Source: a virus
Direction: 5' to 3' (one strand)
DNA length: 64,000 nt
IMG/VR virus record: IMGVR_UViG_3300017751_000011
Coordinates: 1 to 64,000 of that record
The position numbers and the translations under genes were made by a program. The notes beneath the pieces were generated by a model, which was given only the letters and a program-made list of their open reading frames with translations, did not search any database and had not been told where the DNA came from. This document shows positions 1 to 64,000 of this stretch, in pieces; positions within the stretch are counted from its first letter, which is position 1; each line of letters begins with the position of its first letter.

Positions 1-52
1 CGCAAGTTCCTCTGACACACACACAAGATCGAACCTTCAAACACACACTCAC

Positions 53-247
53 ATGAATGGAATCTCCCTCTACCAACTTGCGGCGGACTACTTGAACGCC
101 GACTACAAGTCTCTCTACAATGCACACGGACAGCTGTGTGTCATCTTTCGCCTCCCTTGCGGCCTGTGTGAGGTCTACCACGACCGCGAGGTCATGGACA
201 TGGCCCGCAAGCAAGAAACCTTTCTCTCAATCTACCCTAAAGGGTAA
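53..247 (+). CDS. hypothetical early protein (64 aa)
   Basis: ATG ORF preceded by CA-rich leader aaacacacactcacATG. No recognisable motif. Confidence 0.5.
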   Translation: MNGISLYQLAADYLNADYKSLYNAHGQLCVIFRLPCGLCEVYHDREVMDMARKQETFLSIYPKG

Positions 248-267
248 GAAATAAACTTCATCAGAAA

Positions 268-300
268 TTAGGATAAGTGGAAAAGATGTGCTTATCTTTG
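268..300 (+). promoter_or_regulatory. early promoter P1, Bacteroidota sigma-A type
   Basis: Exact -7 box TATCTTTG at 293-300 (consensus TAnnTTTG). Degenerate -33 (TTAG at 268-271) lies 21 nt upstream. Context aaattagg...cttatctttg resembles P2 and P3. Confidence 0.55.
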
Positions 301-351
301 TAGTCGACAGCGACACAGGGTCAACGTCACAAATCAGAAACACACACTCAC

Positions 352-630
352 ATGAACAACGCAAAGCTCACCGCATACCTCGACGAAGTAGACTACTTCA
401 TCACAGACATCACCCGTGACATCCTGAAGGGTGATGCCAACTACCCCATCTGCATCACAGACGAGGAGGGTCTCTTCCACCGCTTCATCCCACTCCCCTC
501 CCCACAGAAGTCAGGGACAGAGACACAGAAGCTGACTTATGCCCGCCAAAAGGCACGGGAGATTGTCGAAGAAATCAAGGCCGAAGCGGGGGGACCGCTT
601 GACTACGACACCTTCTACCTGAAGCGGTGA
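352..630 (+). CDS. hypothetical early protein (92 aa)
   Basis: ATG ORF behind conserved leader aatcagaaacacacactcacATG, downstream of P1. Confidence 0.6.
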   Translation: MNNAKLTAYLDEVDYFITDITRDILKGDANYPICITDEEGLFHRFIPLPSPQKSGTETQKLTYARQKAREIVEEIKAEAGGPLDYDTFYLKR

Positions 631-713
631 CACACACACATAGAGTCCCATCGGAGGCTGTATCCGTAGCAGAGGGGGGACGCTCCTAACTGCGAGACAG
701 GCAGAACCTGTTT

Positions 714-783
714 AGGCACACAAGGTGACCGACTGAATGTCAAGCGCATTCGAAAGGTGGAGGTTCGATTCCTCTTGTGTCTC
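714..783 (+). tRNA. tRNA-like element, probably a degenerate or atypical tRNA
   Basis: Seven-bp acceptor stem AGGCACA/TGTGTCT (one G-U). Canonical T arm GGAGG-TTCGATT-CCTCT. Perfect 5-bp anticodon stem GAATG/CATTC. Loop UCAAGCG has C at position 33, and the D arm is only 4 bp with a 4-nt loop lacking GG. Lies in a 178-nt ORF-free gap. Confidence 0.35.
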
Positions 784-807
784 TCACACTCAAACACTCA
801 CAGACAC

Positions 808-957
808 ATGAGAGTCAAGCTTTCCCTTCGGGACTACTGCCACAAGCAGATTCGCCTTCACAAGCAACTCCTGCAACACTCACGAAACGAGCAGAAGAAG
901 CAACAAGCAAAAGAGAACATCGAGTATTACACTAACCTCGCAAACACACACACATGA
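808..957 (+). CDS. hypothetical protein (49 aa)
   Basis: Internal ATG of track ORF 757-957 preceded by acagacacATG. The longer form would overlap the tRNA-like element. Confidence 0.45.
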   Translation: MRVKLSLRDYCHKQIRLHKQLLQHSRNEQKKQQAKENIEYYTNLANTHT

Positions 958-1127
958 CTAAAGCAGAACTCATCAAGTCCCTCGACGGCATCCCTGACGA
1001 CACCCCGCTATGTGTATGGGTGCAATCCACGCATGCCACTTACGACATTGAAGTGGACATCATCGACCATGAAGACGGGAGCATTCACGAAGTACACCTC
1101 AACGCCTACAACTACACAAACACATGA
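954..1127 (+). CDS. hypothetical protein (57 aa, not in ORF track)
   Basis: Hand translation gives MTKAELIKSLDGIPDD...NYTNT. ATGA overlaps at both ends. Leader cacacacATG. Confidence 0.5.
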   Translation: MTKAELIKSLDGIPDDTPLCVWVQSTHATYDIEVDIIDHEDGSIHEVHLNAYNYTNT

Positions 1128-1594
1128 TCCAACCTACCTTTCACCCCTACTGGACATTCGCCGCCGATGCTTTCGGTCGGACACTCTTCAACAAAGCGGA
1201 TTGCTACGTTGTCACCCCGAAGAACATCAAGCAAGGAGACATGAATTCATATAGACCTGAACAGGGTTACGGGATTCAGTACATGCACCTGGGGGCAACC
1301 ATCCCGATGCTTTACGAGGAGGGCATGTACAGCGCGATACACCCAGAGACACTGATGCGAAGCTTTCGAAAGCAATTCGATAAGGCTTGGTTCCACGCCG
1401 CAACCTTGGAAGAGAGCAACGGGAAACCCCACTGCGTCCACACATGGGTGGATGGTGAGGACTTGCAGGTGGGTGTCTTCCGCCTCTACCCTTCCAAAGA
1501 CCGCGCTGAGTATGCGGAAAGGAGCACAACGGATTCGGGGGACTTCATCCTCGACGTATCTCAGCTCCGTCACTTAGAAATAATTTCAGTATGA
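1124..1594 (+). CDS. hypothetical protein (156 aa)
   Basis: ATG ORF with acaaacacATG leader and ATGA coupling to neighbours. Confidence 0.65.
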   Translation: MIQPTFHPYWTFAADAFGRTLFNKADCYVVTPKNIKQGDMNSYRPEQGYGIQYMHLGATIPMLYEEGMYSAIHPETLMRSFRKQFDKAWFHAATLEESNGKPHCVHTWVDGEDLQVGVFRLYPSKDRAEYAERSTTDSGDFILDVSQLRHLEIISV

Positions 1595-1746
1595 CACAAG
1601 ACGAAATCCAAAAGGTGCAACAAGCACTCATGTTGGCGGAGATGTTCTTCATCGCCACCCCCATCGACACCATCGAGAAGATGGGTAACCCGCTCGGCAA
1701 AGTGCTGAGCGAGGCTGTCGGTATCACCCTCAAATACACAGACTAA
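1591..1746 (+). CDS. hypothetical protein (51 aa, not in ORF track)
   Basis: Hand translation gives MTQDEIQKVQQALMLAEMFF...LKYTD. ATGA overlap upstream and TAATG overlap downstream. Confidence 0.45.
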   Translation: MTQDEIQKVQQALMLAEMFFIATPIDTIEKMGNPLGKVLSEAVGITLKYTD

Positions 1747-1970
1747 TGTACACAGAAGCAGACTACAAGCGGGTGCATCAGGGCATCATCGAAGACATGA
1801 TTGACAACCTGATTACAGAGTGGCACGAATCCACCTGTCCACTCAAGGCGCGAGTTTGTCGCAACTTAGCTTCAGAGTTGGAGGCCCACAGGGTCCCCAA
1901 GGTTGAGAACCTCAACGTATGGGTGAGTGCCGCCAACGAGGAACACACACACAAAAGATCGAAATCATGA
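1746..1970 (+). CDS. hypothetical protein (74 aa)
   Basis: ATG ORF, translationally coupled on both sides. Confidence 0.55.
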   Translation: MYTEADYKRVHQGIIEDMIDNLITEWHESTCPLKARVCRNLASELEAHRVPKVENLNVWVSAANEEHTHKRSKS

Positions 1971-2176
1971 ACGTATACTTAGTTTTCGCCCCTAACGGGG
2001 ACATATACCACAGACACGAAGAGTTCCTCATGGATGACCTGCACGACCACATGGAGTCAGGTGAAGTCACGCTCAAGGCTTGGCGCAATGATGAACACCT
2101 TGACGACCACAGGGCACCGATGTTCACCCTCACAGGGAACAAGGAGGTTCAGGAGTGGCTTGACCAAAGGTCATAA
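1967..2176 (+). CDS. hypothetical protein (69 aa)
   Basis: Internal ATG of track ORF 1919-2176 forms an ATGA overlap with the upstream stop. Confidence 0.5.
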   Translation: MNVYLVFAPNGDIYHRHEEFLMDDLHDHMESGEVTLKAWRNDEHLDDHRAPMFTLTGNKEVQEWLDQRS

Positions 2177-2195
2177 AGAAAAATCTCCAAGTAAA

Positions 2196-2228
2196 TTTGG
2201 AATTGTCAACTTCTTATCCTTATCTTTG
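2196..2228 (+). promoter_or_regulatory. early promoter P2, Bacteroidota sigma-A type
   Basis: TTTG at 2196-2199, 21-nt spacer, TATCTTTG at 2221-2228. Followed by the conserved leader aatcagaaacacacacaATG. Confidence 0.65.
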
Positions 2229-2276
2229 GAATCCCAAACGGCACTACTGCCAAAGGGTAAATCAGAAACACACACA

Positions 2277-2561
2277 ATGAAGTACGAATCATATAAGCGT
2301 GACCTTGCTGTCCGCATCCTCCGCAAGATTGACGGGCTTGGTCAGTTCCAAAACATGGGCGACCTCGAACGCATTGACAAGACCATCGAGGTTCTCGACG
2401 AGTTCCTGCCCGATGACGACAGCGTCAATCGTGGACACACTGAGTTGGTAGACATCGTCCCTGTGTATGAGGTAGACAAATGCCCTGACTGCGGCAAAGA
2501 CGAACCCATGCACACAGACATCCACCCTTTCTGCCCTGACTGCGGGTACTCCTTCAACTGA
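2277..2561 (+). CDS. zinc-ribbon protein (94 aa)
   Basis: Start trimmed to the ATG after the conserved leader. C-terminal CPDCG-x14-CPDCG double CxxC motif. Confidence 0.65.
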   Translation: MKYESYKRDLAVRILRKIDGLGQFQNMGDLERIDKTIEVLDEFLPDDDSVNRGHTELVDIVPVYEVDKCPDCGKDEPMHTDIHPFCPDCGYSFN

Positions 2562-2588
2562 GTCACTATCATCCAAACACAAACACAC

Positions 2589-3146
2589 ATGACAATGATG
2601 AACGATAACACAAACACCCGCTCCTTTGCGGAAGCTCTCGGCAAAGCCATCTCATTTGGCTCCTGTATCACCACCTGTGATGCCCTGCTCAATCCCCAGT
2701 CCTATGGGTACTTCTACCCCGCTTACGACTGCGACCCAATCGTGTGCTCACCGACAGACCCAAAGGGGACGTTCGAGTACTGGATGGACTTCTTGCAACA
2801 GGCACAGAGGTTTGCCACCATGAACAATCAGGACCCCGACACATGGGGCATCCGAATGGTGTTCAACCACGGCAGGGGGTCGGTCAATCTCGATCTTGTG
2901 CGTGTGGAGTACATCAAGGACAGGATGCTTGACATGGCAGAGAACGACAAGTGGGCGTGTCCAAGTATCATCTACAAGTTCGGACGCAATGAGGCGGTCG
3001 AGTCTGTCTACCTCACCAAAGAGGGACGCTCCCCGTACCCACAGGAAGACGACCCCGCTGGTCGTGCCGAGGTAGAGGCTGGGCGGAACCGCAAGGCGGA
3101 CGACCTTGACGAGTGGATGTCAATGAACATCAGCTTCGAGGAATAA
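2589..3146 (+). CDS. hypothetical protein (185 aa)
   Basis: ATG ORF with leader aaacacaaacacacATG. Confidence 0.65.
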   Translation: MTMMNDNTNTRSFAEALGKAISFGSCITTCDALLNPQSYGYFYPAYDCDPIVCSPTDPKGTFEYWMDFLQQAQRFATMNNQDPDTWGIRMVFNHGRGSVNLDLVRVEYIKDRMLDMAENDKWACPSIIYKFGRNEAVESVYLTKEGRSPYPQEDDPAGRAEVEAGRNRKADDLDEWMSMNISFEE

Positions 3147-3157
3147 CATAGCGGTTA

Positions 3158-3230
3158 GCGCCTATAGCTCAGTGGTTAGAGCATCCGACTCATAATCGGC
3201 AGGTCCTTGGTTCAAATCCAAGTAGGCGCA
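3158..3230 (+). tRNA. tRNA with CAU anticodon (elongator Met or lysidine-modified Ile2)
   Basis: Cloverleaf read by hand: acceptor GCGCCTA/TAGGCGC, D arm GCTC-AGTGGTTA-GAGC, anticodon loop CTCATAA, T arm CTTGG-TTCAAAT-CCAAG. G1-C72 pairs, so it is not an initiator. Confidence 0.9.
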
Positions 3231-3264
3231 CATCAATCCCTTCCGCATCACTAAAACAGAACAA

Positions 3265-3636
3265 ATGAATATGTACACACGCACCGTACACCTTGACAAG
3301 CACATGTCCGAGGTGCTTCAAGACAGAGCGAGGCAGGAGGGAAAGTTCTGCGAGAGGATTCACGGCCCTCGTAGAGAGTGGAAGATGACGAAGGAAGAGT
3401 CATACAAGGTGAGGGGGCCACAGCTGACCCTCTATCGAGCGGCAGCCTACTTCCGAGCGCACTACCACTCGGAGGACATTCATGAGTTGCTCATGACGGG
3501 GGTAAAGGCTTGGGGAGCCTCCAAGGAGGATATAAAGCGGTTCCGCTCCCACCTGCCAGGCGGGATTAAGTTGGTGCTCGACACCCCTGCACCTGTGGTA
3601 AACAAGCGGCGTAAGCGGATCGTAAAAACGAAATAA
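3265..3636 (+). CDS. hypothetical protein (123 aa), basic C-terminus
   Basis: ATG ORF. C-terminal NKRRKRIVKTK. Confidence 0.6.
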   Translation: MNMYTRTVHLDKHMSEVLQDRARQEGKFCERIHGPRREWKMTKEESYKVRGPQLTLYRAAAYFRAHYHSEDIHELLMTGVKAWGASKEDIKRFRSHLPGGIKLVLDTPAPVVNKRRKRIVKTK

Positions 3637-3637
3637 A

Positions 3638-3892
3638 ATGAGAATTTATAATAGTGAAGCAGGGCCTGTAGACTTATGCAAGAGTTGTTGGCCCACTGAG
3701 GCTGAGGCCAGAGAGAAGTACGGCAAAGGTCCTGATGGACCTGATGGTCGGGGCAACTGCTTCGAGTATGATGCGGAACACCCTTGGTTCTTCGAAGGGT
3801 GCAACGACGAGGGAGACGATTGGTTAGCCGATGACGGCTACGACTGCCAAGAGTGCGGATGTCGTCTTACACAGAACGATGTAAATAAATAA
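3638..3892 (+). CDS. Cys-rich, acidic putative zinc-binding protein (84 aa)
   Basis: CKSCW...CQECGC pairs. Starts 1 nt after the upstream stop. Confidence 0.55.
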   Translation: MRIYNSEAGPVDLCKSCWPTEAEAREKYGKGPDGPDGRGNCFEYDAEHPWFFEGCNDEGDDWLADDGYDCQECGCRLTQNDVNK

Positions 3893-4056
3893 TCAAAGAC
3901 ACCTGTTGCATATGTGTCAGAGAGAAGTGCAACACTCATCGGGAGCTGACACTCCTCGGATGAGCGGCGTGAGAAATACCCCGACTGGGTTCGACTGGGG
4001 CAAGGTTAAAATTTCCTCACATGGTAGGTGCCGAAAGATGCCAAACCTACCGACAC

Positions 4057-4128
4057 ATCCCCATAGCTCAACGGATAGAGCATCGGTTTCCTAAACCGCA
4101 GATAGAAGTTCGATTCTTCTTGGGGATA
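4057..4128 (+). tRNA. tRNA-Arg (anticodon CCU)
   Basis: Acceptor ATCCCCA/TGGGGAT, D arm GCTC-AACGGATA-GAGC, anticodon loop TTCCTAA, T arm AGAAG-TTCGATT-CTTCT. Confidence 0.85.
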
Positions 4129-4138
4129 CAAAAATAAA

Positions 4139-4170
4139 TTTGGTAGATACAAACATTTGACTTATCTTTG
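4139..4170 (+). promoter_or_regulatory. early promoter P3, Bacteroidota sigma-A type
   Basis: TTTG at 4139-4142, 20-nt spacer, TATCTTTG at 4163-4170. Followed by the leader aatcagaaaacacacacaATG. Confidence 0.65.
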
Positions 4171-4205
4171 TCCACGGCAATTCAGCCAATCAGAAAACAC
4201 ACACA

Positions 4206-4901
4206 ATGAGATTACCTACACTCCGCACTGCGCCCCACTACTTCGTCATCGACTCCGTTGGTAGTTTGAACGAGGGCTACTCACAGACTACCTGCCGCCG
4301 CATCGAGGATGTCGTGGCTCCCGAATACGGCAAGTCTATGGTCGAGGAGTACATCGACCAATGGATTCACGGCATGATTGAGAATTACACGAACCTCGCA
4401 GAGGACCATATGGTCCCCACAATGGACATCAAGTACAACGTGGAAGAGTGTCCACGAGGCGGGTGGGTCAAGATTACCCCTAAGTTCAGCGACAACACCG
4501 ACCCCTCAGACATGGAAGATTGGGGGTTCCAGACGCTCTTCATCCAAGTGTATGACGGGGTGATGCTTGGGGACAGCGTGGTTGTGTATGACCAATTAGA
4601 CGACACCGTTGCCACTATCACACAACGGAGCACCGCCATACGCATCGCTGAAGAGTTCATCTCCATCGACGTGGAGCGCATCAAGCAGAAGATGTACGAC
4701 GAGACCAACCACGGCGGGTGGGACAGACACTACACCACCAACCTCATCCACGCTTACGACTCACTCGCTGAAGTAGTGCGTAACCTTGAGTACCCACAGG
4801 CCTGCATGATTGACATCGACGACTGCTGTTCGCACTTCTTTCCTACACAGGCCATGAGGGTCATGACCTACAACGGGAACAACGTAATCATCACACTCTA
4901 A
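4206..4901 (+). CDS. hypothetical protein (231 aa)
   Basis: First ORF after P3. No recognisable motif. Confidence 0.7.
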   Translation: MRLPTLRTAPHYFVIDSVGSLNEGYSQTTCRRIEDVVAPEYGKSMVEEYIDQWIHGMIENYTNLAEDHMVPTMDIKYNVEECPRGGWVKITPKFSDNTDPSDMEDWGFQTLFIQVYDGVMLGDSVVVYDQLDDTVATITQRSTAIRIAEEFISIDVERIKQKMYDETNHGGWDRHYTTNLIHAYDSLAEVVRNLEYPQACMIDIDDCCSHFFPTQAMRVMTYNGNNVIITL

Positions 4902-4912
4902 CACTCACAAAT

Positions 4913-5167
4913 ATGTACGACTACAACTGGAAACAAGAACGCATTGACGGCGTTATGAAAGAAATCAGTGACATGACCTTAGCTGACATTGCAAGGCTTA
5001 TCCTGACCGAGAGGTTTCACAGGAAAGCAACTAAGTACGAAGTGGAATGGCTGGACGAGCTTGCCGATGCCCTGCGTGATGGAGGCTCGTTTAACGAGAA
5101 CACCCTGTACAAAGAAATGTACGCTGACCCGAAGAAAGAACTAGTTAAACGATACAAGAACGCATGA
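4913..5167 (+). CDS. hypothetical protein (84 aa)
   Basis: ATG ORF, ATGA-coupled to the next gene. Confidence 0.6.
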   Translation: MYDYNWKQERIDGVMKEISDMTLADIARLILTERFHRKATKYEVEWLDELADALRDGGSFNENTLYKEMYADPKKELVKRYKNA

Positions 5168-5376
5168 AGAACTTATCTATAGACCAGCACATACAGCTCG
5201 ATAAGATTGTTGACGCTATCGAGAAATCAGAAGTGGTTGACTATGTATGGGACGCACTCGACCACGACATCACAGACACCATCGAAGGGGACCAGTACGA
5301 GCCTGGAAACTTTCAGGGCGACCTACAGGAATTCATCTTCGGGTGGGTCATGGGGGAAAAACTACCTAAACAATGA
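5164..5376 (+). CDS. hypothetical acidic protein (70 aa)
   Basis: ATGA overlaps on both sides. Confidence 0.6.
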   Translation: MKNLSIDQHIQLDKIVDAIEKSEVVDYVWDALDHDITDTIEGDQYEPGNFQGDLQEFIFGWVMGEKLPKQ

Positions 5377-5567
5377 AAATGAATTGGTACATATACAGCT
5401 TTCATGGCGGCGGCTGGAATTCAGGCCAAGCCACAGACATTCGATCCGCCCGCAAGCAAGAAGCCGAGAGGTGGGCAGACTCGCCCAACCTCATCCCCAA
5501 GGACGATTCCTTTAGGAAGGTGACTTGGACGGAGCTTGAGGAAATCTACAGAATGACAGCAGACTGA
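5373..5567 (+). CDS. hypothetical protein (64 aa)
   Basis: ATGA overlap upstream. Its stop overlaps the next start. Confidence 0.55.
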   Translation: MKMNWYIYSFHGGGWNSGQATDIRSARKQEAERWADSPNLIPKDDSFRKVTWTELEEIYRMTAD

Positions 5568-5674
5568 TGAAAGACATAATTAAAACCGCAACCTTTTGGG
5601 AGCTGGTCACATGGACCTGCTTAGTATTAATCGGATGGACCATTGCTGGGTCTATCGCAAACTACATGACGTAA
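5567..5674 (+). CDS. small membrane peptide (35 aa, not in ORF track)
   Basis: Hand translation gives MKDIIKTATFWELVTWTCLVLIGWTIAGSIANYMT, with one hydrophobic helix. TGATG and TAATG coupling. Confidence 0.4.
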   Translation: MKDIIKTATFWELVTWTCLVLIGWTIAGSIANYMT

Positions 5675-6081
5675 TGGACGAGAAAATGTACAAGCTTGCT
5701 ATCAAGGCAATCAACAACCTCATCGAGGCAGACGAAGTAGAGGACGACCTGTATGCAGACGCATTGATGGTGAAGCAGTTTATGGTGGACACAGCCGCGC
5801 AGATTCCTGTGCCTGTCCCCTTCAACGAAGGAGTGGCCCCTGCAATGCAAACCACTATCGAAGGCGCACAGAAGCGCATCGCCGCAGTCATTGACTGGTA
5901 CTACAATACTGGACGTAAGTGCGCCAACGCCCCTAAACTCGACTACATCGCCATCTTCCTCGACTCCGTGGGTGACGAGATGGCCGCCATGACGAGCGCA
6001 TACAAATCCCTGCATGAGAGGTACGTCCAAAGCATCGCCGCGTCAACGTCATCAATACACGCCGCTAATGATAACCGATGA
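5674..6081 (+). CDS. hypothetical protein (135 aa)
   Basis: Internal ATG of track ORF 5596-6081, coupled by TAATG to the upstream micro-ORF. Confidence 0.55.
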   Translation: MDEKMYKLAIKAINNLIEADEVEDDLYADALMVKQFMVDTAAQIPVPVPFNEGVAPAMQTTIEGAQKRIAAVIDWYYNTGRKCANAPKLDYIAIFLDSVGDEMAAMTSAYKSLHERYVQSIAASTSSIHAANDNR

Positions 6082-6085
6082 ACAC

Positions 6086-6259
6086 ATGGACCAACTTCGT
6101 CGCCGCATAGATGATTACAGCCAAAGGGTGTCACAACGCCCCGACGACAGGCTGTCCACTATCATCCTCGACGCAACACTCCGCAACTATGAAGCAAAAC
6201 TCAGACTCAAGATTCAAGATGACGACACTTCAACTGCATCGACTGATGTCTATTACTGA
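6086..6259 (+). CDS. hypothetical protein (57 aa; alternative start 6068)
   Basis: In-frame ATG with acacATG context, 5 nt after the upstream stop. Confidence 0.4.
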   Translation: MDQLRRRIDDYSQRVSQRPDDRLSTIILDATLRNYEAKLRLKIQDDDTSTASTDVYY

Positions 6260-6365
6260 AGACGCCATACTCAAACTCAAAGAAGAAAACTATTCCAAGT
6301 CTGTTCTCTTACGCAAAAGATTCGAGAGACTACAAGACGAACTATACGGACAACCAATCAAATGA
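6246..6365 (+). CDS. hypothetical protein (39 aa; start uncertain, alternatives 6189 and 6219)
   Basis: 3' part of track ORF 6111-6365. I chose the start with the least overlap. Confidence 0.3.
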   Translation: MSITEDAILKLKEENYSKSVLLRKRFERLQDELYGQPIK

Positions 6366-6502
6366 ACGAAGAAACCAACGAGTACATCTGGGCATACCTC
6401 CGCGATGGAGAGCTGTTCCACACCCCAAGCGTAAATCTGGCCTGGGAGCGAGGAGATAAGGGCGAGCCTATTCTCATCTACATGAAAGAACAAGAAGCAT
6501 GA
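6362..6502 (+). CDS. hypothetical protein (46 aa, not in ORF track)
   Basis: Hand translation gives MNEETNEYIWAYLRDGELF...MKEQEA. ATGA overlaps at both ends. Confidence 0.45.
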   Translation: MNEETNEYIWAYLRDGELFHTPSVNLAWERGDKGEPILIYMKEQEA

Positions 6503-6840
6503 ACAACGAAAGAGCAATCAAGATTGTGTCGGCAATCACCGAAGAAAACACAAAGGAAGATGTAATCGCCAAGGTCTTTGCCTGTGAGGACATCATCGAG
6601 CAGGACGTAGACTCATGGCTGGACCTTCCACTGCCACTACACCTCAATCAATTTGTAGAGCACTGCAACTCTATCGCCTCCAAGTTTATCGACGAGCGAT
6701 GCGATATGTTCGGATACGATGACGGAGTCAAGATCGAAATGCACAACCTCAGGGACAAAACAGAGAGCGTCCTTATCGCCATGATTACATACTCCGCTTG
6801 CTATAACGCAATCGCAAAGGAAGCAAGGTCAGAACGCTGA
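6499..6840 (+). CDS. hypothetical protein (113 aa)
   Basis: ATG ORF. The stop lies inside hairpin GGTCAG-aacg-CTGACC (6827-6842). Confidence 0.6.
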   Translation: MNNERAIKIVSAITEENTKEDVIAKVFACEDIIEQDVDSWLDLPLPLHLNQFVEHCNSIASKFIDERCDMFGYDDGVKIEMHNLRDKTESVLIAMITYSACYNAIAKEARSER

Positions 6841-6958
6841 CCTTCGGGCGGGCGTATGGTGTGCGGGGAGAACCCGTAACAAGGCCAGTGAGTGGCCCCT
6901 GAGAAACAAAGTCCGCCTTTTCCTTGCGGAATTACAAAACACACACTAAATTCACAGA

Positions 6959-7372
6959 ATGAAATTCAATCCACACAATAGAAAACTACTAATGCTCTCG
7001 TCCATTGAGAGCTACTACAGCGCCATCGCTATGATTCCTGATGGCTCACGAAGGGCAGAACAAGTAATGGCACGTAATGCCATCGCAGTAGCCCTAAGTA
7101 GCTGGGCTGACAACCAACAGGAGGTAGCCGAGGTTCTCGGCAGAGACAGGTCTACAATCGCCCACATGCTTTTGGGACACGAAGACAACCTGCAATTTTG
7201 GGACGGCTACGCTGACCTACACAAGATGGCTGTCATGATTGTAGACAACAGGTTGTCCGCATCAAGTAAGGCAGACAAGCTTGCTTCCATCACAAACAAG
7301 ATTCACATTTTAGAACAAGAAGCCGCACTTTTGCGCAACGAACTCAATTCAATTCCAATCACACAAGCATGA
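6959..7372 (+). CDS. DnaA domain IV-like helix-turn-helix protein
   Basis: ARNAIAVALSSWADNQQEVAEVLGRDRSTIAHML resembles the DnaA C-terminal DNA-binding HTH (R..A.....S..EIG..FGRDHSTV.HA). First gene of the replication module. Confidence 0.5.
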   Translation: MKFNPHNRKLLMLSSIESYYSAIAMIPDGSRRAEQVMARNAIAVALSSWADNQQEVAEVLGRDRSTIAHMLLGHEDNLQFWDGYADLHKMAVMIVDNRLSASSKADKLASITNKIHILEQEAALLRNELNSIPITQA

Positions 7373-7929
7373 GTAACTACAAATTCAAGACCACGAACAT
7401 CCGTGGCAAGCAGTACGTCGAGGTAAACGAACGCATCAAGTTTTTTCGTCAAGAAGAGCAATACAAGAACTGGGGGTTGCATACTGAGTTTCCCATGCTC
7501 ACCACTGACGAGTGCCTGTGCCGAGCCACAATCACGGATCGAGACGGGAGCGTTGTTGCAGTGGGACATGCCCACGAGGTAAAGACAGCCTCAAACATTA
7601 ATAAGACGTCATACGTAGAGAACTGCGAAACGTCAGCTGTAGGGCGGGCTTTGGCTATGCTTGGTATCGGTATTGATGCTTCTATCGCTTCAGCGAATGA
7701 AGTCAAAGATGCGATTGCTAAACAAGACTCCGCCTCAGTAGAGATGAAGGAGGACAAGTTCAAGCACCCTGCCGCCGCAGAAGAGACCCCAGTGACCATC
7801 ATGGACAAGGCGGTAAACTACATCAAGGGACAGCAGGACAAGGCTAAGGCTTACGACAGCATCCTCTCCAAGTATGGGGACGACCTGAGCGACAAGCAGA
7901 AAGCTGGACTTAAAAAGTTTGTACGATGA
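7369..7929 (+). CDS. single-strand annealing protein, Rad52/Sak-like (putative)
   Basis: The motif ENCETSAVGRALAMLGIGI resembles the Rad52-family A.tDAlKRA...fGiG signature. Adjacent to an exonuclease gene. Confidence 0.5.
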   Translation: MSNYKFKTTNIRGKQYVEVNERIKFFRQEEQYKNWGLHTEFPMLTTDECLCRATITDRDGSVVAVGHAHEVKTASNINKTSYVENCETSAVGRALAMLGIGIDASIASANEVKDAIAKQDSASVEMKEDKFKHPAAAEETPVTIMDKAVNYIKGQQDKAKAYDSILSKYGDDLSDKQKAGLKKFVR

Positions 7930-8078
7930 ACAGCACACAGAAATTTCTACTGGCCTTTTCGTTGGCCTCAATGACCCTCTCACTGACCTTGTGGTTTACT
8001 GGGAGCGAGTTGCCCGCGCTTTACGTAGGCATCTGGTGTCCAACTGCATTGTCTTTACACCCATATTTTAATGATTGA
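7926..8078 (+). CDS. small membrane protein (50 aa, not in ORF track)
   Basis: Hand translation gives MNSTQKFLLAFSLASMTLSLTLWFTGSELPALYVGIWCPTALSLHPYFND, with two hydrophobic segments. ATGA overlap upstream. Confidence 0.4.
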   Translation: MNSTQKFLLAFSLASMTLSLTLWFTGSELPALYVGIWCPTALSLHPYFND

Positions 8079-8859
8079 CATCCCAACAGCACTGGAGGAG
8101 AGGTACGGCAAGGCACACTTGTCCTACTCCTCCCTCAAGGTTGCGCTTGACGACATGGCCAAGTTCGACCTTTACATGAAGCGGAAGATTAAGTTTGAGT
8201 CACCTGCACTCACCTTTGGTACGCTTTACGATATGCTCCTGTTCGAGCGGGAGAGAGCTATGGATGAGTATACCATATTGTCAGACGACAAAGTCCTAGA
8301 CCTGTGTTCAGATGCGACGAAGAAGATGAAGAAGCCTAAGCTTTCTTCTGACTTCAAGAACGTAAAAGCACAGTTTCTCGAAGAGGCTGAATCAAACGGC
8401 AAAACGATATGCTCACCTGAAGACTGGAAGATGGCTAACGAAATGATCGACAGGCTTGATGTCTGTGGGCTTACCAACCAGTACCTGTCAAGCGGTAACT
8501 ACCAAGTAGAATTCAATGAGATGATTGGACCAGTAAAGGTCAGAGGGTTTCTTGATTGCTTGGGTGACGGATACATCGTAGACTCCAAGTCTACAAAGTC
8601 CATCAGCAAGTTCAGGTACAGCGTCCGTGACTTCAGTTACGACATCCAAGCATACATATACACCACGGTCTTCGGTGTAAGCGAGTTCTATTGGCTTGCT
8701 CAGGAGAAGACGAACCCTTACCTGCCAGCAATCATCCAGTGCTCGGAAGAGACGCTATTCGCTGGCGAAATGAAGTTCAATGATGCAATTAAGAGGATTG
8801 AAAAATTTCTTAGAGAAGGAGATAGCCCCGTTCAGGACTACCTTCAGTTTAAAATATAA
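8071..8859 (+). CDS. PD-(D/E)XK exonuclease (RecB/Cas4-like recombination nuclease)
   Basis: FLDCLGDGYIVDSKSTK (D...D-x-K) followed by QAYIY (QxxxY), typical of the PDDEXK_1 fold. Paired with the annealase. Confidence 0.65.
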   Translation: MIDIPTALEERYGKAHLSYSSLKVALDDMAKFDLYMKRKIKFESPALTFGTLYDMLLFERERAMDEYTILSDDKVLDLCSDATKKMKKPKLSSDFKNVKAQFLEEAESNGKTICSPEDWKMANEMIDRLDVCGLTNQYLSSGNYQVEFNEMIGPVKVRGFLDCLGDGYIVDSKSTKSISKFRYSVRDFSYDIQAYIYTTVFGVSEFYWLAQEKTNPYLPAIIQCSEETLFAGEMKFNDAIKRIEKFLREGDSPVQDYLQFKI

Positions 8860-8863
8860 GTCA

Positions 8864-8950
8864 ATGCCGTACTTAATTTACGGACTAGGAATGTTGTCGG
8901 CCTATGCCGTAGGCATTACCTTAGCAATTACAATAGCAAACAAATTATAA
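8864..8950 (+). CDS. possible micro-ORF, single-pass membrane peptide (28 aa)
   Basis: Hand translation gives MPYLIYGLGMLSAYAVGITLAITIANKL. It fills an otherwise empty 110-nt gap. Confidence 0.25.
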   Translation: MPYLIYGLGMLSAYAVGITLAITIANKL

Positions 8951-8969
8951 CCCCAAATTTAATAAACAA

Positions 8970-9275
8970 ATGAGCGATACTAAGTATGACTCCGTTCTCG
9001 TCGGCTGGGCCGATGACCCCAAGTACAATGACAATAACGAGCTGATGAGCTGGAACGTTCGATTGAAGGACCACGAGCTTAAGGATATGCTCGACCAGTA
9101 CATGACCCGCAAGGACGACGAAGGTCGAGGTGGCAACGTGTACATCACACTCTTCATGAGTAAAAACGGCAAGGCTTGCGCCCGCGTCTTCAATCCTAAC
9201 AGCGAAGCCGCTAAGGAGAAGCGTCAGGCTAAGGCCGCTGAGTCTCAGGTTGCCAAGGATGACCTTCCTTTCTAA
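8970..9275 (+). CDS. small protein with SSB-type C-terminal tip (putative ssDNA-binding protein)
   Basis: Ends in AKDDLPF, matching the conserved bacterial and phage SSB acidic tip D-D-(D/L)-(I/L)-P-F. Located within the recombination and replication module. Confidence 0.5.
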   Translation: MSDTKYDSVLVGWADDPKYNDNNELMSWNVRLKDHELKDMLDQYMTRKDDEGRGGNVYITLFMSKNGKACARVFNPNSEAAKEKRQAKAAESQVAKDDLPF

Positions 9276-9302
9276 AGGGTTCGGGCTATACGCCGCAATG
9301 GA

Positions 9303-9339
9303 TTGGGGGTTGAGGGACATTAGGTTTCTCAGCCCCCAA
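9303..9339 (+). terminator. stable hairpin after the SSB-like gene (attenuator or terminator candidate)
   Basis: A 12-bp stem, TTGGGGGTTGAG/CTCAGCCCCCAA, with one G-U and a 13-nt loop. No clean U tract follows. Confidence 0.3.
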
Positions 9340-9369
9340 ACTTTCTCAGGTAAAAAAGACGGGAAGACA

Positions 9370-9612
9370 ATGAGCTTCTTCGTTCACTTGGAAGAGTATG
9401 ATGAGGACTTTACAATATCCATACCTCACTTCGATACCGAGTTCCTGATAGCATTTATACCAAACAAAGAGGGAGACAACTGCGTCATCCTCACCCATAA
9501 GGATGCATCCGAAAAGATTGGGTGTAGAGTAGAGATGACATGGATATCTCAAAACCTAAAACGAAAGTGGAATGCAAACCTCAAAGCCGCCGATATACTC
9601 GCTAACACTTGA
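9370..9612 (+). CDS. hypothetical protein (80 aa)
   Basis: Internal ATG of track ORF 9250-9612, downstream of the hairpin. Confidence 0.5.
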   Translation: MSFFVHLEEYDEDFTISIPHFDTEFLIAFIPNKEGDNCVILTHKDASEKIGCRVEMTWISQNLKRKWNANLKAADILANT

Positions 9613-9829
9613 CATCGCCTTTAAGAAGGGCAAGAGAGTGTACAACAGAGAAGCCTGGGCTGTATCTAGGCACAACACGCCATCCGAGCTGATGTCCAAG
9701 AGTCCTCATACAATGGACAGACTAAAGCAAGAGTGTTATGGCAAAACATACAAGGGTGACCGCAGGGTCATTATAAAGAAAGTTCGGTCTGAAAAGATCG
9801 TGGGATACGTAAACAACAATGCGATATGA
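9572..9829 (+). CDS. hypothetical basic protein (85 aa; start uncertain)
   Basis: ATG ORF overlapping the upstream gene by 41 nt. ATGA-coupled to the next gene. Confidence 0.45.
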   Translation: MQTSKPPIYSLTLDIAFKKGKRVYNREAWAVSRHNTPSELMSKSPHTMDRLKQECYGKTYKGDRRVIIKKVRSEKIVGYVNNNAI

Positions 9830-10116
9830 AACCTAAGCACTATGACATGAAATTCCAGCCAGTGGAATTTATTGTAATCAATGACATTCCTTTCTTGGAG
9901 GGTAACGTAATTAAGTACGTGTGTAGACACAAAATGAAGGGTGGGAAGCAGGACATCCTAAAAGCAATCGAGTACCTGCAATTCATAATTAAAGACCAAT
10001 ACACCGATGAAAGTGACATTCTTCAAGAATCTCTACGACAAGGACGCCCCTCACCACGTAACCCTTCAGACCTCTCTGGAGAGAATCAAGGATGGCCAGT
10101 CGAAAACCACGATTGA
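9826..10116 (+). CDS. DUF3310-like phage protein
   Basis: PKHYDMKFQPVEFIVINDIPFLEGNVIKYVCRHKMKGGKQDILKAIEYL matches my recollection of the DUF3310 pattern (hY..iepi..i......gn.iKY..R...K....DL.KA..Y). The 3' 110 nt overlap the primase-helicase gene. Confidence 0.55.
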   Translation: MKPKHYDMKFQPVEFIVINDIPFLEGNVIKYVCRHKMKGGKQDILKAIEYLQFIIKDQYTDESDILQESLRQGRPSPRNPSDLSGENQGWPVENHD

Positions 10117-11812
10117 AGCTGTCCGCAATGGCGACAAAGACGCGAAGAAGAAGCTCCCGATTGTATGCTTTAGCGGGGAGTTCTCAGACCGCAGTGACGA
10201 GGGCTTGTTTGAACATAGCGGGCTCATTGTACTGGACTTCGATCACATTGACGTTGAGAAATCGAAGGGCATCTTGGCTACTGACGCTCACGTCTATTCC
10301 TGTTGGGTTTCTCCATCGGGTGACGGGCTCAAGGCGCTGGTAAGGGTAACCAATCCCGAACGCCACCGCGACCACTTCCGAGCACTTAAGACTTACTTTC
10401 ACAAGCAGTACGACCTTGAGGTAGACGAGTCTGGAGTCAACGAGTCTCGCGCATGCTTTGAGTCATACGACCCTGACCTAATCATAAACCCTGGAGCTAC
10501 CAAGTTCGGGGCCTTCGCCTCTGAGCGCAGTGAACAGGTTCAGGAAGCTAAGCGCGGGGAATTTACAGACTACATGAAGCTGAACCTTGCGTGTCGCATG
10601 ATTCGCCAGTGTGATGATGGGGAGAAGCACAAGACTCTCCTGAGTGCCGCACGATTGGTAGGTGGATTTGTTGGGGCTGGCAGAATTGAAGAGGAGGAAG
10701 CCGTAAGGGTATTGTTCAGGGAGATTGAGAAGCGAGACATAGACAGCGAGGCTCACGCCATCAAAACCATCCGAGAAGGATTGGAGAGGGGTAAACAAGA
10801 CCCCATTGTAGATGTCATTGGGGCAGAGCAGGACGCACAGAGGGAGCTTCTAATCAATGATGGAGACATGTCCTTCATCTCTTCTGACGACGAAGACTTC
10901 AGGTGGATTGATGACTACGCAAACGGGCGCATTGAAGTTGGCCTCGATACTGGTGACCCCAACCTAGACAAGTTCTTTAGGTACAAGAAGGAGTTCACTA
11001 TCATAAACGGACACAGCAACGTAGGCAAAACCACTATGATGTTGTACCTCATGGTCAACTCAGCCCGCCGACACAAGTGGAAGTGGGTGGTATACTCCTC
11101 AGAGAACCGCACGGCATCCCTTAAGATGACACTCATGCAGTTTGCGACGAACAGGAAGATCGGAGACATGACCTTCGAGCAGCGGAAGCTGTCCTACCAA
11201 TGGGTGAACGACCACTTTACAGTGATTTCTAACAAGGAGGTCTATAGCTACACGGACATCATCGTCTTCCTCCAGAAGATTTACAAGCAACAGAAGTACG
11301 ATGCGGTACTGGTTGACCCATACAACAGCCTTAAGCTGGAGTTGTCGGGACAAGGCAATAGCCATGACTACCATTACCAAGCGGCCTCAGAGTTTCTTAC
11401 ATTCTCAAATGCCAATGACGTGGCTGTGTGGCTTAACATGCATGCCGTGACCGAGGCGCAAAGACGTAAGGGTGACGATGGGCTTCCTGTTGCTCCGTAT
11501 GCGGAGGACACTGAAGGCGGAGGTAAGTTCGTCAACAGAGCAGACTGCTTCGTTACCATACACAGGAAGGTCCAGGCCCCTGACAACAATATCAAAAAGA
11601 CCACTGAGTTTCACGTTCGGAAGGTCCGTGACGTAGAGACAGGAGGACAGCCTACATCGTTAGATGACCCAATAACATTTACTATGGATGCATCAATGAC
11701 AGCATTTAGGGCAACTGCGACAGGGGAGAAGCTCTTCCAACCTATTGGTAGTGAGTTCAATAATTACAAATCTTTTAAGTTGTCCCCAAATAACGGGTTC
11801 GTGTCTACATAG
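10007..11812 (+). CDS. primase-helicase (VirE_N/BT4734-like N-terminal domain plus SF4 DnaB-like ATPase)
   Basis: N-terminus LPIVCFSGEFSDRSDEGLFEHSGLIVLDFDHID...SPSGDGLKALV resembles the VirE N-terminal domain. Walker A is GHSNVGKT and Walker B is AVLVDPYNS. Confidence 0.75.
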   Translation: MKVTFFKNLYDKDAPHHVTLQTSLERIKDGQSKTTIEAVRNGDKDAKKKLPIVCFSGEFSDRSDEGLFEHSGLIVLDFDHIDVEKSKGILATDAHVYSCWVSPSGDGLKALVRVTNPERHRDHFRALKTYFHKQYDLEVDESGVNESRACFESYDPDLIINPGATKFGAFASERSEQVQEAKRGEFTDYMKLNLACRMIRQCDDGEKHKTLLSAARLVGGFVGAGRIEEEEAVRVLFREIEKRDIDSEAHAIKTIREGLERGKQDPIVDVIGAEQDAQRELLINDGDMSFISSDDEDFRWIDDYANGRIEVGLDTGDPNLDKFFRYKKEFTIINGHSNVGKTTMMLYLMVNSARRHKWKWVVYSSENRTASLKMTLMQFATNRKIGDMTFEQRKLSYQWVNDHFTVISNKEVYSYTDIIVFLQKIYKQQKYDAVLVDPYNSLKLELSGQGNSHDYHYQAASEFLTFSNANDVAVWLNMHAVTEAQRRKGDDGLPVAPYAEDTEGGGKFVNRADCFVTIHRKVQAPDNNIKKTTEFHVRKVRDVETGGQPTSLDDPITFTMDASMTAFRATATGEKLFQPIGSEFNNYKSFKLSPNNGFVST

Positions 11813-11828
11813 GCTGTACCTTGCCCAT

Positions 11829-12356
11829 GTGAAACGAAAGAGAGGACAGACTTCCAAAAGGAAGACCGCTAAGAAAAGAGAGTTGGGAAGATACAAGAGC
11901 GGGTTAGAAAAAACCTGCGCAGATCTTTTGTCTGAATACGGGCTAAGTTTCTGCTACGAGGAGCACGAATACCTCTTGATGGACAAATTCCGATACGAAG
12001 GTGTATACTGGAAGATGACCTCAAAGAAGAAGGAGATGACCGATCGTAGCGGAAGCATTGCCCTCCCAATTCGATACAAGCCCGACTTTGTTGCCAAAGA
12101 CGAGAGCTGGATAATAGAGACGAAGGGGTTCCTTCACTCACACCATGACTTCCCGATGCGTTGGAAGTTGTTTATGAAATACTTAACCGAGCTTGGAAAA
12201 CCACTCCCTATGCTGTTTATTTGTAAGAATCGACAGCAAGTTGAACATGCAATAAGTATTATCAAGAACGATGAACCCAATATTAAAAGAAGAAGTAGCG
12301 AGAAGCTACGGCGTGGCATGCGAGAGGATGCACAGGCTGATGGCGAGATTCTATGA
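11829..12356 (+). CDS. T7 endonuclease I-like Holliday junction resolvase
   Basis: SGLEKTCADLLSEYGLSFCYEE...YKPDF...WIIETKGF aligns by eye with T7 gp3 (SGLEDKVSKQLESKGIKFEYEE...YTPDF...FVETKG). I propose a GTG start 17 nt after the upstream stop; there is no in-frame ATG nearby. Confidence 0.7.
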   Translation: MKRKRGQTSKRKTAKKRELGRYKSGLEKTCADLLSEYGLSFCYEEHEYLLMDKFRYEGVYWKMTSKKKEMTDRSGSIALPIRYKPDFVAKDESWIIETKGFLHSHHDFPMRWKLFMKYLTELGKPLPMLFICKNRQQVEHAISIIKNDEPNIKRRSSEKLRRGMREDAQADGEIL

Positions 12357-12543
12357 AGACCTATTTACTAGGGACGGAAATCCACACAGGAATCCAGCCC
12401 ATGTGATTGAGCTCACTCAGAAGCTCCGCCAACAACTCAACTACGAACTCGACCTCGTCCGCGAGGCCTCTAAACAATACTTCGAATCTAATGATCAGCA
12501 AAAGCCGCAAGGCTTATTCGGGATCGACGGGGAGGGTAGCTGA
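12271..12543 (+). CDS. hypothetical protein (up to 90 aa; start uncertain, alternatives 12328 and 12340)
   Basis: ORF bridging the two nuclease genes and overlapping both. Confidence 0.4.
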   Translation: MNPILKEEVARSYGVACERMHRLMARFYEDLFTRDGNPHRNPAHVIELTQKLRQQLNYELDLVREASKQYFESNDQQKPQGLFGIDGEGS

Positions 12544-12988
12544 GGTCAGGTTTGTGAGAGCGGCAGAGGAGAAGGGGCTTCAGGTGACCAAGTCATCTCG
12601 ATCGGAAGACATATATAAGCACGTAGACTACTGGCTTGCCATGGACGATAAAGGCAAGTGGGGAGTAGACGTCAAAGGAAACAACCTACCAGACGAAATT
12701 TGGGTAGAGTTGCAAAACGTTGGGGGAAATCCTGGCTGGCTGAAAGGTGACTCATCAATCATTGCGTTCGATATGCCAGAAGAAGGGGGTTTCTCAGTGG
12801 TTAATCGCGTAGACCTACTGGAATACGTGAACCAAAATGTAAATACCGAGGTTGTAAGAAACAAGCGAGACGCGTATAAGAGATTGTACCAGCGCAAGGA
12901 TCGACAAGACCTAATCACAATACTTCACTTAAGGGATATAAGGGGGTTAGAATCGTACAGGGTATGGAAATACTTTGAGGATTACTGA
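12491..12988 (+). CDS. PD-(D/E)XK nuclease-like protein (Hjc/restriction-endonuclease-like fold, putative)
   Basis: G..AEVRF...AEEKGLQV...HVDYWL...WGVDVKG follows the E...D...(D/E)xK order seen in archaeal Hjc-type nucleases. Start set at the internal ATG at 12491. Confidence 0.4.
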   Translation: MISKSRKAYSGSTGRVAEVRFVRAAEEKGLQVTKSSRSEDIYKHVDYWLAMDDKGKWGVDVKGNNLPDEIWVELQNVGGNPGWLKGDSSIIAFDMPEEGGFSVVNRVDLLEYVNQNVNTEVVRNKRDAYKRLYQRKDRQDLITILHLRDIRGLESYRVWKYFEDY

Positions 12989-13026
12989 CTAACTTGTAGG
13001 CCTTTCCTCTAAAAAAATATCTATAC

Positions 13027-14010
13027 ATGAAGACCTCGATCTTTGAGAAAAGGCTGAGCTATAAGCCCTTTGACTATTCTGAAATAACTGACCCGCTAAT
13101 CAATGCGATGTGGGCAAGCCACTGGACTCACAATGAGTTCAATTTCAAATCTGACGTCCAAGACTACCACACAAGTCTGTCTGAAGAAGAGAGGGGTGTG
13201 ATCAAAAGGGCTATACTGCTCATCTCTCAGGTTGAGGTGTCAGTCAAGTCTTACTGGTCTAACATCGGTAAGCACTTGCCTAAGCCAGAGATTGCGGATA
13301 TGGGGGCTGTATTTGGAGGGGTCGAGGTGATTCACTCTAGAGCATACTCAGAGGTACTGACCAAACTTGGACTGGAGGACGAGTTCACTACTCTGCTCGA
13401 CAACGAGCCTGTGATGAACAGGGTTAATTACCTAAACAAGTATGTCGATAGAGTGTACGAAGACGACCGAAAGCAGTTTCTGTATAGTCTGATTCTGTTT
13501 ACTCTCTTCACCGAGAACGTGTCCTTGTTTAGCCAATTCTACACAGTGCTGGGATTTAACAGGTTTAAGGCTGTCCTCAAGGATACCGCAAACGTTGTTC
13601 AGTACACGAGCAAGGAGGAGAACCTTCACGCAGAGGGGGGCATGGCTTTGGTCAACCAAATTAAGGCCGAGCACCCAGAGCTGTTTGACGAAGAGTTGAT
13701 GTCCCGAATAAAGGAAGAGGCAGGAGTAGCACTAGAGGCAGAGACCCGTCTCATAAAGTGGATCCTTCAAGGCTTTGAGAATGAGTTCCTTAGTGAAGAT
13801 ATATTAAACAACTACTTGAAGAGCAGGGTTAACGAGAGTCTTTCCCGTATAGGTTTTGACTTCTCATTTCCTGTAGACGAGTCTTTGGTTAGTGTAACCC
13901 AGTGGATGGACGAGGAAGTGTACGCCTCAGCTTTGTCTGACTTCTTTCACAAGAAGCCTATCGACTACGCAAAGAGTACTAAGAGTTTCACCGCAGAAGA
14001 TTTATTTTAA
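13027..14010 (+). CDS. nrdB: ribonucleotide reductase class I beta subunit
   Basis: Di-iron and radical motifs VEVIHSRAY (E..H...Y) and EENLHAEG (E..H). Length 327 aa, immediately upstream of the alpha subunit. Confidence 0.9.
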   Translation: MKTSIFEKRLSYKPFDYSEITDPLINAMWASHWTHNEFNFKSDVQDYHTSLSEEERGVIKRAILLISQVEVSVKSYWSNIGKHLPKPEIADMGAVFGGVEVIHSRAYSEVLTKLGLEDEFTTLLDNEPVMNRVNYLNKYVDRVYEDDRKQFLYSLILFTLFTENVSLFSQFYTVLGFNRFKAVLKDTANVVQYTSKEENLHAEGGMALVNQIKAEHPELFDEELMSRIKEEAGVALEAETRLIKWILQGFENEFLSEDILNNYLKSRVNESLSRIGFDFSFPVDESLVSVTQWMDEEVYASALSDFFHKKPIDYAKSTKSFTAEDLF

Positions 14011-15677
14011 TGAAAGATTTTTATTGGGTCACAGAAGAGACCCGTCAGTTCATGGAGAAGGGATACCTAGATCCAGGACAGACAGTAGAGGAGAGGGCCA
14101 GAGAGATTGCCGATCACGCCCAATCTATTTTAGACGAATACAAGGGATACAACATGCATCCCAACTTCGCAGACGAGTTTTACGAGTGCATGTCCAAGGG
14201 TTGGTTCAGCCTCAGCACCCCAGTATGGGTGAACTTCGGCAAGACCAAAGGCCTCCCTATCTCTTGCTTCGGAACTCAGCTTCAGGATGACACATTCGAC
14301 ATCTTGAGAGGAGCCGCAGAGATTGGAGCCATGAGCAAAGTTGGAGGAGGTACGGCCACTTACTTCGGAAACCTGCGTCCTCGTGGAGCTAAGATTTCTA
14401 CAGGTGGAGAGACTAACGGCTCTGTATCTATGATGGAGCTGTTTAACACAACTACAAACGTTGTGTCTCAGGGCAAGGTTAGGCGTGGTAGTTGGGCGGC
14501 ATACTTGGACGTAGAGCACGACGACATAGAGGAGTTCCTTCAAATCCGTAGTGAGGGTCACCCTATTCAAGATGTTTCTTTCGCTGTGTGCATTAGCGAC
14601 AAGTGGATGCATGAGATGATCAAAGGAGACGCGAAAAAGCGCTCCATCATGGCCAAGATTCACAAGAAGCGTAGCGAAACGGGATACCCCTACATCTTCT
14701 TTACAGACAACGTAAACCATCAGAAGCCTGTCTGGTACAAGGACAAGGGCATGGAGATTAAGCACTCCCAGCTGTGTGCAGAGATCATGGAGTATACCGA
14801 CGACAAGAACAGCTTCGTGTGTTGTCTGTCTTCAATGAATGCATTGCATTACGACGAATGGAAGGACTCTAATGCTGTCTCCCTTTTGACTGCCCTGCTG
14901 GACACAGTTTACACCGAGTTCATCGACAAGGCCAAAGACCTCCCGTTTATGGAAAAGGCTGTTCACTTTTCTCGTAACCACAGGAGCATTGGCATTGGGG
15001 TGTTGGGGTATCACTCCTACCTCCAGAGCAAGGGCATTCCTTTTGAGAGTATTCAGGCCAGGTCTTTGAACAGGAATATATTTAAGGAGATAGAGGAACA
15101 GAGTGATGTAGCCAGCCGTAATCTGGCAACCATGTACGGATCCCCTAGCGTTTTAGAGGGGTACAACCGAAGGTTTAGCACACGCATGGCTGTAGCTCCA
15201 ACCACCTCATCCTCTTTCATTCTTGGGCAGGTGTCACCATCCATAGAGCCGTTGCAGTCAAACTACTTTACTAAGGACTTGGCTAAGGGTAAGTTTACTT
15301 ACAAGAATCCTTACCTAGCAGACCTACTTAAGGAGAAGGGTGAGGACGATGCAAAGACTTGGAAGAGCATCATGATGAAGGGAGGGTCTGTCCAGCACTT
15401 AGACTTCCTGAGTCAGGACGAGAGAGATGTGTTCAAGACCTTCGCTGAAATATCTCAAATGGAGGTAGTACAACAAGCGGCTGACCGACAGAAGCACATC
15501 GATCAAGGGCAGTCACTTAACGTCATGATCAGTAACGAAGTCCCGCTCAAGGACGTTAATCAGCTGGTTATCAAGGCCTGGGAGTTAGGTATCAAAACCT
15601 TGTACTACCAGAGGGGTGTCAACCAAGCGCAAGCTGTAGGAAGAGACATTCTTAATTGCGCAGTTTGTGAAGGTTAA
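14010..15677 (+). CDS. nrdA: ribonucleotide reductase class I alpha subunit (short form, no ATP-cone evident)
   Basis: NLRPRGAKISTGGETNGSVSMMELFN active-site region and C-terminal CAVCEG cysteine pair. TAATG-coupled to nrdB. Confidence 0.85.
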   Translation: MKDFYWVTEETRQFMEKGYLDPGQTVEERAREIADHAQSILDEYKGYNMHPNFADEFYECMSKGWFSLSTPVWVNFGKTKGLPISCFGTQLQDDTFDILRGAAEIGAMSKVGGGTATYFGNLRPRGAKISTGGETNGSVSMMELFNTTTNVVSQGKVRRGSWAAYLDVEHDDIEEFLQIRSEGHPIQDVSFAVCISDKWMHEMIKGDAKKRSIMAKIHKKRSETGYPYIFFTDNVNHQKPVWYKDKGMEIKHSQLCAEIMEYTDDKNSFVCCLSSMNALHYDEWKDSNAVSLLTALLDTVYTEFIDKAKDLPFMEKAVHFSRNHRSIGIGVLGYHSYLQSKGIPFESIQARSLNRNIFKEIEEQSDVASRNLATMYGSPSVLEGYNRRFSTRMAVAPTTSSSFILGQVSPSIEPLQSNYFTKDLAKGKFTYKNPYLADLLKEKGEDDAKTWKSIMMKGGSVQHLDFLSQDERDVFKTFAEISQMEVVQQAADRQKHIDQGQSLNVMISNEVPLKDVNQLVIKAWELGIKTLYYQRGVNQAQAVGRDILNCAVCEG

Positions 15678-15727
15678 GTATATTTGCATTGTTACGCCGA
15701 CCTAGTGCAGTGTAATTTCGCTACCGA

Positions 15728-15758
15728 GGGGGGGAGTCTTATAGGCTTCCCCCCTTTT
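15728..15758 (+). terminator. rho-independent terminator at the convergence point of the two arms
   Basis: An 11-bp G/C-rich stem, GGGGGGGAGTC/GGCTTCCCCCC, with loop TTATA followed by TTTT. The stop codon of the leftward holin-like gene abuts it. Confidence 0.75.
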
Positions 15759-16200
15759 ACTTCTTGACTTTTTCTATGGTCCTTCCCGCGAAGTAAGCTC
15801 CAAACACCGTCAGCATAAGGATCTCAAGTAGATTGATGTAGTTTTCTGGGGGCATGAACTGTGGGTCTAGGCCGTCCCAAATCATCATTATCATATAAAA
15901 AGCCGTCAAGGATATAAGGATCGCAGGACGAATGTACTTAGCTAGTTTCACGTCTGACTTAGCATCAGCCTCCCACCTCCTTGTGACTTGCTCTTGTGCT
16001 TGGGCCTCCATCTCGTTTACGAGGCGGTCAAACTCAAGCTTATCCTGAGCAGACAATTCTGGAGAGCCGTCCACGACGCGCTTTAACACGCCTAGTACGC
16101 CTTGATCTGGCAGGATGTCCCCTACACTGCCAGCGACTTCGGGAAGCTTCTCTCTTAGAAACCTCCCGACTTTCGTGTCTTTAAAGGGCTTATCTGGCAT
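15757..16200 (-). CDS. holin-like membrane protein (GTA-holin 3TM-like, putative)
   Basis: Charged N-terminal half, then RRWEADAKSDVKLAKYIRPAILISLTAFYMIMMIW and a second helix LLEILMLTVFGAYFAG. Last gene of the late arm. Confidence 0.4.
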   Translation of the reverse strand: MPDKPFKDTKVGRFLREKLPEVAGSVGDILPDQGVLGVLKRVVDGSPELSAQDKLEFDRLVNEMEAQAQEQVTRRWEADAKSDVKLAKYIRPAILISLTAFYMIMMIWDGLDPQFMPPENYINLLEILMLTVFGAYFAGRTIEKVKK

Positions 16201-19200
16201 CGTACAGCTCCTGCATGATGTCGAATAAAGCTACTGTGTGTTGCCTGTATCCGTTACGCCCATACTCTTTTGCGCTGTTGTAGTTGTCCGCAACCTTATT
16301 GAGGAGCTCGATCCTTTCCTCGTCGTTTGAATTTTGATACTTACGCGTCTGAATTATTTCAGTAGCCTCCTTGTGCCTAGCCTGACCTGATATCTTCATC
16401 AGCCTGTTTATTTGTTCTGTAGTCAAGTAGATTCTTTCCGCCATAAACTCTTCGTCCTTTATCCAAGTGTAGTTTCTACCCATAGAGCGTACCATTTTTT
16501 TGTCCTTCTTAGAGGTAATATTTGGCACACTGAATTTTCTAGTAGAGGCGTAAGATGGGGTTCCGCACACACCTGTAAACTCTTCAGTGTTTTCATACAA
16601 CCTCCAAATCTCGTTAGATAGAGGGTCTGCGGTCCCCTGCCTAGACTTAGTGATATCGAATAGTTGATACCCTATTCCTGAAGCACCCCTGGGTGTCTGA
16701 CTGATGTCTTCTCCTTTCCAATTTACCCTTACAGGATAGTCGCTCAAGCCAAATGTCCTGTCTTTTATTGTGTAGGCAAATTTACTCGAAAGCCTTTCCC
16801 AGAACTCTTGATCTTTAGAAACTCTTCCGTCTGGAAGGTAGTCCCTGTCAGCCCTGTAAAACGCATTAAGCTGGTTCGGTATTACTGCCGCGCTTCCAGC
16901 CTTAAACATGGTTGTTATCAGGTTCTCAAGGTCTCTTTCTGCGTTGTCTCCAGTAAGAACTTTCATGAACTCATTCAAACCCTGGACAAAGCTTTGCTCC
17001 ATCATGGCCGATATAGCCGACACAGATCCCGCACCAAAGAAGTCAGATATGGTATGAGAAGTAAATTGAATAGGGCTAGAGTACTCTCTTTCCTTTAGCT
17101 CCTCTGAGTCCATAGCCTGAACAGCCGTTGACATAATAGCCCCAAACATTCCTAGCTTGTCATACCTAACAAAGTAGTCGTCTTCTTTGTGGCTTGCATC
17201 TTCTCCTGCAATAAGGCGCCTTAAAGCTGACACGTTTACACTGCTAGGAGGGAAAATGTCGTAAGCCATGTTCTTTTCCTCGTCCTCGTCCCACTTTACT
17301 GGTCCAGACATAATGCCTTCGCTTATCATCATGAGCGCCGCCTCCATGGTTACTGCCCCCATCATCATCTTCGCCAAAGTCTTAGAGCTTTCTTCTACGT
17401 CTCCTTTTCTTAACTCCGAAGCCATACGAGCCGTGCCGATATATGGATTCACCCAAGTAAATGTTTCATAAAGAATATTTGCAGGAGTGGATCGGAACGG
17501 AAGAATAACTCTAAACAGGGCTCTAGAGAACTCATCTCCATTTAATCCCATCGCATTGAGCGGCCTTCCCACCATTCCCTCTAAAGCGCTTACTACTCTG
17601 TTTACATTTTCACTCGCTGAAGTCTCTTCTTGAAACGTCAGCTTTCTTCCTTGCCTTTTTGCACTTTCCAATTCTCTAGCCGTAGGATACTTAAGAAATC
17701 TCTTAAGTGCCTCCCCCTCTAGACCCATAGAAAGAGCAGACTGGTATAAGTCAACCCCTTCTGCAAACCTCCTAAATGGGATATCCCCCAGAGACAACAG
17801 CCTAAACATTGTTTCTGCTGGTATACCCAAGGTCCCCTGAACAAAGAGCTTCATCCTTTGATCTAAACTCCCCTTTCCGTCAGGACCTAAAGGAAGATCA
17901 CCCTTGTATGCCGCTTTTAACGATCTAAGAGGAGCCAGACCCCTGGCTATCCTCCACTCTGAGAGCTCCCTGTCTTGGCCAGTGACTACTTGGTCAGCGG
18001 CTTCAACAAACCCCATTCCAAACTTTCTTACAGCGTACATGTAGGCATTCAAGCTGGGCCTCCTGCTAATCTCTACCTCCTTGCCCATCGCTTGTCCAAC
18101 CTTGACCAAGGCAGCTTCAAAGGGAAGAGAAACAGAGTTAACCGCAACCGAAGCTACAGCGTTAACCATGTTCGCCCCTATATTTACTACTTGAGACATA
18201 GTTGTCAATAGGTTGCCCTGAACAAGCTGCCCAAACAACGTTCCCCATCCTTTGCCCACCATTGAGTTAGTGAACCCCTCTAAATCTCTCTCCGTCTTTT
18301 TTAAGGCGTCAACAGCGGCTTGCAACTCAGCATCTACTTCTTCTCCACCAACTGCCCTTTTTAGAAGATCGTCAGCCTTGGCTTGCTCTACAAAAAGCTT
18401 TTCGGTCAAGGCTTTCAACCTAGCTCCCTGTTCATCAGACAGCTTATTTCCTTGATTTTCTACAGCGGAATTTACTATAGAGTACAACCCAGCAGGAGTC
18501 CCTGACTTAAGCTCCCTGAAGTGCCTAAGTATTCTTCCAGCAGTAGTTCCTATGGCTGCAAGCTCGGCAACCAATGAAGGAATTCTTTCTGTCTCTCCTC
18601 TAGCTATCGCCCTCCTAATCATTTCAGCTCCTGCCAATACTCCCAGGTCGTCGTTCTTTTGAGACAGCCGACCTATTGACTCATCGGTCATAAGGTTAAT
18701 TAGCTCTTGGTCCCCCATGTCTGAAACCTCAGCCTTAAGTTGCTTTAAGTTTTGAGGAGTAATGTAGTTTTCAGGGTTTTGAACTATGTCAGCCCTTGTG
18801 GACCCGTAAAACTTTCTAGACTGTTTCTCTGCGGTCTTTCTAATTTTCTTGCCCTTAGTGTAGCTAGAAATGCTTGCTCTTTCTTGAGCGGTTTGCATGT
18901 TCTCGGCTACAGTAGACTCTTCTAAGGCGACCTTTGATCCTAGGGGCATGGCGTCGTAGGCTGATTCTAAGGCCTCCCTATTAGGGAACTCCATTTGAAG
19001 AACCCTTTCCGCGTATGCTTTAAATCTATTTACGGACTTATCGTACTTAGCCCCACGCATAACTCTTTTTGCCTTACCCTTAGGGGACTCAATTTTACCT
19101 CTTTGTAAGATAGGGTCGTTAAGACTGTAGTATTCAATCTTACCCCTGAGATACACGTTATTGCCGACTACTGTAGCTTCTTCCGCAGACTTGATGGCCC

Positions 19201-22200
19201 TTCCTGCTGCGTCCACAAACAAGTGTTCTCTGAACGGGTTAAACATGGCCTTAACTCCACTATAATCACTATCATCAATGCCTTCTGACTTAAACTGTCC
19301 TTGCACTGCCGCCATAGGGAATTTGTTTTCCTGAAAGGTGACAATCTTTTCTCTAGCTCCTTGGTTTACAGCGAGCTCTACGTTAGTTAAAGTGACGGCC
19401 CCAGAGTACCTCAGAGCTTTTCCAGTTGCTGACTTGTCGTGAACGGTTTGCACAGGGACACCTGTATTCTTCTTTACGTTTAAGTTGAGCCTGACGGCTA
19501 TTTTTTGACCGACTTCTACTTTGTTTTTTTCCTCTATAATTCTTATAGACGTTTTATCTGTAGCCAAAGCCTCGTCTACCATCCTGTCGGTCATGACAGA
19601 GCCTCCCTTAACTGAGGCCGCCTCTTTAACTTCTCTGTCTTTAAACAACGGTGAGTCAGAAGATTCGACTACTTGATCAGACTCTCCTGGGTCAATAGGG
19701 TCAAACAGCATGGCCGCCCTCTCTGAACTAATTCCTGAGGAGTTATTAATAGCCTTTATGCTGTTCTTTCCTTCACTTTCTAGGTCGAGGTTTTTAAGGT
19801 CAAACGCATCTACATCAGATAGAACTTGATCTGTCAAGTCTGCGTAAGACTCATACCCAAGCTCTCCATCTGCCATATACCCCATCTCTTCCTGCATAAC
19901 CTCCCAAATGGACTGCTGAACGTGGTACGCAGTCCATTTCTTTTCCCCCCTTCCTCTACCTTCATTAAGAAGCTTTACTGCACTTTTAATGGATTCTTTA
20001 CTAAGGGTGTCATTGACTTTAAGATCGCCGTAGATACTTTCTCTACCCATGAGTCTCCACAGGGCTTTTGATAGCCTCCGATTCTCTGAAACCCCATCAA
20101 ATATCTTTCTCCCCGCTTTCATGGCAGCGATAGCTCTGGCAGCTTTGTTTTTAAATGCGTAATCGGATTCGGAGAGGCCTACCTCGTTTTTAAGGTAGTT
20201 GTCAATAGCCTCTTCTGTTATACCCAGCTCCTCTACAAGAGCTTCAGCCCCCTTTACAGCTTCTGGATTTACAAATGTCTCTCCAGTAAGAGGCGTGAAG
20301 TTGCCTTGGAAAACGTGAAAGAACTTACGTACCCAATTTTCTTTATGCAAGTAAGCCCTCTCCCCCTTGCCCATCAGTCCAGCGGCGTGTTCACCCGTCT
20401 TTTCTGCGTCACTACTACCCATGATGAACCTAGACTGGATGGCATCTTTACCTGACTTCTTCCTAGAGTACCTTTTAGCCATAGCCTTAGAGTTAAAATT
20501 GACCCCGTCCCAATATTTGTTTGCGTCAGATAGAATATTCTGTATGGAAGTGACTACAGCACCTACTCTCTGTTGGTTTACATCATCCTTTTTTACTATA
20601 AATTCTGTATTGCTTTCACGTAAGGCTTTATAGACAGACTCGGAAACGGCTTCAGAAGGCTTTTTACCTTTTGCGATACCCGTCAAGTACGAGCGATAAA
20701 CAACAAGGGCTACCCTAAGGTTAGCTTCTGCTTTAGCCCCGTTAGATGTTGTAGCGAGAATAGCGGCGAATACACCAAAGTGGTCCCTATGGTTCTCAGG
20801 GATCATCTCCGCTGGCAAAGAGGACTCTATGAAGTCTGACACTTTGTCAAATGACTCCTTTACTTCCCCGTCTATCTCTCTAATGTCTTTTCCGTTTCTC
20901 TTTACTCTTGTTCCGTTGTGATATATTATTAGCGGAACAATATCAGAGGCTATGCTTAAGGGTTTTCTTTCTCCGTCAGAAACCATTGGAGCCATAGCGT
21001 TAAATACCGTATTTAGATTTCCGCCTCCTTTTGTTATTGCACAATCAAATGCAACTCCACCGCAAATTTTTCTTTTAGAAGCCTCTAAAATCTTATCTCT
21101 TTTTTCCTGCTGGTTTATACCCTGGTCTCTAGCAATATCCATAGGCTCCATAGAAGCCCTTTCGGTAGCTATGTCGTCACCATCCTCTTTTTTTCTTAAC
21201 CCAAAGTGCTCTTCGATCGCCATCCTGAGCTTAGAAAGAACCTCTGGATCTGTGTATTTTGAAACCTCGAAAGAAGTCTCTCCTCCTACAGGAGGGGAAT
21301 ATATGTTTTCCTTACCTTCCTTAGAAGCTATAAACTCTGCGCCAAATAACTCTATTGCAATCTTATCTAGTAACTTTTGCTTTCCGTCGTTGGACCTTTC
21401 TTCAATGCTCATGTTTTCATAGAGCAGAGTGTTTATGAGGGTGCTTTCTTTATTTCTGTTTCTGTTTCTTTCTTCTGCTATTTGTGTCGGAGTCCTTTTT
21501 GTCGCAGGCGGCTTCATGTTCCACTTAAGCATGACGTCAACATTCAGGGCGTAGTCCTTACCGTCAATCGTAACAGAGAAAGACCCAAAGGGAAGCTTTC
21601 CCATTCTTGTGGCTCTTTTCCACCAGTTTATAAAATGCCACTTTCCGTTAAACTCTTGAGTTTTTATAACCGTTCCTACCTGAATTCCCACGGTCTCTTT
21701 GCTCCCATATGTTGGGGCGGAATACATAACTTCAAACTTTCCGTTTTCTGGAAGCTTTGACACAGACATAGGTCTCTTTGAAGAGTAAGAAGCCCTTTCA
21801 GCTGTTTTTCCTACTGTAGGCCCTACAGAAACTCCTACACCAGACTTATGTACTTGAGACATGGCTCCCAGAAGCTGTTCTGCGCTAGATACGTCTGTAA
21901 TAACGTAATCCTTAGGGGCGCCAATCGTCTTGAACATATTGTTCATCAGCACTCTGACCTTGTCAAAGAAGGTGTCTTTTGCCTTTTGGTCAACCCCCTC
22001 CCAAACATCAGCAAGTTCTGAGGTAATCTCAAAGACCGACTCTTCAAATATTATTGCGTCTGCCTCCTCTTGAGTAAACCTTCTGTTGCCCTTTTTATCA
22101 GTGCTGTCATACAACTTTCTATATGCTTCCTCTTTTGCTGCTACTTTCTGCTGTATGTTTTTGTTAGGGTGTAACTTAGCCAGCGCTTTTAGGTCGGACA

Positions 22201-25200
22201 GGAGTTTAAGGGCAGAAGCTTTATCTTTCTTAAACAGCAAGTTTAAGTGAGGACCAATCATAGCGTGTTGAACCTCTTCAAGCATAACAGACTCAAAAGA
22301 TTTATCACTATTTGCCGCCTTCCTTGTAATCAAAGCAGGGTTGACGTGGATCACAATGCCCCCATTGTTGTAAGAGACGTAGTACCCGTTTATCTCGTTT
22401 TTGCCGACTCCGTCAGCCCTGTTACCTGACTCTTCTGTGTTATGTACCCTAATGGTTACTGGCCTCCCTTGAGCACCAAGATTCATTATTGTTCTACTCA
22501 ACTTGCCGTTGATAAACCTGGCCATCCTTTTCGTCAAAGGTCCCCTAGGTAGCACCGAAGTAGTCCCGTCCTTGTTGGCCGAGTAGTCTGAGAACTGCCC
22601 GTTTATACCTCTTTCGTCTGACTTAGACTCCTCCTCTGGGGCCTCCTCTACTTCCTGCTCTGTCTCTACTTCCTGCTCTACTTCCTGCTCTACTTCCGCT
22701 TCTTGGCTAACCTTAGATTCACTTATAGCTTTAGCCTCCGCCGCTTCATAAGAGTCAAACATTACCCCCTCCCCTACTTTGCCTTCTCCTTTTACAAAGA
22801 AGACAACATCAGGTTTGCTTTTAAGTGGAGAATTTTCTGCGTCCCAACCTTCTTTGGCATACTCCTCATTAAATGGCGTCCTAGACACGGGCTTAAATCC
22901 GTTTTTTACATAAATGTCCTCAAGCTTTGTGGCATACGCATCGAAGTAAGTTCCTCCCTCTTTAATTCTTCTGGACTGCATCGCCGCAGAAACACCTTTC
23001 TGCTTAGAATCAGGAGACTTAAAAAGGCCTCCCATGTATCCATCTCCCTTCAGGTAAGATCCCGACAGGCCATCGCTTGACAGGTACAGCTTACCCCCGT
23101 TAGCAACTATCTCTCTTGCTGTTTCTATCGACACAGGGTCAACCTGCATAAATAAGTTTTTGCCCGTCTCTTGGTCCCTTTTTCTAGCCTCGTCAAAAGC
23201 TTTTACATACTCTTCAGGAGTTGTAGTCGTGATACCGTCTTCTTCTTGTTCAATGTCGTCTTCAGTCGTCACTTCAGCTTCCACTTCAGCCTCAAACCCT
23301 TTAATCCCCATGTAGTTAAGCAGCTCTTGCTCCGCTCTTTTTACTTTTTCATTGGCTGCTTTTAGTCTGTTCTTGTTTTTCTGAGTGTCACTAGCAGAAG
23401 CCTTTTCTTTCGCTTTCTCGGACTCATTAATCAACCCCTGCACTTCTCCGACGAGACGCATAGATTCATCTCTAGTCTGCTTAGACTCTTCGTATTTAGA
23501 CTTAGACAGCCTAAGGGCATCTGGGTCAGATGATTTAGTATTGGAAGCGGCTTCGTGGTCGTCTAGGGCCTGCCTACGAGCCTTGACTTCATCATTCATC
23601 TCCCCCATCCTCTTGGAAATGTTAGCCCTGTTTACCGTTTGAGTCTCTTCTTCCGTAAGGGTCAGAGATTCATCCTTGAAGGAGTTAAACAAAGTACTTC
23701 TCTGCTCAACTACTTGCTTAAACTCTTGGCTCATCTTGTCAAGGGCGGCCTGGTCTTCTTCAGTAACAGCTTCTCCTTCTGAGTACTTGGAGTAGATGGC
23801 TTCAGCTTTTTTGGACATAGAGGCTAAAGACGCATCCATCTTAGCAAGCTTTCCGAAAGCAGATTCGTGCCTGAGCCTAATAACTTGATATAAGGCCTGA
23901 TTTTTTGATCTGTGCTTAGAGACCTCTCCAGAAGTCTTTCCGTAAGACTCCCTACTCTCTCCAGACATAACTGGCTCAGAGCCCTCTACCTCTACTTCAG
24001 AAGAGCTTGGATCTGCCACTGAGTTTACAGCAGCTTGAGGCCCAGTAACAACATCGGAGGGAACTCCAAGTATAGCTCTTCCTGACCTTACCCCTCCGAT
24101 CGGAGATCCCGCAGCTCCAAGAAACCCAGTTCCTACAGCTCCCGCTACAAATGCGTCATAAGCTTCAGCAAGGCCTTCGTTAAGGCTTTGAGTACTATTA
24201 CCCATCTTCGTCTCCATGACGTGCTGAGCGAAGCTCTCTACAAATTCCTGAGTTCCCTCTCCAAGGGCGTCTATTCCCTGCCCAACTAAGTAGGCACTCA
24301 TGGCCTTCTTGGTGGTAACCTTGGATAGGTCTCCAGAAAAAATCTTTCTTACAGCAGAGTTGGTAAGACTTGTCCCTGCCTTTCCAATAACCCTTTGCCC
24401 TACACCAGCCATAATAGCACCGCTTCCAGCCTGTATAGAGCCTATACCCAAAGACATGGCCATCCGCTGAGCATTAGCCCCTAAAGAAAAAGGGTCGAAT
24501 ATAGGAGCAAGCCCTTTTTGGACTCTGTTAAAGTCCTCCCTTTCGCTATCGATGTAGGTGTTTAGAGTACCTAACGTTCCAAATACGACTGGAGCAGCAC
24601 CGCCAGACACTGCGCCAACAGCCAAATAAGGCAGAACTGCGCCACCTTCTTGGCTTGCTCTTGCGAGGTCGTGACCCAAATGATTTAGAGTTCCTAAAAC
24701 ACCATCCGCATCGATGCCCTCCCCTTTACTGAAGTAATCGTGATCTTGATAATCACGAGTCTCCATGTTCGACGCCATGTCCTCAATAGTCTGATCGACA
24801 AACCTAGTAAAGGCAGCTGTGTCTTCTTCACCAAAAAGCCCTGCACCCATACCTGCTAGTGCAGAGATAGGCCCGCTAAGCATCTGAGCGGCAGCTGATC
24901 CAGCAGAATTGATAAAACTGCTTATAATACCTACGTCTTCATTGTATACGTTGTCTCCATCTAGGTTGATTCTAAGCCCACCTTTGGTCAGGTCATATAC
25001 CTCTTCTGAAAGCTCTTCTAAGTAATCAGCATCCTCTCTCTCTTCATCTGAAAGACCCTCAAGAATTTCTTCTTTGTAGTCGTTCATTTTATCGCGCATG
25101 AAATCGGAAGAGTTCAGCATGAACAGCCTATTGAACTCCTGCTCAAACATGGCCTTAGTATACTCTCCGCTTTTTAGCTTCTCCTGCATGTCCAGGATTT

Positions 25201-25903
25201 GCTGCTTGTACTCGGAGTTGTTCTTCATCATCTGCTCATGAGATGACGCATAGTCTTTCTTTATTTGCCCAGAGTAATGAGAAGATATGGACTGTACCCT
25301 TGCCCTTTTTTGGGCGGCCATTTCTTTGTCTTCATCGACAGTAAAGTACTTCTTATTCTGTTCTTCTTTAAACTTAGAGTCGTAGAACTTGGCGTATTCT
25401 GATCGTGCGAGACCGATCTTTTCTTTATTGCCTTCATTAAGGCCGTCCCCAAAGACGTCTTCCCTTGTTACGCCGTTTCCAAGCTTGCCCTTTCCAATCG
25501 CCCAGTCAACAGCGTCTTTTGTGTATGCGGCCTCCATCTCCGACTTATCGAACATGTTTACATCCTCGTGCGCACCCGTGTTAAGACTGTAGCTTCTCCA
25601 CTGCTGAATTTCGGGCTTAAGACTGCTTGACTGCAGTGTTGGATTTAGAATGGTATTCTCTTTGACCTCACTCTTTTCTGACTCTTCTGAAGACAACGCT
25701 GACGCTCCACCCGAAGATGTTGAACGCATAAATTCTCCCGTTGCCACCACCTCTTTTTTTTTTGACTCAAGGCCAACCAAGGATCTAGCTTCGCTTGGCT
25801 GTAGTGCATATTTAGAATTATACGTTAAAACATTAGCGATGTACTCGTCAGACTTTCCGCGAGACCTCATACTTGCTATTATCTTTTGATAATCCTGTTC
25901 CAT
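16190..25903 (-). CDS. giant virion protein (3237 aa), putative polyvalent internal or ejection protein
   Basis: Single uninterrupted 9.7-kb ORF. It has Gly/Ala-rich hydrophobic stretches, long charged coiled-coil-like segments and an acidic EQEV repeat. It sits where podovirus-like gene orders place internal core proteins. Confidence 0.8.
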   Translation of the reverse strand: MEQDYQKIIASMRSRGKSDEYIANVLTYNSKYALQPSEARSLVGLESKKKEVVATGEFMRSTSSGGASALSSEESEKSEVKENTILNPTLQSSSLKPEIQQWRSYSLNTGAHEDVNMFDKSEMEAAYTKDAVDWAIGKGKLGNGVTREDVFGDGLNEGNKEKIGLARSEYAKFYDSKFKEEQNKKYFTVDEDKEMAAQKRARVQSISSHYSGQIKKDYASSHEQMMKNNSEYKQQILDMQEKLKSGEYTKAMFEQEFNRLFMLNSSDFMRDKMNDYKEEILEGLSDEEREDADYLEELSEEVYDLTKGGLRINLDGDNVYNEDVGIISSFINSAGSAAAQMLSGPISALAGMGAGLFGEEDTAAFTRFVDQTIEDMASNMETRDYQDHDYFSKGEGIDADGVLGTLNHLGHDLARASQEGGAVLPYLAVGAVSGGAAPVVFGTLGTLNTYIDSEREDFNRVQKGLAPIFDPFSLGANAQRMAMSLGIGSIQAGSGAIMAGVGQRVIGKAGTSLTNSAVRKIFSGDLSKVTTKKAMSAYLVGQGIDALGEGTQEFVESFAQHVMETKMGNSTQSLNEGLAEAYDAFVAGAVGTGFLGAAGSPIGGVRSGRAILGVPSDVVTGPQAAVNSVADPSSSEVEVEGSEPVMSGESRESYGKTSGEVSKHRSKNQALYQVIRLRHESAFGKLAKMDASLASMSKKAEAIYSKYSEGEAVTEEDQAALDKMSQEFKQVVEQRSTLFNSFKDESLTLTEEETQTVNRANISKRMGEMNDEVKARRQALDDHEAASNTKSSDPDALRLSKSKYEESKQTRDESMRLVGEVQGLINESEKAKEKASASDTQKNKNRLKAANEKVKRAEQELLNYMGIKGFEAEVEAEVTTEDDIEQEEDGITTTTPEEYVKAFDEARKRDQETGKNLFMQVDPVSIETAREIVANGGKLYLSSDGLSGSYLKGDGYMGGLFKSPDSKQKGVSAAMQSRRIKEGGTYFDAYATKLEDIYVKNGFKPVSRTPFNEEYAKEGWDAENSPLKSKPDVVFFVKGEGKVGEGVMFDSYEAAEAKAISESKVSQEAEVEQEVEQEVETEQEVEEAPEEESKSDERGINGQFSDYSANKDGTTSVLPRGPLTKRMARFINGKLSRTIMNLGAQGRPVTIRVHNTEESGNRADGVGKNEINGYYVSYNNGGIVIHVNPALITRKAANSDKSFESVMLEEVQHAMIGPHLNLLFKKDKASALKLLSDLKALAKLHPNKNIQQKVAAKEEAYRKLYDSTDKKGNRRFTQEEADAIIFEESVFEITSELADVWEGVDQKAKDTFFDKVRVLMNNMFKTIGAPKDYVITDVSSAEQLLGAMSQVHKSGVGVSVGPTVGKTAERASYSSKRPMSVSKLPENGKFEVMYSAPTYGSKETVGIQVGTVIKTQEFNGKWHFINWWKRATRMGKLPFGSFSVTIDGKDYALNVDVMLKWNMKPPATKRTPTQIAEERNRNRNKESTLINTLLYENMSIEERSNDGKQKLLDKIAIELFGAEFIASKEGKENIYSPPVGGETSFEVSKYTDPEVLSKLRMAIEEHFGLRKKEDGDDIATERASMEPMDIARDQGINQQEKRDKILEASKRKICGGVAFDCAITKGGGNLNTVFNAMAPMVSDGERKPLSIASDIVPLIIYHNGTRVKRNGKDIREIDGEVKESFDKVSDFIESSLPAEMIPENHRDHFGVFAAILATTSNGAKAEANLRVALVVYRSYLTGIAKGKKPSEAVSESVYKALRESNTEFIVKKDDVNQQRVGAVVTSIQNILSDANKYWDGVNFNSKAMAKRYSRKKSGKDAIQSRFIMGSSDAEKTGEHAAGLMGKGERAYLHKENWVRKFFHVFQGNFTPLTGETFVNPEAVKGAEALVEELGITEEAIDNYLKNEVGLSESDYAFKNKAARAIAAMKAGRKIFDGVSENRRLSKALWRLMGRESIYGDLKVNDTLSKESIKSAVKLLNEGRGRGEKKWTAYHVQQSIWEVMQEEMGYMADGELGYESYADLTDQVLSDVDAFDLKNLDLESEGKNSIKAINNSSGISSERAAMLFDPIDPGESDQVVESSDSPLFKDREVKEAASVKGGSVMTDRMVDEALATDKTSIRIIEEKNKVEVGQKIAVRLNLNVKKNTGVPVQTVHDKSATGKALRYSGAVTLTNVELAVNQGAREKIVTFQENKFPMAAVQGQFKSEGIDDSDYSGVKAMFNPFREHLFVDAAGRAIKSAEEATVVGNNVYLRGKIEYYSLNDPILQRGKIESPKGKAKRVMRGAKYDKSVNRFKAYAERVLQMEFPNREALESAYDAMPLGSKVALEESTVAENMQTAQERASISSYTKGKKIRKTAEKQSRKFYGSTRADIVQNPENYITPQNLKQLKAEVSDMGDQELINLMTDESIGRLSQKNDDLGVLAGAEMIRRAIARGETERIPSLVAELAAIGTTAGRILRHFRELKSGTPAGLYSIVNSAVENQGNKLSDEQGARLKALTEKLFVEQAKADDLLKRAVGGEEVDAELQAAVDALKKTERDLEGFTNSMVGKGWGTLFGQLVQGNLLTTMSQVVNIGANMVNAVASVAVNSVSLPFEAALVKVGQAMGKEVEISRRPSLNAYMYAVRKFGMGFVEAADQVVTGQDRELSEWRIARGLAPLRSLKAAYKGDLPLGPDGKGSLDQRMKLFVQGTLGIPAETMFRLLSLGDIPFRRFAEGVDLYQSALSMGLEGEALKRFLKYPTARELESAKRQGRKLTFQEETSASENVNRVVSALEGMVGRPLNAMGLNGDEFSRALFRVILPFRSTPANILYETFTWVNPYIGTARMASELRKGDVEESSKTLAKMMMGAVTMEAALMMISEGIMSGPVKWDEDEEKNMAYDIFPPSSVNVSALRRLIAGEDASHKEDDYFVRYDKLGMFGAIMSTAVQAMDSEELKEREYSSPIQFTSHTISDFFGAGSVSAISAMMEQSFVQGLNEFMKVLTGDNAERDLENLITTMFKAGSAAVIPNQLNAFYRADRDYLPDGRVSKDQEFWERLSSKFAYTIKDRTFGLSDYPVRVNWKGEDISQTPRGASGIGYQLFDITKSRQGTADPLSNEIWRLYENTEEFTGVCGTPSYASTRKFSVPNITSKKDKKMVRSMGRNYTWIKDEEFMAERIYLTTEQINRLMKISGQARHKEATEIIQTRKYQNSNDEERIELLNKVADNYNSAKEYGRNGYRQHTVALFDIMQELYDAR

Positions 25904-25922
25904 TGCCTTCAGCTTATAAAGG

Positions 25923-25930
25923 CAAAGATA
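25923..25930 (-). promoter_or_regulatory. -7 box TATCTTTG upstream of the giant ORF
   Basis: Exact copy of the early-promoter -7 octamer on the minus strand, 19 nt upstream of the ATG at 25903. No clear -33 TTTG. Confidence 0.45.
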
Positions 25931-25953
25931 ATCAAATTAACCAGGCTGGGCTT

Positions 25954-27177
25954 TTAGTCTTCATACAGACTATCCATAATCTGTTTAAACGAACCGTCAC
26001 CTAAATTAGCATCAATCTGAGATTCTAAGTCTTTGTAAACCGCCCCATCAGGACCTCCTATAAGCATTGGACTTAAGTTGGTTATTAGCACGGGTCCGTT
26101 TTCTGACATTCTTATTGCTTGAACGTCAATATCTTCAAATTCTTCTCCTTCTTCAGGGGTCTGGTCAAGGGTTGCTCTGTTTATAGTGACATTTTGATCG
26201 TCATCAAAACTGTAAGTAGTAACGCCGTCCACCTCTACAATGTTTGAGAGTGTCCTTTCAAACGATTCCGATTTCTTTTTTGCAGCTTTTGATTCAGGGG
26301 TTTCTTTAGAGAAGTTGTCTGGTACTGAGGCTTCTGCGTAAGCTTTTGCGGCGTCGTTTAATCTCCCAGGAGTGGTAGCAATCTGTTCTGGAGTCATAGC
26401 CTCAATCTCTACCCTTTCTACTTCTGACAAGCCATCTAGGTTTTCTTTATACCACCTAGCCATGTCAAGCCTACCTCTTTCAGTAGACGTAGTAGTGGCT
26501 TCAACCCAGCGCACAGCTTCGTCTCTGTCTTGATACTTAGAGTCGTCTCTTTGCCTTATCCAGAAGCTATTAGGTTCTGGAGGAGGTAATAATTCCAACC
26601 TAGGCTTCCCCGCCGTAAGATCCATAAGGCTAGGGTCTTGCACTCCTACTTTAGACCCTGTGCCTTCAGATAAAACAAAGTGGCCGTCTTCAATGCTGAC
26701 AGCATATTTATTTCCATTGTCCAAATCCCCTAGCTTACTTTCATAGTGAGCAAGATTATTGGCGTCACGCTCCCCTCTTGCTTCTAACTCTTCTGGATTC
26801 TGTCCGCTTCTGGCTATGTTTAGATTTGTTTCTAACTCAGGGCTTACTATCTTAAACATAGACTCTGCTTCGTTAATGCCAAACTCAAGCTCCTCAATTA
26901 GCTGGCTATACTGCTCCCTGCCTTCTGCAGTCTTCATATACTCGTCTTTGTTGTCCCTAAGCTGTTTTGCAGCAGAGGTCCAAGCCTGAGAGTGAGAGTC
27001 AAACATGGTTGCAGAAGACACGAGGGGAACTGATGAAGCCTGATCTATGGCTGCCTTCTCCTGAGCCTTTTCGTTTTCGTTCCTCAGTTTCATCTGAGCT
27101 AATGACTCAGAGATGCCACTAAAGAAGTCCGTCTTTTCAGGAGTCCCTAAATCTACCTTTCCATACAAGAAACTCAT
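25954..27177 (-). CDS. virion-associated hypothetical protein (407 aa, acidic)
   Basis: ATG ORF, ATGA-coupled to the upstream gene. Position is consistent with an internal virion protein. Confidence 0.7.
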   Translation of the reverse strand: MSFLYGKVDLGTPEKTDFFSGISESLAQMKLRNENEKAQEKAAIDQASSVPLVSSATMFDSHSQAWTSAAKQLRDNKDEYMKTAEGREQYSQLIEELEFGINEAESMFKIVSPELETNLNIARSGQNPEELEARGERDANNLAHYESKLGDLDNGNKYAVSIEDGHFVLSEGTGSKVGVQDPSLMDLTAGKPRLELLPPPEPNSFWIRQRDDSKYQDRDEAVRWVEATTTSTERGRLDMARWYKENLDGLSEVERVEIEAMTPEQIATTPGRLNDAAKAYAEASVPDNFSKETPESKAAKKKSESFERTLSNIVEVDGVTTYSFDDDQNVTINRATLDQTPEEGEEFEDIDVQAIRMSENGPVLITNLSPMLIGGPDGAVYKDLESQIDANLGDGSFKQIMDSLYED

Positions 27178-27983
27178 CGTGATTCCTTTTCAAATTTCCT
27201 AAACAGCTGCGCCGCAAATTTACTTTGCTTAGCAATCTTGGCTGCTTGTTCTGGGTTTACAACGTACTCACCTCCAGTTACTTCACCCACTTTGGCTCCA
27301 TCTTGCATTAAGTTTATTGGGTTTGATCCGTGGCTAAATTCACCAGGAGTTTTCATCCCTTTCTTGCCGTAGATCTTGCCTCCGTTAGCCTTTGGTTTGA
27401 ACAAGCCAGCTCCAGCTGCCTGACCACCTATATCGAAGAGTCCTGCCGCAAAGTCGTATCCTAGCTGATTTCTCTGCTGCTTAGACTGAAAAGCCCCCAT
27501 CATACCAGAAGCAGCTTGCTGTCTGGCTAAATCCAAATCAACCCCTATATCACCTCTCTGCTCCCTTCTATTCTGCTCCTCCATTTGACCTACAGTAGAC
27601 ATAGCACTTGTCTTTCTAGTGTACTCGTCAGCCCCGATATTAGCCATATTACTAGCCGCCATTTGCTGTTGGGCTCCAAGACCACCGAGCAAAGCCCTAG
27701 CACCGCCAGCCTTCAAAGCCCCTATAGCTGTACCAGACTGACGTTGAGCCTCTTGTCTTTGCAGGTCCGCAGTAGGGTCTTGCATGGAGTACTGCATGTA
27801 CTTACGCATCGTAGGCCCGATGCCGTACATGCCCTCCCTCTGAGACTGCAGCCTGTTTGCGTCTGCTTCGCCTTCTCGACCAAGTTTACCATATAGCTCT
27901 TCCTGAGCCTTAAGCGTCTTAGCCTGCCCCAAGGCTCCTATTCCCTGTCCTATCGCTCCTAATGCTAGTGATAATGGATTCAT
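27174..27983 (-). CDS. Gly/Gln/Ala-rich putative internal virion protein (269 aa)
   Basis: Low-complexity G/A/Q composition and a C-terminal GGKIYGKKGMKTPGEFSH motif. Confidence 0.65.
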   Translation of the reverse strand: MNPLSLALGAIGQGIGALGQAKTLKAQEELYGKLGREGEADANRLQSQREGMYGIGPTMRKYMQYSMQDPTADLQRQEAQRQSGTAIGALKAGGARALLGGLGAQQQMAASNMANIGADEYTRKTSAMSTVGQMEEQNRREQRGDIGVDLDLARQQAASGMMGAFQSKQQRNQLGYDFAAGLFDIGGQAAGAGLFKPKANGGKIYGKKGMKTPGEFSHGSNPINLMQDGAKVGEVTGGEYVVNPEQAAKIAKQSKFAAQLFRKFEKESR

Positions 27984-27987
27984 GTTA

Positions 27988-27995
27988 CAAATATA
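27988..27995 (-). promoter_or_regulatory. late-type -7 box TATATTTG
   Basis: Exact octamer 4 nt upstream of the ATG at 27983, in the 13-nt spacer after the upstream stop. Confidence 0.5.
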
Positions 27996-27996
27996 G

Positions 27997-30900
27997 TTAT
28001 TGCTGTCCTAGCGAGTGATCTTGATCAGATTGCGCAACATGGGTGTTCACGCAATACAATTCAAACGCATCAGCATTATTGTTAGTTAGTGTTATCTCTG
28101 CCCAGTGTCCACGGACTGGGTCTCCGTTTATAGCAGCCTCAGAGATTGCTACAAGATCCCCGTCAACAATCCCGCTCTGTGTAGGAGCCCCATCTACCTC
28201 GATTGTGTAAGCGTCGACAAACCTAACAAAAGTAACATCAATGTCACCTCCACCTAAGTTGGTGTACGCCCCTCCAGATACAAGCCTTATTACGCTTCCG
28301 TATGGTATAGAATTTCTGTTCACTTTATTAACAAAAGTGATTTGAGATACGAACGAGTTTACCGAAGCCACCCTGCCTACGCCTGTAATGTGCTTCGTGC
28401 CGTTCTCGTCCCTAGTGATAAACGAGTAGTAGCTCCCCTCTTTTTCTATAAACCCTAAAGACTGAGCGTTGCTATTAAGGTCCGTAACTATTGGATCTGC
28501 AACCCAGTTAGGACTATTACCCTCTAGAGACACTGCATTGAACACCTTGGTCATACTAGGGTTGCTATTGCTGGCGATCTTTACAACAGAGTTCCCAAAC
28601 GTCCCGTAGAAAGTATTGTAATCCGACTCATTGTCATGAGAGAAAAACAATTCCGCGTTGTTTGCACTAGCAGGGTCATTGTAGTAAGCCGAATACATAG
28701 TCCCGTTTTGGTCCGCATACATGTCTGGAAAGAACGTATACCTGCTTTGCCACACCCCCGCACTTACATTATACCCCAAAGTGAGTCCGTCGAACGAACC
28801 TGACTCCCTAAGAGTAACGTAGTACTGATTGTCTTCTGGGTCATAACCACTTACAATGCGAGTACCCCCCTGAGCTTCAAACAAGTCAATGTTGGTTTTA
28901 AACAACGAGTCTACCCCGTTCTCAGATATAGGCGACATACCCTCTGATGTAAGCCTTACAAGCTTCTTCCGAGAAGTGTCTACAAAGAAAGCGTTACCAT
29001 CTCGAATAAGGACAGATTCGGGGTTGTCACCACAACCGAAATCCCCAGAGTAGTACGCTGGAGTATTTAGCACTTGAGTACTGAGAGATATAATTCCACT
29101 TGTATTTGGGGAGGTGATTATGTCTTTTCCTATTGGAACCCTAGCCACCCTATTCTCTTGAATAGCAAGAAGGTAGTCATCTCTAAAATTACCGATGTAG
29201 TTGCAAGCTCCATTAGCTGAGTCAAGACTAAAGAAGTTTGCTAAACTGGGGTTGAATGATGATAGTGAAAGGCTTGACACATCTTCTGCGTAAGCGTCAC
29301 TGTACGTTATTCCGTTATACCTTCTTACCTCCTCTGCGTCTTCAAATACAGCGTGAGGTCTCCCTTTATTCCAGTCTGTAAGCGGTCTTTTTTCGCTTGG
29401 ATTAGAGGTCTCTACAGGGAGCGTTCTATACTCCCAGTCCTCTGAGCTTAGGGGGTTCCATGTTGATCCAGTGGCATCGTAAACTGGAGACTTACAAGAA
29501 ATGGGCTTATTGAAAACGTCTCCGTTGTAAAGGTCTATAAAGCTTCCATGAGCGTTTACATTGTCATTGTCTTTCCTCACTCCTGCTAAAGCTCCATGAC
29601 CAATTTCATAGTACGCGACATTCTCATCTATCGTTTTCGGGGTGAATATCTCCACTACGGTCTGCTGAGGCCACTTGTTTGAACTGGATGCTGCTGCCCC
29701 GCTGGTCCGTGGTTGGCCTGTTATGTCAAACCAGTCGAAGCCATTGTACTTACCTATACCTGCGGCGATTTCTGGGGCCTCCAAAATCAAGAACGTCCCC
29801 GTCTTTTCTACTGCGACATCTCCAGCTCCACCGCTAGACCCATCATATCCTACTATCGGGTTTGTTTTAGAGTCGTTTCCAAGAACCTCTACCCCAACGA
29901 CATCGAACTCTATAGGATTGTCAGCTCCACCGCCATCATTTTGAGAAAGAGGGTATACCGTAGAGTCGTCAGTTTCCGCCCTGTGGCTTATCACCCTGAG
30001 CTTATCGCCCTTTGTAAAGCTGTATGACCTAGATGAAGGCTTTTCTTTATTGTATATGTCTAGCGTCTTCAAAGAAACGTACAGCCTCTTTGAGTTGGTG
30101 TCAAGAGCGGTAGTAAACTCACCATCTTTACCATTAGCTCCGTTTCTTTTTCTGGCCCCAAACGCGCCTCCAGCTGTGTATTGAGTAAATTCTCCAACAG
30201 ATGCTCTTCCAGAGTAAACAATCTGATACCTACTTGCCCAAGAAGGAGGGGTAAAATTATCGCTAAATGTTACTCTTACGCTGGCAGCTCCCTTTGGAGA
30301 CGTGCTTCGTTCAGCTGGTGTCGGGACATAAATGCTACCAATTTTGTTTACAAACCCAGACCTATTGAACTCGTCGTAATACACAATACCAAAATTGTGA
30401 GTGCTGCCAGACTTAAACCCAGATACACTCTCCATTGTTACAGCTGAAGCTGACTGATTTGCTACTTCAGATGCACCCCCAGTAATCGAAAAGTCTGATG
30501 CCTCGTCCATCCCCGAGACCAATACGTCTCCAAGATCACCTCCTGTAACCGTTCTATCGTTGGCTACAAAGTTAACCTCATCAAACGACACCCTGGATAT
30601 CCTAGTTTTTATTACAAGCTGAGCTTTTGCCGCGTCTGTGTTTGTAGCCGCAGTAATATCATCTAGCTTATAAAACACTTTAAACTCAGATGTCGAAGAG
30701 GTTGTAGCAACCAAAGTACTACCAGCGTCAGGAGCTAAAGAAAAGGTAGTCTCCGAACTCATGTCATAACGGACAGGAGCCTCAGGAAGCTGTTCTATTA
30801 CGTTTTTTAGTGCATCCCTAACCCCTTGTACATTTGTGTCAGACGGGGTTGTGTAAGATATATTTACGGATATAGGCGGATTAGAGCCATTTGTGTTGGT

Positions 30901-32409
30901 GTCAACCTCCTCAGGAGAAAGGTCAAGAGTGCTTCTACTTGCCGTTCCTGTATGAATAACTTGGGGGCTAGACGTGTTGTCTATCTGGGTTACAGGAAAA
31001 GATACAAGAGAGCCTCCAGTACCTGACTTAGCTACGCTAGTTGCTGTTGGCTGTATTGTAAAAGACAGCCTTATTTTAGTACCACCAGCTACGGGTGTTT
31101 GAGAAGTGGCTGAAGATCCAAACGCATCACCTCCGAGAAGATCAATGTCTACCTCTTGAGTGTTTTGCCCTCCCTGTTTAATTACGCTTGCGGCATCGCC
31201 TGAAGGTATCAAAGAACTACCCTCTGTGTTTTCACTGGAGTAATTTACGCTTAGTTGAATGTCTCCGCTTGTAATTTCAGAGTTAGGCCTACCTTCAAGG
31301 TAACTAGAGTACATTAATCTTCCTCCACTTAATGATTGGCCTACAGCTAAAAGCGGCACATTGTCGTAAAGTTTATTTGTGGTAAAGTCAGAAACTGAGG
31401 GTCCCGTTCTATCGTTGTAAAACTTGTATACTCCTGTGGCGGAATCATACAAGGTGTTTGTGTTTCCAAAAACACTTCTTACAAAATTTACCTTTGGATC
31501 AAACTGGTCAACCACATAAAATGCACCCAAATTTCCTTTTCTAGCAAGCAACCTTACCTTTTCTACGTCGTGTTTGTAAGGATTTATGTTTAGGCTTATC
31601 TCGCATACATTGTCAGATAATGCAGACAAACTAGGGGTGCTGGTTGATTCGGTATGCTCGATATGACCCAATGAAAGCCCCCTTCCTACAGCCAATGCTG
31701 AGTAAGGTGATATAGCCGACTCTTCACCGTCTATATACTTATACTGAGTTGCAAACTGAAAAACACTGTCTAAAAACCCGTTGCTTTTTACGGTTAAGTC
31801 ACTTGCAAAGGAAAAATCAGGGCTTCTCGTTTCTGCGCCTTTTATGACCTCTATAGATCTCTTTTTTTGTAGGCCCACCTCCCCGTCATAGCCCCCAGAA
31901 ATAGCCCTATCTACATTAATTTTTCTTGGGGGGTTAATGTTATCGGTAAAGTACAAAATAGACTCAGTCTGACCGTCTTGCTGAAAAGCGGCATTTACTA
32001 TGTCTGCCTTTACAAAACCACCTGAGTTAAAATCCAAAAAAGCTCCCTTAACAACAACTCTATACTTTCCTGTAGTAAAGGAGGCGCTATCCTCATTTGA
32101 CGCATTGTACTGGTATATAGCGTCTTCGGAGTCTCCAGAATTGTCTGAAACAAACCAATAGACGTACCCCCTCTGGGGGTCAGAAACGCTGCCAATGACA
32201 GTTACCTCATCACCATCCGCTACTCTGTCTGCTCCATTAAGCGGTGTGCCAGCAATCGTGCCCCTGACGTTCTTGATGATGCCAGAAGAGCTACTTCCCC
32301 CTTCTGCTATAGTGACGTTCTGGGCGTCAAGCATTTCCCCAGCTTCGGGGCGCACAAGCCTCTGGTCAGCGTCTGCTTGGAGTCTGTTCGGGATAGTCTT
32401 ATCGATCAT
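27997..32409 (-). CDS. large virion structural protein (1470 aa), tail or nozzle-like (putative)
   Basis: Long ORF rich in Ser/Thr/Gly/Asn, predicted beta-rich. Lies between the head-proximal genes and the internal-protein genes. Confidence 0.7.
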   Translation of the reverse strand: MIDKTIPNRLQADADQRLVRPEAGEMLDAQNVTIAEGGSSSSGIIKNVRGTIAGTPLNGADRVADGDEVTVIGSVSDPQRGYVYWFVSDNSGDSEDAIYQYNASNEDSASFTTGKYRVVVKGAFLDFNSGGFVKADIVNAAFQQDGQTESILYFTDNINPPRKINVDRAISGGYDGEVGLQKKRSIEVIKGAETRSPDFSFASDLTVKSNGFLDSVFQFATQYKYIDGEESAISPYSALAVGRGLSLGHIEHTESTSTPSLSALSDNVCEISLNINPYKHDVEKVRLLARKGNLGAFYVVDQFDPKVNFVRSVFGNTNTLYDSATGVYKFYNDRTGPSVSDFTTNKLYDNVPLLAVGQSLSGGRLMYSSYLEGRPNSEITSGDIQLSVNYSSENTEGSSLIPSGDAASVIKQGGQNTQEVDIDLLGGDAFGSSATSQTPVAGGTKIRLSFTIQPTATSVAKSGTGGSLVSFPVTQIDNTSSPQVIHTGTASRSTLDLSPEEVDTNTNGSNPPISVNISYTTPSDTNVQGVRDALKNVIEQLPEAPVRYDMSSETTFSLAPDAGSTLVATTSSTSEFKVFYKLDDITAATNTDAAKAQLVIKTRISRVSFDEVNFVANDRTVTGGDLGDVLVSGMDEASDFSITGGASEVANQSASAVTMESVSGFKSGSTHNFGIVYYDEFNRSGFVNKIGSIYVPTPAERSTSPKGAASVRVTFSDNFTPPSWASRYQIVYSGRASVGEFTQYTAGGAFGARKRNGANGKDGEFTTALDTNSKRLYVSLKTLDIYNKEKPSSRSYSFTKGDKLRVISHRAETDDSTVYPLSQNDGGGADNPIEFDVVGVEVLGNDSKTNPIVGYDGSSGGAGDVAVEKTGTFLILEAPEIAAGIGKYNGFDWFDITGQPRTSGAAASSSNKWPQQTVVEIFTPKTIDENVAYYEIGHGALAGVRKDNDNVNAHGSFIDLYNGDVFNKPISCKSPVYDATGSTWNPLSSEDWEYRTLPVETSNPSEKRPLTDWNKGRPHAVFEDAEEVRRYNGITYSDAYAEDVSSLSLSSFNPSLANFFSLDSANGACNYIGNFRDDYLLAIQENRVARVPIGKDIITSPNTSGIISLSTQVLNTPAYYSGDFGCGDNPESVLIRDGNAFFVDTSRKKLVRLTSEGMSPISENGVDSLFKTNIDLFEAQGGTRIVSGYDPEDNQYYVTLRESGSFDGLTLGYNVSAGVWQSRYTFFPDMYADQNGTMYSAYYNDPASANNAELFFSHDNESDYNTFYGTFGNSVVKIASNSNPSMTKVFNAVSLEGNSPNWVADPIVTDLNSNAQSLGFIEKEGSYYSFITRDENGTKHITGVGRVASVNSFVSQITFVNKVNRNSIPYGSVIRLVSGGAYTNLGGGDIDVTFVRFVDAYTIEVDGAPTQSGIVDGDLVAISEAAINGDPVRGHWAEITLTNNNADAFELYCVNTHVAQSDQDHSLGQQ

Positions 32410-33236
32410 CAGCGCTTAGGTGCTTGCTTAAAGTTCTTACGAATAGTTTTGAGCAACTCTTCTTTCGTGAAGGACTTCATACGAGCATTAGCCTTGCGTC
32501 TTTCGTTGTAGTACTCTTGTCTAGCTCTAGCCTTCTCGTTAGCAGGAACAGAGGATTTTCTCTCCACCATTTTATAGTAGATAAAAGACCTCAACGCCTC
32601 TTCTGCATATACGTGAACTCTAGGGTTGCTAGATCTTGCTTCGTCAGCTACGTACTCTATGACAACCTCGCTAATATTTGAGTTGCTCTCGATTTCTATC
32701 CTGTTCTGGTCGGGGTTTACTCGGAACTCTCCGTAATATTTCCCCCCACCCATTCCATATAGAGCTCCTTGGTTATTATTGTGTATGAAGTTCCTAAATA
32801 TATGAGACTCCATGCCGTCTGAAATGCTAGACCCTACAGAAGGACTCCCGCTATTTGTCGCTGTCTTTGAGTCCACTCTATCTGTCACTCCATCACCATT
32901 TTGGTCAACTCTATTTCCTGAACCGTCTACAACGTACTCTTGAGAGTAGTTAAGGTTTTTGTTTTCTCCAAGAACATACACTAAGCCGTCAGACCCTACG
33001 ACCCCAACCTTTGTCCAGTCAATGTAGTCCTCAGGAAAATCTACAGTATTATTAGAGGACACAGGCAGCTTTAACGACCTTACGACCTTGAGCATGTCAA
33101 ACCCCATCTCCCTTACACCCCTAAGGGCAAAGCTACGTATGGTATTATCCGAGGCATTGCTTACGTAATCGTCACCGTCAAGGGTGATGACAAAGTCGTT
33201 AACGACCTGACTTATTGGAATGTAGTTATTGGCCAT
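32409..33236 (-). CDS. structural protein (275 aa)
   Basis: ORF coupled at both ends by stop/start overlaps. Confidence 0.65.
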   Translation of the reverse strand: MANNYIPISQVVNDFVITLDGDDYVSNASDNTIRSFALRGVREMGFDMLKVVRSLKLPVSSNNTVDFPEDYIDWTKVGVVGSDGLVYVLGENKNLNYSQEYVVDGSGNRVDQNGDGVTDRVDSKTATNSGSPSVGSSISDGMESHIFRNFIHNNNQGALYGMGGGKYYGEFRVNPDQNRIEIESNSNISEVVIEYVADEARSSNPRVHVYAEEALRSFIYYKMVERKSSVPANEKARARQEYYNERRKANARMKSFTKEELLKTIRKNFKQAPKR

Positions 33237-33985
33237 TAAAAGGTTTTTTCTCTGCTTCTTTCAGCTTGCTCACCTTGAGTTGCTGTAGACACAAACTGAT
33301 CCCTAAGGTTGACCCCAGCCAACTGAGCGATCTCAATAACAAGGTCTTCTAGGTAGTGGTCTGGAAGTTCAAAGTCGTAGCTATTTGCAGCGTTAAAGGT
33401 TTCTACTACGCCTGTGGTAGTGACAGCATACTGAGGAGGGTTTACAGATCTTACCCCTTGGTAATCAATGCTTTCTGGGAACTTGTAGTACCTAAGCCTA
33501 ACCACTTCTACATTGCTAGGAAAGACCTCTATGTCCTTGCTTACTAAAGCCACAGGGAAATCTTCCGAAGGTGCGCTTATATCGCTAAGAAGTATTCTCT
33601 CAATCTTCTCCTCGTCATAAACAATTTCAATGTTTTTTCTGTACGACTGATTAGATATAATTGGATTGTCAGTGGTCATAGAAATGATCCTAGCCAAGTC
33701 AACTGGCTTGACAAATACATCATTCACAGTCTTGTCTATTACCTCTAGCTTAGAAAAATAAGAGAGATCCTCCTCAATCCTCTTAATAATGTCTTTGTCC
33801 CTGCCAGGATTAAACCCAGCCTTGCTAACTCTTTTCGCGTTTTTGATGTCGTCAAACAATCTGTTAAAGATCCTGACCTGCGCCATCTGAGCGAAGTTGT
33901 TGAAAATAGAAGGTGTGATAAATCCGTTCTGGTCTTTGTTGACCAAATCCTTCAGAGTGTCGTAAACGGCTGATACGCTTGCCAT
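33236..33985 (-). CDS. structural protein (249 aa)
   Basis: The track start at 34000 is a TTG; the first ATG is at 33985 (MASVSAVYD...). TAATG-coupled downstream. Confidence 0.65.
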   Translation of the reverse strand: MASVSAVYDTLKDLVNKDQNGFITPSIFNNFAQMAQVRIFNRLFDDIKNAKRVSKAGFNPGRDKDIIKRIEEDLSYFSKLEVIDKTVNDVFVKPVDLARIISMTTDNPIISNQSYRKNIEIVYDEEKIERILLSDISAPSEDFPVALVSKDIEVFPSNVEVVRLRYYKFPESIDYQGVRSVNPPQYAVTTTGVVETFNAANSYDFELPDHYLEDLVIEIAQLAGVNLRDQFVSTATQGEQAERSREKTF

Positions 33986-33989
33986 GAAA

Positions 33990-33997
33990 CAAATATA
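33990..33997 (-). promoter_or_regulatory. late-type -7 box TATATTTG
   Basis: Exact octamer 4 nt upstream of the ATG at 33985, immediately after a terminator. Confidence 0.5.
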
Positions 33998-34000
33998 CAA

Positions 34001-34026
34001 AAAGAAAAAGCCGCTAAAAAGCGGCT
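34001..34026 (-). terminator. rho-independent terminator
   Basis: On the minus strand, AGCCGCT-tttt-AGCGGCT (7-bp stem) is followed by TTTTCTTTTT. Confidence 0.8.
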
Positions 34027-34049
34027 TTCTCAGTAGGTTAAAGGTAGTT

Positions 34050-34850
34050 TTAGTTACCCATATGCTTGTCCATTTCCTCTACTACAGGAACTGCAGCTTC
34101 AGTAAGGCAGTACCTTACAAACACGTCTACAGGGTTTTTTCCTGCTGGAACAGACAGAATCTGTTTACCGCTATCCGTCCAGTAGATGCCACTCTCTGTG
34201 GTCTTGATCACCTGATATTTAGCGGCCATCAAAACCTTAGTTTTCATAGCTACAGAAGGATTGTCAAATGACTTAATGAAATTCTCTGGGTTTCTCTTAG
34301 CGTAAACCAAAAGGTCGTGCTTGATTTCAGAGACTGGCCTGTCGATGTCTATTGACGCAGCGACCGCTACGCTTAAGAGCTCGTCCATCTCCTTGTCTCT
34401 GACCATAGTAATGGCATCTGCCATCATAAACTCTTTGTCTACCTTGATCTCCGCCTTCTTTTCTTTGTTGACCGCGCCAAAAAGACTGCCTCCGTTTGCA
34501 GTGTTTCCTGGATGTAACAACATGTACTCAAGCAAATTAGGCTGATTGTGATTTACAAAAAGCCTACCTTCTTGGAAGATAATAGACTTTCGCGTAGCGC
34601 TCTCAGACTGTTCGTCTCGCCAAGGGCTCGGCTCGTTAGGGCAGTATCGAATCTCCCTAACTATATTTTTTTCTTCGTCGAAGACAGTTAACCCTCGCTG
34701 ATGCATCATGAATACAGCACCCATAGGTTTTGTAGTCTTAAACTCTACAGCAAGATTTTTTTTGATTTCTCTTTTTATAGAAGGAGTTCCCTGGCTTGCG
34801 ACAGGCTTCTTTGTAGCGGGTCTACCCCGCTTTGCAGTTGTATTGGTCAT
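34050..34850 (-). CDS. hypothetical protein with N-terminal AT-hook-like motif (266 aa)
   Basis: N-terminus is KRGRPATKKP (RGRP core). The gene is bracketed by terminators on both sides. Confidence 0.65.
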   Translation of the reverse strand: MTNTTAKRGRPATKKPVASQGTPSIKREIKKNLAVEFKTTKPMGAVFMMHQRGLTVFDEEKNIVREIRYCPNEPSPWRDEQSESATRKSIIFQEGRLFVNHNQPNLLEYMLLHPGNTANGGSLFGAVNKEKKAEIKVDKEFMMADAITMVRDKEMDELLSVAVAASIDIDRPVSEIKHDLLVYAKRNPENFIKSFDNPSVAMKTKVLMAAKYQVIKTTESGIYWTDSGKQILSVPAGKNPVDVFVRYCLTEAAVPVVEEMDKHMGN

Positions 34851-34875
34851 TGAATTAAAATTTAAAAGTGAGTGG

Positions 34876-34905
34876 TAAAAGAGAGGGAGGCAATTCCTCC
34901 CCCTC
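34876..34905 (-). terminator. rho-independent terminator
   Basis: On the minus strand, GAGGGGGAGG-aattg-CCTCCCTC is followed by TCTTTT. Confidence 0.65.
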
Positions 34906-34920
34906 AGTTACCGTAGGTTA

Positions 34921-35562
34921 TTAGGCGGCGCCCTTGATGAGTCCAAGGTCGACCAAGCACTGGCGAATCTCGTTCGTCAATGCAATAAGGTCGTGGATGT
35001 TCTCAATCGCAGCGGTAACCTCGGCCTGGGTGTATGCTGAACCAGCACCAGTCCCTGCTGTAGGTAGGTTGGTTTCAGCCGTGACAGCGGCTTGCGCGGC
35101 GGCAGCTTGCTGTGCCACTGCAGTAACCCCATAGAAGCCAACCGTGTCAGTAGTAGCGTCTCCAACCGCAACGTTTCCGTTGAGGGTAGCGGCGCCAGCC
35201 ACAGTAAGGGCTCCACTCAAAGACACGTTGTCTGCAGCGAGATCTCCAGACGCAGTTGCGTTTGAAAGAATCTCCCAAGCGGAACCCGTCCAGATGAGGC
35301 AGCTCGTATCAGTTGCAGAATCAAGGCTGACAAGGACGGCCCCACCTGCGTTCTTCACGCTAACAGCGTTAGAACCACTCGCAGACCTTTTTATGGTCAG
35401 AAGGGTTCCAGCCTTTTCAGCGTCGGGAACAGTGAGGTCATAAGTCCCACTAGCAGTGGTGATGTCGATCAGACTCGTAGCTCCGTTCCAAGATGCAACT
35501 GCCGCAACTTCTTGCGTGGCTCCATCGAGGCGGAGTGGAAAAACATGTTGTGTAACAGCCAT
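34921..35562 (-). CDS. putative head decoration or head fibre protein (213 aa)
   Basis: Ala/Thr/Gly-rich. Very GC-rich compared with its neighbours. Directly downstream of the capsid gene. Confidence 0.45.
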   Translation of the reverse strand: MAVTQHVFPLRLDGATQEVAAVASWNGATSLIDITTASGTYDLTVPDAEKAGTLLTIKRSASGSNAVSVKNAGGAVLVSLDSATDTSCLIWTGSAWEILSNATASGDLAADNVSLSGALTVAGAATLNGNVAVGDATTDTVGFYGVTAVAQQAAAAQAAVTAETNLPTAGTGAGSAYTQAEVTAAIENIHDLIALTNEIRQCLVDLGLIKGAA

Positions 35563-35584
35563 ATTTATATATGTTGCGAAGATT

Positions 35585-35608
35585 AGGAAGGGGCCGAAGC
35601 CCCCTCCT
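35585..35608 (-). terminator. hairpin terminator or attenuator after the capsid gene
   Basis: On the minus strand, AGGAGGGGGC-uucg-GCCCCUUCCU: a 9-bp stem with one mismatch and a UUCG tetraloop. The downstream U tract is weak. Confidence 0.55.
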
Positions 35609-35622
35609 TCACTTCAGGTTAA

Positions 35623-37041
35623 TCAAGTCAACAACACGTGTTGGTTAGCAGCACGAGTGATCAAGTTACACTCAGAACGGTAGTGGAACTTAGCCTCGTC
35701 CACGTCGTTCGTAGCGTGACCAAGAACACCGCCACCTTCCATCCAGTGGTCAAGCTCACGGCTGTAGCCGTTAACTTCTTTGAAGTTCATCTCCAAAGCA
35801 GGGGAGTGGTTACCAGACTTGGCATCCGCAACCGTGCGAAGAGGAACCATAGCACCCTTAAACGGCTTGTCATCAAACGCACCGAGCAAAGTAGGATCGC
35901 TCAAGAGCTTCCATCCGTGCTTGTGGAACGTGTAGCTACCTCTAGTAAAGCTCTTAAAGCCAAGCTTCACTGCCATGTCAGCGCTGTTGTTAAACGCACC
36001 GAACTGACCAGGAAGGCCAGCTGTAGTCTGTGTAGCGATACCAGCAGCCAGCATGTCGTCGATAGCGAGTGATGTAGCCGTGTCAACGTACATAGCGTAC
36101 TCCTGAGGAGCGCCCTGCTTGTCAAGCTCGAAAATCATCGTATCGATGTCACCGAATCCAGCACCGTCACCGAAGCTACCAGAGGTCGTGATACCACGCC
36201 TAGAGATAGCTTGGAAGTAACCCTCAGAACCAGTGACCTTGCCTTCGTTGAGGGCAATGCCGTCTGTGCCTCCTTGAGGGTTATCGACCGCCACTGAGGT
36301 TTGACCCAGCAACATCATCATCTCCCTTTGGTTCATGAAGCGCTTACGAGCGTCCATTTCACCCTTCACGTACCAACGGTATTCACCACCGCCAAGGTTA
36401 ATCCATCCGATGTTCGTGGCTTGAGAACCAGTTACGCGGAAAGACTCCTTAGTAATAAAGTATGGGTTGACGCGCTTAATAACCTCTGTCTGATAGAACT
36501 GGTCTGGCTGACCCGTTCCCTGAGCGTAGATGTTACCGATGATAGCCATCTGCTGAATACCAGCGTTAGTTGCCACGTTTTCTCCGTCAAGCCTCTTCAC
36601 GTCAACCTCTTCGTTGGCGTCGTCCATAGTGACCACAACATACCTAATTCCGTTTTCGTCAAGAAGAACGTCGTTAAGTCTGCAAGGGGCTGTAGCCGCA
36701 GTATAATCAGCAACGTGAATGTTTCCGATCTTAGCGTCACCGTCGTTCACAACGATTCCTTCAGAAGCGGTCGTGACAGTCTTGTGCAGACGGCCCTCCT
36801 CCCAGTACTGAACTTCGTCAGAAGTACCGCCAGAACGCTTAGCTCCAGTGAGTTCAAGGAATCCAGTAATACCCTGGTCCCCATATGTGTTAACCAAGAG
36901 ATCCCTGTTGTCAGGCTTGGTAACGTCGATCAAGTCTCCAATGGAGATGTACTTTGAAGGATCCGTTTTAAGGGTAGCCTTCAGGTTACTAGGTGTGGCT
37001 GCTTGACCAGCACCTGTACCATCTATGCTTATAGCACTCAT
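35623..37041 (-). CDS. major capsid protein (putative)
   Basis: A 472-aa ORF directly after the scaffold-like gene. Strongly GC-rich relative to neighbours. Followed by a hairpin. The call is positional only, with no motif support. Confidence 0.6.
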   Translation of the reverse strand: MSAISIDGTGAGQAATPSNLKATLKTDPSKYISIGDLIDVTKPDNRDLLVNTYGDQGITGFLELTGAKRSGGTSDEVQYWEEGRLHKTVTTASEGIVVNDGDAKIGNIHVADYTAATAPCRLNDVLLDENGIRYVVVTMDDANEEVDVKRLDGENVATNAGIQQMAIIGNIYAQGTGQPDQFYQTEVIKRVNPYFITKESFRVTGSQATNIGWINLGGGEYRWYVKGEMDARKRFMNQREMMMLLGQTSVAVDNPQGGTDGIALNEGKVTGSEGYFQAISRRGITTSGSFGDGAGFGDIDTMIFELDKQGAPQEYAMYVDTATSLAIDDMLAAGIATQTTAGLPGQFGAFNNSADMAVKLGFKSFTRGSYTFHKHGWKLLSDPTLLGAFDDKPFKGAMVPLRTVADAKSGNHSPALEMNFKEVNGYSRELDHWMEGGGVLGHATNDVDEAKFHYRSECNLITRAANQHVLLT

Positions 37042-37071
37042 AACTTAATGTTTTTGTTTGTTTTTGTTTGT

Positions 37072-38145
37072 TTAAAAAGACCAAGTAGAACTTCCTCCCA
37101 TCGCTTGTTTTAGCTGCGCAGTGAGACTGTCCTCTTGTGTAGGCCCACCTTGATTCGGGGCTTGGGTTTGTACGTTTGCCGCTTGACTCACAATGCCGCG
37201 CTGACCGTCTGCCATACCTTGTTGATATACAGACTGAACAATCTGTTCCATATTGTCAACTACCGCTCTATGTACATTAAGCTTATCGTAATCCCATGCA
37301 CCATCCTGTTGGACGTAAGGATCAAAGTACTCGTCAAGGCGAGTGTTTTTCTCCATCAACTCACTTCGGTATCTGTCGTTAAGACCGAACGTAAAGCTCT
37401 TTCCATTACCAAGGTCAAATTCAACCCCGTCTAAAGCTTGCGTCTCGGCCTCCATTGAGCTATACCACTGGTCGTCAAAAGGAGATTCAGATTCTTCGCT
37501 CTCTTGCACTTCTGGAGCTGAGTACCTATCTCTAAGTTCTTCAATTCCCTGACGTGCGTTTTGAGCGTCGATCTTCATTTGCAACTGCGAGAGATTAACC
37601 TCCTCCTCTGAGTGCAGATTTGGGTCGATCTTGTACTTACTGGACATAAGCGTAGACACCTCTTCTTGAGAAAGGTTTGGGTAATCAGATGCCATTTGGA
37701 CCTGAATAGCAGTCATGTCATCCATTTCGGATGGGTTTAGCTGCTGATATATAAACCAGTCTTGAGGTGAACGCCCAGTCTCAGATACAAACTCAGCAAT
37801 AGCTGAAATTCGTTCGTCAACATCGCTCTCTTGTTGCGCCTCAAAAAGATCATCCAAGTTGTTTACCTCCACACCAAGCCTTTCGCTTAAGTAGTTGGCT
37901 ACAGCCCCTTCAATATCTTCTTGAGAGTATTCTTCTTGAAACTCCTCTTCAGGAGCGTCACTATATTCTTCACTAATTTGTGCGTCAAACTCAGGCTCTT
38001 GCTCTTGCTGAACCTCTTGCTGAAGCGCTTCAGGTTCTTGAGCCTGCTGAGCCTCAACAACTTCAGATAAATTTGCATCATCCACAAAAGAAAAACTAGG
38101 GGCTTGCTGCTCCTGTCCTTCACTAGGGTTAATTTGCTCTTCCAT
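37072..38145 (-). CDS. scaffolding protein (putative)
   Basis: Highly acidic and Gln/Glu-rich (EEQINPSEGQEQQ..., QQEVQQEQEPE), immediately upstream of the capsid gene. The track start at 38163 is a TTG; the first ATG is at 38145. Confidence 0.55.
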   Translation of the reverse strand: MEEQINPSEGQEQQAPSFSFVDDANLSEVVEAQQAQEPEALQQEVQQEQEPEFDAQISEEYSDAPEEEFQEEYSQEDIEGAVANYLSERLGVEVNNLDDLFEAQQESDVDERISAIAEFVSETGRSPQDWFIYQQLNPSEMDDMTAIQVQMASDYPNLSQEEVSTLMSSKYKIDPNLHSEEEVNLSQLQMKIDAQNARQGIEELRDRYSAPEVQESEESESPFDDQWYSSMEAETQALDGVEFDLGNGKSFTFGLNDRYRSELMEKNTRLDEYFDPYVQQDGAWDYDKLNVHRAVVDNMEQIVQSVYQQGMADGQRGIVSQAANVQTQAPNQGGPTQEDSLTAQLKQAMGGSSTWSF

Positions 38146-38160
38146 AAATTTTATTTGATA

Positions 38161-38168
38161 CAAATATA
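38161..38168 (-). promoter_or_regulatory. late-type -7 box TATATTTG
   Basis: Exact octamer 15 nt upstream of the scaffold ATG, in the spacer after the upstream stop. Confidence 0.5.
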
Positions 38169-38176
38169 AATATCAA

Positions 38177-38557
38177 TCACTTACGGAACTTAGCTACCTT
38201 TTTCTTTATGTTCTTAGGCTGAGCAACAAACTGCTTACCCTCCTTCTTGCCCTTTGCCTTGGCCCTGTTTGTCGCGGCCTTTTCAGAAGATGATAGTGAT
38301 TTCCACGCGGCGTCAGGCAAGTATCTTCTTTTACCTTCTGATTTTTTCCCGCTAGAGGTCCGCCACTTTTGCTTGCTCCACTTAGACAGCTTGTTCCCGC
38401 TAGACTTCTTTCCAGAGTAAGTTCCCCCAGAACCCTTGTAGTACTTTACAGCTAATTGCATAGCCCGCGCAGAGTGCTTTCCACCCATCTTAGCCTTAGC
38501 CCTAGCCTTAGCTGCTGCCCATTTAGCGGGGTCTCGCTTTGTTGCTGTCTTAGCCAT
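38177..38557 (-). CDS. very basic Lys/Ala/Ser-rich protein (126 aa)
   Basis: KWAAAKARAKAKMGGKHSARA...KWSKQKWRTSSGKK...RYLPDAAWKSLS. Composition suggests nucleic-acid binding. Confidence 0.65.
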   Translation of the reverse strand: MAKTATKRDPAKWAAAKARAKAKMGGKHSARAMQLAVKYYKGSGGTYSGKKSSGNKLSKWSKQKWRTSSGKKSEGKRRYLPDAAWKSLSSSEKAATNRAKAKGKKEGKQFVAQPKNIKKKVAKFRK

Positions 38558-38735
38558 GATTAGCTACTTTAAACTTAGCTTTATCTACAGCTCCAGGGTG
38601 AGGCTTGTAGTCCCCCTTCATAAGGAAATAACGGCCCCGTTCTTCCATCCAGTGATATCCAGACGGAGGAGACACAGAAACAGTCTTTTTACTAACCTTG
38701 AGTTTTCCACCTTTGTTATACTTTACGGCGTTCAT
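38550..38735 (-). CDS. small basic protein (61 aa)
   Basis: MNAVKYNKGGKLKV... Overlap-coupled to both neighbours. Confidence 0.55.
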   Translation of the reverse strand: MNAVKYNKGGKLKVSKKTVSVSPPSGYHWMEERGRYFLMKGDYKPHPGAVDKAKFKVANHG

Positions 38736-38953
38736 TGCACTTGATTCTTTGCAAGCAGAAGTTTAATCTCCTGAAGCTCTTTAAGAAGAGTCTCAATGTT
38801 AGCCTTAAGCTCTCCGTTATCAGCCTCAAGGACTGTAACTCTAGACTTGAGAATTGTAAAATCGTTTTGAAACTTTAACCACATCCCTATTATTGCAGCG
38901 ATTATACTAAGTAGTTCAAATTGAGTTAGCGTATCCATTTTTAGCAATTCCAT
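38732..38953 (-). CDS. single-pass membrane protein with C-terminal coiled coil (73 aa)
   Basis: Hydrophobic LLSIIAAIIGMWL, then a heptad-like LEADNGELKANIETLLKELQEIKLLL. Confidence 0.55.
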   Translation of the reverse strand: MELLKMDTLTQFELLSIIAAIIGMWLKFQNDFTILKSRVTVLEADNGELKANIETLLKELQEIKLLLAKNQVQ

Positions 38954-39234
38954 TTTCTCAGTGCAAGTGCCTTACGAGTCGGTTTTCCATTGGGCTTTTT
39001 CATTGGCCCTTTGACGCCGCTCATACGAGCACAAAAACTCTTTCTCCTCTTTGCTGATTTACTTCCAGCTTTAAGCTTTGAGGGCGGGGTTGTTACAGCC
39101 ATTTTCAGCTTGCTTCCCGTCTCTTTATTATACTTGTTTACTCCAGCCTGCGTAAGCCCTCCTTTAGGATCTTTATGCTTCCCCATTTTAAGTCGGACTC
39201 GTCCGCCCTTCTTGTAAGACTTGCAAGCTTTCAT
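38941..39234 (-). CDS. small basic protein (97 aa)
   Basis: KKGGRVRLKMGKHKDPKGGLTQAGVNKYNKETGSKLK...RRKSFCARMSG...RKWNC. Confidence 0.6.
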   Translation of the reverse strand: MKACKSYKKGGRVRLKMGKHKDPKGGLTQAGVNKYNKETGSKLKMAVTTPPSKLKAGSKSAKRRKSFCARMSGVKGPMKKPNGKPTRKALALRKWNC

Positions 39235-39239
39235 AAATA

Positions 39240-39247
39240 CAAATATA
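39240..39247 (-). promoter_or_regulatory. late-type -7 box TATATTTG
   Basis: Exact octamer 5 nt upstream of the ATG at 39234. Confidence 0.5.
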
Positions 39248-39257
39248 GTAGTAAATA

Positions 39258-39524
39258 CTACTCTAAAATATCAGTGTCTAGAAAGTCAGATGAAGGCCAG
39301 TCAACTTCGTTTAACTGCACTTTAACCTCATCATGAGTATATGGGCCTAGATAAGGGTTTCTCGTTATTGGCGTGTAGTTATTGATATCAATCTTTATAA
39401 TAAAGTAAAGGCCGTCACTACGATACGAAAGTCTATCTCTCGACTCCAGAACCTTAGTAAAATCAATCTCATTGACGTCTAAAGAGTCAATAAAAAAATA
39501 TCGTCTTTCTTCAGGTATAATCAT
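39258..39524 (-). CDS. hypothetical protein (88 aa)
   Basis: ATGA-coupled to the LamG gene upstream. Confidence 0.55.
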   Translation of the reverse strand: MIIPEERRYFFIDSLDVNEIDFTKVLESRDRLSYRSDGLYFIIKIDINNYTPITRNPYLGPYTHDEVKVQLNEVDWPSSDFLDTDILE

Positions 39525-40522
39525 ATCGATCCGTATCTATCGACGTATGCGTCAAAGTTCTGTTCTATCTCTGCGGCAGACAACACCCTGTTATACATCA
39601 TTAGCTCATAGGTATTTGTAGACAAAGAATTAGAACTGACCCTTGGATTTCCATTGTATTGAGTGTTCAATGGCGACACACCATGATGCCAATACTGGCT
39701 CCCGTCTTTAATCTGGCTAGTAGTGTCATAACTCAGGTTTGCACTAGACCCGCTAAGATTACTCATTGCCCCCTGTGATGCGCTGGCAGTAAATGTTTGA
39801 CCATTAATATAACAGATAAGGTTATTACTTGAGCTAGAGGTTAAGTCAACGGTCATAGCAACATGGACCTTAGTGTTGGGCTTTAGTTCGTACTGACTTC
39901 GACTACTATTGTAATGGAAGTAAGTTGACATATTACTAGGAGGCTTTAGTCTAACAAGAGAGCCGTAGTAATTACTATGGTCAAACCCGTAAAGACCATA
40001 TCTTAGGAGTGTACCTCTGGTAGAGGAAGAATAAGTTTGCCTTCTGCGCCTACTTGCCAATCCACAATATGCGTCGCTTACTACATACCCCGTGCTTCCA
40101 TCTTCAGGAAAAGACAAGACAGCCATAAAGGTATATTGGTCCTGATCGTGGGTTTCACTACCACCAGAGGCCGAACCCGTTCCATAAAAATAGTCGGTTG
40201 AAGGGACGATTATTTCTCCATAGTCGTCTGCTCCATCAAACTGTATATAGTTGTCCCCTACGTTGGGTTCAGTCGGACCATTGTTAAGGGCCATGCTATA
40301 TCCGTTGGAGCTTATATCCGTCCAGGTACTTGGGCTTGTGGATGAGTTATAGCTGTTCTCATCTCCTGCATTAAAATGCATTTCCAATCCACTGCTTACA
40401 TAGTCCGTAAAAGACACTGATTCCGCCTCAACTCCATTAAATTTAGACACACTTGCTTTAGCAAGGCTGTTAATTTTAGCAACCGAGCTAAAGGCTAAGG
40501 CGTTTATTTTCTCAATACCCAT
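39521..40522 (-). CDS. LamG (concanavalin A-like lectin) domain fibre or receptor-binding protein
   Basis: WTDISSNGYSMALNNGP...YIQFDGADDYGEI and C-terminal MYNRVLSAAEIEQNF are the typical Laminin_G_3 start and end signatures. Confidence 0.65.
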   Translation of the reverse strand: MGIEKINALAFSSVAKINSLAKASVSKFNGVEAESVSFTDYVSSGLEMHFNAGDENSYNSSTSPSTWTDISSNGYSMALNNGPTEPNVGDNYIQFDGADDYGEIIVPSTDYFYGTGSASGGSETHDQDQYTFMAVLSFPEDGSTGYVVSDAYCGLASRRRRQTYSSSTRGTLLRYGLYGFDHSNYYGSLVRLKPPSNMSTYFHYNSSRSQYELKPNTKVHVAMTVDLTSSSSNNLICYINGQTFTASASQGAMSNLSGSSANLSYDTTSQIKDGSQYWHHGVSPLNTQYNGNPRVSSNSLSTNTYELMMYNRVLSAAEIEQNFDAYVDRYGSI

Positions 40523-43161
40523 TAAGCAATTTCAATGTAATCTGGAGAAGGATTTATGTAAATGTATCCGTTAGCCAAGACGTAGCCCACAACCCTTAAA
40601 AAGTCTCCAGTAGCAGAGGGAGCGGTAGTCGTCACAGTTCCTTCTGTCGTTCCTACATACAAAGTATCTCCAGCTGAAAATGAGTGAGCGTTACTTGAGT
40701 GTATACCCTTTACAAGAATGCCATCTGTGGCTGAAGAAGTTCCCAATGCAATGCCAAACAAACCTTTGGTCTTAGCTTCGACATCTGCGTCAGCAGCGAC
40801 CCAGCCAGAAGAAGTGTGAACATAGAATTTGTTCTGAACTAATGTGTCACTTCCAAATTTTACGACCTCCCCTTCCCAAGTGTTATTGGCATAAGCACTG
40901 CTCCTAGTGACAATTTCTATTGATTGGCCGTCTAGCTCGTTAGCTGCGGTAATAAATCCTGAGTCGTTCGACAGTTGCGAGGTAGCCGTGGGTATCGTTG
41001 TATCACCCTCTAACGCCGTACCCGCTGATGTGCCAAAACCAGGAAAGGTAACCTTCGCAGTGTTCGCCGTGATGGCGCTTGCCTGTCCTGACGTAATGCC
41101 CGTCTTGGCTGTGTTGGCGGTGATGGCTGATGCTTGTCCTGACGTAATGCCCGTCTTCGCAGTGTTGGCGGTAATAGCTGACGCCTGACCAGATGTGATT
41201 GTTGTTGTATCGCCCGACAACGCCGTCGAACTAGTTGTGCCAAGCTGCAACAATGTCGTGTCGCCTTCTAACGCCGTGCCTCCCGATGTACCAAAGCCTG
41301 GAAAGGTAACCTTGGACGTGTTTGCTGTGATAGCTGATGCTTGTCCCGACGTGATACCAGTCTTCGCAGTGTTGGCGGTGATTGCGCTTGCCTGTCCTGA
41401 TGTGATACCCGTCTTTGCCGTGTTGGCCGTAATCGCTGATGCCTGACCTGATGTGATGCCAGTCTTCGCAGTGTTGGCGGTAATAGCCGACGCCTGTCCC
41501 GCTGTTATCGTGGTTGTATTACCTGCCAACGCGGTCGAACTTGTTGTGCCAAGTTGAAGCAATGACGTATTACCTTCTAGCGCTGTGCCTCCTGATGTAC
41601 CAAATCCTGGGAAGGTGACCTTCGCTGTATTGGCCGTGATGGCGGTGGCTTGCCCCGAAGTAATACCCGTCTTGGATGTGTTCGCTGTTATCGCTGACGC
41701 TTGACCTGATGTTATTGTGGTGGTGTTACCAGCCAATGCCGTCGAGCTAGTTGTGCCGAGCTCTAGTAACGTAGTGTCGCCCTCTAGCGCTGTACCTCCC
41801 GTTGTCCCAAATCCAGGAAACGTAACCTTAGCAGTGTTTGCGGAAACCGCTGAAGCGTCCGTGTAACTGACCTTCGCGGTGTTTGCAGTAATGGCACTGG
41901 CTTGACTTGATGTAATGCCCGTCTTGGCTGTGTTAGCCGTAATAGCTGATGCCTGAGACGACGTTATTGTTGTCGGAGTATTACTTAGATCGTCGTAGTC
42001 GTTCGACAAGGCTACGTCTGACAAGTCACCCGTATTTGCCTTTGCTGCTAACGCGCTTACCAATCCAGTAATTTCACTTTGAGCGTGAGAGTGAGAGGCT
42101 GGAGTAAAAGAAGAAGGTATTCCAGAAAGGCTAGAATAGGCCCCATCAAACAATGAAGTGTTGCCCTCAAGGGCAGTCCCCGACGTCGTTCCAAATCCTG
42201 GAAAAGAAGTTTTAGATGAGTTGGCGTTAATAGCCAAGGCCTGAGAAGTTGTGATAGTAGTTGTGTCCCCAGCTAAAGCTGTGGAACTTGAAGTTCCAAT
42301 CTGAAGAGGAGTAGAAAACTCCAATGCGTTTCTACCTGCATTAACAACCAGAACTTGACCCGTAGATCCAAATCCAGACGGAGTGTCAGTAAGACCAATA
42401 AAAGTAGAACTACCTCCGCTGCCTCCACTTTGAGCTACAAACTCAAGGCCTGTTCCTCCAGAGTTTACGGCAAGAACCTGTCCAGACGTACCGAGAGAGG
42501 AAGGGACTTCCGCAAGGTCAGTGAGCGCCAAGGCAGACCCCCCTCCAGTGCCAAGATATATTCCGTCTTCAGCAATAAACCTCCCGTGAACAGTAAAAGA
42601 AGACTCGATGACCTGACCCGTTGATGCAGTAGCTGTAAAAAAATCTCTAGTAATGTTTGAATACGCTCCTGTTCCAACTATGGACCCAACATCAGCTCCG
42701 CTTGCGCCTGTTACCCTAACCTCAAGCCCAGAAGCTCCTTGACCAGCGCTTCTTGTTACATTAAGTTTTGAGTTGTTGTCGTCTACAATAAGCCTACCCC
42801 CTAGGCCTCTTGCCGCACCTTCGGTTTGGTGAGTAAAGATGGTTTCAGAAGATTTATCTGAAATGTCATCACCGATGACGTATGAGTCTAGTTCAGTTCT
42901 TGACTTTAGTATAGCAGAAACTTTGTCTGCTGTTTTTCGTGGAGTTGACGCAAGAGCATTGCCAGACTTATCCTTAAAGTCATCCCAAGAAGCCCTTACT
43001 ATAGTTTCCCCACCTTGTTTTATTGATATGGTGTTGTTTTGTAACAGAGCGTATATATCTCTAAACTCATCGATATCGATGTACTGCTGGTCAAACTTAG
43101 CTGCAGTGTTTGTAAGCTCCAGCCTTTTTGATTCTCCGTCTTTATATACTCTTATCTCCAT
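40522..43161 (-). CDS. tail fibre protein with nested tandem repeats (879 aa)
   Basis: Ser/Thr/Gly/Ala-rich. Many 17-aa units TGITSGQASAITANTAK are nested in longer VTFPGFGTSGGTALEG...LGTTSSTALAGNTTTIT units. Confidence 0.75.
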   Translation of the reverse strand: MEIRVYKDGESKRLELTNTAAKFDQQYIDIDEFRDIYALLQNNTISIKQGGETIVRASWDDFKDKSGNALASTPRKTADKVSAILKSRTELDSYVIGDDISDKSSETIFTHQTEGAARGLGGRLIVDDNNSKLNVTRSAGQGASGLEVRVTGASGADVGSIVGTGAYSNITRDFFTATASTGQVIESSFTVHGRFIAEDGIYLGTGGGSALALTDLAEVPSSLGTSGQVLAVNSGGTGLEFVAQSGGSGGSSTFIGLTDTPSGFGSTGQVLVVNAGRNALEFSTPLQIGTSSSTALAGDTTTITTSQALAINANSSKTSFPGFGTTSGTALEGNTSLFDGAYSSLSGIPSSFTPASHSHAQSEITGLVSALAAKANTGDLSDVALSNDYDDLSNTPTTITSSQASAITANTAKTGITSSQASAITANTAKVSYTDASAVSANTAKVTFPGFGTTGGTALEGDTTLLELGTTSSTALAGNTTTITSGQASAITANTSKTGITSGQATAITANTAKVTFPGFGTSGGTALEGNTSLLQLGTTSSTALAGNTTTITAGQASAITANTAKTGITSGQASAITANTAKTGITSGQASAITANTAKTGITSGQASAITANTSKVTFPGFGTSGGTALEGDTTLLQLGTTSSTALSGDTTTITSGQASAITANTAKTGITSGQASAITANTAKTGITSGQASAITANTAKVTFPGFGTSAGTALEGDTTIPTATSQLSNDSGFITAANELDGQSIEIVTRSSAYANNTWEGEVVKFGSDTLVQNKFYVHTSSGWVAADADVEAKTKGLFGIALGTSSATDGILVKGIHSSNAHSFSAGDTLYVGTTEGTVTTTAPSATGDFLRVVGYVLANGYIYINPSPDYIEIA
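41020..41990 (-). repeat. in-frame tandem repeat array (51-nt units nested in a higher-order unit)
   Basis: Near-identical DNA copies are visible, e.g. gtgatgcc(c/a)gtcttcgcagtgttggcggt(g/a)at(a/t)gc recurring every 51 nt. Confidence 0.8.
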
Positions 43162-43178
43162 TGTAAGTCAGCCTAATA

Positions 43179-43186
43179 CAAATATA
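43179..43186 (-). promoter_or_regulatory. late-type -7 box TATATTTG
   Basis: Exact octamer 17 nt upstream of the fibre ATG at 43161. Confidence 0.5.
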
Positions 43187-43192
43187 GGTGAT

Positions 43193-43870
43193 TTACACAG
43201 CTTGAGTTGAAAGGTTGCCGCTGTTGTCTACACCTAGCCTGTACTTTGTTCCGTTGGGTGAAGTAAGTACTACGTCCTCTTGAAACTCCACGTCTTGAGC
43301 GAAAACAGTCTCCCCCGAAATAGTTACTGTTGGGTACTGAACTATATTTCCTTGAGTTATGTCTATAGCGTCTACAGCAGTTCCTGTGCCAGCTCCGTTG
43401 TCTACTTTAACTTGTATCCTTCCGTAAGACCTGCCTCCTAGAGTATTTTCTGTGGTCTTTACATATGTGCCAGACTGAAACCCGATTAAAGCACTATTAG
43501 AGTCTAGGATAACAGCGCCTCCGTTGTCTACGTTTCCATTATGTACGAACTCAGTAGTCTCAGTCTTTCCCGCAGTTGTGTCTAATCTAACAGAAGTGCC
43601 TATATCTAAATTTGAAAGAAGTATATCTAACAGGGCCAAAATAACCTCCGTCCTGTTAGAACCTAGATCTTCCCCGTCTCTGTTTTTAAAACTACTGTAA
43701 ACAGAAGACTCAGAAAGGGTTGAGCTTGAGGTGTAAATTATTATGTTGTCAGACTCTTCGGGGTCTCCTATAACCCCCAAAAAATCATTGTTTTCATAAG
43801 ACTGAGTGGTTCCTGACGGGAATACAACTTTTATCGATCCGTTCTCTCTGTAAATTTTGTATTCGCTCAT
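43193..43870 (-). CDS. structural or fibre-associated protein (225 aa)
   Basis: ORF within the fibre block. Confidence 0.6.
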   Translation of the reverse strand: MSEYKIYRENGSIKVVFPSGTTQSYENNDFLGVIGDPEESDNIIIYTSSSTLSESSVYSSFKNRDGEDLGSNRTEVILALLDILLSNLDIGTSVRLDTTAGKTETTEFVHNGNVDNGGAVILDSNSALIGFQSGTYVKTTENTLGGRSYGRIQVKVDNGAGTGTAVDAIDITQGNIVQYPTVTISGETVFAQDVEFQEDVVLTSPNGTKYRLGVDNSGNLSTQAV

Positions 43871-43871
43871 C

Positions 43872-45698
43872 TTAGTTGTTGTGTGGCACTAGCACGACTT
43901 CAATGTTTTGTAGAATTGCGCTATGTTCGTTTAAGAAAACGAAAGGGGAGAAGCTAGTAATAATTGCACCTTGAGCCAGGGCTCTACTAGTGCTGTTTGT
44001 AGCGTTTGTTATCCTTACACCTAACTCAACTCCTATGCCTACGCAAGAAACAGCATTTTCCGTTGCAAACAGACCCTGTCCGTACTGTTCGGAATAAAGA
44101 GCGCTTATGTCTACCTCTTGTGTCTCATTTTGAGTAGTGTCCGCAACACTAGGGTTTATAAAATTAAAAAATGCTTTCCCCCCAGTATTTTGGACCCCAA
44201 GAGAACTAAAAGGAATGTCACCTACTGTTACTACTCTCGTGCTCATTACGTTAGAGCCAAGATCGCCATTGGACGTTGGTACTGAAGAGTACTTTTTTAC
44301 CCTTACAAAAGTTTGAAAATTAGACCCGCTGTTAAAGTCATTTGCTTGACTTGCGCTGAACGACAAACTGTTCCTCATTCCAGCTGAGAGAATAGGTGAA
44401 GTTCCGCTATAGGCGTTTTCATCAGTAGGAGGCTCTCTTAAAACAAGACGGCTAGGACTCCCTGGAAATGCGTTTATTGTAAAATCGTTGCTAGAGGTTC
44501 CTGAAAAAACAAAAGGGTCTCCTAATGAAACAGCATTGTCAGTGTAATGACCGTCGGAGTTGTTAGGAGGAGGATTAGCGCTAAATATAGCCACTGTTGC
44601 CGCTCCAGACGTAACGGTAGGGTCACTCAAGCTGGACAGCCCCGCTGGTTGAGATTGCCCCCAATTTGCATAAACGTAATATCTATTACTCCCTCCCCTC
44701 CAAAAGTTACTGACCTCAGAACTAAGAGTGGAATCTGGTTGGTTGGCAGAACCCCAGCTCATCGGAACAGAAACAACAGTGTCTTGAAGCTCGACTTCTG
44801 GATCCACCGTCTCCCCAAATACACCGAGAAGAGTCAAAATATCATCTACCCCCACAACCCCGTCGCCGTTAAAGTCACCACCACTTGACACCACCCCCGC
44901 AGACCCTCCATATACTGTTACATCTCCATAACCTCCAGAAACATATTCGTCAGCGATGCCAGCTCCTAGCATTGATATAAACTGGTTTACAGAAATTTTT
45001 GCATCTACAATAGCCCCACCTGAGGCCGTTATTGATATAGGGAGGTCTGTTGAGTTGTTACTTGAAAGAAGAGCCGCGTTTAGCTCTCCGTCAATAATAT
45101 CTTCAGCGTTTGGAAGAGACTCTAAAAGAAGCTTAGTCTCAGAGAGCCTTATTATAGTGCCATTATCTATGTAATCTTGAATCACTTCAAGTATCAAGGC
45201 TGCGGTTTGAGCATTGTAGGTATTCGAATCCACCAGTGGGGGGGCAGCAGATGGGAAGCCACCGTTGTTCCACGTATCATCTACCACAAGGTATGCGCCG
45301 TCGTTTACTCCCGCGTAGTTGCCGTCTCCCACGTCATTAATGCCAGACACTTGAAATACATCTCCTTTTGTTAACCAACTTGCCGTACCCGACCCAACTA
45401 AAAACCCTTCTGTTGCTAAAACATTCCCGTTAAGCCAGATCACCTTTAAAGCCGAGCCGACAAACTTTAACATTGAATCCCAGTTGGCACTCTCCCCCCA
45501 TTCTCCCCCAGTATGAACACTTATCTGCGGGTAGGTAGTACCCACCACAGACAAGTATCCATTAGACCGCATAAGCGGCGACAGATCGTTTCTATCTGAT
45601 ACATGATTAAACACGCCAAGACCTTTCACCTGCTGAGTGCTAAGATCAAGTATCGGCCCACCACACGATTCTAGTACGTCGCCGATGAATACTGGCAT
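43872..45698 (-). CDS. fibre or spike-like protein with dockerin/EF-hand-like calcium-binding motif (608 aa)
   Basis: GDFNGDGVVGVDDILTLLGVFGE (nt 44821-44880) matches the dockerin type I repeat pattern D.N.DG.v...D...l. Confidence 0.6.
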   Translation of the reverse strand: MPVFIGDVLESCGGPILDLSTQQVKGLGVFNHVSDRNDLSPLMRSNGYLSVVGTTYPQISVHTGGEWGESANWDSMLKFVGSALKVIWLNGNVLATEGFLVGSGTASWLTKGDVFQVSGINDVGDGNYAGVNDGAYLVVDDTWNNGGFPSAAPPLVDSNTYNAQTAALILEVIQDYIDNGTIIRLSETKLLLESLPNAEDIIDGELNAALLSSNNSTDLPISITASGGAIVDAKISVNQFISMLGAGIADEYVSGGYGDVTVYGGSAGVVSSGGDFNGDGVVGVDDILTLLGVFGETVDPEVELQDTVVSVPMSWGSANQPDSTLSSEVSNFWRGGSNRYYVYANWGQSQPAGLSSLSDPTVTSGAATVAIFSANPPPNNSDGHYTDNAVSLGDPFVFSGTSSNDFTINAFPGSPSRLVLREPPTDENAYSGTSPILSAGMRNSLSFSASQANDFNSGSNFQTFVRVKKYSSVPTSNGDLGSNVMSTRVVTVGDIPFSSLGVQNTGGKAFFNFINPSVADTTQNETQEVDISALYSEQYGQGLFATENAVSCVGIGVELGVRITNATNSTSRALAQGAIITSFSPFVFLNEHSAILQNIEVVLVPHNN

Positions 45699-46063
45699 TA
45701 CTCTACGTTGATGTAGTCGATGCAGCCCTTGATGTCGTTTGCACTAAGCTCGCTGCAATCCTCTTCTTTCAAAGTAATTTTCTCGATCTCTACCTTCTGC
45801 TTCTTGTCCAAGAGAGACCTTACGTCCTCTTTAAACTTGGCTGCGGCTTCGTCTGGTACAACCTGCTTTCCGTCCTCGTCATAAGAGGCTGTCTTAAGGT
45901 CTTCGATGTACTCGTTGCGCTTAGACTCAAACGGAGACACTATAGCCTCTAGGGATTTGATGTTCTTCGCAACCATATACGTCTGCTTAAACGGGAGCTT
46001 TGCACCCGCCACCTTATTGAAGCCTTGCAGGGCCTCAATACACTGTTCCATTGTAATCGTCAT
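45698..46063 (-). CDS. hypothetical protein (121 aa), possible fibre chaperone
   Basis: Small acidic ORF between large fibre genes. The chaperone idea is positional only. Confidence 0.5.
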   Translation of the reverse strand: MTITMEQCIEALQGFNKVAGAKLPFKQTYMVAKNIKSLEAIVSPFESKRNEYIEDLKTASYDEDGKQVVPDEAAAKFKEDVRSLLDKKQKVEIEKITLKEEDCSELSANDIKGCIDYINVE

Positions 46064-46097
46064 GTGAATTGAATTAGTTCCGCTAAGATACTAAATC

Positions 46098-48110
46098 TTA
46101 TCCTATAAACACAAACTTCAGTTTGTCAGAGGCAACGACACCCTGAACCTTTACTTTTCTAGAATTCACCGAAGCCCCCTTCTTAGATTGAGGCGTAACA
46201 ACCTCTCCTACCGCTGGAAGTCCGCTGCCATCTCCCTTTTGCATAACCACCGCCATTGCAATTACTGCGTCTGTATTAAGCCCGTGAGTAACCTCTATGG
46301 CGGCGTCTACGGGGGCTGTTCCAGTGCCTGCCCCATAGGTGACAGTATTTGTAGCTACCCTGCCGAAATTTCTTCCGTACACCTGACCAGAGGGTGATGC
46401 ATCAGTATATACAGAGACTCCAGTTTCATCGACGATGTGAATAGAAAGCAGCTTAGAAGGAGTGACAAGAGAGGTCAACGTATCTCCACTCCCAGCATGA
46501 AGATCTGCCAAAGAAGTGATGCTGGTATCTAGATCTGTAAGTATAGTTCCTTCTTGAACTGTCCAATCGCTTCCTTCAAATTGCTTGGCAACAGTGTCGT
46601 CTTCAGCGACATCAGGATTAATGTAATAGTTAGCCAGCTTCCACTTACCCCATTTTAAACCAGCGTTATTGTCTATATCATTACCAGCCCCATATTGATA
46701 TTTAATGTATGGCCTAGAATGTCTTCCGTTGTCTACGTGATGGACTCCAGCTCCTCCAGCTGTAGGAGATTCAGTACTAGCGCCATGGAAAGCCTCTATA
46801 CCTGCATCACTGCCAAGGCCGCCAATAGATACGGCATCGGGGATGTTGTTTTGCGCGTCTCTAGTGATGTTTAGGGACAAAAGGTTGTCCGTAAACGTTA
46901 CTGTTTGGCTCGTAGTCTGTACAAAATCGCCAGTAACGGTAAGGTTTCCGTTTATCGTAGCGTCTCCATGAGCTGTAAGTATTTGCCCAGTATTGCCCGA
47001 CGCACCCATAGTGACTCCACCATTGGAAGGGGAAAGGGTGATGGCGTCAATGAGAGAAACCGTTGCGACTCCACCAGAAGTGGCGACAGAAACTTCGTTA
47101 TCTGTGCCAGCTACAGACTGAACTACAGTTGGGTAGAGACCTGTAAAAACGTTAGCTGCAGTATCTGAAGACATTACTCCAGCAGACGAGATCAGCATGA
47201 CGTTCCCGTCATCATTTCCTGCAACGACGGGCGCAGTAATACTTCCCGAAAAAGAAGTGTTTCCTGCAGAAAGAACAGCTAGAGTTGTATCTCCCGTTAC
47301 ACCAAGCGCACCCCCAATCGTCGCGCCTCCAGTAGTATCTACACTGGCTACGCTCAGGTCTGCAGTAGGAGAAACCCTAATGTGCATAGTGCCATTACCG
47401 TTGTCTACAAAGTTTATGTCTCCTGCCTGGCCAGATTCGGTGGTTAAGTTACTGAACGCCTCCCTGATTTCGAGATTGGTCGGGAACGCTATCTCATACC
47501 CATCAGCAGCGCTTCCTGATACGTCTCCAAGACGAATGTTCGCCAATACAGTAGCAGAGCCGCCTGTGATGTCGACGGGATCTGCAAGGACTGCCGCAGT
47601 AATGGCCACGTCCGAAATTCCACCTCCGTCACCCCCTACGTATTGACTGAAGTCAGTCCATGCGGCTGGCACGGCTGTAAGCCCATCTTCAGAAACCTGA
47701 AAACGACTAGTTAAAGCTGTATCGTATGCGTCTGCAGTAGCGTAACTCTCATTACCCGTATACAAAAGTACTTTTGGAGAGCCCCCTACAACGACCTGTA
47801 TGTTTATATCGTTTCCACCTTGGTCTTGGGCAACAAAGTAGTTTACGTCTAGAGTCAACCCAGATACGTCAGACAAGACATTTAGAGGGCTTCCGTTTGC
47901 TACGTAAACTAAAGTGGAATATGGCTTGTACTTGCCCCATAGGTCGGACCCAAAATAATTTGTTCCGTTGTTCTGGTAAGCATCAACAAAGTTCCTTACG
48001 TCAGCAAAGCTCTGTATGTGGGTTTTAAACGACCCAAATACTTGTTCGGAATCTACTATTCCTTTATTTACAGACCCGTGTATTAGGTTTGATCCAAATA
48101 ATATTGACAT
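46098..48110 (-). CDS. fibre-like structural protein (670 aa)
   Basis: Gly/Thr/Ser/Ala/Val-rich beta-type composition. Confidence 0.65.
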   Translation of the reverse strand: MSILFGSNLIHGSVNKGIVDSEQVFGSFKTHIQSFADVRNFVDAYQNNGTNYFGSDLWGKYKPYSTLVYVANGSPLNVLSDVSGLTLDVNYFVAQDQGGNDINIQVVVGGSPKVLLYTGNESYATADAYDTALTSRFQVSEDGLTAVPAAWTDFSQYVGGDGGGISDVAITAAVLADPVDITGGSATVLANIRLGDVSGSAADGYEIAFPTNLEIREAFSNLTTESGQAGDINFVDNGNGTMHIRVSPTADLSVASVDTTGGATIGGALGVTGDTTLAVLSAGNTSFSGSITAPVVAGNDDGNVMLISSAGVMSSDTAANVFTGLYPTVVQSVAGTDNEVSVATSGGVATVSLIDAITLSPSNGGVTMGASGNTGQILTAHGDATINGNLTVTGDFVQTTSQTVTFTDNLLSLNITRDAQNNIPDAVSIGGLGSDAGIEAFHGASTESPTAGGAGVHHVDNGRHSRPYIKYQYGAGNDIDNNAGLKWGKWKLANYYINPDVAEDDTVAKQFEGSDWTVQEGTILTDLDTSITSLADLHAGSGDTLTSLVTPSKLLSIHIVDETGVSVYTDASPSGQVYGRNFGRVATNTVTYGAGTGTAPVDAAIEVTHGLNTDAVIAMAVVMQKGDGSGLPAVGEVVTPQSKKGASVNSRKVKVQGVVASDKLKFVFIG

Positions 48111-48116
48111 GTTTTC

Positions 48117-50021
48117 TTATGATATAACCAACTTTTGGTAAGGAAATCCGTCTCCGTCTCCAGAATCTGAAGAAGCGTAAACTTTGTAGGTAATGCTAAC
48201 GCCATTCTCAAAACTAACATCTATAGCGCTCGTACCCCTTGAGTCTAAACCAGCGTCTTTAAAGTCGTTAGTTATTGTGGTAGCTCCATCGGTTATGCTG
48301 CTAAAGCTGTTCAGCGAATTTGTGTTTTCTATAGGAAACCCTACATATATATGCTTTCCCAATGGTGCAAGGAGGGGTTCGTAAGCGCCATACAAATCAG
48401 ACATGCTAAAGGTGTGAAGAGAAGAGCTAAGCTTCCCCATGTTTACATACTCTATATTGGCCTCATTTGACGTGCCTCCAATAGTTTCGGAAAAGGTTGA
48501 GATAAATATACTACTTAGGGCAGATGCAAGAGTGGCTCCAGTAACGTTAACAGGGTTTACACTAGAGTACCCAATGAAGTATGGAACTTTAAATAGAATC
48601 GTAGGCTGAGTAATTTCTACCGTATTTTCAGTAACTCCAGTACCGTTGTCTATAATTTTAACTTGATAAATTACTTCGGTAACATCGGACTCTGCAATAG
48701 GATCACTTTCAGATCCAGTAGTCGTAGTGCCATCAGTAAAACTGTAGCTCCCCTCATAGGATTGCAAAGAGTCGTTTTGATTTGCGTCAATTACCGTCTC
48801 TCCACTACCGCCCTGACCATGAATCTTTTCGTAAGTAGTTTGAGAGTTTCCGTTAAGGGAAGTATACTTTCTCCAGACTTGAACCTCGCTTATTGCAATG
48901 CTAGAGTCTTGAGAGGCAGCCTGGTTAACTACAGTGAAACTTATGTTGCTCCCTATATCTCCCATTATTCTTTCGGAATCGCTAGTTTCAGAAACAGCGA
49001 TAGAGCTTGGGCTTGTCCGTGCGGCGCTAAATGTTACCGAAGGCTGCTGATAAGCGTTAACCTTGTATGACCCACTCGTATCATCATCTGCAATAACGGT
49101 GACGGCAGCCTGTGTTGTACCATCGTTTTCTATGGCAGTAACCTCTATGGTGTAGTTTTCATAAACATTTCCGCTACTTCCAGTGTAAGCTGGGATATCT
49201 ACGTTAACATCTGAAAAAGAAACAGACGTATAAACGTCTGGAGTGGCAGTAAAACTGTTAAGAGCCTGTATAGCGTTCGTTATATTGGTTTTTCCAGCAT
49301 TGTCATAAATAGCCGTGTTAGTTGAATTGAAAATGCCTCCGTAGGTCCAAGCCGTATTACCCGCGTTTCGATCAACATAACCTAAGGTGGTGCTACCCCT
49401 CTTGATTTCTATTCTCTTGACACCGCTATTTACTGTAGCTGTATTATCTCCAGTTATAGTGTTTCTATTTCTGTTTCTCACTTTAAATGTCAGCCCTGCA
49501 GTCTGATCATTGCGGACTGAAGTGGAGTACTCAAAGGTCTCGGCTACCCCGCTATTAAAGCTAATATCAGTTGATACGAACTCTTGATATTTAGTGAGGG
49601 CGTCTTTAAGAGCGTCCAATGCTGTCTTGCCGTTCCACGGAAGCAAGTCGTTGTTGTCATACTTGCCGAAAGTCCTTCCGTCCCCTATGTTAACGTACAG
49701 GTTAGAGTCAAAAATCGGGGTGTCACCAACGTTCTTCCAGTGAACAGAGCTTCCGTCAGCTATATCGATAATCTTAGCTGCCTGAACTGGGTTGTCCTGG
49801 GCCGTAAAGATGTAAACCTTACCAGTGGCCTTATTTACAAGGAGCACACCAGGAAAGACTTTGTTTACCAGATCTGGGTGGATGGCCGCTGCATCCTGAG
49901 GGTCTACCACATCATTGAGGAGATCAACAAAAATGACACCCTTCGAAGTGTTTTCCGAAAGGTCTATAATCGGATAGTCCGAATTTGAACTTCTTAGTTC
50001 GTCACCGAAATAAATTGCCAT
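48117..50021 (-). CDS. fibre-like structural protein (634 aa)
   Basis: Ser/Thr/Asn-rich long ORF. Confidence 0.65.
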   Translation of the reverse strand: MAIYFGDELRSSNSDYPIIDLSENTSKGVIFVDLLNDVVDPQDAAAIHPDLVNKVFPGVLLVNKATGKVYIFTAQDNPVQAAKIIDIADGSSVHWKNVGDTPIFDSNLYVNIGDGRTFGKYDNNDLLPWNGKTALDALKDALTKYQEFVSTDISFNSGVAETFEYSTSVRNDQTAGLTFKVRNRNRNTITGDNTATVNSGVKRIEIKRGSTTLGYVDRNAGNTAWTYGGIFNSTNTAIYDNAGKTNITNAIQALNSFTATPDVYTSVSFSDVNVDIPAYTGSSGNVYENYTIEVTAIENDGTTQAAVTVIADDDTSGSYKVNAYQQPSVTFSAARTSPSSIAVSETSDSERIMGDIGSNISFTVVNQAASQDSSIAISEVQVWRKYTSLNGNSQTTYEKIHGQGGSGETVIDANQNDSLQSYEGSYSFTDGTTTTGSESDPIAESDVTEVIYQVKIIDNGTGVTENTVEITQPTILFKVPYFIGYSSVNPVNVTGATLASALSSIFISTFSETIGGTSNEANIEYVNMGKLSSSLHTFSMSDLYGAYEPLLAPLGKHIYVGFPIENTNSLNSFSSITDGATTITNDFKDAGLDSRGTSAIDVSFENGVSITYKVYASSDSGDGDGFPYQKLVIS

Positions 50022-51319
50022 TAGCTATCTAGTTTTATCTGTAAATCAATCTTTATCTTTTCGCTGAACGCCCCAGGAATACTACCCCTGTAATATTTGA
50101 CAGGAATAGAGTTCCTAGTGTATGAGCTTCCATCTGGAAATTGATTTCCCAAATATACTATAGAATCGTTTAGAGAATATACTCCAGACCCTGCAGTAGT
50201 TGCGGCAGCTTCATCTATTTTAAATTCGTCAGGTATCTCTATGATTAAGTACCTATCTGAGTCATAGACAGATTGAGATGAATCATTTTTAAAGTCAATG
50301 ATCACCTCTTGGACCTCAGAGACAAAGTCTGTCATTACATCGACGTATTGATCTTCGTTGGCGTCAACGAGTAAAACTCCTGTAAGGAGAACAGAATTTT
50401 CGGGGTCAAATACGTTTGCCGCATCACTTAAAAGAGAACTTAGATTGGACGCTTTTGGATCTGCAGAAACACTAGTGAAGCACCTGATTTTCTTCCCTAT
50501 GTAAAAGTCAAAGCTTTTGCTTGACGCCTCGGCCTGATCTGCACCTCCGTCATTCCATACGTAAACGGTCTTTAAAGTCTTTTTTCCTAGCGTCGAGTAG
50601 TTCAAGTTTATACTTGTACTTAACCCCCCTTCATTTACGTTTACAGTGGATGTAGACGGATAGTTTGTCCACCCATTTTCTGGCGGCTGAATAAGAGGGT
50701 TTGCGACTTGAAAAGACTCATCCCCTGAGGGGGACATGTATTGAATGCTCATTACCGAATTTGGATTCATCAACTCCATGTCAGAAGAAGTGATAGTGAC
50801 AGAGTTGAACAGCAATGGGTCTCCTATCTCAAACTTGTATTCGTGATCTTGATACTCTATAAACTCACCTAAAACCTCCTCGCCAAAGGAAGCTGAAGTT
50901 ATTTGAGGGCTAGGCTCCAAGTTTATGGTTAGCATATCCCTTACTATATCCTCTATCTCTGTAAGCTGAGAATACACTTTCCTTGACTCTGCTTCTCCGA
51001 CAGGGTTTGTTACAGTAAGATTCTCAGTCAAGAAACTACTTCCAGAACCAGATATCCCTGGCTCCCCTTTCTCTCCTTTATCTCCTTTAGCCCCCTTCCC
51101 AAAAACATCTATAGACCTAGATACAGGAGCTATAGAAACCGATGTAGACGAGCTAGGAAGGACAGATACAGAAACTGAACTAGAAGTAGCTGTAGACACT
51201 GTTTTAGCAGCCCCAGAAGGGACTGTTACTTCAGCATACTTAGACCCAGAAAGCACCACGACATAGCTCTCCCCGCTAGAGGCGGAGATGCTTATGTTAT
51301 TGTCGTCAGTGACTTTCAT
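50021..51319 (-). CDS. structural protein with a short collagen-like segment (432 aa)
   Basis: GAKGDKGEKGEPGISG Gly-X-Y run. Confidence 0.6.
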   Translation of the reverse strand: MKVTDDNNISISASSGESYVVVLSGSKYAEVTVPSGAAKTVSTATSSSVSVSVLPSSSTSVSIAPVSRSIDVFGKGAKGDKGEKGEPGISGSGSSFLTENLTVTNPVGEAESRKVYSQLTEIEDIVRDMLTINLEPSPQITSASFGEEVLGEFIEYQDHEYKFEIGDPLLFNSVTITSSDMELMNPNSVMSIQYMSPSGDESFQVANPLIQPPENGWTNYPSTSTVNVNEGGLSTSINLNYSTLGKKTLKTVYVWNDGGADQAEASSKSFDFYIGKKIRCFTSVSADPKASNLSSLLSDAANVFDPENSVLLTGVLLVDANEDQYVDVMTDFVSEVQEVIIDFKNDSSQSVYDSDRYLIIEIPDEFKIDEAAATTAGSGVYSLNDSIVYLGNQFPDGSSYTRNSIPVKYYRGSIPGAFSEKIKIDLQIKLDS

Positions 51320-51939
51320 TAGCTAATCTTTTTTACAATCAAAAATGTTCCATTAATAATTTCAGCCGAAACTGAAGCAGTACTAAACTTGGCAGAAAGA
51401 TTGAATTTTATCACGTCTCCTTCTTCTAAGTCAAGTAATCTCGTCAGAGAAACCCCTCCTTCATTAATGTTACTTTGAGAGGTGTTACTATGTCTTGTGG
51501 AGTAATTACTGGCCACCCCATGAACGTCATCTACGAAAGTATTAAATTCCGCACTTGCATCGTAGTCAGTACAAACTGAAGCCTTTATAGTCAACCCCAC
51601 TCTCGCGTTGTTGTTTGCGGATGAAGATGAAATTACTCTGCTGTTACAAGTGACCTCATATATTCCGCTACTTGGAATTGTTATAATGCTTGGGCTACTA
51701 GAATTGTGCTGAATCTGTACTTCGTTTATAGAGGGGGTGTCAAAGGTTAAATCGTGGCTCGTTACAGAGCCAAAACCAGTTGAGCCAAACTCAAAGCCCA
51801 TAGTAAATGAGGGGTGAGCGTCAAACTGAGAAACCAGTACAGCTGACCCTTCAGAACCTTGAGGCCCTGTGGCCCCATCTTCGCCATCAGACCCAGGCTC
51901 CCCGTCTCTGCCTTTAAATATATCTACCTCTACCTTCAT
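51319..51939 (-). CDS. collagen-like fibre protein with C1q/TNF-like C-terminal domain (putative)
   Basis: GRDGEPGSDGEDGATGPQGSEG gives 7 Gly-X-Y triplets. It is followed by a roughly 170-aa domain with SGIYEVTCNSRV and LLDLEEGDVIKFNL, reminiscent of C1q jelly-roll strands. Confidence 0.45.
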   Translation of the reverse strand: MKVEVDIFKGRDGEPGSDGEDGATGPQGSEGSAVLVSQFDAHPSFTMGFEFGSTGFGSVTSHDLTFDTPSINEVQIQHNSSSPSIITIPSSGIYEVTCNSRVISSSSANNNARVGLTIKASVCTDYDASAEFNTFVDDVHGVASNYSTRHSNTSQSNINEGGVSLTRLLDLEEGDVIKFNLSAKFSTASVSAEIINGTFLIVKKIS

Positions 51940-52403
51940 GAGGCTGTTATCGCCACATCACCATTGATAATAAAGCTTCCGAACAAAACAGTTGTGTGTG
52001 GGCCGTCTACGTTATCTGTAGCTGTATTTGGGCCAACGTACTGAAGGTCGTAAGTATAAGACCCTGGGTCTACCGTCCTCATCTCAGTGGCTGGGACGGT
52101 TATTACTACAATTCCAGTTTCAGCATTAGCTGTAAGGCTAGTATTAAAAACAAAGTCTGCCGTATCGTTGGCTACACTTGTTCCGTGACCAACTCCAGTC
52201 GTTTCATCAGTTCCTATTACAATCGGCCTATTTCCGTCAGCGGCTTTTCTTCCGCGAACCTGCATAGTAAACTTATAGAATTCACTTACTAAAGGCAAAA
52301 CCACCCCGTCAGAATCTTTAAGTGTAAGACTCATGTTAAAGGTGTCACCCCTCCTACATGTTATGTCCAGTCTAGACGACTGGTCTAGATCAACCTTGGC
52401 CAT
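51936..52403 (-). CDS. structural protein (155 aa)
   Basis: ORF overlap-coupled to the portal and collagen genes. Confidence 0.6.
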   Translation of the reverse strand: MAKVDLDQSSRLDITCRRGDTFNMSLTLKDSDGVVLPLVSEFYKFTMQVRGRKAADGNRPIVIGTDETTGVGHGTSVANDTADFVFNTSLTANAETGIVVITVPATEMRTVDPGSYTYDLQYVGPNTATDNVDGPHTTVLFGSFIINGDVAITAS

Positions 52404-54861
52404 TTTGTATAATGTTGTTTATGATGTCTTGAGACGAATTTTCTTCTTTCGCTACTTCCGCAGCCTCAGGAAGCTCTCCTCTATCGCCTTGTCTTTGAGA
52501 AATAAGTTTGCTCTGTTCAGCCGACTGCTTTTTTACTCTTTCGTCTTTTCTGTCTTCTTTCAAGACTTCAAGTTTTTCTTTAAACTCAGCGTCGTCAGTC
52601 TTAAATCCTAAGGTCGCTTGAGCCTTAATAATTTCTATCTCCTTCCTGTGCTCATGCTTAAGCACTTCCATCTGAGATTCCAACTGAGACTTCATTTGCT
52701 CCATTTGAGCATCAATCTGAGCTTTAGCTTGCATCTCCTGCATTTTAGCCTGGCTTTGGGCTTGAGAAGCTTGAGCTTGAGCCTGGGCCTGCATTTGAGA
52801 GTTCTGCTGCGCAATCTGCTGGTTTGCAGCCATTCTCTTTTTTCTCCTCACGACTAGAAGCCTCTCAGCTTGATTTATGTCCTTTAGCTGTCTGATAGCA
52901 ATAGCATCCTCTATGTCAAGCTCTTTTTGAGCAAGGGATACCTGTATATTCTGCTCTAAATACTGCTTCTCTACCTCCTCCATCTCCTTTACCACTTGCA
53001 CACCAAAGTTGTACATAGACAGGCTCTTAAAAGAGGACAGCGTCTTCATGTTTTCTTTTCCTATCGCGTTTTCGTAAGCTTTATGAAGAACCGACTCGAC
53101 GGGTATAATTTGAAGGCACTTGACGATGTCAGAGCAGACCTTCTTAAACAACACCATAGAGGAGTTGGTTATGTCATATATGGCATTATTTCCCGCAGCT
53201 ATAGCCTGCTGCCTAACCCCAACCAGAGCATCGCCTTTAGGTGACGACCCATCCATAGCCTCATTGATCCCAGTGGCATCTCTAATGAGCCTTAGGTAAT
53301 GGTTATACAAAGCGATGAACTCATTTATATTCCTGATACTGTTTCCTATCTCTCGAATAGGAGGGTTTTGAAAACCTCCCTCTGGGTTTTTACTTCTGTA
53401 GTAGAACACACCAGTCTGCTCGTAAATATCGTGAAGCTCTAAAGGCTGAAGCTCTCCTCCCTTTCCTAGCTGAACGTTCTCAAGACCTTCAATGTCAATG
53501 ATTATACCATCTGGCTTAGCTTTAGCGATGGCTTGCTGTATTTTAAGGTGCGTAAGCTGAAGTTGATCCGCAAAACCTATGCAGCTGTCAACCATAGACT
53601 TAGGGATCATATCCTCTATGTTTGTAGCTACAGCTGAATAAGAAAGGTTAGCACGAGAAATGTCATGCATATTTTTAGGGATATTTGTCTTCAGGCCATA
53701 GTCAAACAATTTGTCGCAACCCATTATAAACTTCCCTCCATACACTACCTCGTTTTCAAGGCACTCCATATTTCTTTTATACACAGAGCTAGATGACTGC
53801 TTGTAGCTATCCCCCTTAAAGTAAAACCCTGAGTTCCCATACCTGCTCTCCTTTTCTTCGAAGAACATCTTGTCTACGCTTTTAAACTCAAAGTCCATGA
53901 TCTCAACCATGTACTCGTCATAACCAAAAGATTGTTTGTTTAACCTGCTGTCAAACTTAGTCCTATTGAAGTTTGTGGTGTCGTAGTTATACTTCTTTGA
54001 GGCCTTCTCTGCAATCTCCTTGTACTCCTCTTCCGTAAACTGAGACCCCGCTATTCTTTTTAATTCCTGGATAGGAACCATATAAGTATGACCAGCGTAA
54101 ACTACATCTCCAAAATTAGGGTCTTCCGTTCTGCTATGTATAAATCTAGCGGGATCTACATAACTTGTTTTTATCCCGTAGCTAGGATCATTAGACCTTT
54201 TTACTACAGCCATTCCTAGTACAGCTATGTCATTTACACACCTCCGATATATAGAGTCATTAAAGTCATTCCACTTTAGTGTCATATTTGTGGCTATCTG
54301 AGCGGCCACTTCAGAAGAAGACTTTATGTTATTCCCCATAAATATTTCTGCCTCTTCAAGGGTCTCTGGAATTTCTTCCATTTCGGCAACGTCAACTCCA
54401 GTTTTTTCTTTGATTGCCTCCAGCTTCTTTTTGTTCTGGACGGCCATTTCAACCTTTTTTCTTTCTATGTCTTTTTCACTAGACGACAGAGGGTCAACTG
54501 CCTCAAGGTTAGGATATGGCTCACTAGAAAGTATCTTGTTTACTACAATTCTAACAAATTTGGGGAGAATAGGCACTGGACTAAAGTCCATGTTTAAGAA
54601 ACTGCCGTCTGAGTTGCTAGGGTCAAGGCTGCTCAGTAGCTGCCTGTATATAGAAGTATCTTGTGTCCCGTTAGCGTACTTTCTATTTTTCTCAAAGGTT
54701 CTAGACCTTTTATTTAGCGTAGAGTTTGAATTTTCAGAACTCCCCCACTGATTTGAAATAGCTTTCGCGTATTTCAGGCCGTAACTTTTTTCTGACTTTA
54801 ACTCTTTTGGAGCTAAGGGGTCAGGAAAGTTGATACTATTTTTTCCCTGATTGCCGTGCAT
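52390..54861 (-). CDS. portal protein (putative)
   Basis: An 823-aa ORF immediately downstream of the large terminase. C-terminal Gln/Ala/Glu-rich helical tail. The call is positional. Confidence 0.6.
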   Translation of the reverse strand: MHGNQGKNSINFPDPLAPKELKSEKSYGLKYAKAISNQWGSSENSNSTLNKRSRTFEKNRKYANGTQDTSIYRQLLSSLDPSNSDGSFLNMDFSPVPILPKFVRIVVNKILSSEPYPNLEAVDPLSSSEKDIERKKVEMAVQNKKKLEAIKEKTGVDVAEMEEIPETLEEAEIFMGNNIKSSSEVAAQIATNMTLKWNDFNDSIYRRCVNDIAVLGMAVVKRSNDPSYGIKTSYVDPARFIHSRTEDPNFGDVVYAGHTYMVPIQELKRIAGSQFTEEEYKEIAEKASKKYNYDTTNFNRTKFDSRLNKQSFGYDEYMVEIMDFEFKSVDKMFFEEKESRYGNSGFYFKGDSYKQSSSSVYKRNMECLENEVVYGGKFIMGCDKLFDYGLKTNIPKNMHDISRANLSYSAVATNIEDMIPKSMVDSCIGFADQLQLTHLKIQQAIAKAKPDGIIIDIEGLENVQLGKGGELQPLELHDIYEQTGVFYYRSKNPEGGFQNPPIREIGNSIRNINEFIALYNHYLRLIRDATGINEAMDGSSPKGDALVGVRQQAIAAGNNAIYDITNSSMVLFKKVCSDIVKCLQIIPVESVLHKAYENAIGKENMKTLSSFKSLSMYNFGVQVVKEMEEVEKQYLEQNIQVSLAQKELDIEDAIAIRQLKDINQAERLLVVRRKKRMAANQQIAQQNSQMQAQAQAQASQAQSQAKMQEMQAKAQIDAQMEQMKSQLESQMEVLKHEHRKEIEIIKAQATLGFKTDDAEFKEKLEVLKEDRKDERVKKQSAEQSKLISQRQGDRGELPEAAEVAKEENSSQDIINNIIQNGQG

Positions 54862-54868
54862 CTATCGG

Positions 54869-54876
54869 CAAATATA
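54869..54876 (-). promoter_or_regulatory. late-type -7 box TATATTTG
   Basis: Exact octamer 7 nt upstream of the portal ATG. Confidence 0.5.
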
Positions 54877-54882
54877 GTGAAA

Positions 54883-57000
54883 CTAGCGATGCCACTCTTT
54901 TATCTTAGACTTCCTGAAAAACTTCTTGTCGTTGAAATTCGAGGTCTTTTTTAATTGCTTTGATTTTTGAGCAGCAAGAAGAGCCAACCCAGAACTTATT
55001 GTAAGGTCATACTTTGTTCTGTTGGTTATTTTGTACCCTATCCAGTCCTCTAAAGTCCTGTTAAAATACATGTTCCCGAAGTCAGCTGTTTCTGGCTTTA
55101 CACCTACGTGATTATGAATATATGTTTCTATCGCATGAGCATGAGCCTGAATAACGTCCTGAGAGTTAGAGGGTATTCCTTTTGTTTTCACGTTTGATTT
55201 CGTATTAGCCGAAAGCAAGTGAGCTGGCCTATCCATTAAATATCCATCATATCCTCTTGTCTCAAAATACCGAACTATACCGTATTTGTTGTTTTCTACA
55301 AGTAATGGATATCCGTAGTAGAAAGAAGCCATTAAAACGTCTTCATAGAAAATGCTGGCTAAGTCTGGTCTTGAGGCGTACTCCAGAACAAACATGCTGT
55401 CTGGAAAATCACTGTTCATACTAAACTTGTTATACAAATGAAGGGCTCCTTTAGATCCCCTTCCGTCAACCGTCTCATCCAAGTCATACGAGTCTACACC
55501 CCCAACACCATACTGGTAATTTAAAGGCTTTTTCTTTCCTCTATCTTCAGTATACTTGTTTCTATGGCTGGTCGGTGGTTGCCAAGACAGCTTAAATCTC
55601 CCCCGTGGGTCGGGTGAAAATATAACCTCTTTGTCTTTCACCTTCCACATAAAGTTTCCAGTGACTACTGGGTCAGGGTAAAGGTTGTTATTCCAATCAA
55701 CCTGCTGGTATATTTTTCCAATATTGAATATACTCCCCTCTATGCTGTCTCGAAACGCCTCCTCTTCCGTAAGAGGGAATTGTCTTATGACCTCGTTAAG
55801 TTCAGATGGATCGTGGTTTAAGCTCTGTCTTTCGTTTTTTAAATACTCTAGACTGCCCTGCCCTACCATCTCCCCATCTACCCCCATAACCTGATTTCCA
55901 TCAGACAGGCTATCCAAAACAGGATTGCCATACTCATCAAAAAACCCTTCAAGAGCATAAGAAGCAGGGATAAAAATACGATATAGGCCGCTTCGGGTTC
56001 TTCCGTTCGCGTTTCTTTCTCCTGGGTCTGAGTCCTCCCAAAGGTTTTTATATTCTTCACCTCCTTTATTCATTGGGTTGACGGTGCTGCCAACCATTGC
56101 TTTTCCCACTACCCTTTTACCAACGATAAGACATGTCCTTTCAATTCTCCATGCCTCCTTTATGTCTACTGGCTTCTCCCATTTTCCTGCCTCGTCGAGG
56201 TACAGCATGTGCAGCTTTTCTCCGTCGTAGGCATTATTGGTTGTGTTTTTCCAGTTGATGATAGTGTTGAGAGCGTCCCCCTTTTGTGACGTCTTATTCT
56301 TCTTGGTGATTCGTTTTGATGGTTCCCGAAAAGCGAGTTCCATACGTGGGTTCGTAGTGCCATCCTGAATAGGTTTAAAGAAGAATGGGTAACTCCGAAA
56401 CATCGGAATTACTTTCTTCATGAATATATTCTCCTGAGCATCCTTACCAGTCTTTGACTGGATGCCCAAGAGCTTGTCTTTAACTTGCGTAGCCTCGTCA
56501 ACAAGTACAGAGGCACAGATATTAGTATAGCCAGAACGCCTACACTTAGTATATAGCTGACCGATACAACGGGAATCAGCTTCACACGCAGCCATGTGAA
56601 TAAATATCTCACGCTGGAAGGCAAGGTACGAAGGAAATCCGATATCAATCTTACTCCACTGAAGGAACATATAGTGCCTCCCTGTAATGTACGTAGGCAA
56701 GCCATTGTTGTAAAACCAAACACCGTTACGCCTGCGCTCAAACTCCTTTTCGATATAAGCAGAAAACTTCTTTCGAAATTCGGAAGGCTTTTCGAACCAC
56801 TCATCCATACTTCTAACCCTCGACAACTCCTGGGGCATAGGTATGCGTTTCCACATCTGCATCCCTTTTGGCTTGTCATGGAAGAGTATTTCAGATCGCT
56901 TTGGCTTTTTCGGAAGACCAATGTCAAGGCCGTGGAACTCAAGTACCTCTCCTTTTTTGCCCTCAGGGTCCAGCCAAATAGTGTCATCGGACTTGTCCAT
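54883..57000 (-). CDS. terL: terminase large subunit
   Basis: Walker A-like CRRSGYTN, Walker B MLYLDEAGK and nuclease-region GVGGVDSYD. Length 705 aa, located upstream of the portal. Confidence 0.8.
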   Translation of the reverse strand: MDKSDDTIWLDPEGKKGEVLEFHGLDIGLPKKPKRSEILFHDKPKGMQMWKRIPMPQELSRVRSMDEWFEKPSEFRKKFSAYIEKEFERRRNGVWFYNNGLPTYITGRHYMFLQWSKIDIGFPSYLAFQREIFIHMAACEADSRCIGQLYTKCRRSGYTNICASVLVDEATQVKDKLLGIQSKTGKDAQENIFMKKVIPMFRSYPFFFKPIQDGTTNPRMELAFREPSKRITKKNKTSQKGDALNTIINWKNTTNNAYDGEKLHMLYLDEAGKWEKPVDIKEAWRIERTCLIVGKRVVGKAMVGSTVNPMNKGGEEYKNLWEDSDPGERNANGRTRSGLYRIFIPASYALEGFFDEYGNPVLDSLSDGNQVMGVDGEMVGQGSLEYLKNERQSLNHDPSELNEVIRQFPLTEEEAFRDSIEGSIFNIGKIYQQVDWNNNLYPDPVVTGNFMWKVKDKEVIFSPDPRGRFKLSWQPPTSHRNKYTEDRGKKKPLNYQYGVGGVDSYDLDETVDGRGSKGALHLYNKFSMNSDFPDSMFVLEYASRPDLASIFYEDVLMASFYYGYPLLVENNKYGIVRYFETRGYDGYLMDRPAHLLSANTKSNVKTKGIPSNSQDVIQAHAHAIETYIHNHVGVKPETADFGNMYFNRTLEDWIGYKITNRTKYDLTISSGLALLAAQKSKQLKKTSNFNDKKFFRKSKIKEWHR

Positions 57001-57163
57001 ACCTGTTGCTTCTAAATGAAGGGACCCCAGACTTTTTGTCTAATAGCTCCATGTACTTGCCGCATTCACACTTTACGTCGTGGCGGACAACACCGTCTAT
57101 AACCTTAATGGTTACCCCAGACACTTCAGACTCCTTCCCGCACTCACACTTGTATTTACTCAT
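56984..57163 (-). CDS. zinc-ribbon protein (59 aa, not in ORF track)
   Basis: Hand translation gives MSKYKCECGKESEV...VKCECGKYMELLDKK..., with two CxCG knuckles. Overlaps the terL start by 17 nt. Confidence 0.5.
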   Translation of the reverse strand: MSKYKCECGKESEVSGVTIKVIDGVVRHDVKCECGKYMELLDKKSGVPSFRSNRYGQVR

Positions 57164-57177
57164 TATAAATTTAATTG

Positions 57178-57251
57178 TACCCCCACCTGGACTCGAACCA
57201 GGGACCTACAGCTTAGAAGGCTGTTGCTCTATCCAGCTGAGCTATAGAGGC
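57178..57251 (-). tRNA. tRNA-Arg (anticodon UCU)
   Basis: Acceptor GCCTCTA/TGGGGGT (three G-U pairs), D arm GCTC-AGCTGGATA-GAGC, anticodon arm ACAGC-CTTCTAA-GCTGT, T arm CCTGG-TTCGAGT-CCAGG. Confidence 0.85.
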
Positions 57252-57256
57252 GTAAG

Positions 57257-58567
57257 TTAATTAACTAAAGTTACACTCCCTTTAAGTCTTATCGACACTT
57301 CCCTTTCCCCCCTAGCGTTTATAATCCAGGAATAAACTCCGTTAGGCGAGTAGTGACTTCCCTCATAAACAGACCCGTCCCACTTTTTAGACGGGTCATC
57401 CGACCTAAATACTATGTCTCCCCATCTACTGAACACAATCATTTCCCACTCTATCCAGTGATTAGGATCTTGTGTCACAGCAAAAAAGGCATCGTTTACA
57501 CCGTCGTTATTGGGTGAAAAAGCATTAGGCACATATATAACTTGCTCTTGTCCTATTCCTGGGGGGTCCTCGTCACAAAGGTCCCCTGTGATACAATCGA
57601 TCCATATTTCTTGGACTACGTATTCGTATATGGTGTCTTTTTGATACACATATGTGGTGTCAAAAACGTATGTGGTGTCGTTTACATACACGTATGTGGT
57701 GTCATATATATACTCTGACTCATACAAAGTATCTGTCAAATACACCTCTATTGTATCGGGAGGCAGCTCTACATACTGAGTCAAAGTATCTACTTGATAC
57801 ACAGTATCCGTAGTGTAGTACCATACGTCAATATACAGGGTGTCAGTTAAATACGTGGTGTCGTTAAAGTAATACTCTATGGTGTCTGGGGGTAGCTCTA
57901 CATAAACTGTATCTACTACATAAATCGGATCTTCCTGTTCGCAGGACACCCACCAGTTTTCAAGCTCCTGGTCAGGATACGAGCCTGTAGAGCCCCACTC
58001 AGTTCCATCCCCGTTGACTCCTGTAGTAGCCCATCCTCCATCGGCAGCATACCATGTATTGGAGTAGTTTATTTGCCAAACTACAATCTCAATGCACTCA
58101 CCTAAGCCGACCCAATAGTCTATAAACTGTGGGGCGCAGCAGCTCTGTCCCCCCGTCAGAAAAGGGTCGTTCTCACAGTCCGTTTCATAGGGGTTGTCTA
58201 ACTGCATTACCACCGTGTCTCCAGAGTACAGCGGCATATCTATATCAAAGTCACTTCCCCAGTTACTGAGCATGGAGTTTAAGCTGACCCCATAAGTCCA
58301 TCCCAAGTGATTGGAATTGGGTGACATATCACAAGGCCCAGGGGGGTCCCAAGCCTCATCAACCCCTGGGACGTGCATCCCAATCATCAGCATGTTTATT
58401 GCCCCTGAAGTAGCCTGATAGCCCTGCATTCCGCAACCTTCGCTATTGACTATCTCTAGAGTCACCTCGTAGGTGTTTAAGTTGACGTCAATAATGTCTA
58501 CATCACATTGGGCAGAAGAAGCGGTACTCAACACAAGTAGACAAATGGCAAATAGTCTTTCTTTCAT
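57257..58567 (-). CDS. secreted protein with T9SS type-B C-terminal sorting domain (gliding-motility-associated CTD)
   Basis: Signal peptide MKERLFAICLLVLSTASSAQ. C-terminus VPNAFSPNNDGVNDAFF...VFSRWGDIVF...KWDGS...SPNGVYSW...KGSVTLVN matches the PNvFTPNGDGiND...NRWG...WdG...G.Y TIGR04131-type pattern. The central region has DT(T/L)Y(V/I) repeats. The track start at 58576 is a TTG; the first ATG is at 58567. Confidence 0.8.
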   Translation of the reverse strand: MKERLFAICLLVLSTASSAQCDVDIIDVNLNTYEVTLEIVNSEGCGMQGYQATSGAINMLMIGMHVPGVDEAWDPPGPCDMSPNSNHLGWTYGVSLNSMLSNWGSDFDIDMPLYSGDTVVMQLDNPYETDCENDPFLTGGQSCCAPQFIDYWVGLGECIEIVVWQINYSNTWYAADGGWATTGVNGDGTEWGSTGSYPDQELENWWVSCEQEDPIYVVDTVYVELPPDTIEYYFNDTTYLTDTLYIDVWYYTTDTVYQVDTLTQYVELPPDTIEVYLTDTLYESEYIYDTTYVYVNDTTYVFDTTYVYQKDTIYEYVVQEIWIDCITGDLCDEDPPGIGQEQVIYVPNAFSPNNDGVNDAFFAVTQDPNHWIEWEMIVFSRWGDIVFRSDDPSKKWDGSVYEGSHYSPNGVYSWIINARGEREVSIRLKGSVTLVN

Positions 58568-58581
58568 TCTATTCAATTATG

Positions 58582-58658
58582 TCGGCGAGGTGGGGATTGA
58601 ACCCACATGTGACCGATTACTCTTTCTACAAGATATAAGCTTGAGGAGATACTCACCG
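58582..58658 (-). pseudogene. degenerate tRNA (tRNA remnant)
   Basis: Intact 7-bp acceptor stem CGGTGAG/CTCGCCG (one G-U) and canonical T arm GTGGG-TTCAATC-CCCAC. No D arm or 5-bp anticodon stem can be drawn in the 45 nt between them. Confidence 0.5.
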
Positions 58659-58664
58659 ATGTTA

Positions 58665-58883
58665 TCACTTACTGCTTCTTTTTTTAGGCCTGTTGTTTGC
58701 CCTGTTTAAAGAAGCCTTAATAAATCTCTTTATCTTACCACCTTCGTGAGCGGCGTCCAAGCCATCACCGTTACCATACGTCCCCTTTTTTCGGTTATGC
58801 TGATTGAGTTCCGCTCGGTACTTTTTAGCAGCCTCGGTTTTACCGTACTTTTCATACTCTTTTTTGTAATTCCTAGCTTTCAT
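58665..58883 (-). CDS. small basic protein (72 aa; alternative GTG start at 58973)
   Basis: MKARNYKKEYEKYGKTEAAKKYRAELNQHNRKKGTYGNGDGLDAAHEGG... Confidence 0.55.
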   Translation of the reverse strand: MKARNYKKEYEKYGKTEAAKKYRAELNQHNRKKGTYGNGDGLDAAHEGGKIKRFIKASLNRANNRPKKRSSK

Positions 58884-58969
58884 ACTCTCCGTTCCATTCC
58901 TCGTTAAAGTAAACGTGGTTATTGTTAAGCGAAGATACCCAATTAAATGATCCAGAATATAGAGTATGG

Positions 58970-59293
58970 TCACTTGCTGAATTTCTCCGCAAACCCTCCT
59001 GAGTAGTCTTTATCTTCTTCAATTTTTCCATTTTCGCTTAGTTCTTTCACCATTTGCTCAAGAGATTGTCTTTCTCTAATTAAGTCCTTGCAGTCTACAG
59101 CGGTCTGCTTAACTGACTGAAGTTCTGCCTTGCGAGCGCTTCCGTTTACGTCCTGGTCTACAGGTTTTTTCACTTCTTCAATCATGTTCGATATAGCTAT
59201 AGCCATAGCGTCCATAAGCTTTATTGCGGCCTCAAGGGTGCTGAACCTTGTAGAGGAGTTCCGAGATCGCGACCCTGTAGTATTCTTTGTCAT
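58970..59293 (-). CDS. hypothetical protein (107 aa; alternative start 59215)
   Basis: The track start at 59296 is a TTG; ATG at 59293. Overlaps the 3' end of the upstream gene. Confidence 0.5.
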   Translation of the reverse strand: MTKNTTGSRSRNSSTRFSTLEAAIKLMDAMAIAISNMIEEVKKPVDQDVNGSARKAELQSVKQTAVDCKDLIRERQSLEQMVKELSENGKIEEDKDYSGGFAEKFSK

Positions 59294-59822
59294 CAATTTT
59301 AATTCTGTAATCCCTGTTTTTCTTAAACCCTACAATATCTCCTTTTGATACACCTATAAGTTTCAGCTCAGGGGTAGAAAAAGAAACTACCCCCTGGGTT
59401 ACTACTTTCTCTTTTAAGTCTACAACCTCTATTATTTCAGAAGGTCTTTCAATATCTTCTTCAACAGGCTCAAGTAGACTCCAGCCCTTAAGGGGGCGGA
59501 CAATATTGTCTTCTTTGCTTTTGTATGCAATCGCTTGGCTTGAAGCCGCATGATTGTCATCGTAGTTGACGAGGTAGTGATTGTCTTCTTCAACAAGTGG
59601 GCTACCACCATGTATAACCACGTGATGATGAAAGTAAACCGTATCTCCAGCCTTCGCGCCAGTTTCATGCTTAAGTGGAGCAGAGACCACAATGCCCTCC
59701 GTAGTTCTTCTTTCAAATTCATTAAACTTAGTCTCTATAAAAAGTTCTAGCCCACTTTCCGTTTTAATGGTGTCCTGAAGCTTATTTTCTATCTCTACAA
59801 CAAAGTCTGTAAGTGACTGCAT
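59232..59822 (-). CDS. tandem GroES/Cpn10-like protein (putative co-chaperonin)
   Basis: The second half, PLKGWSLLEPVEE...TQGVVSFS...GVSKGDIVGFKKNRDYRIKIDDKEYYRVAISELLYKV, follows the GroES pattern (PL.drvLv...G.vvavG...v.vGD.V.f....g.ev..dg.eY.i....dIl). The first half is similar (EGIVVSAP...AKAGDTVYF). Confidence 0.45.
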   Translation of the reverse strand: MQSLTDFVVEIENKLQDTIKTESGLELFIETKFNEFERRTTEGIVVSAPLKHETGAKAGDTVYFHHHVVIHGGSPLVEEDNHYLVNYDDNHAASSQAIAYKSKEDNIVRPLKGWSLLEPVEEDIERPSEIIEVVDLKEKVVTQGVVSFSTPELKLIGVSKGDIVGFKKNRDYRIKIDDKEYYRVAISELLYKVQHP

Positions 59823-59825
59823 TTA

Positions 59826-60062
59826 TTAAAAGTTCAAATCGTATTCAAGAAGGCAGGGCATATCGTCTATTGCTTTCCACAATACTGTTCCCTCATCATT
59901 CTCTATATATACTAAGTAACGGCATTTTCCGTGCTTATGCAAATAAGACTCGTCTTGGATTATGGCCGTAACCTTTCCGTCACCAGCTCTCATTCCGCAG
60001 TAATAGGCCATCCCGTTTTTAGGGTCTTTACCTATAACTATCTTTCTAATTAGTCCATCCAT
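59826..60062 (-). CDS. hypothetical protein (78 aa)
   Basis: ATG ORF, coupled to the upstream gene. Confidence 0.55.
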   Translation of the reverse strand: MDGLIRKIVIGKDPKNGMAYYCGMRAGDGKVTAIIQDESYLHKHGKCRYLVYIENDEGTVLWKAIDDMPCLLEYDLNF

Positions 60063-60367
60063 TAGTTTAGTGATATACCAAGGTCAGAAAGCAAGTCGTC
60101 TAGATCAGAAGGCTCATCCTCAAACTGGGCGCTCATTATCTCCTTAATTATCTCTAGCTCGTCTCTACTGTCTAAGTTGTAGCTAAACACACTTTTTAGC
60201 TCTACCGAATCCCCTTCTTCTGGCTCTTTACTTAGGTCTGTGTCTAAAACCCCTATGACAATAGAGGACATTACTTTATCTTCATACTCGTATGAACGGA
60301 TTAATTCCTCTATTTTAGAGACTAACTCGTATACCTCAGAGATAAACTGCTTGTCTTTTGAATTCAT
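60062..60367 (-). CDS. highly acidic small protein (101 aa)
   Basis: About 30 percent Asp and Glu. First leftward gene after the divergent junction. The octamer TATCTTTA (one mismatch to TAnnTTTG) lies just upstream. Confidence 0.55.
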   Translation of the reverse strand: MNSKDKQFISEVYELVSKIEELIRSYEYEDKVMSSIVIGVLDTDLSKEPEEGDSVELKSVFSYNLDSRDELEIIKEIMSAQFEDEPSDLDDLLSDLGISLN

Positions 60368-60386
60368 TTACTAAAGATACATACTA

Positions 60387-60803
60387 ATGCCAAGATCTAC
60401 AGTTAGCAAAAAGAAGATGTTTAGGGAGTTTTCTGTGCTAAAAGACAAGTATATAAGCAAAAACCACCTTAAAAACCTTCATTCGTCAAGAAGAGACTTC
60501 TGCGACCACAATCAAATACTCTGGAGCCACCTAGAATTTCTTCTGTGGGGATACGACCTAGAGTTTTTTACCATAGACTACGCCGCGTCAGAGTACGGAA
60601 TGAATAGAAGCAACATGGCCAACAGAGTGATATACCCTCTAGCTCAGCAAGACCTTATTTACAAGCACTTTGAAAGGCTCACCCCTTCTAAAAACATGGA
60701 TGACCACTTATTTAGAGAGGAAACTAAGTATAACTATAGAGTGCGGTACGGACTGTCTCAGAAAGCTAGACTTATGGTGCAACGGTTTTACCAAACCCTA
60801 TAG
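60387..60803 (+). CDS. putative winged-helix DNA-binding regulator (138 aa)
   Basis: Rightward gene inside the leftward arm. The segment HLEFLLWGYDLEFFTIDYAASEYGMNRSNMANRVIYPLAQQDLIYK has MarR-like wHTH spacing. Confidence 0.4.
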   Translation: MPRSTVSKKKMFREFSVLKDKYISKNHLKNLHSSRRDFCDHNQILWSHLEFLLWGYDLEFFTIDYAASEYGMNRSNMANRVIYPLAQQDLIYKHFERLTPSKNMDDHLFREETKYNYRVRYGLSQKARLMVQRFYQTL

Positions 60804-61255
60804 GTTGTTCCTGGGTACTTGACGTCCTTGTACGCCTTTAAGACTCGACCTCTGTTTTCGGATGGAGAGTTGTATGAGACATGAACCCAGTCGGGATTGG
60901 TGTCATCACCAAACTCCCATATGAGCTGATCGAAATCCAAGCACTCTTTGATATAGAAGAATATGTCTGCATTACTTATTTTCCCAAATACATCAGCATC
61001 CAAATCCAAAGCGCGACCTTGACAATGCTGAGAGGTAGCGCTGCCCCCAATCGAACTGTTGAGCTTTGGGGATCTGTACCCTGACGACACGTATATCGGG
61101 ACTTCAAAGTGATCTCGGAGAGGTTGAAAGACATGTCCTGCTACTAGCTTGAGGTTAGTTATCTGAGGGTCGTCAGGCGCGTTTTTTAGTCCTAGGCGCT
61201 TTGCCGTCGTGCTTCTTACCGCCTCTCTTAGACTCAAATTTTTGGACAATTTCAT
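60788..61255 (-). CDS. endolysin, peptidase M15 (zinc D-Ala-D-Ala / L-Ala-D-Glu peptidase family)
   Basis: SSGYRSPKLNSSIGGSATSQHCQGRALDLD and DWVHVSY carry the H-x6-D...H zinc ligand pattern of the Peptidase_M15_3/4 families. Confidence 0.85.
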   Translation of the reverse strand: MKLSKNLSLREAVRSTTAKRLGLKNAPDDPQITNLKLVAGHVFQPLRDHFEVPIYVSSGYRSPKLNSSIGGSATSQHCQGRALDLDADVFGKISNADIFFYIKECLDFDQLIWEFGDDTNPDWVHVSYNSPSENRGRVLKAYKDVKYPGTTYRVW

Positions 61256-61399
61256 TCTGCTTTTTGTTAAAGTCTTTTTGTTTCAATCTTGGATTAAAGT
61301 ATCCTTTACTGCCCATAGTTAACACCGATTAACAAGGCCAAAATTTGGAAATACGAGAAGTTATTCATAGACTGAGATCAGCGAACAAAACTAAGCACT

Positions 61400-61732
61400 A
61401 TGAAGCACATCATCACCACCCTATTATTAGCAGCCACGACTGCAATCAGCGCACAGACCATCTTTTTTCAACCCTCAGACTATAGCTTACCTGCAGCTAC
61501 TCACGAATGGAGTGTAACGGTAGTCTCTAACCTAGGGGTAGCTCAAAACATGTACGAGGGGATGGTTCAGTCAGAGACATTGATCTTAACTGACCTCGAC
61601 ACTAATTTCAAGGAGTACATCTTTACCCACTACATCGACGGGCAGTTAGAAGAACAGTTTGTGTACGACTGCCAAGTCCAGCAGGTGCACCCAGAAGTAA
61701 CTACGATTACAGTAGCTACGGTAGTAAAGTAA
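61400..61732 (+). CDS. small secreted protein (110 aa)
   Basis: Signal peptide MKHIITTLLLAATTAISAQ. Followed by a terminator. Confidence 0.55.
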   Translation: MKHIITTLLLAATTAISAQTIFFQPSDYSLPAATHEWSVTVVSNLGVAQNMYEGMVQSETLILTDLDTNFKEYIFTHYIDGQLEEQFVYDCQVQQVHPEVTTITVATVVK

Positions 61733-61752
61733 CCAAAACCGCATACTAAGAG

Positions 61753-61775
61753 AAAAGCCCCGTGAGGGGCTTTTT
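61753..61775. terminator. bidirectional rho-independent terminator
   Basis: AAAA-GCCCC-gtga-GGGGC-TTTTT between convergent genes. Confidence 0.75.
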
Positions 61776-61783
61776 CTTTTTAG

Positions 61784-62572
61784 TCATCTTCTGTAGTTGC
61801 TTAAGCCACGCAGTAGGCCTTTGACTCCCGCTTTCTCTCTATCTTCTCTAAACTCCTTGTTCTGCTGACGAACCGTGTCTCTCATGCCCCCCATTTTACC
61901 TTGTGCTGCAAGAGAGCGCATGATCGCGTTCTGTGCAAATCGGTTAAAGTCTGGAGCTCCCGCCCCTTTAGCTTGTGTTTCTTTGAGGTAGTCGCTTTTG
62001 TAGATGCTGGCCGCCTGACGAGGCGACACAGGCTCCCCGTCAGCAAAGAACGTAGGCTGAACCATTCCGTTCTGCTCCCTAGTAGATACCGTAATTCTCT
62101 TTCTGCCGTCCTTGATCTCACCACCTTGCTCGTAGATCTTACCTCCGTACTTCATGCCTTGGGCCTTAGATCCACCTGCACCACGAGACTGGTTCAGCAT
62201 TTCCATAAGATCCTCTGTTTCACTGGCTCCTGGACCGCCTTGAGCTTCGTTACGCATCTGCTGACCACGAGATTGACCTTCGAAAGTAGCTTCATCGAGA
62301 ACAAAATCCCCGTTTTCGTCTTCTACGATAGGATAGTCTTCGTCAGCGATCATCATGCCGCCGTTCTCATCCTGAGAGACAGCGTATTCGTTCCAGTTCC
62401 CGTAGACTTTTACCTGCTCCCCGTTAGGGGCATCGTACATAACAAACTCCCGATCTCCGTCACGCTCTACAGGAGAAGTGTACTGACCAGCCATACTAAA
62501 GCTGTTCTGCCCTCCTTTCTTTTTCTCCATTGCTTCGCGAAGCTTGTCCGCCATGCCACCTGAGTTCATCAT
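61784..62572 (-). CDS. hypothetical Gly-rich charged protein (262 aa)
   Basis: GMKYGGKIYEQGGEI motif, similar to GGKIYGKKG in the 27174-27983 product. Confidence 0.6.
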   Translation of the reverse strand: MMNSGGMADKLREAMEKKKGGQNSFSMAGQYTSPVERDGDREFVMYDAPNGEQVKVYGNWNEYAVSQDENGGMMIADEDYPIVEDENGDFVLDEATFEGQSRGQQMRNEAQGGPGASETEDLMEMLNQSRGAGGSKAQGMKYGGKIYEQGGEIKDGRKRITVSTREQNGMVQPTFFADGEPVSPRQAASIYKSDYLKETQAKGAGAPDFNRFAQNAIMRSLAAQGKMGGMRDTVRQQNKEFREDREKAGVKGLLRGLSNYRR

Positions 62573-63357
62573 GATAAGCCTTTTAATTTTTTGTTCAACG
62601 TAGTCTTAGCTCGGTTTCCCATAACACCCACTCTTTTCTTAGGGGTGACCACTTTAGACTTCTCTCGCTTAGAACGCTTGTTAATACGTGCGGCCTTTCT
62701 ATCTGCTCTCACATCCTTGCGGTCAGCACCCTGAGCTACAGTCTTAGGTCCGCGCTTTACCGCAGACACTGGCTTCGGTGCTGTCTTAATAGTAGGCTTA
62801 AGAGTAGGCTTAGAAGCTGGCGTCTTAGCAGAAACTTTAGTAACGACCTTCTTCTCGACCCTGGAAGGAGCGTTCATTTTCACTACACGCTTATTTGCTG
62901 GTTTCGGGGCTGCCTTTACGCTGGGTCTATTTGTAGGACCCTTGCCGTAAGCGCTATTGATCTTGTTCTGAGCAGCATTGTACTCTGGAGATCCCTTTGT
63001 GGCGGAGTTTCGGGCTTTAATGTATGAATCCAACTTGGGATCTTTTTTCTTAGCATCTGCGTAAGAAGATTTCTTGGCCTTTGGTTTTGCTGCTGGAGTA
63101 GAAGTCTTAGCTTTTGGCTTACCGCTTACCGCGTTTGCCGCTTTCGCTTGAGCTTTTCTAGCAGGAGCCAATGCCCTATCCGCTGCCGATGCAGCTTTCC
63201 CCTGAACTTTCTGAGCAGGAGCCAATGCCCTGTCCGCTGCTGAAGACGCTGACGCCTGTGCTCTTTGACCAGCACTCCTTATGGGCTCTAACGCAGAGTT
63301 AATTGCCCCCCTTACTCTGTCTGCAAAGTCAGGAGATTTCTTTTTGGGATCAGCCAT
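62569..63357 (-). CDS. Lys/Ala/Pro-rich histone H1/AlgP-like basic protein (262 aa)
   Basis: KPKAK, KAAPKPANK and TAPKPVSAVK repeats. Contains an 18-aa tandem duplication SAADRALAPA(Q/R)K(V/A)Q(G/A)KAA. Confidence 0.65.
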   Translation of the reverse strand: MADPKKKSPDFADRVRGAINSALEPIRSAGQRAQASASSAADRALAPAQKVQGKAASAADRALAPARKAQAKAANAVSGKPKAKTSTPAAKPKAKKSSYADAKKKDPKLDSYIKARNSATKGSPEYNAAQNKINSAYGKGPTNRPSVKAAPKPANKRVVKMNAPSRVEKKVVTKVSAKTPASKPTLKPTIKTAPKPVSAVKRGPKTVAQGADRKDVRADRKAARINKRSKREKSKVVTPKKRVGVMGNRAKTTLNKKLKGLS

Positions 63358-63515
63358 TAGTTCTTCTTTCTATCAGCGATGACCATATTTACCAAGCTGT
63401 CGATATATCCGAATACCTGATTGTCCTTGTCCGTTGGAGTAAGGTTTACCACCACCTTGATGAGGGCGAGAACTCCGATTACGAGCTCAGCGAGATTGTC
63501 AAGAATAAAATCCAT
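63357..63515 (-). CDS. small membrane protein (52 aa, not in ORF track)
   Basis: Hand translation gives MDFILDNLAELVIGVLALIKVVVNLTPTDKDNQVFGYIDSLVNMVIADRKKN. TAATG-coupled downstream. Confidence 0.5.
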   Translation of the reverse strand: MDFILDNLAELVIGVLALIKVVVNLTPTDKDNQVFGYIDSLVNMVIADRKKN

Positions 63516-63519
63516 GAGA

Positions 63520-63527
63520 CAAATATA
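63520..63527 (-). promoter_or_regulatory. late-type -7 box TATATTTG
   Basis: Exact octamer 4 nt upstream of the ATG at 63515. Confidence 0.5.
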
Positions 63528-63553
63528 TTAGATATACAGACTCAAGTAGAGAC

Positions 63554-63778
63554 CTACCTGTACTTACTCTGTCGCTTATCTTTCTTTACTAGGCCTGACT
63601 TGCTCTTCTTGAGCTTGTCCTTGATCTTAACCTTAAAACCTTCGCCTTCTCCCTTGGCTTTGAACTTAGTGACGCGCCCCCCGCGCTTCTCCACCTTCTT
63701 GCCTTCTACTTGGATCTCCTTACCGTCAACTTCAACGCCGAAGCCTCCCTTAGTAACCTTTCTTTTCTTAGCTCTCAT
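63554..63778 (-). CDS. small very basic protein (74 aa)
   Basis: MRAKKRKVTKGGFGVEVDGKEIQVEGKKVEKRGGRVTKFKAKGEGEGFKVKIKDKLKK... Confidence 0.55.
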   Translation of the reverse strand: MRAKKRKVTKGGFGVEVDGKEIQVEGKKVEKRGGRVTKFKAKGEGEGFKVKIKDKLKKSKSGLVKKDKRQSKYR

Positions 63779-64000
63779 CTTGTAAACTCGTTAGGGTGTA
63801 TTCTAAAATTCATCCTGAAGTCGTCGTTCTTGTTATAATCCCTATCTCCTTCTTCCCCGCTCCTAACTCTGTTCCTTAGCTCCCTGTACCAGTTGCTGTT
63901 CTCCCCTTCTTTGAAGTTTCGTTCTCCTTTATTCCAATCGTATACGTCTGTATAGATGTACCCCCCAGGGTTTTCTGGGTCAGGCCAGTATCTGCCTCTT
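63775..64000 (-). CDS. hypothetical protein, 5'-truncated by the window edge
   Basis: Open frame to the window end (...YWPDPENPGGYIYTDVYDWNKGERNF...HPNEFTR). The stop forms an ATGA overlap with the next gene. Confidence 0.45.
   Translation of the reverse strand, partial: RGRYWPDPENPGGYIYTDVYDWNKGERNFKEGENSNWYRELRNRVRSGEEGDRDYNKNDDFRMNFRIHPNEFTR

What the first reader, a model, noticed from the sequence alone, without database searches (positions are those of the whole stretch)
16190..25903. 3237-aa single-ORF virion protein with its own promoter box
About 15 percent of the window is one ORF. It is the last large gene of a run of 269, 407 and 3237 aa that occupies the position of internal core or ejection proteins in podovirus-like layouts, yet it is far larger. 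It mixes Gly/Ala-rich hydrophobic segments (aa ~330-620), long charged helical regions, an acidic EQEV repeat and several globular-looking blocks. That architecture resembles the polyvalent proteins that phages inject to counter host defences. An early-type TATCTTTG box lies 19 nt upstream, so it might also be expressed outside the late programme.
Basis: partly seen in the sequence, partly recalled or inferred. Interest (0 to 1): 0.75.

Follow-up and report, generated by a model that had tools for sequence, protein, structure and literature searches.

The report
Giant phage ejection protein carrying effectors
This 3237-residue gene of a marine Bacteroidota podophage most likely encodes a DNA-ejection protein stored inside the virion, enlarged by about 1500 residues of inserted passenger domains that include a swappable cassette; this kind of protein is already known, so it is a large new example rather than a new kind.

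Summary
The ORF is real: 16190-25903 on the minus strand, 3237 aa, kept full length in many metagenomic relatives.

- **C-terminal module.** The last ~900 aa form a conserved module found at the C-terminus of 863 protein clusters. It is homologous to the "internal virion protein D" (T7 gp16-position) proteins of marine T7-like phages: CRP-361, HTVC011P, Syn5 and P-SSP7.
- **Gene order.** The order is crAss-type muzzle, 269 aa, 407 aa, giant, holin. Three related contigs keep it.
- **N-terminus.** It has Gly/Ala-rich hydrophobic segments and coiled coil.
- **Passenger region.** Between the two ends lie:
  - a 192-aa cassette with a weakly supported GNAT-like fold, cleanly replaced in an 89%-identical relative;
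  - a zincin-like domain with conserved EExxH...E (HExxH in some relatives);
  - a helical block;
  - a Phage_L5_gp82 domain.
- **Distant relatives.** They carry RadC, SNF2 helicase, ART-PolyVal and LPD3 domains.

The ejection-protein and polyvalent reading is supported, but both concepts are published (Hardies 2016; Iyer 2017). The TATCTTTG box exists and is conserved in two relatives. It lacks the other features of the early promoters. Packaging, catalysis and any anti-defence role remain inferred.

The parts
16190..25903 (-). Complete 3237-aa ORF (called Q here), the giant ejection/polyvalent protein
   Evidence: Full-length relatives of 3086-3279 aa. The exact protein is on record on a 66,366-bp contig.
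25923..25930 (-). TATCTTTG box, 19 nt upstream of the ATG. It matches the Bacteroidota -7 promoter consensus TAnnTTTG.
   Evidence: Identical in L010 and present 20 nt upstream of the ATG in L011, whose spacer is otherwise diverged. Absent in L007, where the ATG overlaps the upstream stop.
25905..25923 (-). Stem-loop GCCUUUA-UAAGC-UGAAGGC between the box and the ATG
   Evidence: -8.3 kcal/mol, z -2.3. The equivalent sequence in L011 does not fold stably (-2.6 kcal/mol, z 0), so conservation is not supported.
23267..25903 (-). N-terminal region, aa 1-879: charged head, Gly/Ala-rich hydrophobic segments, long charged helical/coiled-coil stretch
   Evidence: Homologous N-terminal regions occur in 40+ relatives, including ~1700-aa proteins where this region directly abuts the C-terminal module. 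Weak, composition-biased match to aa 153-754 of phi38:1 gp101.
24095..24934 (-). Gly/Ala-rich hydrophobic segments (aa 324-603), candidate membrane-inserting helices
   Evidence: Kyte-Doolittle peaks of 1.1-1.7 at aa 324-357, 420-447, 481-501 and 581-603. Two uncharged runs of 22-28 aa.
22690..23268 (-). Swappable cassette 'domain A' (aa 880-1071), GNAT-like fold (tentative)
   Evidence: blastn against the contig of P0001 gives 88.5-89% nt identity on both sides and none across this interval. PHROG 2563. AF2 pLDDT 78-94. The highest-probability Foldseek PDB hits are GNAT acyltransferases, but with E > 0.1. BFVD hits at E 1e-5 to 8e-4 are to solo 136-173 aa phage proteins and to a 'large polyvalent protein associated domain' protein. 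About 50% identical copies sit in 1600-2100 aa proteins with LPD38. A copy sits at the C-terminus of the Microbacterium phage Caron minor capsid protein.
22634..22708 (-). Acidic E-A/Q-E-V linker repeat (aa ~1066-1090) on the downstream edge of the cassette. A shorter EAEVEAEV lies on the upstream edge (aa 871-878).
   Evidence: DNA tandem repeat at 22642-22701. The same repeats flank the alternative cassette in P0001.
21734..22618 (-). Domain B (aa 1096-1390), zincin-like metallopeptidase (MPTase-type) with an EExxH variant
   Evidence: Among 42 homologous domains, position 1209 is E in 35 and H in 5. E1210 is kept in 40/42, H1213 in 41/42, E1288 in 42/42 and H1186 in 28/42. AF2 pLDDT 60-85. 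Weak Foldseek hits to the gluzincins MATCAP and M1 aminopeptidase. Iyer 2017 describes a phage-type MPTase with a conserved His at the end of strand 2.
19655..21733 (-). Region C (aa 1391-2083), mostly helical, unknown function, dispensable in one relative
   Evidence: Absent from P0020, where domain B abuts the C-terminal block. Conserved FNGKWHFINWWK motif at aa 1418-1430. AF2 confidence is poor. No Pfam hit.
19112..19594 (-). Domain D (aa ~2104-2264), Phage_L5_gp82 (PF25735), beta-rich, the most conserved part of the protein
   Evidence: Pfam E 1.1e-10, above the gathering score. E 4.6e-12 when the segment is scanned alone. PHROG 586. AF2 pLDDT 73-88. Occurs without the rest of Q in P0022-P0024, and P0024 also carries PF18814. 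No significant PDB fold match.
16193..18916 (-). C-terminal module (aa 2330-3237), IVP-D-like ejection/core module, helical with hydrophobic helices
   Evidence: 863 clusters at E <= 1e-3 and 373 at <= 1e-30, nearly always at the C-terminus of 1200-4566 aa proteins. tblastn hit to CRP-361 gp38 at E 5e-7. A family HMM built without any T7-like phage sequence hits HTVC011P IVP-D (45 bits), CRP-361 gp38 (38 bits) and Syn5 gp45 (24 bits), all collinearly. CRP-361 gp38 matches annotated 'internal virion protein D' in 59 other phage records. Hydrophobic helices at aa 2441-2459, 2570-2603 and 2842-2866.
25954..27177 (-). 407-aa upstream partner, in the IVP-C-like position; no family assignment
   Evidence: A gene of 361-423 aa sits at this position in L007, L010 and L011.
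27174..27983 (-). 269-aa upstream partner, Gly/Ala-rich, homologous to Cellulophaga phage phi38:1 gp099 (annotated virion structural protein); IVP-B-like position
   Evidence: phmmer E 9e-14. Annotation. Sequence.
27997..32409 (-). 1470-aa muzzle-like tail protein that precedes the ejection-protein block
   Evidence: Pfam crAss_MUZ_C E 3e-8. PHROG 14478 'virion structural protein' E 7e-118. Homologous to phi38:1 gp097.
15757..16200 (-). Holin-like gene that overlaps the giant gene's stop by 11 nt; last gene of the late operon
   Evidence: PHROG 3427 holin, E 2e-17. A 146-147 aa gene sits at the same position in L007 and L011.
15726..15756 (.). 14-bp G+C-rich hairpin between the converging RNR gene and the holin gene; likely bidirectional terminator

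Best explanation
The gene encodes an internal virion (ejection) protein of the IVP-D / T7 gp16-position class. It has been enlarged into a polyvalent carrier.

Proposed mechanism; steps 1-2 and 4-6 are inferred, and step 3 rests on the homology evidence cited below:
1. A few copies are packed in the head or tail with the 269-aa and 407-aa partners.
2. On infection the protein is extruded, partly unfolded, through the portal, tail and muzzle ahead of the DNA.
3. The Gly/Ala-rich hydrophobic N-terminal segments and the helical C-terminal module would help build the trans-envelope conduit. Only the C-terminal module has detectable homologues in T7-like phages.
4. The ~1500 residues inserted between them ride along as passengers into the cell. 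They are the swappable cassette A, the zincin-like domain B, helical region C and the L5_gp82-like domain D.
5. The zincin-like domain, with conserved E-E-x-x-H...E, probably cleaves the polypeptide at or near the acidic linkers and frees the passengers.
6. The passengers then act on host targets early in infection. The cassette slot is exchanged between close relatives as effector loci usually are.
For: C-terminal module is IVP-D-like:
- tblastn against 50,697 phage genomes finds only Roseobacter phage CRP-361 gp38 (E 5e-7). gp38 lies between a gp15-sized gene and the gene before the tail assembly chaperone in an Autographiviridae genome.
- gp38 in turn matches proteins annotated 'internal virion protein D' in pelagiphages, cyanopodoviruses and roseophages. 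In P-SSP7, Syn5 and HTVC011P these occupy the gp16 position.
- An HMM built only from metagenomic relatives of Q hits HTVC011P IVP-D at 45 bits (HMM 200-750 against aa 516-1081), CRP-361 gp38 at 38 bits and Syn5 gp45 at 24 bits.

Family size and position:
- 863 representative clusters match. The module is C-terminal in proteins of up to 4566 aa.
- Minimal relatives of ~1700 aa have only the N-terminal region plus the module.

Context:
- The order muzzle, ~270 aa, ~400 aa, giant, holin is conserved in three related contigs.
- The 269-aa protein is homologous to phi38:1 gp099. phi38:1 gp098-gp101 are all annotated as structural proteins.
- crAss001 has the same layout, muzzle then cargo proteins, and those proteins were confirmed in virions by mass spectrometry.

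Passengers:
- Clean cassette replacement at the DNA level.
- At least three alternative cassettes occupy the slot among 28 relatives, including DUF3293 with a sub-threshold S-AdoMet lyase match.
- Conserved zincin constellation.
- Polyvalent-type domains in distant relatives.

Published precedent:
- IVP-D homologues host cytoplasm-bound passenger domains, such as the N4 vRNAP and the H66 gp60 methylase (PMC4819975).
- MPTase is the hub domain of virion-associated polyvalent proteins (PMC5512222).
Against: - No virion proteomics exists for this phage, so packaging is inferred.
- No detectable similarity to T7 gp16 itself (hhalign probability 0.3; jackhmmer negative) or to the N4 gp50 C-terminus.
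- The AF2 models of the helical regions are poor (pLDDT < 50). Foldseek against PDB gave nothing significant, so there is no structural confirmation.
- The first zinc ligand of the zincin motif is Glu, not His, in this clade, so activity is uncertain.
- The GNAT-like assignment is weak: Foldseek E > 0.1, and no Pfam or PDB sequence hit.
- The positional analogue phi38:1 gp101 shows only a weak, composition-biased N-terminal match.
Confidence: 0.72

Rival explanations
1. It is a purely structural ejectosome or tail-extension protein. The middle domains are spacers or structural modules that lengthen the conduit and have no enzymatic or effector role.
For: - No domain in Q reaches a curated threshold for an enzyme family.
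- The canonical HExxH is changed to EExxH.
- Most of the protein is predicted helical.
- Region C is dispensable in P0020.
Against: - E1210, H1213 and E1288 are conserved in 40-42 of 42 homologues that are only 20-30% identical overall. Degenerating spacers would not keep such residues.
- Cassette A also occurs as a solo small phage protein, on a minor capsid protein and in LPD38 proteins. That is the behaviour of an autonomous functional module.
- Domain D is the most conserved part of the protein, with many invariant polar residues.
- Relatives carry helicase, RadC and ART domains in the same position.
Confidence: 0.15
2. It is a virion RNA polymerase, like N4 gp50 or the crAss-like phi14:2 gp66, injected to transcribe early genes.
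For: - Its size is similar to N4 gp50, which I recall as about 3500 aa.
- It sits next to a crAss-type muzzle, where crAss001 encodes RNAP-associated cargo proteins.
Against: - No Pfam, NCBIfam or PDB sequence match to any polymerase. The PDB copy searched should include the N4 mini-vRNAP (2PO4, named) and phi14:2 gp66.
- No invariant DxDxD-type motif appears among the conserved columns.
- The region not assigned to another domain is predicted helical, not double-psi beta-barrel.
- The early genes carry host-type -33/-7 promoter elements, so a virion polymerase is not needed.
Confidence: 0.03
3. It is a non-virion host-takeover protein made early from its own promoter and only coincidentally encoded in the late block.
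For: The TATCTTTG box is identical to the three early-region boxes and is conserved in two relatives.
Against: - The box lacks the upstream AAATTTGG element and the leader shared by the early sites.
- In L007 the giant ATG overlaps the stop of the upstream gene, which indicates co-transcription and coupling.
- The C-terminal module is homologous to internal virion proteins.
- No terminator precedes the gene.
Confidence: 0.05

Closest known systems
Extended IVP-D family (T7 gp16-position internal virion protein D) as defined by Hardies et al. 2016, including carriers of passenger domains such as N4 gp50 and Pseudomonas phage H66 gp60
   Same: - Encoded last in a small-medium-large block directly after the distal tail protein.
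- Long and predicted helical.
- The C-terminal module is homologous to marine T7-like IVP-D proteins.
- It carries domains that make sense only inside the host cell.
   Different: - No detectable similarity to T7 gp16 or the N4 gp50 C-terminus.
- No lytic transglycosylase, polymerase or methylase domain.
- The passengers are inserted between an N-terminal hydrophobic region and the C-terminal module, not attached at one end.
- The host phage is a Bacteroidota podophage with a crAss-type muzzle.
Polyvalent proteins of phages and conjugative elements (Iyer, Burroughs, Anand, de Souza, Aravind 2017)
   Same: - Giant multidomain protein encoded among late virion genes.
- Zincin-like MPTase-type domain with a conserved His at the end of the preceding strand.
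- Modules that also occur solo or on other virion carriers.
- Relatives carry RadC, SNF2/ResIII, ART-PolyVal, LPD3 and DUF3293 domains.
   Different: - Q itself has no Pfam LPD domain.
- Its only above-threshold Pfam domain is Phage_L5_gp82.
- The MPTase motif is EExxH.
- LPD38-type giants share cassette A but not the C-terminal module.
crAss001 cargo proteins gp45-gp50 (Bayfield et al. 2023)
   Same: - Genes directly downstream of a muzzle protein: smaller cargo proteins first, then giants of about 155 to 277 kDa (gp47 262.5, gp49 154.5, gp50 276.9 kDa).
- In crAss001 these were shown by mass spectrometry to be in the virion, and ejection by partial unfolding was proposed.
   Different: - crAss001's giants are RNA-polymerase-associated proteins spread over three genes.
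- No sequence similarity to them was found.
- Here a single 3237-aa polypeptide shows no polymerase features.
MuF-type minor head proteins with C-terminal toxin/effector domains
   Same: Cassette A is found at the C-terminus of the Microbacterium phage Caron minor capsid protein, which is encoded between the portal and scaffold genes. The same module is therefore delivered on a different virion carrier.
   Different: That carrier is a head protein with a VG15 domain, not an IVP-D-like ejection protein. The cassette there is terminal, not internal.

Membership tests
T7 gp16 (internal virion protein D, strict sense) | Sequence or profile homology to T7 gp16 | tested here: not met
   hhalign of the family alignment A7 against T7 gp16 gives probability 0.3. 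jackhmmer never recruits T7 gp16.
T7 gp16 (internal virion protein D, strict sense) | N-terminal lytic transglycosylase domain | tested here: not met
   No SLT or lysozyme family in the Pfam, NCBIfam or PHROG scans.
Extended IVP-D family (Hardies 2016) | Homology to at least one recognised IVP-D subgroup | tested here: met
   The family HMM hits HTVC011P 'internal virion protein D' (45 bits), CRP-361 gp38 (38 bits) and Syn5 gp45 (24 bits). The extended profile hits P-SSP7 gp16 (24 bits). tblastn gives E 5e-7.
Extended IVP-D family (Hardies 2016) | Encoded in the IVP block downstream of the distal tail tube/nozzle gene, as the largest member | tested here: met
   Order muzzle-like 1470 aa, 269 aa, 407 aa, 3237 aa. 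The same order is found in L007, L010 and L011.
Extended IVP-D family (Hardies 2016) | Predominantly alpha-helical | tested here: met
   DSSP on the AF2 model of aa 2330-3237 is almost all helix, but confidence is low.
Extended IVP-D family (Hardies 2016) | Present in virions at low copy number and ejected | not testable with these tools
   Needs virion mass spectrometry. The only indirect support is the structural-protein annotation of the phi38:1 positional analogues.
Polyvalent proteins (Iyer 2017) | Two or more unrelated effector-type domains in one polypeptide | tested here: inconclusive
   The zincin-like domain rests on motif conservation. The GNAT-like cassette rests on weak fold hits. 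L5_gp82 has no known function. None is proven to be an effector.
Polyvalent proteins (Iyer 2017) | Zincin-like MPTase domain (HExxH plus a downstream Glu) | tested here: inconclusive
   Q has EExxH (E1209, E1210, H1213) plus the invariant E1288. Five or six of the 42 homologues keep HExxH. No Pfam peptidase model matches.
Polyvalent proteins (Iyer 2017) | Encoded among late/virion genes, with modules shared with other polyvalent or virion proteins | tested here: met
   Late operon context. Cassette A is shared with LPD38 proteins and a minor capsid protein. Relatives carry ART-PolyVal, LPD3, RadC and SNF2 domains.
N4 gp50-type virion RNA polymerase | T7-like single-subunit RNAP domain | tested here: not met
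   No polymerase hit in Pfam or in the PDB sequence searches. The family profile does not hit the last 2491 aa of N4 gp50.
crAss-like virion RNAP (phi14:2 gp66 type) | Two double-psi beta-barrels with a DxDxD metal motif | tested here: not met
   No PDB sequence hit. No conserved DxDxD among the invariant columns. The unassigned regions are predicted helical. The fold test is limited by low model confidence.
GNAT acyltransferases (for cassette A) | GNAT fold with an acyl-CoA binding motif | tested here: inconclusive
   The Foldseek hits with the highest probability are GNATs: 7cs1_A, 7pk0 and 2r1i_A, probability 0.5-0.66 and E 0.6-1.8. There is no Pfam or PDB profile hit. No clear R/Q-x-x-G-x-G/A motif appears in the alignment.

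The most novel reading that the evidence does not exclude
The family is a polymorphic ejection-protein system. A conserved IVP-D-like chassis (hydrophobic N-terminus plus C-terminal module) carries an internal slot bounded by acidic EAEVE repeats. In that slot, effector cassettes are exchanged by recombination between near-identical phages: a GNAT-like domain, DUF3293/SAM-lyase-like, a third unknown type, or none. A dedicated EExxH-variant metallopeptidase releases the cassette after injection, and the cassette counters host defences of marine Bacteroidota.
Probability: 0.25. Interest if true: 0.65.

Novelty: new member of a known kind. Interest (0 to 1): 0.45.

Why it matters
- **Pre-made protein delivery.** Ejection proteins that carry passengers let a podophage deliver ready-made proteins before any gene is expressed.
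- **Large, undescribed family.** This family has 863 clusters, and none of the 14 distant members scanned has a Pfam family covering the module. It has no solved structure and appears mostly in marine metagenomes.
- **A natural experiment.** Two phages about 89% identical in DNA differ only in a 192-aa internal cassette. Swapping cassettes and testing host range or resistance to defence systems would address what injected polyvalent proteins actually do.
- **A testable active-site variant.** The conserved EExxH...E variant is a concrete target for testing self-processing.
- **A wider link.** The case connects crAss-type tail architecture (muzzle plus cargo) with T7-type IVP-D proteins in one phage lineage.

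Tried and rejected
1. **PDB sequence searches.** I searched with the whole protein, the 7-sequence profile, the 22-sequence C-terminal profile and the cassette-A profile. No meaningful hits.
2. **AF2 models.** Models of aa 2080-3237 and aa 880-2079 both have mean pLDDT 56.6. Only domains A, B, D and the last ~150 aa are usable. Foldseek against PDB gave no hit with E <= 0.001.
3. The prediction tool rejected proteins.
4. **A bad alignment.** Aligning full-length relatives to the middle segment misaligned cassette A, so I discarded A2.
5. **My own error, corrected.** From a BLAST table I first thought the whole N-terminus of P0001 was replaced. Window-by-window identity showed that only aa ~870-1092 differ, and blastn confirmed it.
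6. **LPD38 as a relative of the C-terminal module.** Rejected: LPD38 proteins share only cassette A.
7. **Homology of the giant to phi38:1 gp101.** Only a weak, composition-biased N-terminal match.
8. **Homology of the N-terminal region to marine IVP-D N-termini or to phi38:1 gp101 by jackhmmer.** None found.
9. **Conservation of the 5' hairpin.** Not supported in L011.
10. **SAM-lyase identity of the DUF3293 cassette in relatives.** Only a sub-threshold Pfam hit (E 9e-5, 22.9 bits against a cutoff of 28) and no PDB hit.
11. **Literature on L5 gp82 and DUF3293.** Gave no functional information.

Full report
**1. The observation**

The window holds one uninterrupted ORF at 16190-25903 on the minus strand. 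It starts with ATG and encodes 3237 aa. I call this protein Q. The gene is real, not a chance ORF or an assembly fusion:
- Six metagenomic proteins of 3086-3279 aa align with it from residue 1. P0001 is 92% identical overall, P0002 56% and four others 33%.
- The exhaustive search found 34 further cluster representatives of 3000 aa or more.
- The exact protein is on record on a 66,366-bp contig, and its cluster includes a Tara Oceans fragment. The window is therefore most of a marine phage genome.

- Gly/Ala-rich hydrophobic segments at aa 324-603.
- Charged helical stretches.
- The acidic repeat at aa ~1066-1090, encoded by a short tandem DNA repeat.
- The TATCTTTG box 19 nt upstream of the ATG.

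**2. What phage this is**

- The large terminase (54883-57000), the portal (52390-54861), a major-capsid-like protein and several "virion structural protein" PHROGs lie on the minus strand.
- A BT4734-type primase-helicase and ribonucleotide reductase genes lie on the plus strand.
- The closest cultured relatives are flavobacterial podophages at 27-47% protein identity: Flavobacterium elemo phages and the Cellulophaga phages phi38:1, phi40:1 and Calle. phi38:1 is classified in Pervagoviridae.
- The 1470-aa protein just upstream of the block (27997-32409) carries the crAss muzzle C-terminal domain. It is homologous to phi38:1 gp097.

**3. Gene context**

The order muzzle-like, ~270 aa, ~400 aa, giant, ~147-aa holin-like gene recurs in the contigs of P0001, P0002 and P0003.
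- In phi38:1 the muzzle-like gp097 is followed by gp098-gp101 (132, 200, 549 and 1691 aa). All are annotated as structural proteins by similarity to phi18:1.
- The 269-aa protein is homologous to gp099 (E 9e-14).
- The holin-like gene overlaps the giant gene's stop by 11 nt. It is followed by a 14-bp G+C-rich hairpin that faces the converging RNR genes.

**4. The C-terminal module**

Residues ~2330-3237 are the family-defining part.
- Size of the family: an exhaustive HMMER search of 1.84 billion cluster representatives with aa 2084-3237 returned 863 proteins at E <= 1e-3 and 373 at E <= 1e-30. The matched stretch is almost always at the extreme C-terminus of proteins of 1200-4566 aa.
- No existing annotation: in a scan of 14 distant members, no Pfam family was shared by all of them, so none covers the module. 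No PDB sequence matches a 22-sequence profile.
- First link to cultured phages: among 50,697 phage genomes, tblastn found one hit, Roseobacter phage CRP-361 gp38 (E 5e-7). gp38 has 1309 aa and sits after tail tubular proteins A and B and three smaller genes, exactly where T7 has gene 16.
- Second link: gp38 matches 59 other phage records, most annotated "internal virion protein D" or "internal virion protein". They include pelagiphages, roseophages and cyanopodoviruses. In P-SSP7, Syn5 and HTVC011P the matching gene occupies the gp16 position.
- Direct test: an HMM made by jackhmmer from Q's module and metagenomic relatives only, with no T7-like phage sequence, hits these proteins collinearly:
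  - HTVC011P IVP-D at 45 bits (HMM 200-750 against aa 516-1081).
  - CRP-361 gp38 at 38 bits.
  - Syn5 gp45 at 24 bits.
  - After adding these, P-SSP7 gp16 scores 24 bits.
- Limits: there is no detectable similarity to T7 gp16 itself (hhalign probability 0.3) or to the C-terminal 2491 aa of N4 gp50. This fits the extreme divergence that Hardies et al. describe for this family (PMC4819975).

**5. The chassis**

- The N-terminal region (aa ~200-880) is shared by more than 40 relatives.
- In proteins of ~1700 aa such as P0063 it runs directly into the C-terminal module: N-terminal region at aa 210-725 and module at aa 743-1653.
- Q therefore looks like this minimal protein with about 1450 residues inserted in the middle.
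- The N-terminal hydrophobic segments are moderately hydrophobic and rich in small residues. Three more hydrophobic helices lie in the C-terminal module.

**6. The inserted domains**

*Cassette A (aa 880-1071)*
- Replacement: blastn between the window and the contig of P0001 gives 88.5-89% identity over window 29373-23269 and 22689-16141. There is no similarity in between, where 579 nt here face 460 nt there. The breakpoints lie in the acidic EAEVE-type repeats on both sides.
- Slot contents: among 28 relatives with the same architecture, the slot holds:
  - a DUF3293 domain in 10 (Pfam E 7e-12, with a sub-threshold S-AdoMet lyase match at E 9e-5);
  - a second, unknown type in 9;
  - Q's type in 3;
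  - two unique sequences of 109 and 189 aa in one relative each;
  - almost nothing (28-66 aa) in 4.
- Other carriers: Q's cassette is about 50% identical to segments of many 1600-2100 aa proteins, some with LPD38 and a methyltransferase. It also lies at the C-terminus of the Microbacterium phage Caron minor capsid protein, which is encoded between the portal and scaffold genes. BFVD holds solo versions of 136-173 aa and a "large polyvalent protein associated domain" protein (E 1e-5 to 8e-4).
- Fold: the cassette is confidently modelled (pLDDT 78-94). The PDB matches with the highest probability are GNAT acyltransferases, but their E-values are 0.6-1.8, and profile searches find no GNAT. I treat "GNAT-like" as tentative.

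*Domain B (aa 1096-1390)*
- One relative, P0031, has VIHINL...VMHEVFHAII where Q has VIHVNP...VMLEEVQHAMI.
- Conservation across 42 homologous domains:

| Q position | Residue counts | Likely role |
|---|---|---|
| 1186 | H 28 | conserved His at the end of the preceding strand |
| 1209 | E 35, H 5 | first metal ligand of HExxH |
| 1210 | E 40 | general base |
| 1213 | H 41 | second metal ligand |
| 1288 | E 42 | third ligand (Glu on the next conserved helix) |

- This is the [H/E]ExxH...E constellation of a gluzincin-type metallopeptidase. It matches Iyer et al.'s description of a phage-type MPTase with a conserved His at the end of strand 2.
- The uniform His-to-Glu change with everything else conserved argues for a working variant rather than decay. 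Activity is untested.

*Region C (aa 1391-2083)*
- It is helical, poorly modelled and absent from P0020.

*Domain D (aa ~2104-2264)*
- It matches Pfam Phage_L5_gp82 above threshold.
- It is the most conserved part of the protein, 84% identical to P0002 over aa 2101-2200.
- It is beta-rich with pLDDT 73-88 and occurs in otherwise unrelated proteins.
- Its function is unknown.

**7. Relatives' passengers**

Fourteen distant members of the C-terminal-module family carry these domains: DUF7178 (6), RadC-like JAB (4), ResIII (3), Helicase_C_4, the C-terminal domain of Strawberry notch homologues (2), DUF3293 (2), and one each of SNF2-related, LPD3, ART-PolyVal and SseC-like. This is the repertoire catalogued for polyvalent proteins.

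**8. Mechanism**

Shown here:
- Homology of the C-terminal module to IVP-D proteins.
- The conserved context.
- The cassette exchange.
- The conserved zincin constellation.

Inferred from published work on T7-like phages, N4, H66 and crAss001:
- The protein is packed in the virion and extruded ahead of the DNA.
- The N- and C-terminal parts contribute to the envelope-spanning conduit.
- The middle domains enter the cell, possibly after cleavage by domain B, and act early.

An anti-defence role is plausible, given the cassette polymorphism and the DUF3293/SAM-lyase hint in relatives, but it is not demonstrated.

**9. The promoter question**

- TAnnTTTG is, to my knowledge, the Bacteroidota -7 promoter consensus.
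- Early sites: the three plus-strand TATCTTTG sites (293, 2221, 4163) share an AAATT[TA]GG element ending 21 nt upstream and a conserved AATCAGAAACACAC leader.
- The giant gene's site has neither feature.
- Late sites: several late genes have TATATTTG, one base different, 4-17 nt before their ATG.
- Conservation: the giant's box is identical in L010. It is retained 20 nt before the ATG in L011, at 60% protein identity, although the rest of the spacer differs. In L007 the giant ATG overlaps the upstream stop and there is no box.
- Conclusion: a dedicated promoter in this sub-clade is plausible. Early expression is not shown.

**10. Novelty and verdict**

- Both concepts that explain this protein are published: IVP-D homologues as carriers of cytoplasmic passenger domains (Hardies 2016), and virion-associated polyvalent proteins with MPTase hubs (Iyer 2017).
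- This is a large new member, with a passenger set that has not been described, an internal exchangeable slot and an EExxH peptidase variant. It sits in a marine Bacteroidota lineage that combines a crAss-type muzzle with a T7-type IVP-D.
- I rate it moderately interesting.

Noticed in passing
window 293-300, 2221-2228, 4163-4170 (+ strand) and about 50 nt on either side: Three plus-strand sites share a full architecture. An AAATT[TA]GG element ends 21 nt upstream of TATCTTTG, and a conserved AATCAGAAACACAC leader lies 30-37 nt downstream. They look like host-type (Bacteroidota) early promoters with a common 5' leader.
   Followed up: partly
window 27995, 33997, 38168, 39247, 43186, 50157, 54876, 63527 (- strand): TATATTTG recurs on the late strand. 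At several sites it lies only 4-17 nt before the ATG of a late gene (269-aa gene, 879-aa gene, portal and others). It may be a late promoter class that gives very short leaders.
   Followed up: partly
window 57257-58576 (-): A 439-aa phage protein just upstream of the terminase gene carries a CHU_C type IX secretion sorting domain (Pfam E 1.7e-14). This suggests export through the host T9SS.
   Followed up: no
window 27997-32409 (-): A crAss-type muzzle C-terminal domain occurs in a ~66-kb phage related to flavobacterial podophages such as phi38:1 (Pervagoviridae), outside Crassvirales. The same domain appears in the relatives' contigs.
   Followed up: partly
window 15726-15756: A 14-bp G+C-rich hairpin (GAGGGGGGGAGTCT...) lies between the converging RNR large-subunit gene and the holin-like gene. 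It is likely a bidirectional terminator marking the junction of the two transcription arms.
   Followed up: no
L001 (phi38:1) gp100 and L002 (CRP-361) gp37: phi38:1 gp100 (549 aa, annotated structural protein) and the gp15-position protein of CRP-361 are weakly similar (phmmer E 6e-5 in a small database). This hints that the middle protein of the block is also related between flavobacterial and T7-like podophages. The window's 407-aa protein showed no such match.
   Followed up: partly
P0021 and P0191, on one 61,986-bp NCBI contig: In one relative the giant protein appears as separate ORFs of 754 and 675 aa, while another member of the same 90% cluster has 3299 aa. This could be a real split, as in F116 versus H66, or frameshift errors.
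   Followed up: no
window 13027-15677 (+): Class I ribonucleotide reductase small and large subunit genes end the plus-strand arm.
   Followed up: no

What the first reader, a model, noticed from the sequence alone, without database searches (positions are those of the whole stretch)
27983..63527. Recurrent TATATTTG box in the short spacers upstream of leftward genes, implying leaderless late mRNAs
The exact octamer TATATTTG fits the Bacteroidota -7 consensus TAnnTTTG. It lies on the minus strand in the short spacers upstream of genes starting at 63515, 54861 (portal), 43161 (fibre), 39234, 38145 (scaffold), 33985 and 27983. The distance from the G to the ATG is 4, 7, 17, 5, 15, 4 and 4 nt respectively. 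My manual scan was not exhaustive. It found only two other exact copies in the window: 50150-50157 on the minus strand (intragenic) and 15679-15686 on the plus strand. With the box 4-5 nt from the start codon, transcription should begin at or within a few nt of the ATG. Several late genes would then be translated from leaderless or near-leaderless mRNAs. No convincing -33 TTTG accompanies these boxes, which may mean a phage-encoded factor is required.
Basis: partly seen in the sequence, partly recalled or inferred. Interest (0 to 1): 0.65.

Follow-up and report, generated by a model that had tools for sequence, protein, structure and literature searches.

The report
Leaderless late promoters, flavobacterial phage
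A marine flavobacterial phage and its many uncultured relatives place the host's commonest promoter box (TATATTTG) just four bases before many late-gene start codons, which should give mRNAs with no leader, a layout that is rare in the host phylum; no experiment has tested this yet.

Summary
TATATTTG occurs 9 times in the window (about 1.7 expected). Seven copies lie on the minus strand in short spacers, 4, 7, 17, 5, 15, 4 and 4 nt upstream of late-gene ATGs.

Comparative evidence is strong. In about 2.4 Mb of related viral contigs the octamer is about 15-fold strand-biased towards the late-gene strand. It is present upstream of 133 of 154 orthologues of the seven genes, against 2 of 152 for control genes. 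It is almost absent from early regions.

The box is the commonest -7 variant in mapped Flavobacterium sigma-A promoters, so host RNA polymerase is the simplest reader. A missing -33 element is normal for the main host promoter class, so it does not by itself imply a phage factor.

The spacing to the ATG is bimodal: 4-5 nt in 34 family-spacing combinations (52 families), almost none at 8-13 nt, then 14-30 nt. In the 4-nt class every start codon is ATG and the preceding base is a pyrimidine in 87 of 95. With the published 4-5 nt gap between box and start site, +1 falls on the A of the ATG.

The phage's early promoters are a separate, bipartite class with leaders of about 35 nt. No start site has been mapped. 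Verdict: a real feature, and a new member of a known kind.

The parts
63520..63527 (-). Late -7 box TATATTTG, 4 nt before the ATG at 63515 (52-aa membrane-type protein MDFILDNL...). Predicted leaderless.
   Evidence: Orthologues keep the box at 4 nt in 4 of 6 unique upstream regions.
54869..54876 (-). Late -7 box, 7 nt before the portal ATG at 54861. Predicted leader of 2-3 nt.
   Evidence: portal phrog_6547. The exact box is present in all 80 portal loci and in 59 of 60 unique orthologous upstream regions, with spacings from 5 to 30 nt.
43179..43186 (-). Late -7 box, 17 nt before the ATG at 43161 (879-aa putative tail or fibre protein). Short leader of about 12-13 nt.
   Evidence: Present in 4 of 4 orthologous upstream regions, always at 17 nt.
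39240..39247 (-). Late -7 box, 5 nt before the ATG at 39234 (97-aa very basic protein MKACKSYKKGG...). Predicted leaderless.
   Evidence: Eight of 10 orthologues have the exact box; the other 2 have TATCTTTG at 4 nt.
38161..38168 (-). Late -7 box, 15 nt before the ATG at 38145 (putative scaffold, 357 aa). A/T-rich leader of about 10-11 nt. It probably also serves the downstream major capsid gene, which has no box of its own.
   Evidence: Twelve of 26 orthologues have the exact box and 4 have TACATTTG or TACCTTTG, three of them at the same spacing. None of 15 unique capsid-gene upstream regions has a box.
33990..33997 (-). Late -7 box, 4 nt before the ATG at 33985 (249-aa protein). Predicted leaderless. 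The T-tract of the upstream terminator runs into the box.
   Evidence: Thirty-seven of 39 orthologues have the exact box and 2 have TATCTTTG.
34004..34031 (-). Intrinsic terminator hairpin (12 pairs followed by a T-tract) immediately upstream of the 33990 box, forming a terminator-then-promoter junction.
   Evidence: The same arrangement is seen in relatives and in phages phi38:1 and elemoA.
27988..27995 (-). Late -7 box, 4 nt before the ATG at 27983 (269-aa protein), inside a 13-nt spacer. Predicted leaderless.
   Evidence: Nine of 9 orthologues have the exact box.
25923..25930 (-). Variant box TATCTTTG, 19 nt before the ATG at 25903 of the 3237-aa ORF. A possible additional promoter; not tested in relatives.
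50150..50157 (-). Intragenic copy inside the 432-aa gene (50021-51319), encoding ...SIVYLGN.... It is the only class followed by G. It is conserved with the protein, so it is probably a coding coincidence; an internal promoter 129 nt upstream of the next gene is not excluded.
15679..15686 (+). Plus-strand copy beginning 2 nt after the ribonucleotide reductase stop codon (TAA 15675-15677). It faces a bidirectional terminator (15724-15756) and is not conserved at this junction in relatives. Probably incidental.
2196..2228 (+). Early-class bipartite promoter: TAAATTTGG, a 21-nt spacer, then TATCTTTG, with a 48-nt C+A-rich leader to the ATG at 2277.
4139..4170 (+). Early-class bipartite promoter: TAAATTTGG, a 20-nt spacer, then TATCTTTG, with a 35-nt leader (...aaaacacacacaATG) to the ATG at 4206.
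266..300 (+). Third early-type promoter: a degenerate -33 (AAATTAGG), a 21-nt spacer, then TATCTTTG, with the same leader ending (...atcagaaacacacactcacATG at 352).

Best explanation
The seven minus-strand TATATTTG boxes are late promoters read by host RNA polymerase with the primary Bacteroidota sigma factor. Each is a consensus-optimal -7 element (T-12 A-11 T-8 T-7 T-6 G-5) with an A/T-rich stretch just upstream and no -33 element. This matches the majority sigma-A promoter class of Flavobacterium. Transcription should start 4-5 nt after the G. At 63515, 39234, 33985 and 27983 that start is the A of the ATG, so those mRNAs would be leaderless and would presumably be translated from a 5'-terminal AUG. 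The portal mRNA would have a 2-3 nt leader. The genes at 38145 and 43161 would have A/T-rich leaders of 10-13 nt. Early genes use a different class: a bipartite promoter (TAAATTTGG, 20 nt, TATCTTTG) with leaders of about 35 nt. SHOWN: the motif, its enrichment, its strand, class and position specificity, its conservation, and the spacing statistics. INFERRED: which polymerase reads it, the exact start sites, leaderless translation, and the 'late' timing, which rests only on gene functions.
For: Enrichment in the window: 9 copies against 1.67 expected, with 7 of 9 in the 6.6% of the window that is noncoding, p=1.7e-7.

Relatives: the octamer occurs 172 times on the gene strand and 11 on the other in portal loci, 213 and 14 in capsid-gene loci, but only 3 and 1 in 528 kb of early loci. 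All 80 portal loci keep the exact octamer while the flanks and the spacing vary.

Unbiased orthologue test: 133 of 154 upstream regions have the box, against 2 of 152 for nine control genes that lack it in the window. Where the box is replaced, the substitutes are TATCTTTG, TACATTTG or TACCTTTG, in most cases at the same spacing.

Host data: TATATTTG is the commonest of the -7 variants I counted in the F. psychrophilum and F. johnsoniae start-site tables (103 against 44 and 43; 69 against 45, 45 and 66). There are 4-5 nt between the element and the start site, and the -33 element is barely evident (PMC6847099). The SM1 class (808 start sites) lacks a -33 element (PMC9723704 SI).

Flanks: the stretch 3-8 nt upstream of the box (about -15 to -20 from the start site) is A/T-rich, and no -33 appears at any spacing in 52 non-redundant sites.

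Spacing: 26 families at 4 nt and 8 at 5 nt; only 2 of 79 family-spacing combinations fall at 8-13 nt against 16.9 expected, p=1.3e-6. In the 4-nt class 95 of 95 starts are ATG and the base at -1 is a pyrimidine in 87 of 95. Entropy is highest at the third codon position after that ATG.

Other polymerases and factors: sigma-70-type promoters are not enriched (22 against 23.5). No phage RNA polymerase or sigma factor was found.
Against: No transcript 5' end has been mapped for this phage or any relative. The 4-5 nt gap between box and start site comes from F. johnsoniae, and the host of this clade is unknown. Leaderless mRNAs are rare in the Bacteroidota studied so far (about 4-13%), so efficient leaderless translation in the host is assumed, not shown. 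The near-exclusive use of one -7 variant (about 86% of orthologous sites, against roughly 10-16% of host promoters) is stronger than sigma-A recognition alone requires. That could reflect an additional reader. The explanation does not say what makes these genes late.
Confidence: 0.75

Rival explanations
1. The boxes are read by host core polymerase carrying a phage-encoded late sigma-like protein, as in T4 where gp55 recognises TATAAATA, or they strictly need a phage activator. On this view the octamer is a phage-specific late promoter that only resembles the host -7 box.
For: It is a single 8-bp element with no upstream partner. The two central bases are almost invariant at orthologous sites (133 of 154), although host sigma-A tolerates any non-G base there. 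The box is strictly confined to the late module and absent from early regions. The phage's own early promoters are a clearly different class.
Against: The octamer is identical to the commonest mapped host sigma-A -7 variant. At orthologous sites it is replaced by other host-type boxes at the same spacing. One relative uses it as the -7 box of a bipartite early promoter (L192). Elemo phages use TATCTTTG for their late genes instead. No sigma-like or other transcription-factor domain turned up in about 30 small ORFs with Pfam, PHROGs and PDB sequence searches, though a very divergent factor would be missed.
Confidence: 0.12
2. The octamer acts at the RNA level as a translation-initiation or processing signal placed where a Shine-Dalgarno sequence would sit, not as a promoter.
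For: In about 63% of contexts it lies 3-7 nt upstream of the ATG, which is an SD-like position. Bacteroidota lack SD sequences and use other features upstream of the start codon (PMC6847099).
Against: The same invariant octamer also sits 14-30 nt from the ATG in many families, and the portal orthologues range from 5 to 30 nt. That range does not fit a ribosome-positioning signal. The octamer is not complementary to the anti-SD and is not A-rich like the Kozak-like signals of Flavobacterium. The match to the DNA-level -7 consensus, the A/T-rich stretch upstream and the pyrimidine-purine start-site signature all point to a promoter. The equivalent question was tested and rejected for the -10 motif of Deinococcus (PMC12340547).
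Confidence: 0.03
3. The octamer is mainly a module-boundary or recombination sequence, or another DNA-level site such as a binding site for a packaging or replication protein, which happens to sit between genes.
For: It flanks highly variable small genes (the basic-protein families) and sits at gene-cassette boundaries, as T4-type late promoters do at recombination hot spots (my own knowledge, not tested here).
Against: This does not explain the strict orientation with the downstream gene, the sharp 4-nt spacing peak with 95/95 ATG starts, the empty 8-13 nt zone, or the identity with the host promoter consensus. A recombination role would in any case be secondary to, and compatible with, promoter function.
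Confidence: 0.03

Closest known systems
Bacteroidota primary sigma factor (sigma-ABfr / sigma-A) promoters: -7 element TAnnTTTG, with or without a -33 TTTG. Specifically the -33-less SM1 class of Flavobacterium psychrophilum and the 'probable promoters' of F. johnsoniae (PMC9723704, PMC6847099).
   Same: The phage box has an identical octamer; TATATTTG is the commonest of the host variants I counted. It also shares the A/T-rich 5' extension, the frequent C after the G, and the lack of a -33 element. The phage's early promoters resemble the SM2 class, which has a -33 TTTG, a C+A-rich 3' extension and the highest expression.
   Different: Host promoters use many central dinucleotides and mostly have leaders of 20-35 nt; only about 4-13% are leaderless or nearly so. 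The phage's late class uses essentially one variant, and about half of the sites sit 4-5 nt from the ATG.
[quoted passage not shown] Also known in Actinobacteria and archaea (my own knowledge).
   Same: A single sigma-A-type proximal promoter element lies a fixed few bases upstream of the start codon, so that +1 coincides with the AUG. An upstream element is optional, and the motif is conserved among orthologues.
   Different: The phylum and the sigma specificity differ (TAnnTTTG at -7 rather than TANNNT at -10). Here the pattern is a property of a phage gene class, in a host phylum where it is rare. It has been tested experimentally in Deinococcus but not here.
Thermus phage P23-45: early -10/-35 promoters against -35-independent (extended -10) middle and late promoters. 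The switch is made by gp39, which displaces sigma region 4 (PMC3950348).
   Same: Host polymerase is used throughout, and there are two promoter classes that differ in their dependence on the upstream element: the early class needs it and the late class does not. From memory, Thermus phage middle and late transcripts are often leaderless (Sevostyanova 2007, Berdygulova 2011); I could not open those papers.
   Different: No gp39 or gp76 homologue, or any polymerase-binding protein, was identified here. The promoter consensus is unrelated. The existence of a switch is a hypothesis.
T4 late promoters (TATAAATA, read by gp55 with gp33 and the gp45 clamp).
   Same: An invariant 8-bp single-element promoter without an upstream element, repeated in front of late genes.
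   Different: The T4 motif differs from the host -10 box and needs a phage sigma. Here the motif equals the host optimum, and no gp55-like protein was found.
Late-gene upstream boxes of the cultured distant relatives Cellulophaga phage phi38:1 (Callevirus) and Flavobacterium phage elemoA (Elemovirus).
   Same: Sigma-A-type -7 boxes lie in late-gene spacers, often directly after a terminator T-tract.
   Different: In phi38:1 the spacing is 20-31 nt, so the mRNAs have leaders. ElemoA uses TATCTTTGca, mostly at 18-32 nt and only twice at 4 nt. The dominant 4-nt arrangement is specific to the window's uncultured clade.

Membership tests
Bacteroidota sigma-A promoter (-7 element) | Sequence TAnnTTTG, refined to TAHHTTTG | tested here: met
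   All seven boxes are TATATTTG. The substitutes seen in orthologues are TATCTTTG, TACATTTG and TACCTTTG.
Bacteroidota sigma-A promoter (-7 element) | Lies upstream of, and co-oriented with, genes in intergenic DNA | tested here: met
   Seven of 9 copies lie in spacers. The strand bias is 172:11 and 213:14 in relatives. An ATG-ORF follows within 40 nt in 266 of 293 contexts.
Bacteroidota sigma-A promoter (-7 element) | -33 TTTG about 19-21 nt upstream | tested here: not met
   No TTG or TTTG at any preferred spacing. This element is dispensable in Flavobacterium: the SM1 class of 808 start sites lacks it, and it is 'much less evident' in F. johnsoniae. Its absence therefore does not exclude membership.
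Bacteroidota sigma-A promoter (-7 element) | A/T-rich region around -18 | tested here: met
   The 3-8 nt upstream of the box (about -15 to -20) are A/T-rich, with T at the fourth base upstream in 37 of 52 sites. Compare PMC6847099.
Bacteroidota sigma-A promoter (-7 element) | Primary transcript 5' end 4-5 nt downstream of the G; transcription by sigma-A holoenzyme | not testable with these tools
   This needs dRNA-seq, 5' RACE or in vitro transcription.
Leaderless genes (proximal promoter element adjacent to the ORF) | Fixed short distance that places +1 on the first base of the start codon | tested here: met
   The spacing is 4 nt in 26 families and 5 nt in 8, and the published gap between element and start site is 4-5 nt.
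Leaderless genes (proximal promoter element adjacent to the ORF) | AUG start codon and a pyrimidine(-1)/purine(+1) initiation context | tested here: met
   Ninety-five of 95 starts are ATG, with no GTG or TTG, and the base at -1 is a pyrimidine in 87 of 95.
Leaderless genes (proximal promoter element adjacent to the ORF) | mRNA 5' end at the AUG and translation of that mRNA | not testable with these tools
   This needs 5'-end mapping, toeprinting or a reporter assay.
T4-type late promoter system | Phage-encoded late sigma (gp55-like) and a motif distinct from the host promoter | tested here: not met
   No sigma-like domain was found in the small ORFs. The motif equals the commonest host -7 variant. 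A highly divergent factor cannot be excluded.
P23-45-type promoter-class switch | Two host-polymerase promoter classes that differ in dependence on the upstream element | tested here: met
   Early sites are bipartite, with a 20-nt spacer in 24 of 27. Late sites have the -7 box only.
P23-45-type promoter-class switch | Phage protein that binds the beta-flap and sigma region 4 (gp39-like) | tested here: inconclusive
   No sequence match to any solved structure for four of the five conserved early ORFs of unknown function, and no family match for any of them. Such proteins are small and evolve fast.

The most novel reading that the evidence does not exclude
The two promoter classes form a programmed switch. 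An early phage protein, analogous to P23-45 gp39 or T4 AsiA, would disable -33 recognition by the Bacteroidota sigma factor. That would silence the bipartite early promoters and the strongest (SM2-type) host promoters while sparing the late promoters that have only the -7 box. The leaderless late mRNAs would then be translated preferentially, through 5'-AUG/70S initiation in a phylum that does not use Shine-Dalgarno pairing. This would give the phage both transcriptional and translational priority late in infection. Candidate factors are the clade-conserved early ORFs of unknown function at 6499-6840, 6959-7372, 7369-7929, 9572-9829 and 12407-12988.
Probability: 0.2. Interest if true: 0.75.

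Novelty: new member of a known kind. Interest (0 to 1): 0.5.

Why it matters
Bacteroidota are unusual in both transcription (a divergent primary sigma factor with -33/-7 promoters) and translation (no Shine-Dalgarno use, with the anti-SD sequestered). Almost nothing is known about how their phages time gene expression. This result gives a concrete promoter map that can be transferred to a large, abundant, uncultured clade of marine flavobacterial podophages. It includes explicit predicted start sites and two clearly separable promoter classes. It also predicts that about half of the late transcription units are leaderless, in a phylum where such mRNAs are a small minority. If confirmed, that would be a natural system for studying leaderless initiation in Bacteroidota, a source of compact strong promoter and start cassettes for Flavobacteriia genetics, and a rule that improves start-codon and operon annotation in such phages. 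The underlying elements (the host -7 box, leaderless mRNAs, -35-independent late promoters) are each already known, so this extends known biology and is not a new principle.

Tried and rejected
1. Generic TAnnTTTG enrichment: absent (45 against 43). Only the exact octamer and its position carry signal.

2. A -33 partner for the late boxes: none at any spacing.

3. Sigma-70-type promoters: not enriched (22 against 23.5).

4. A phage sigma factor, transcription factor or RNA polymerase. Pfam and PHROGs scans of about 30 small ORFs and of the giant ORFs, plus PDB sequence searches of four conserved early ORFs and the 3237-aa ORF, found nothing relevant.

5. Known structured RNAs in the spacers: Rfam finds only three tRNAs.

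6. A hairpin enclosing the portal start codon (TTTGCCGT-tagATGt-ACGGCAAA). It forms in many relatives, but there are no compensatory changes. Changes on the 5' side simply break pairs, and the 3' arm is fixed by the Tyr-Gly-Lys codons. I rejected it as a selected structure.

7. The plus-strand copy at 15679 as a conserved promoter: it is not conserved in early-region relatives.

8. Close deposited relatives: none by megablast. The nearest record (MW202828, TerL 47% identical) does not use the box systematically.

9. Literature search for a prior description of this motif or of leaderless late genes in Bacteroidota phages: none found. The primary P23-45 paper (PMC3018760) could not be opened.

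10. I did not use the large protein-homology searches or structure prediction. They could only have addressed the peripheral question of a switch factor.

Full report
WHAT THE WINDOW IS

The window (45.8% G+C) covers most of the genome of a tailed podophage of Flavobacteriia. The minus strand from about 15.7 kb to 64 kb carries the structural, packaging and lysis module:
- large terminase, 54883-57000
- portal, 52390-54861
- major capsid protein, 35623-37041
- a 1470-aa virion protein with a crAss 'muzzle' C-terminal domain
- a 3237-aa ORF
- an M15 endolysin
- a GroES-like protein
- a protein with a CHU_C type IX secretion domain
.

The plus strand from 1 to 15.7 kb carries early and replication genes: a BT4734-type primase/helicase, a PDDEXK nuclease and ribonucleotide reductase. 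There is no close deposited relative. By protein similarity the nearest records are an uncultured freshwater phage (TerL 47% identical), Flavobacterium 'elemo' phages and Cellulophaga, Maribacter and Tenacibaculum phages, at about 30% portal identity. IMG/VR holds a large clade of uncultured relatives. I retrieved 80 portal-centred loci (67-97% identity), 79 new capsid-centred loci (45-80%) and 47 primase-centred loci.

CHECKING THE OBSERVATION

There are nine copies of TATATTTG against 1.67 expected, and no shuffle reached nine. All seven stated distances to the ATG are right. Seven copies lie in the 6.6% of the window that is noncoding (p=1.7e-7). They occupy 7 of the 17 minus-strand spacers longer than 5 nt. 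The degenerate consensus TAnnTTTG is not enriched overall (45 against 43), so the signal lies in this particular octamer at this particular position. None of the seven boxes has a TTG 17-23 nt upstream.

COMPARATIVE EVIDENCE

Upstream of the portal gene the octamer is invariant in all 80 related loci. Meanwhile the adjacent bases diverge and the distance to the ATG ranges from 5 to 30 nt.

Across 975 kb of portal loci the box occurs 172 times on the gene strand and 11 times on the other. Across 1.39 Mb of capsid loci the counts are 213 and 14, and the box persists in relatives with only about 45% capsid identity. In 528 kb of early-region loci the counts are just 3 and 1.

Because those counts rest on exact matches, I also located orthologues by protein similarity alone and then looked upstream. 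The exact box is present in 133 of 154 unique upstream regions of the seven box-associated genes. For nine late genes that lack a box in the window (capsid, TerL and others) it is present in only 2 of 152. Promoter presence or absence is therefore a conserved property of each gene. Where the exact box is missing, it is replaced by TATCTTTG, TACATTTG or TACCTTTG, in most cases at the same spacing.

WHAT THE BOX IS

It matches all six specified positions of the Bacteroidota sigma-A -7 element. In the published start-site tables it is the commonest of the variants I counted:
- F. psychrophilum: 103 occurrences, against 44 for TATCTTTG and 43 for TAAATTTG
- F. johnsoniae: 69 occurrences, against 45, 45 and 66
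.

It often appears there as ...TTTCTTATATTTGCA, the same flank pattern as in the phage. In 52 non-redundant phage sites the 3-8 nt upstream of the box are A/T-rich (T at the fourth base upstream in 37 of 52). The base after the G is C or T in 44 of 52 and almost never G. [quoted passage not shown] In F. psychrophilum the majority sigma-A class SM1 (808 start sites) has no -33 box. Only the SM2 class (177 start sites, the most highly expressed) has one, together with a C+A-rich 3' extension (PMC9723704 SI D5).

The lack of a -33 element is therefore ordinary for the host and does not by itself call for a phage factor. No phage sigma, transcription factor or RNA polymerase was detectable, and sigma-70-type promoters are at background level.

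A SECOND, CONTRASTING PROMOTER CLASS

The early region carries bipartite promoters of the form TAAATTTGG, 20-21 nt, TATCTTTG, at 2196-2228 and 4139-4170. A third at 266-300 has a degenerate -33. Their leaders of 35-51 nt end in ...cagaaacacacac..ATG. In early-region relatives I found 27 unique such sites. The spacer is exactly 20 nt in 24 of them and the -7 box is TATCTTTG in 18. The leader is about 35 nt and often contains a small hairpin. These look like the host's SM2 class.

The phage therefore has two classes that differ in three ways: the -33 element (present or absent), the central -7 dinucleotide (TC or TA) and leader length (about 35 nt, or 0-13 nt).

The choice of variant is lineage-specific rather than mechanistically fixed:
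- one relative has a bipartite early promoter with TATATTTG (L192)
- the cultured elemoA phage uses TATCTTTGca for its late genes
- phi38:1 uses both.

THE LEADERLESS INFERENCE

In F. johnsoniae the -7 element occupies -12 to -5, with 4 or 5 nt between it and the start site. With 4 nt between the G and the ATG, +1 is the A of the ATG.

Across 270 unique box-plus-ORF contexts in 52 gene families, the family-corrected spacing distribution is bimodal. There are 26 families at 4 nt, 8 at 5 nt and 3 at 7 nt. Only 2 of 79 family-spacing combinations fall at 8-13 nt, against 16.9 expected if spacing were uniform (p=1.3e-6). A broad group follows at 14-30 nt. An empty zone that corresponds to leaders of about 4-9 nt is what one would expect if such leaders suit neither 5'-AUG initiation nor leadered initiation. 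That last step is inference.

In the 4-nt class all 95 unique sites start with ATG, never GTG or TTG. The base before the A is a pyrimidine in 87 of 95, which is the usual pyrimidine(-1)/purine(+1) start-site context. The four spacer bases otherwise vary freely. After that ATG, entropy is highest at third codon positions (the samples are small). The other 15 TAnnTTTG variants also peak at 4-5 nt in these phages.

About 48% of contexts have 3-5 nt spacing. For comparison, 5.5% of mRNAs are leaderless in F. psychrophilum, 3.7% have UTRs shorter than 10 nt in B. thetaiotaomicron, and about 13% have leaders of 10 nt or less in F. johnsoniae.

In the window this predicts leaderless mRNAs for the genes starting at 63515, 39234, 33985 and 27983. 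It predicts a 2-3 nt leader for the portal and A/T-rich leaders of 10-13 nt for 38145 and 43161. The capsid gene has no box; it follows the putative scaffold gene after a conserved A/C-rich spacer, so it is probably co-transcribed.

The distant cultured relatives mostly have ordinary leaders (20-31 nt spacing in phi38:1; 18-32 nt in elemoA, with two 4-nt cases). The dominant leaderless geometry is therefore specific to this uncultured clade.

THE TWO OTHER COPIES

The copy at 50150 is intragenic. It encodes ...SIVYLGN..., is conserved with the protein, and belongs to the only class followed by G. It is probably a coding coincidence.

The copy at 15679 begins 2 nt after the ribonucleotide reductase stop codon. 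It points at a bidirectional terminator about 45 nt away and is not conserved at that junction in relatives. It is probably incidental.

COMPARISON WITH KNOWN SYSTEMS

The element itself is a member of the known Bacteroidota sigma-A -7 family. The only unmet feature, the -33 box, is dispensable in Flavobacterium.

Functionally the closest parallels are two. One is the leaderless genes of Deinococcus-Thermus, where the -10 region lies adjacent to the ORF; there the motif was shown experimentally to act as a promoter and not as a ribosome-binding site (PMC12340547). The other is Thermus phage P23-45. Its early promoters are -10/-35, and its middle and late promoters do not depend on -35. They are spared when gp39 displaces sigma region 4 (PMC3950348). 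T4 late promoters are similar in form, with a single invariant octamer, but they differ in needing a phage sigma and a motif unlike the host's.

I found no description of this motif, or of leaderless late genes, for any Bacteroidota phage in the searchable literature.

VERDICT

The promoter assignment is very likely (about 0.9). The leaderless consequence is likely (about 0.75) but unmapped. The idea of a phage factor is neither needed nor excluded. The existence of two sharply different, conserved promoter classes makes a P23-45-like switch a reasonable hypothesis, at about 0.2. This is a new member of known kinds and not a new principle, but it is a clean, testable and widely conserved feature of an abundant marine phage clade.

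Noticed in passing
window 266-300, 2196-2228, 4139-4170 (+); relatives L161-L207: There is a conserved early-promoter cassette: TAAATTTGG, a 20-nt spacer, TATCTTTG, then a leader of about 35 nt. The leader often has a small hairpin (cGGCAAtgTTGCCaa in relatives) and a C+A-rich end (cacacacaATG or caaaatctcaat..ATG). The cassette is repeated several times per genome.
   Followed up: partly
window 38941-39234 (-) and many loci (e.g. L018:2327, L025:2617, L035:621, L072:724): Many box-associated, predicted-leaderless genes encode small, extremely basic proteins that start M(K/R/V)(A)KK..YKKGG. They fall into several unrelated-looking families and vary between relatives. Their function is unknown; they may be DNA-binding or internal virion proteins.
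   Followed up: no
window ~58585-58620 (-): A sequence resembling the T-arm and 3' acceptor end of a tRNA (gtgggttcaatccccacctcgccga) lies just upstream of the CHU_C gene. Neither ARAGORN nor Rfam calls it. In relatives, intact tRNA 3' ends are followed directly by a TATATTTG box (L036:4058, L061:2098). It may be a tRNA remnant.
   Followed up: partly
window 57257-58576 (-): The phage encodes a protein with a C-terminal CHU_C type IX secretion sorting domain. This implies export through the host's T9SS and supports a Bacteroidota host. The real start is probably the ATG at 58563, not the TTG at 58576.
   Followed up: no
window 27997-32409 (-) and 16190-25903 (-): The 1470-aa virion protein carries a crAss-type 'muzzle' C-terminal domain (PF25729). 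The adjacent 3237-aa ORF has no detectable RNA polymerase or other catalytic domain, only a segment like mycobacteriophage L5 gp82. This hints at a structural link between this podophage group and crAss-like tails.
   Followed up: partly
window 54855-54880 (-); 20 unique relatives: A potential hairpin, TTTGCCGT-tagATGt-ACGGCAAA, would enclose the portal start codon and include half of the -7 box, with a folding energy down to -10 kcal/mol. There are no compensatory changes, and the 3' arm is fixed by the Tyr-Gly-Lys codons. It is likely a by-product.
   Followed up: yes
window 37042-37071 (-): The spacer between the putative scaffold gene and the capsid gene is a conserved A/C-rich tract (aaacaaacaaaaacaaacaaaaacattaagttATG; aacaacaacaac in relatives) with no promoter box. 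It is probably an unstructured translation-initiation region for the most abundant virion protein.
   Followed up: partly
window 15724-15756: A G/C-rich hairpin (GAGGGGGGGAG...CTTCCCCCCTTTT) sits at the junction of the convergent early and late modules and probably acts as a bidirectional terminator. The plus-strand TATATTTG at 15679 points into it.
   Followed up: partly
window 57001-57176 (-): Between tRNA-Arg(tct) and the terminase gene there is an unlisted small ORF that starts at 57163 (MSKYKCECGKE...CECGK...). It has two CxC pairs, which suggests a zinc-ribbon protein.
   Followed up: no
L210/L211 (Flavobacterium phage elemoA, NC_055852.1) 20161, 27311, 32872, 41274, 42113, 48140: ElemoA late genes are preceded by TATCTTTGca, usually straight after a terminator T-tract (ttttttatttcgTATCTTTGcaaa). 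Two of these sites (20161, 48140) have the 4-nt leaderless spacing. This is a culturable system in which the prediction could be tested.
   Followed up: partly
window 1-6400 (+) against L161-L207: The leftmost ~6 kb of early ORFs is almost unconserved among relatives (0-4 of 19 loci, apart from 352-630 in 8 of 19). The ORFs at 6499-12988 are conserved in 14-19 of 19 loci. Ribonucleotide reductase is present in only 2 of 19. This is the typical pattern of variable host-takeover genes and accessory metabolic genes.
   Followed up: partly

Follow-up and report, generated by a model that had tools for sequence, protein, structure and literature searches.

The window analysed here is a 64,000-nt stretch of viral DNA (positions 1 to 64,000 of the IMG/VR record IMGVR_UViG_3300017751_000011). 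Between a GroES-like gene and the gene for the terminase large subunit (TerL), it contains a gene for a predicted type IX secretion system (T9SS) cargo protein, flanked by a tRNA gene and a tRNA-like element. The following features were assigned in this region:

54883..57000, minus strand: terminase large subunit, TerL (phrog_6681, E=6e-213)
56984..57163, minus strand: 59-aa ORF between tRNA-Arg and TerL, downstream edge of the slot (by synteny)
57177..57251, minus strand: canonical tRNA-Arg(UCU) (ARAGORN, tct; Rfam 66.7 bits)
57257..58567, minus strand: cargo gene, most likely accessory, 436 aa (ORF list, PF13585 and TIGR04131 matches)
57260..57601, minus strand: Cys-containing linker WIDCxTGxxC and type-B T9SS sorting domain (PF13585, TIGR04131)
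57602..57925, minus strand: repeat stalk, residues 215-322, with 12 D-T-(V/I/L/T) units
57926..58510, minus strand: N-terminal domain, residues 20-214 (AlphaFold2 model)
58511..58567, minus strand: predicted Sec signal peptide, residues 1-19 (read from the sequence)
58582..58658, minus strand: 77-nt D-arm-less tRNA-Ile(UAU)-like RNA, 14 nt upstream of the ATG (Rfam, covariance model)
58665..58973, minus strand: 102-aa ORF, upstream edge of the slot (phrog_6437, function unknown, E=2.4e-13; synteny)

The likelier start of the cargo gene is the ATG at 58567, which yields the 436-aa protein, and an alternative TTG at 58576 would yield 439 aa (ORF 57257..58576, minus strand). From its N to its C terminus, the 436-aa protein is composed of a signal peptide, an N-terminal domain (N-domain), a stalk of sequon repeats and, as its C-terminal domain (CTD), a T9SS sorting domain of type B. 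An earlier note on this DNA had described a signal peptide, a DTxY repeat and a type-B sorting domain; all three are present where it had placed them and exceed chance expectation. The signal peptide, as read from the sequence, consists of an n-region with K2 and R4, the hydrophobic core AICLLVLSTA and the motif SSA|Q. The predicted cut after SSA leaves Q20 as the first residue of the mature protein, in agreement with the Bacteroidetes Q-rule, which describes a Q following the signal-peptide cut (PMC5837995). Among 119 aligned family members, the positions directly past the hydrophobic segment show a Q and a D that are each conserved in at least 90% and an invariant C. The dN/dS ratio of the gene lies between 0.02 and 0.11 in all three parts of the protein, indicating purifying selection and ruling out a pseudogene or decaying cargo gene; no diversifying selection was seen within the allele group of this gene. 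Judged from its sequence, the product is quite likely to be an exported accessory protein of the T9SS type.

The assignment of the C terminus to the type-B sorting domains held up under HMM comparison. The Pfam profile CHU_C (PF13585) is matched significantly, with E=1.7e-14 and 54.1 bits (cutoff 27) over profile positions 2-77 of 86 (nt ~57299-57535), and TIGR04131 gives 34.3 bits for this protein, marginally (0.7 bit) below its cutoff of 35; the latter model is matched by all 28 of 28 aligned family members, with a best E of 1e-12. The blocks PNxFxPxNDGxND, (N/S)RWG, WDG, GVY and a terminal G-x-V-T are conserved in the family and are present here, whereas the C-terminus itself reads ...LVN in this protein and usually ends with ...R in the family. 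Five conserved CTD motifs, A-E, are required for type-B secretion (PMC12618676). Among the matches listed in a GTDB scan, the nearest cellular CTDs belong to Flavobacteriales MAGs, with up to 47% identity. The cargo gene is the sole ORF with a type-B CTD in the window.

In F. johnsoniae, nine of 12 type-B substrates have an adjacent gene for their cognate PorP/SprF-like shuttle (PMC12618676). The neighbours of the cargo gene are tRNA genes and small ORFs and include no such shuttle. PF11751, the PorP/SprF profile, found no match in any of 10 ORFs from the window (254-472 aa, shuttle-sized candidates included), and PorP/SprF genes are also absent from the gene tables of five homologue contexts (among L003-L009). 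Consequently, a host shuttle would have to serve, and the cargo gene can be described as an “orphan” in the sense of the F. johnsoniae genes Fjoh_1123, 1720 and 4934, which lack an adjacent porP/sprF, rely on a shuttle whose gene lies elsewhere and are predicted to encode surface adhesins (PMC12618676). With these proteins and with SprB, the phage protein shares a Sec signal and a TIGR04131-type CTD (PMC12618676). In contrast to the F. johnsoniae orphans, it is encoded by a phage, would take its shuttle from the host genome and carries an unrelated passenger.

The stalk holds its 12 D-T-[VILT] units within 108 aa, compared with 1.2 +/- 1.0 in shuffled sequences, and the whole protein contains 13 sequons against 2.2 +/- 1.4, none of 2000 shuffles exceeding 8. 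Throughout the family, the sequon count has a median of 13.5 (range 7-22), and the residue following D-[ST] is I, V, L or T in ~85% of cases. The O-glycosylation motif of Bacteroidota is D(S/T)(A/I/L/V/M/T); the main class of their O-glycoproteins is T9SS cargo, and glycosylation needs export (PMC8550257). The TfsA and TfsB proteins of Tannerella forsythia, for example, are T9SS cargo glycosylated at this motif, with 19 of 20 sites occupied in TfsB (PMC8550257). These are S-layer proteins of type A whose sites are scattered, whereas the stalk described here is a packed, periodic DTxY array whose glycosylation is proposed by analogy. It is somewhat probable that the stalk is O-glycosylated at its candidate DT sequons. 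However, the DTxY period conserves the Tyr as well, and the repeat (TRF periods of 24/42 nt; AlphaFold2 pLDDT ~25 across the stalk) may be a structural beta-repeat in which the sequon match is incidental.

For the N-domain, AlphaFold2 predicted a beta-sandwich with one long helix (pLDDT 88.5, pTM 0.87). The domain contains conserved Cys and Trp residues, and Trp, Tyr and Cys are among the positions that do not vary across the family. In Foldseek comparisons with the PDB, the N-domain model had no match at E<0.001; for the full-length model, all that emerged were weak matches to generic beta-sandwiches, the best at E=2.2e-4. A sequence/profile search of the PDB returned 0 matches for the N-domain, a structure search of BFVD returned solely family members, and no Pfam, NCBIfam, PHROG or PADLOC match was found outside the CTD. 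Among 1.84 billion, 28 cluster representatives make up the N-domain family. As far as the predicted model shows, the N-domain is without a known structural relative beyond its own family. The fold searches hint at no ligand.

The protein has 522 homologues, many of them full length, and 294 IMG/VR loci in several unrelated phage types carry the family. Every inspected context is phage-like, and this holds for the seemingly cellular carriers too: one contig that binning had assigned to an Akkermansiaceae MAG, and others measuring 110, 146 and 292 kb. Among the matches listed for 185,579 GTDB species genomes, the N-domain was not found and genomes matched the CTD only; together with the phage-like contexts, this argues against a recent capture from a host. 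By its genomic contexts, the family is seen so far only in phage-like surroundings and is not a single host-gene capture.

The phage itself matches phrog_6547 with its portal protein and carries the GroES-like gene and an M15 endolysin gene upstream of the cargo gene. Its TerL is 41-47% identical to those of Flavobacterium elemo phages and MW202828. Relatives were sampled with TerL as the anchor, and at least 599 TerL relatives exist in IMG/VR. Of 55 relatives that were chosen by TerL (75-89% identity) and span the GroES-TerL slot, three carry the cargo gene there; it is absent from the more distant isolates, the Flavobacterium elemo phages and MW202828. INPHARED contained no near-identical phage and no cultured phage carrying the family. 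In its minimal form, the slot spans ~205-405 nt, mostly with tRNA-Arg alone. The 59-aa ORF, which has no family match, is 57-92% identical where it is carried and always lies just 5' of TerL. Other relatives use the slot for different cargo, including GT2/GT4-like transferases, an epimerase, an aminotransferase, acyltransferases, HNH endonucleases and a small lipoprotein-like ORF. Gene identity (33-93%) does not follow TerL identity (69-89%), and the sequence comparison indicates that the diversity of the cargo gene arises from exchange of distant alleles.

These observations bear out that the stretch from the GroES-like gene to TerL is a hot spot containing tRNAs and that the cargo gene lies in it, with tRNA-Arg(UCU) confirmed as one flank of the gene by ARAGORN and Rfam. 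The earlier note had further proposed a moron or cargo insertion in the form of a tRNA-gene-tRNA cassette. The variable presence of the gene fits the first part. The mobile cassette was rejected, as the tRNAs are a property of the slot, occurring without the gene as well (tRNA-Arg in nearly all relatives, with or without cargo), and family members in other lineages lack flanking tRNAs. Nor were a convincing promoter and terminator of its own found: there is no sigma-70-like or Bacteroidota -7 motif just upstream of the gene, no Bacteroidota -7-type motif on the minus strand from 54876 to 61386, and no terminator 3' of the gene. Syntenic conservation of the gene in all relatives, which the note had named as part of an outcome against its own proposal, was not seen. 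The cargo gene is probably an accessory gene of a marine podophage clade whose hosts are most likely Flavobacteriia.

The element upstream of the cargo gene had been regarded as a decayed tRNA, which is contradicted by its conservation and structure. It scores 26.3 bits against the Rfam tRNA model, under the gathering score of 29 and aligning with a deletion of the D-arm, and was not called by ARAGORN in standard, mitochondrial or relaxed/low-threshold modes. With a covariance model, however, its score is 107.6 bits. Across 59 variants, 98.4% of cells are paired, as opposed to merely 38-51% in slid controls, and compensatory double changes occur in 17 of 19 pairs. The length is constant at 77 nt in 88 of 89 matches, the element occurs in at least 120 viral contigs, and it is identical at 77 of 77 positions in L010-L012 although the neighbouring gene has a dS of 0.39-1.18. 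This identity, the constant length and the retained pairing rule out a tRNA pseudogene under neutral decay. The element keeps a 7-bp acceptor stem, a 5-bp T-stem with a UUCRANY loop, the discriminator base and an anticodon loop of 7 nt containing U33 and R37. It also possesses a conserved GG-containing 3' connector; with the D-arm missing, there is no four-arm cloverleaf. At the same place, L004, L173 and others carry a canonical tRNA-Ile(tat).

Tentatively, and at rather less than even odds, the element bracketing the T9SS type-B glycoprotein cargo could be a working, topologically rearranged tRNA-Ile of marine phage tRNA arrays that reads AUA and whose former 5' D-stem strand has come to pair with sequence downstream of the anticodon hairpin. 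Such an RNA may form a three-way junction without a D-arm, and rare variants with a GAU anticodon may read AUC/AUU. Its shape might allow the phage to escape host tRNA-targeting defences or dependence on TilS. D-arm-less tRNAs are known from mitochondrial tRNA-Ser(AGY), in which the anticodon helix is likewise extended while acceptor stem, T-arm and anticodon loop are retained (PMC4013460, PMC9427863). Unlike this metazoan mitochondrial tRNA, the element is located in phage tRNA arrays and combines a canonical T-loop with the constant length and the 3' connector described above. A D-arm-less phage tRNA was not found in the literature.

From the arrangement of the locus and the domains of the protein we infer all steps of the following pathway. 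The cargo gene would be transcribed together with the endolysin-GroES-terminase unit. Since the tRNA-like element and tRNA-Arg bracket the gene with spacers of 14 nt (element to ATG) and 5 nt (stop codon to tRNA-Arg), tRNA processing could punctuate this transcript and free the cargo mRNA. After Sec export, signal peptidase I would expose Gln20, which would be cyclised as described by the Bacteroidetes Q-rule. In the periplasm, the general O-glycosylation system of the host would decorate the ~12 D-T-(V/I/L/T) sequons of the stalk, and a host shuttle would collect and anchor the protein, the phage having none that was found. In the end, the surface of the infected cell would display a glycosylated stalk topped by a novel beta-sandwich head. 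Taken as a whole, an accessory T9SS surface glycoprotein that remodels the envelope is the best explanation, to which we assign a probability of roughly 0.6.

In the likeliest case, envelope remodelling would block the adsorption of other phages, or of progeny phage onto infected cells and debris. This role fits the glycosyltransferases and sugar-modifying enzymes that occur as alternative cargo in the slot of relatives. A function in superinfection exclusion or receptor masking is conceivable at well under even odds, and altered gliding or adhesion of infected cells is plausible as well. The receptors of flavophages are thought to include T9SS-dependent surface proteins (PMC9804748).

The foremost alternative, which we consider unlikely, is that the protein acts as a decoy. 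Overproduced type-B CTD fusions stay unsecreted unless a shuttle is co-expressed (PMC12618676), and it counts against the display model that an orphan phage cargo might thus remain periplasmic or jam the system. In bulk and late in infection, it would titrate scarce PorP/SprF-like shuttles of the host or occupy SprA. It is similarly unlikely that, as a result, SprB-like type-B adhesins would fail to reach the surface, gliding would cease and receptors would be removed. The limited supply of shuttles (PMC12618676), the lack of a shuttle gene among the 10 window ORFs and in the homologue contexts, and the broad phage resistance of T9SS mutants, with SprB and RemA as presumed phage receptors (PMC9804748), all agree with this scenario. 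A decoy would need the CTD alone, however, yet the N-domain and stalk are under equally strong purifying selection (dN/dS 0.02-0.08), and the N-domain is conserved throughout the family.

Slightly less probable still is an adhesin of the infected cell, in which the head would bind a glycan or surface and infected cells would stick to particles, algae or neighbouring hosts, thereby raising transmission. The long stalk and the beta-sandwich head with its invariant Trp, Tyr and Cys would suit such a role, as would the homologue in another phage lineage that adjoins genes for a fasciclin-domain protein, an M43 peptidase and a TonB-dependent receptor; the PDB searches, however, matched no known adhesin or carbohydrate-binding fold. 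We regard it as highly improbable that the protein leaves the cell through the T9SS to act as an enzyme or in auxiliary metabolism, for example as a depolymerase or hydrolase. Enzymes are the sole precedent of phage T9SS cargo, as in the glycoside hydrolases of “Cryophage” (PMC7468147), but the present protein has no Pfam, NCBIfam, PHROG or PADLOC match beyond the CTD, its confident model is a small beta-sandwich without a catalytic-fold match, and type-B cargo is usually kept at the surface. Finally, a receptor-binding or decoration protein of the virion, with the CHU_C-like domain merely an Ig-like module, would agree with the late, co-oriented block beside the packaging genes in which the gene resides, but has very little probability given the conserved cleavable signal peptide that obeys the Q-rule, the occurrence in just three of 55 close relatives, the lack of a PHROG match, which makes a conserved virion role unlikely, and the location of homologues among nucleotide-metabolism genes in other phages.

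An envelope-remodelling surface glycoprotein has partial parallels in known systems. Phage-borne T9SS cargo is not unprecedented: type-A cargo genes have been reported on “Cryophage” (Bellas et al. 2020, Nat Commun; PMC7468147). Both cases share a phage-encoded T9SS sorting domain, variable between variants, and a proposed change of the host surface or superinfection exclusion (PMC7468147). In “Cryophage”, a single phage, type-A CTDs, which go with the PorV shuttle and A-LPS anchoring, are fused to recognisable enzymes and to a PA14 domain; the family described here, in contrast, combines a type-B CTD with a novel head and a stalk of arrayed sequons and is represented by hundreds of proteins from several lineages of phages.

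Accessory phage genes that alter the surface of the infected cell against further adsorption include those for the T5 lipoprotein Llp and the O-antigen glycosyltransferases of the P22/epsilon15 type. The cargo gene is akin to these morons in being accessory, and the same slot holds glycosyltransferases in relatives. It differs from them in its predicted T9SS export and lacks any sequence or fold similarity to them.

If true, the tRNA-Ile reading would make the element the first D-arm-less decoding tRNA family beyond metazoan mitochondria. The element suggests that phage tRNA arrays harbour a class of tRNA-Ile without a cloverleaf that has so far gone unrecognised. Because standard tRNA finders miss the element, phage tRNA inventories and arguments from codon usage may be systematically incomplete.

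Flavobacteriia play a major part in breaking down marine organic matter, and surface proteins delivered by the T9SS drive their gliding and adhesion. An orphan type-B cargo on a phage would be a natural probe of how type-B signals select their shuttles, and the packed sequon array suggests that the phage makes use of host protein glycosylation, too. If this widespread family of orphan type-B proteins is truly restricted to phages, phages would routinely reprogram the surface of Flavobacteriia from within.

The gene, a 436-aa ORF for a predicted exported protein with a type-B type IX secretion system (T9SS) C-terminal domain (CTD), is located in the slot between GroES and the terminase large subunit (TerL), in the following arrangement:

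5' edge of 56984-58973 (-): 102-aa ORF (phrog_6437), then a 6-nt spacer
58658-58582 (-): 77-nt tRNA-like element, then a 14-nt spacer
ATG 58567 to stop 57257 (-): 436-aa ORF, then a 5-nt spacer
57251-57177 (-): tRNA-Arg(UCU), then a ~13-nt spacer
3' side of 56984-58973 (-): 59-aa ORF, then the large terminase

In the protein, a signal peptide is followed by a 195-aa N-domain, by 108 aa of DTxY repeats and, at the C-terminus, by a CHU_C/type-B T9SS domain. This domain matches CHU_C PF13585 (E=1.7e-14) and scores 34.3 bits against TIGR04131 (cutoff 35). It is the only ORF in the window with a type-B CTD. Layout and CTD matches therefore confirm what an earlier note had observed at these coordinates, while its interpretation is supported in part only. 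Two more tRNAs, Met(cat) and Arg(cct), are found in the early, plus-strand region (3158-3231 and 4057-4129, +), away from those of the slot.

TerL has its match in phrog_6681 and the portal in phrog_6547. By TerL, the nearest deposited phage is a Manatee Spring podovirus (47% identity), followed by Flavobacterium “elemo” and Cellulophaga phages (~41%), and at least 599 TerL relatives are present in IMG/VR. The closest cellular CTDs, among the matches listed for GTDB species genomes, belong to Flavobacteriales MAGs. Together, these nearest phages and CTDs point to a host within the Flavobacteriia. Domains in two ORFs tie this marine clade to crAss-like podophage architecture:

27997-32409 (-): 1470-aa ORF with a crAss muzzle-protein C-terminal domain (PF25729)
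16190-25903 (-): 3237-aa ORF with a Phage_L5_gp82 domain

Relatives were picked by TerL (75-89% identity), a choice unbiased as to gene presence, and 55 of their loci span the slot. Only three of these (L170, L174 and L175) carry the gene, nearly all contain tRNA-Arg(tct) and many tRNA-Ile(tat). The smallest slot size is 205-405 nt. Larger slots harbor GT2/GT4-like glycosyltransferases, NAD-epimerase, DegT-like aminotransferase and acyl-/acetyl-, formyl- and sulfo-transferase-like genes, as well as HNH endonucleases, a MazG-like gene and a small lipoprotein-like ORF, contents that amount to an island for surface-polysaccharide modification in marine podophages that appear to be lytic. In relatives (e.g., L214, L217, L221, L223, L229, L178 and L197) the slot is thus a hot spot for cargo, with a size of up to 5.8 kb. 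The elemo phages and MW202828 lack the gene at the slot, GroES adjoining TerL directly or via one small ORF. Rare carriage, variable slot cargo and this absence support a moron at a tRNA hot spot. The proposed insertion at a tRNA array thus holds for variable presence in a tRNA-bearing slot; the tRNAs, however, are a property of the slot and not of the gene, which lies between Ile and Arg in the window, upstream of both in L175 and without tRNA-Arg in L174. Homologues in other phage lineages lack flanking tRNAs. In the homologue locus L004, the region between a canonical tRNA-Ile and the CTD-family gene (4576-4715) is long enough to encode a small, very basic ORF (MAKQLSNYTEKKKVNRPGVHSKTK...), which was not gene-called, and L004 and the window share AATT(C/G)AATA(C/G)AATG directly 3' of the tRNA or element.

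The family comprises 522 matching proteins at E<=0.001, many of them full-length, and relatives are encoded at 294 IMG/VR loci; about 55 of 87 fetched homologue loci have the same slot position. Gene identity among carriers (33-93%) does not track TerL identity (69-89%), which indicates that distant alleles have been exchanged. Other carriers include, by TerL, one group ~47% and one ~20% identical and, by contig, a phage of about 110 kb and a circular contig of 292 kb. The former encodes RNR, queuosine-pathway genes, Thy1 and PolB, and its homologue adjoins genes for an M43 peptidase and for a fasciclin protein; a homologue annotated in an “Akkermansiaceae” MAG sits on the same phage type. The 73-kb Akkermansiaceae-binned contig L367 (GCA_028033555.1, JAOFDD010000001.1) is evidently phage (RNR, holin, queuosine genes, Thy1, PolB) and carries an envelope-protein cluster at 6509-16065 with fasciclin, M43 metallopeptidase, CTD-family homologue and a 926-aa SusC-like TonB-dependent receptor; L005, another fetched locus, is similar. 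A scan of GTDB species genomes that included the N-terminal pattern gave CTD matches only, among the matches listed, and phmmer with the N-domain returned only 28 hits from 1.84 billion representatives. Pairwise dN/dS against close alleles is 0.02-0.11 across N-domain, stalk and CTD. The family is maintained and found only in phage-like contexts, rather than being a one-off capture. “Cryophage” carries three type-A T9SS cargo genes, termed a unique occurrence (Bellas et al. 2020, PMC7468147). Here, in contrast, the CTD is an orphan of type B, phage contexts are the only ones in which the head domain is found, sequons form an array in the stalk, and the family is large and spread across several phage lineages.

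In 119 members, the residues just past the hydrophobic core include an invariant C as well as Q and D, each with at least 90% conservation, a pattern that fits the Q-rule described for substrates of signal peptidase I in Bacteroidetes (PMC5837995). The N-domain was confidently modeled as a beta-sandwich with one long helix (pLDDT 88.5, pTM 0.87); it has no fold match in the PDB at E<0.001 and no sequence match there, and a BFVD search returned family members only, one auto-named [quoted passage not shown] The DT(T/L)Y repeat of the earlier note is present but described less exactly than by D-T-(V/I/L/T), which occurs 12 times in the 108 aa of the stalk and 13 times in the whole protein, compared to 2.2 +/- 1.4 and never more than 8 in shuffles (family median, 13.5). 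D-T-(V/I/L/T) is the sequon for general O-glycosylation in Bacteroidota, where T9SS cargo makes up the main glycoprotein class and glycosylation requires export (PMC8550257). Judging from the sequons, the stalk is probably densely glycosylated; alternatively, given its conserved Tyr, the repeat might be purely structural. Type-B cargo depends on cognate PorP/SprF-like shuttles, which are scarce (PMC12618676), and neither the window nor the surroundings of five homologues yielded a shuttle gene.

The minus strand carries no -7-type motif from 54876 to 61386, and the gene would be co-transcribed late with the endolysin-GroES-TerL block. Bacteroidota -7 promoter-like motifs (TATATTTG or TANNTTTG) occur on this strand at 54869, 43179, 39240, 38161, 33990, 27988, 25923 and 61386, a few to ~130 nt and mostly within ~25 nt 5' of the downstream late-gene start. 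Their total in the window (45, versus 43 by chance) is not above chance, so only their placement is suggestive. The protein would be exported by Sec, its Gln20 cyclised, and O-glycosylated in the periplasm, before crossing the host T9SS and being anchored by a host shuttle, so that the novel head would be displayed on a glycan-rich stalk. T9SS-dependent adhesins are thought to serve flavophages as receptors, and mutants in the T9SS show broad phage resistance (PMC9804748). Given these adhesins and the glycan-modifying enzymes that the slot otherwise holds, envelope remodelling that blocks adsorption appears to be the most coherent function. Rival readings are that the product titrates the shuttle or translocon, that it acts as an adhesin of infected cells, or that it is a secreted enzyme or a virion protein.

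The element at 58582-58658 (-) had been taken for a decayed tRNA. It is not decaying, being identical at 77/77 positions in relatives L010-L012 despite an adjacent-gene dS of 0.39-1.18 and showing covarying pairs. At least 120 stretches in IMG/VR contain an exact match to its 24-nt core, and a covariance model recovered 89 copies (59 distinct sequences), 88 of them exactly 77 nt long. Pairing is kept in 98.4% of cells, compared to 38-51% in slid controls, with compensatory changes in 17 of 19 pairs among the 59 variants. A 7-bp acceptor stem and U8-A9 are followed by a 3-bp helix (positions 11-13 with 37-39) enclosing the anticodon hairpin with its CUUAUAY loop (anticodon UAU), then by a conserved connector UAAnnGGUnACAU, a canonical T-arm and A73; a D-arm is absent from this structure. 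Further copies are located at:

L188:4463-4539
L192:5611-5687
L022:4484-4560
L248-L326

GAU-anticodon variants (L321:4396-4472 and L299:2956-3032; loop CUGAUAA/C) share the D-arm-less architecture with covarying anticodon stems, and the fold therefore serves more than one Ile anticodon. At L233:2005-2549, a 150-aa ORF for an HNH endonuclease begins after the first ~26 nt of the element and breaks it at the anticodon loop. The 3' end of this ORF overlaps another full-length copy, which is divergent (41.8 bits; both partners differ in 5/7 acceptor pairs). The arrangement resembles the insertion of a homing endonuclease that carried a replacement copy with it.

The element is widespread and usually lies within phage tRNA arrays: at 47 of 86 element loci, a canonical tRNA is encoded no more than 150 nt away on the same strand, and arrays comprise up to 25 tRNAs. 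Only 2 of the 86 also contain a canonical tRNA-Ile(tat), and in this phage clade the two alternate at one position; ATA accounts for 39% of the phage's Ile codons. ARAGORN never called the element, and Rfam scored it under the tRNA threshold. In our reading, the element is a tRNA-Ile-like RNA that lacks the D-arm, is under selection and may decode. The flanking RNA may be more novel than the cargo gene.
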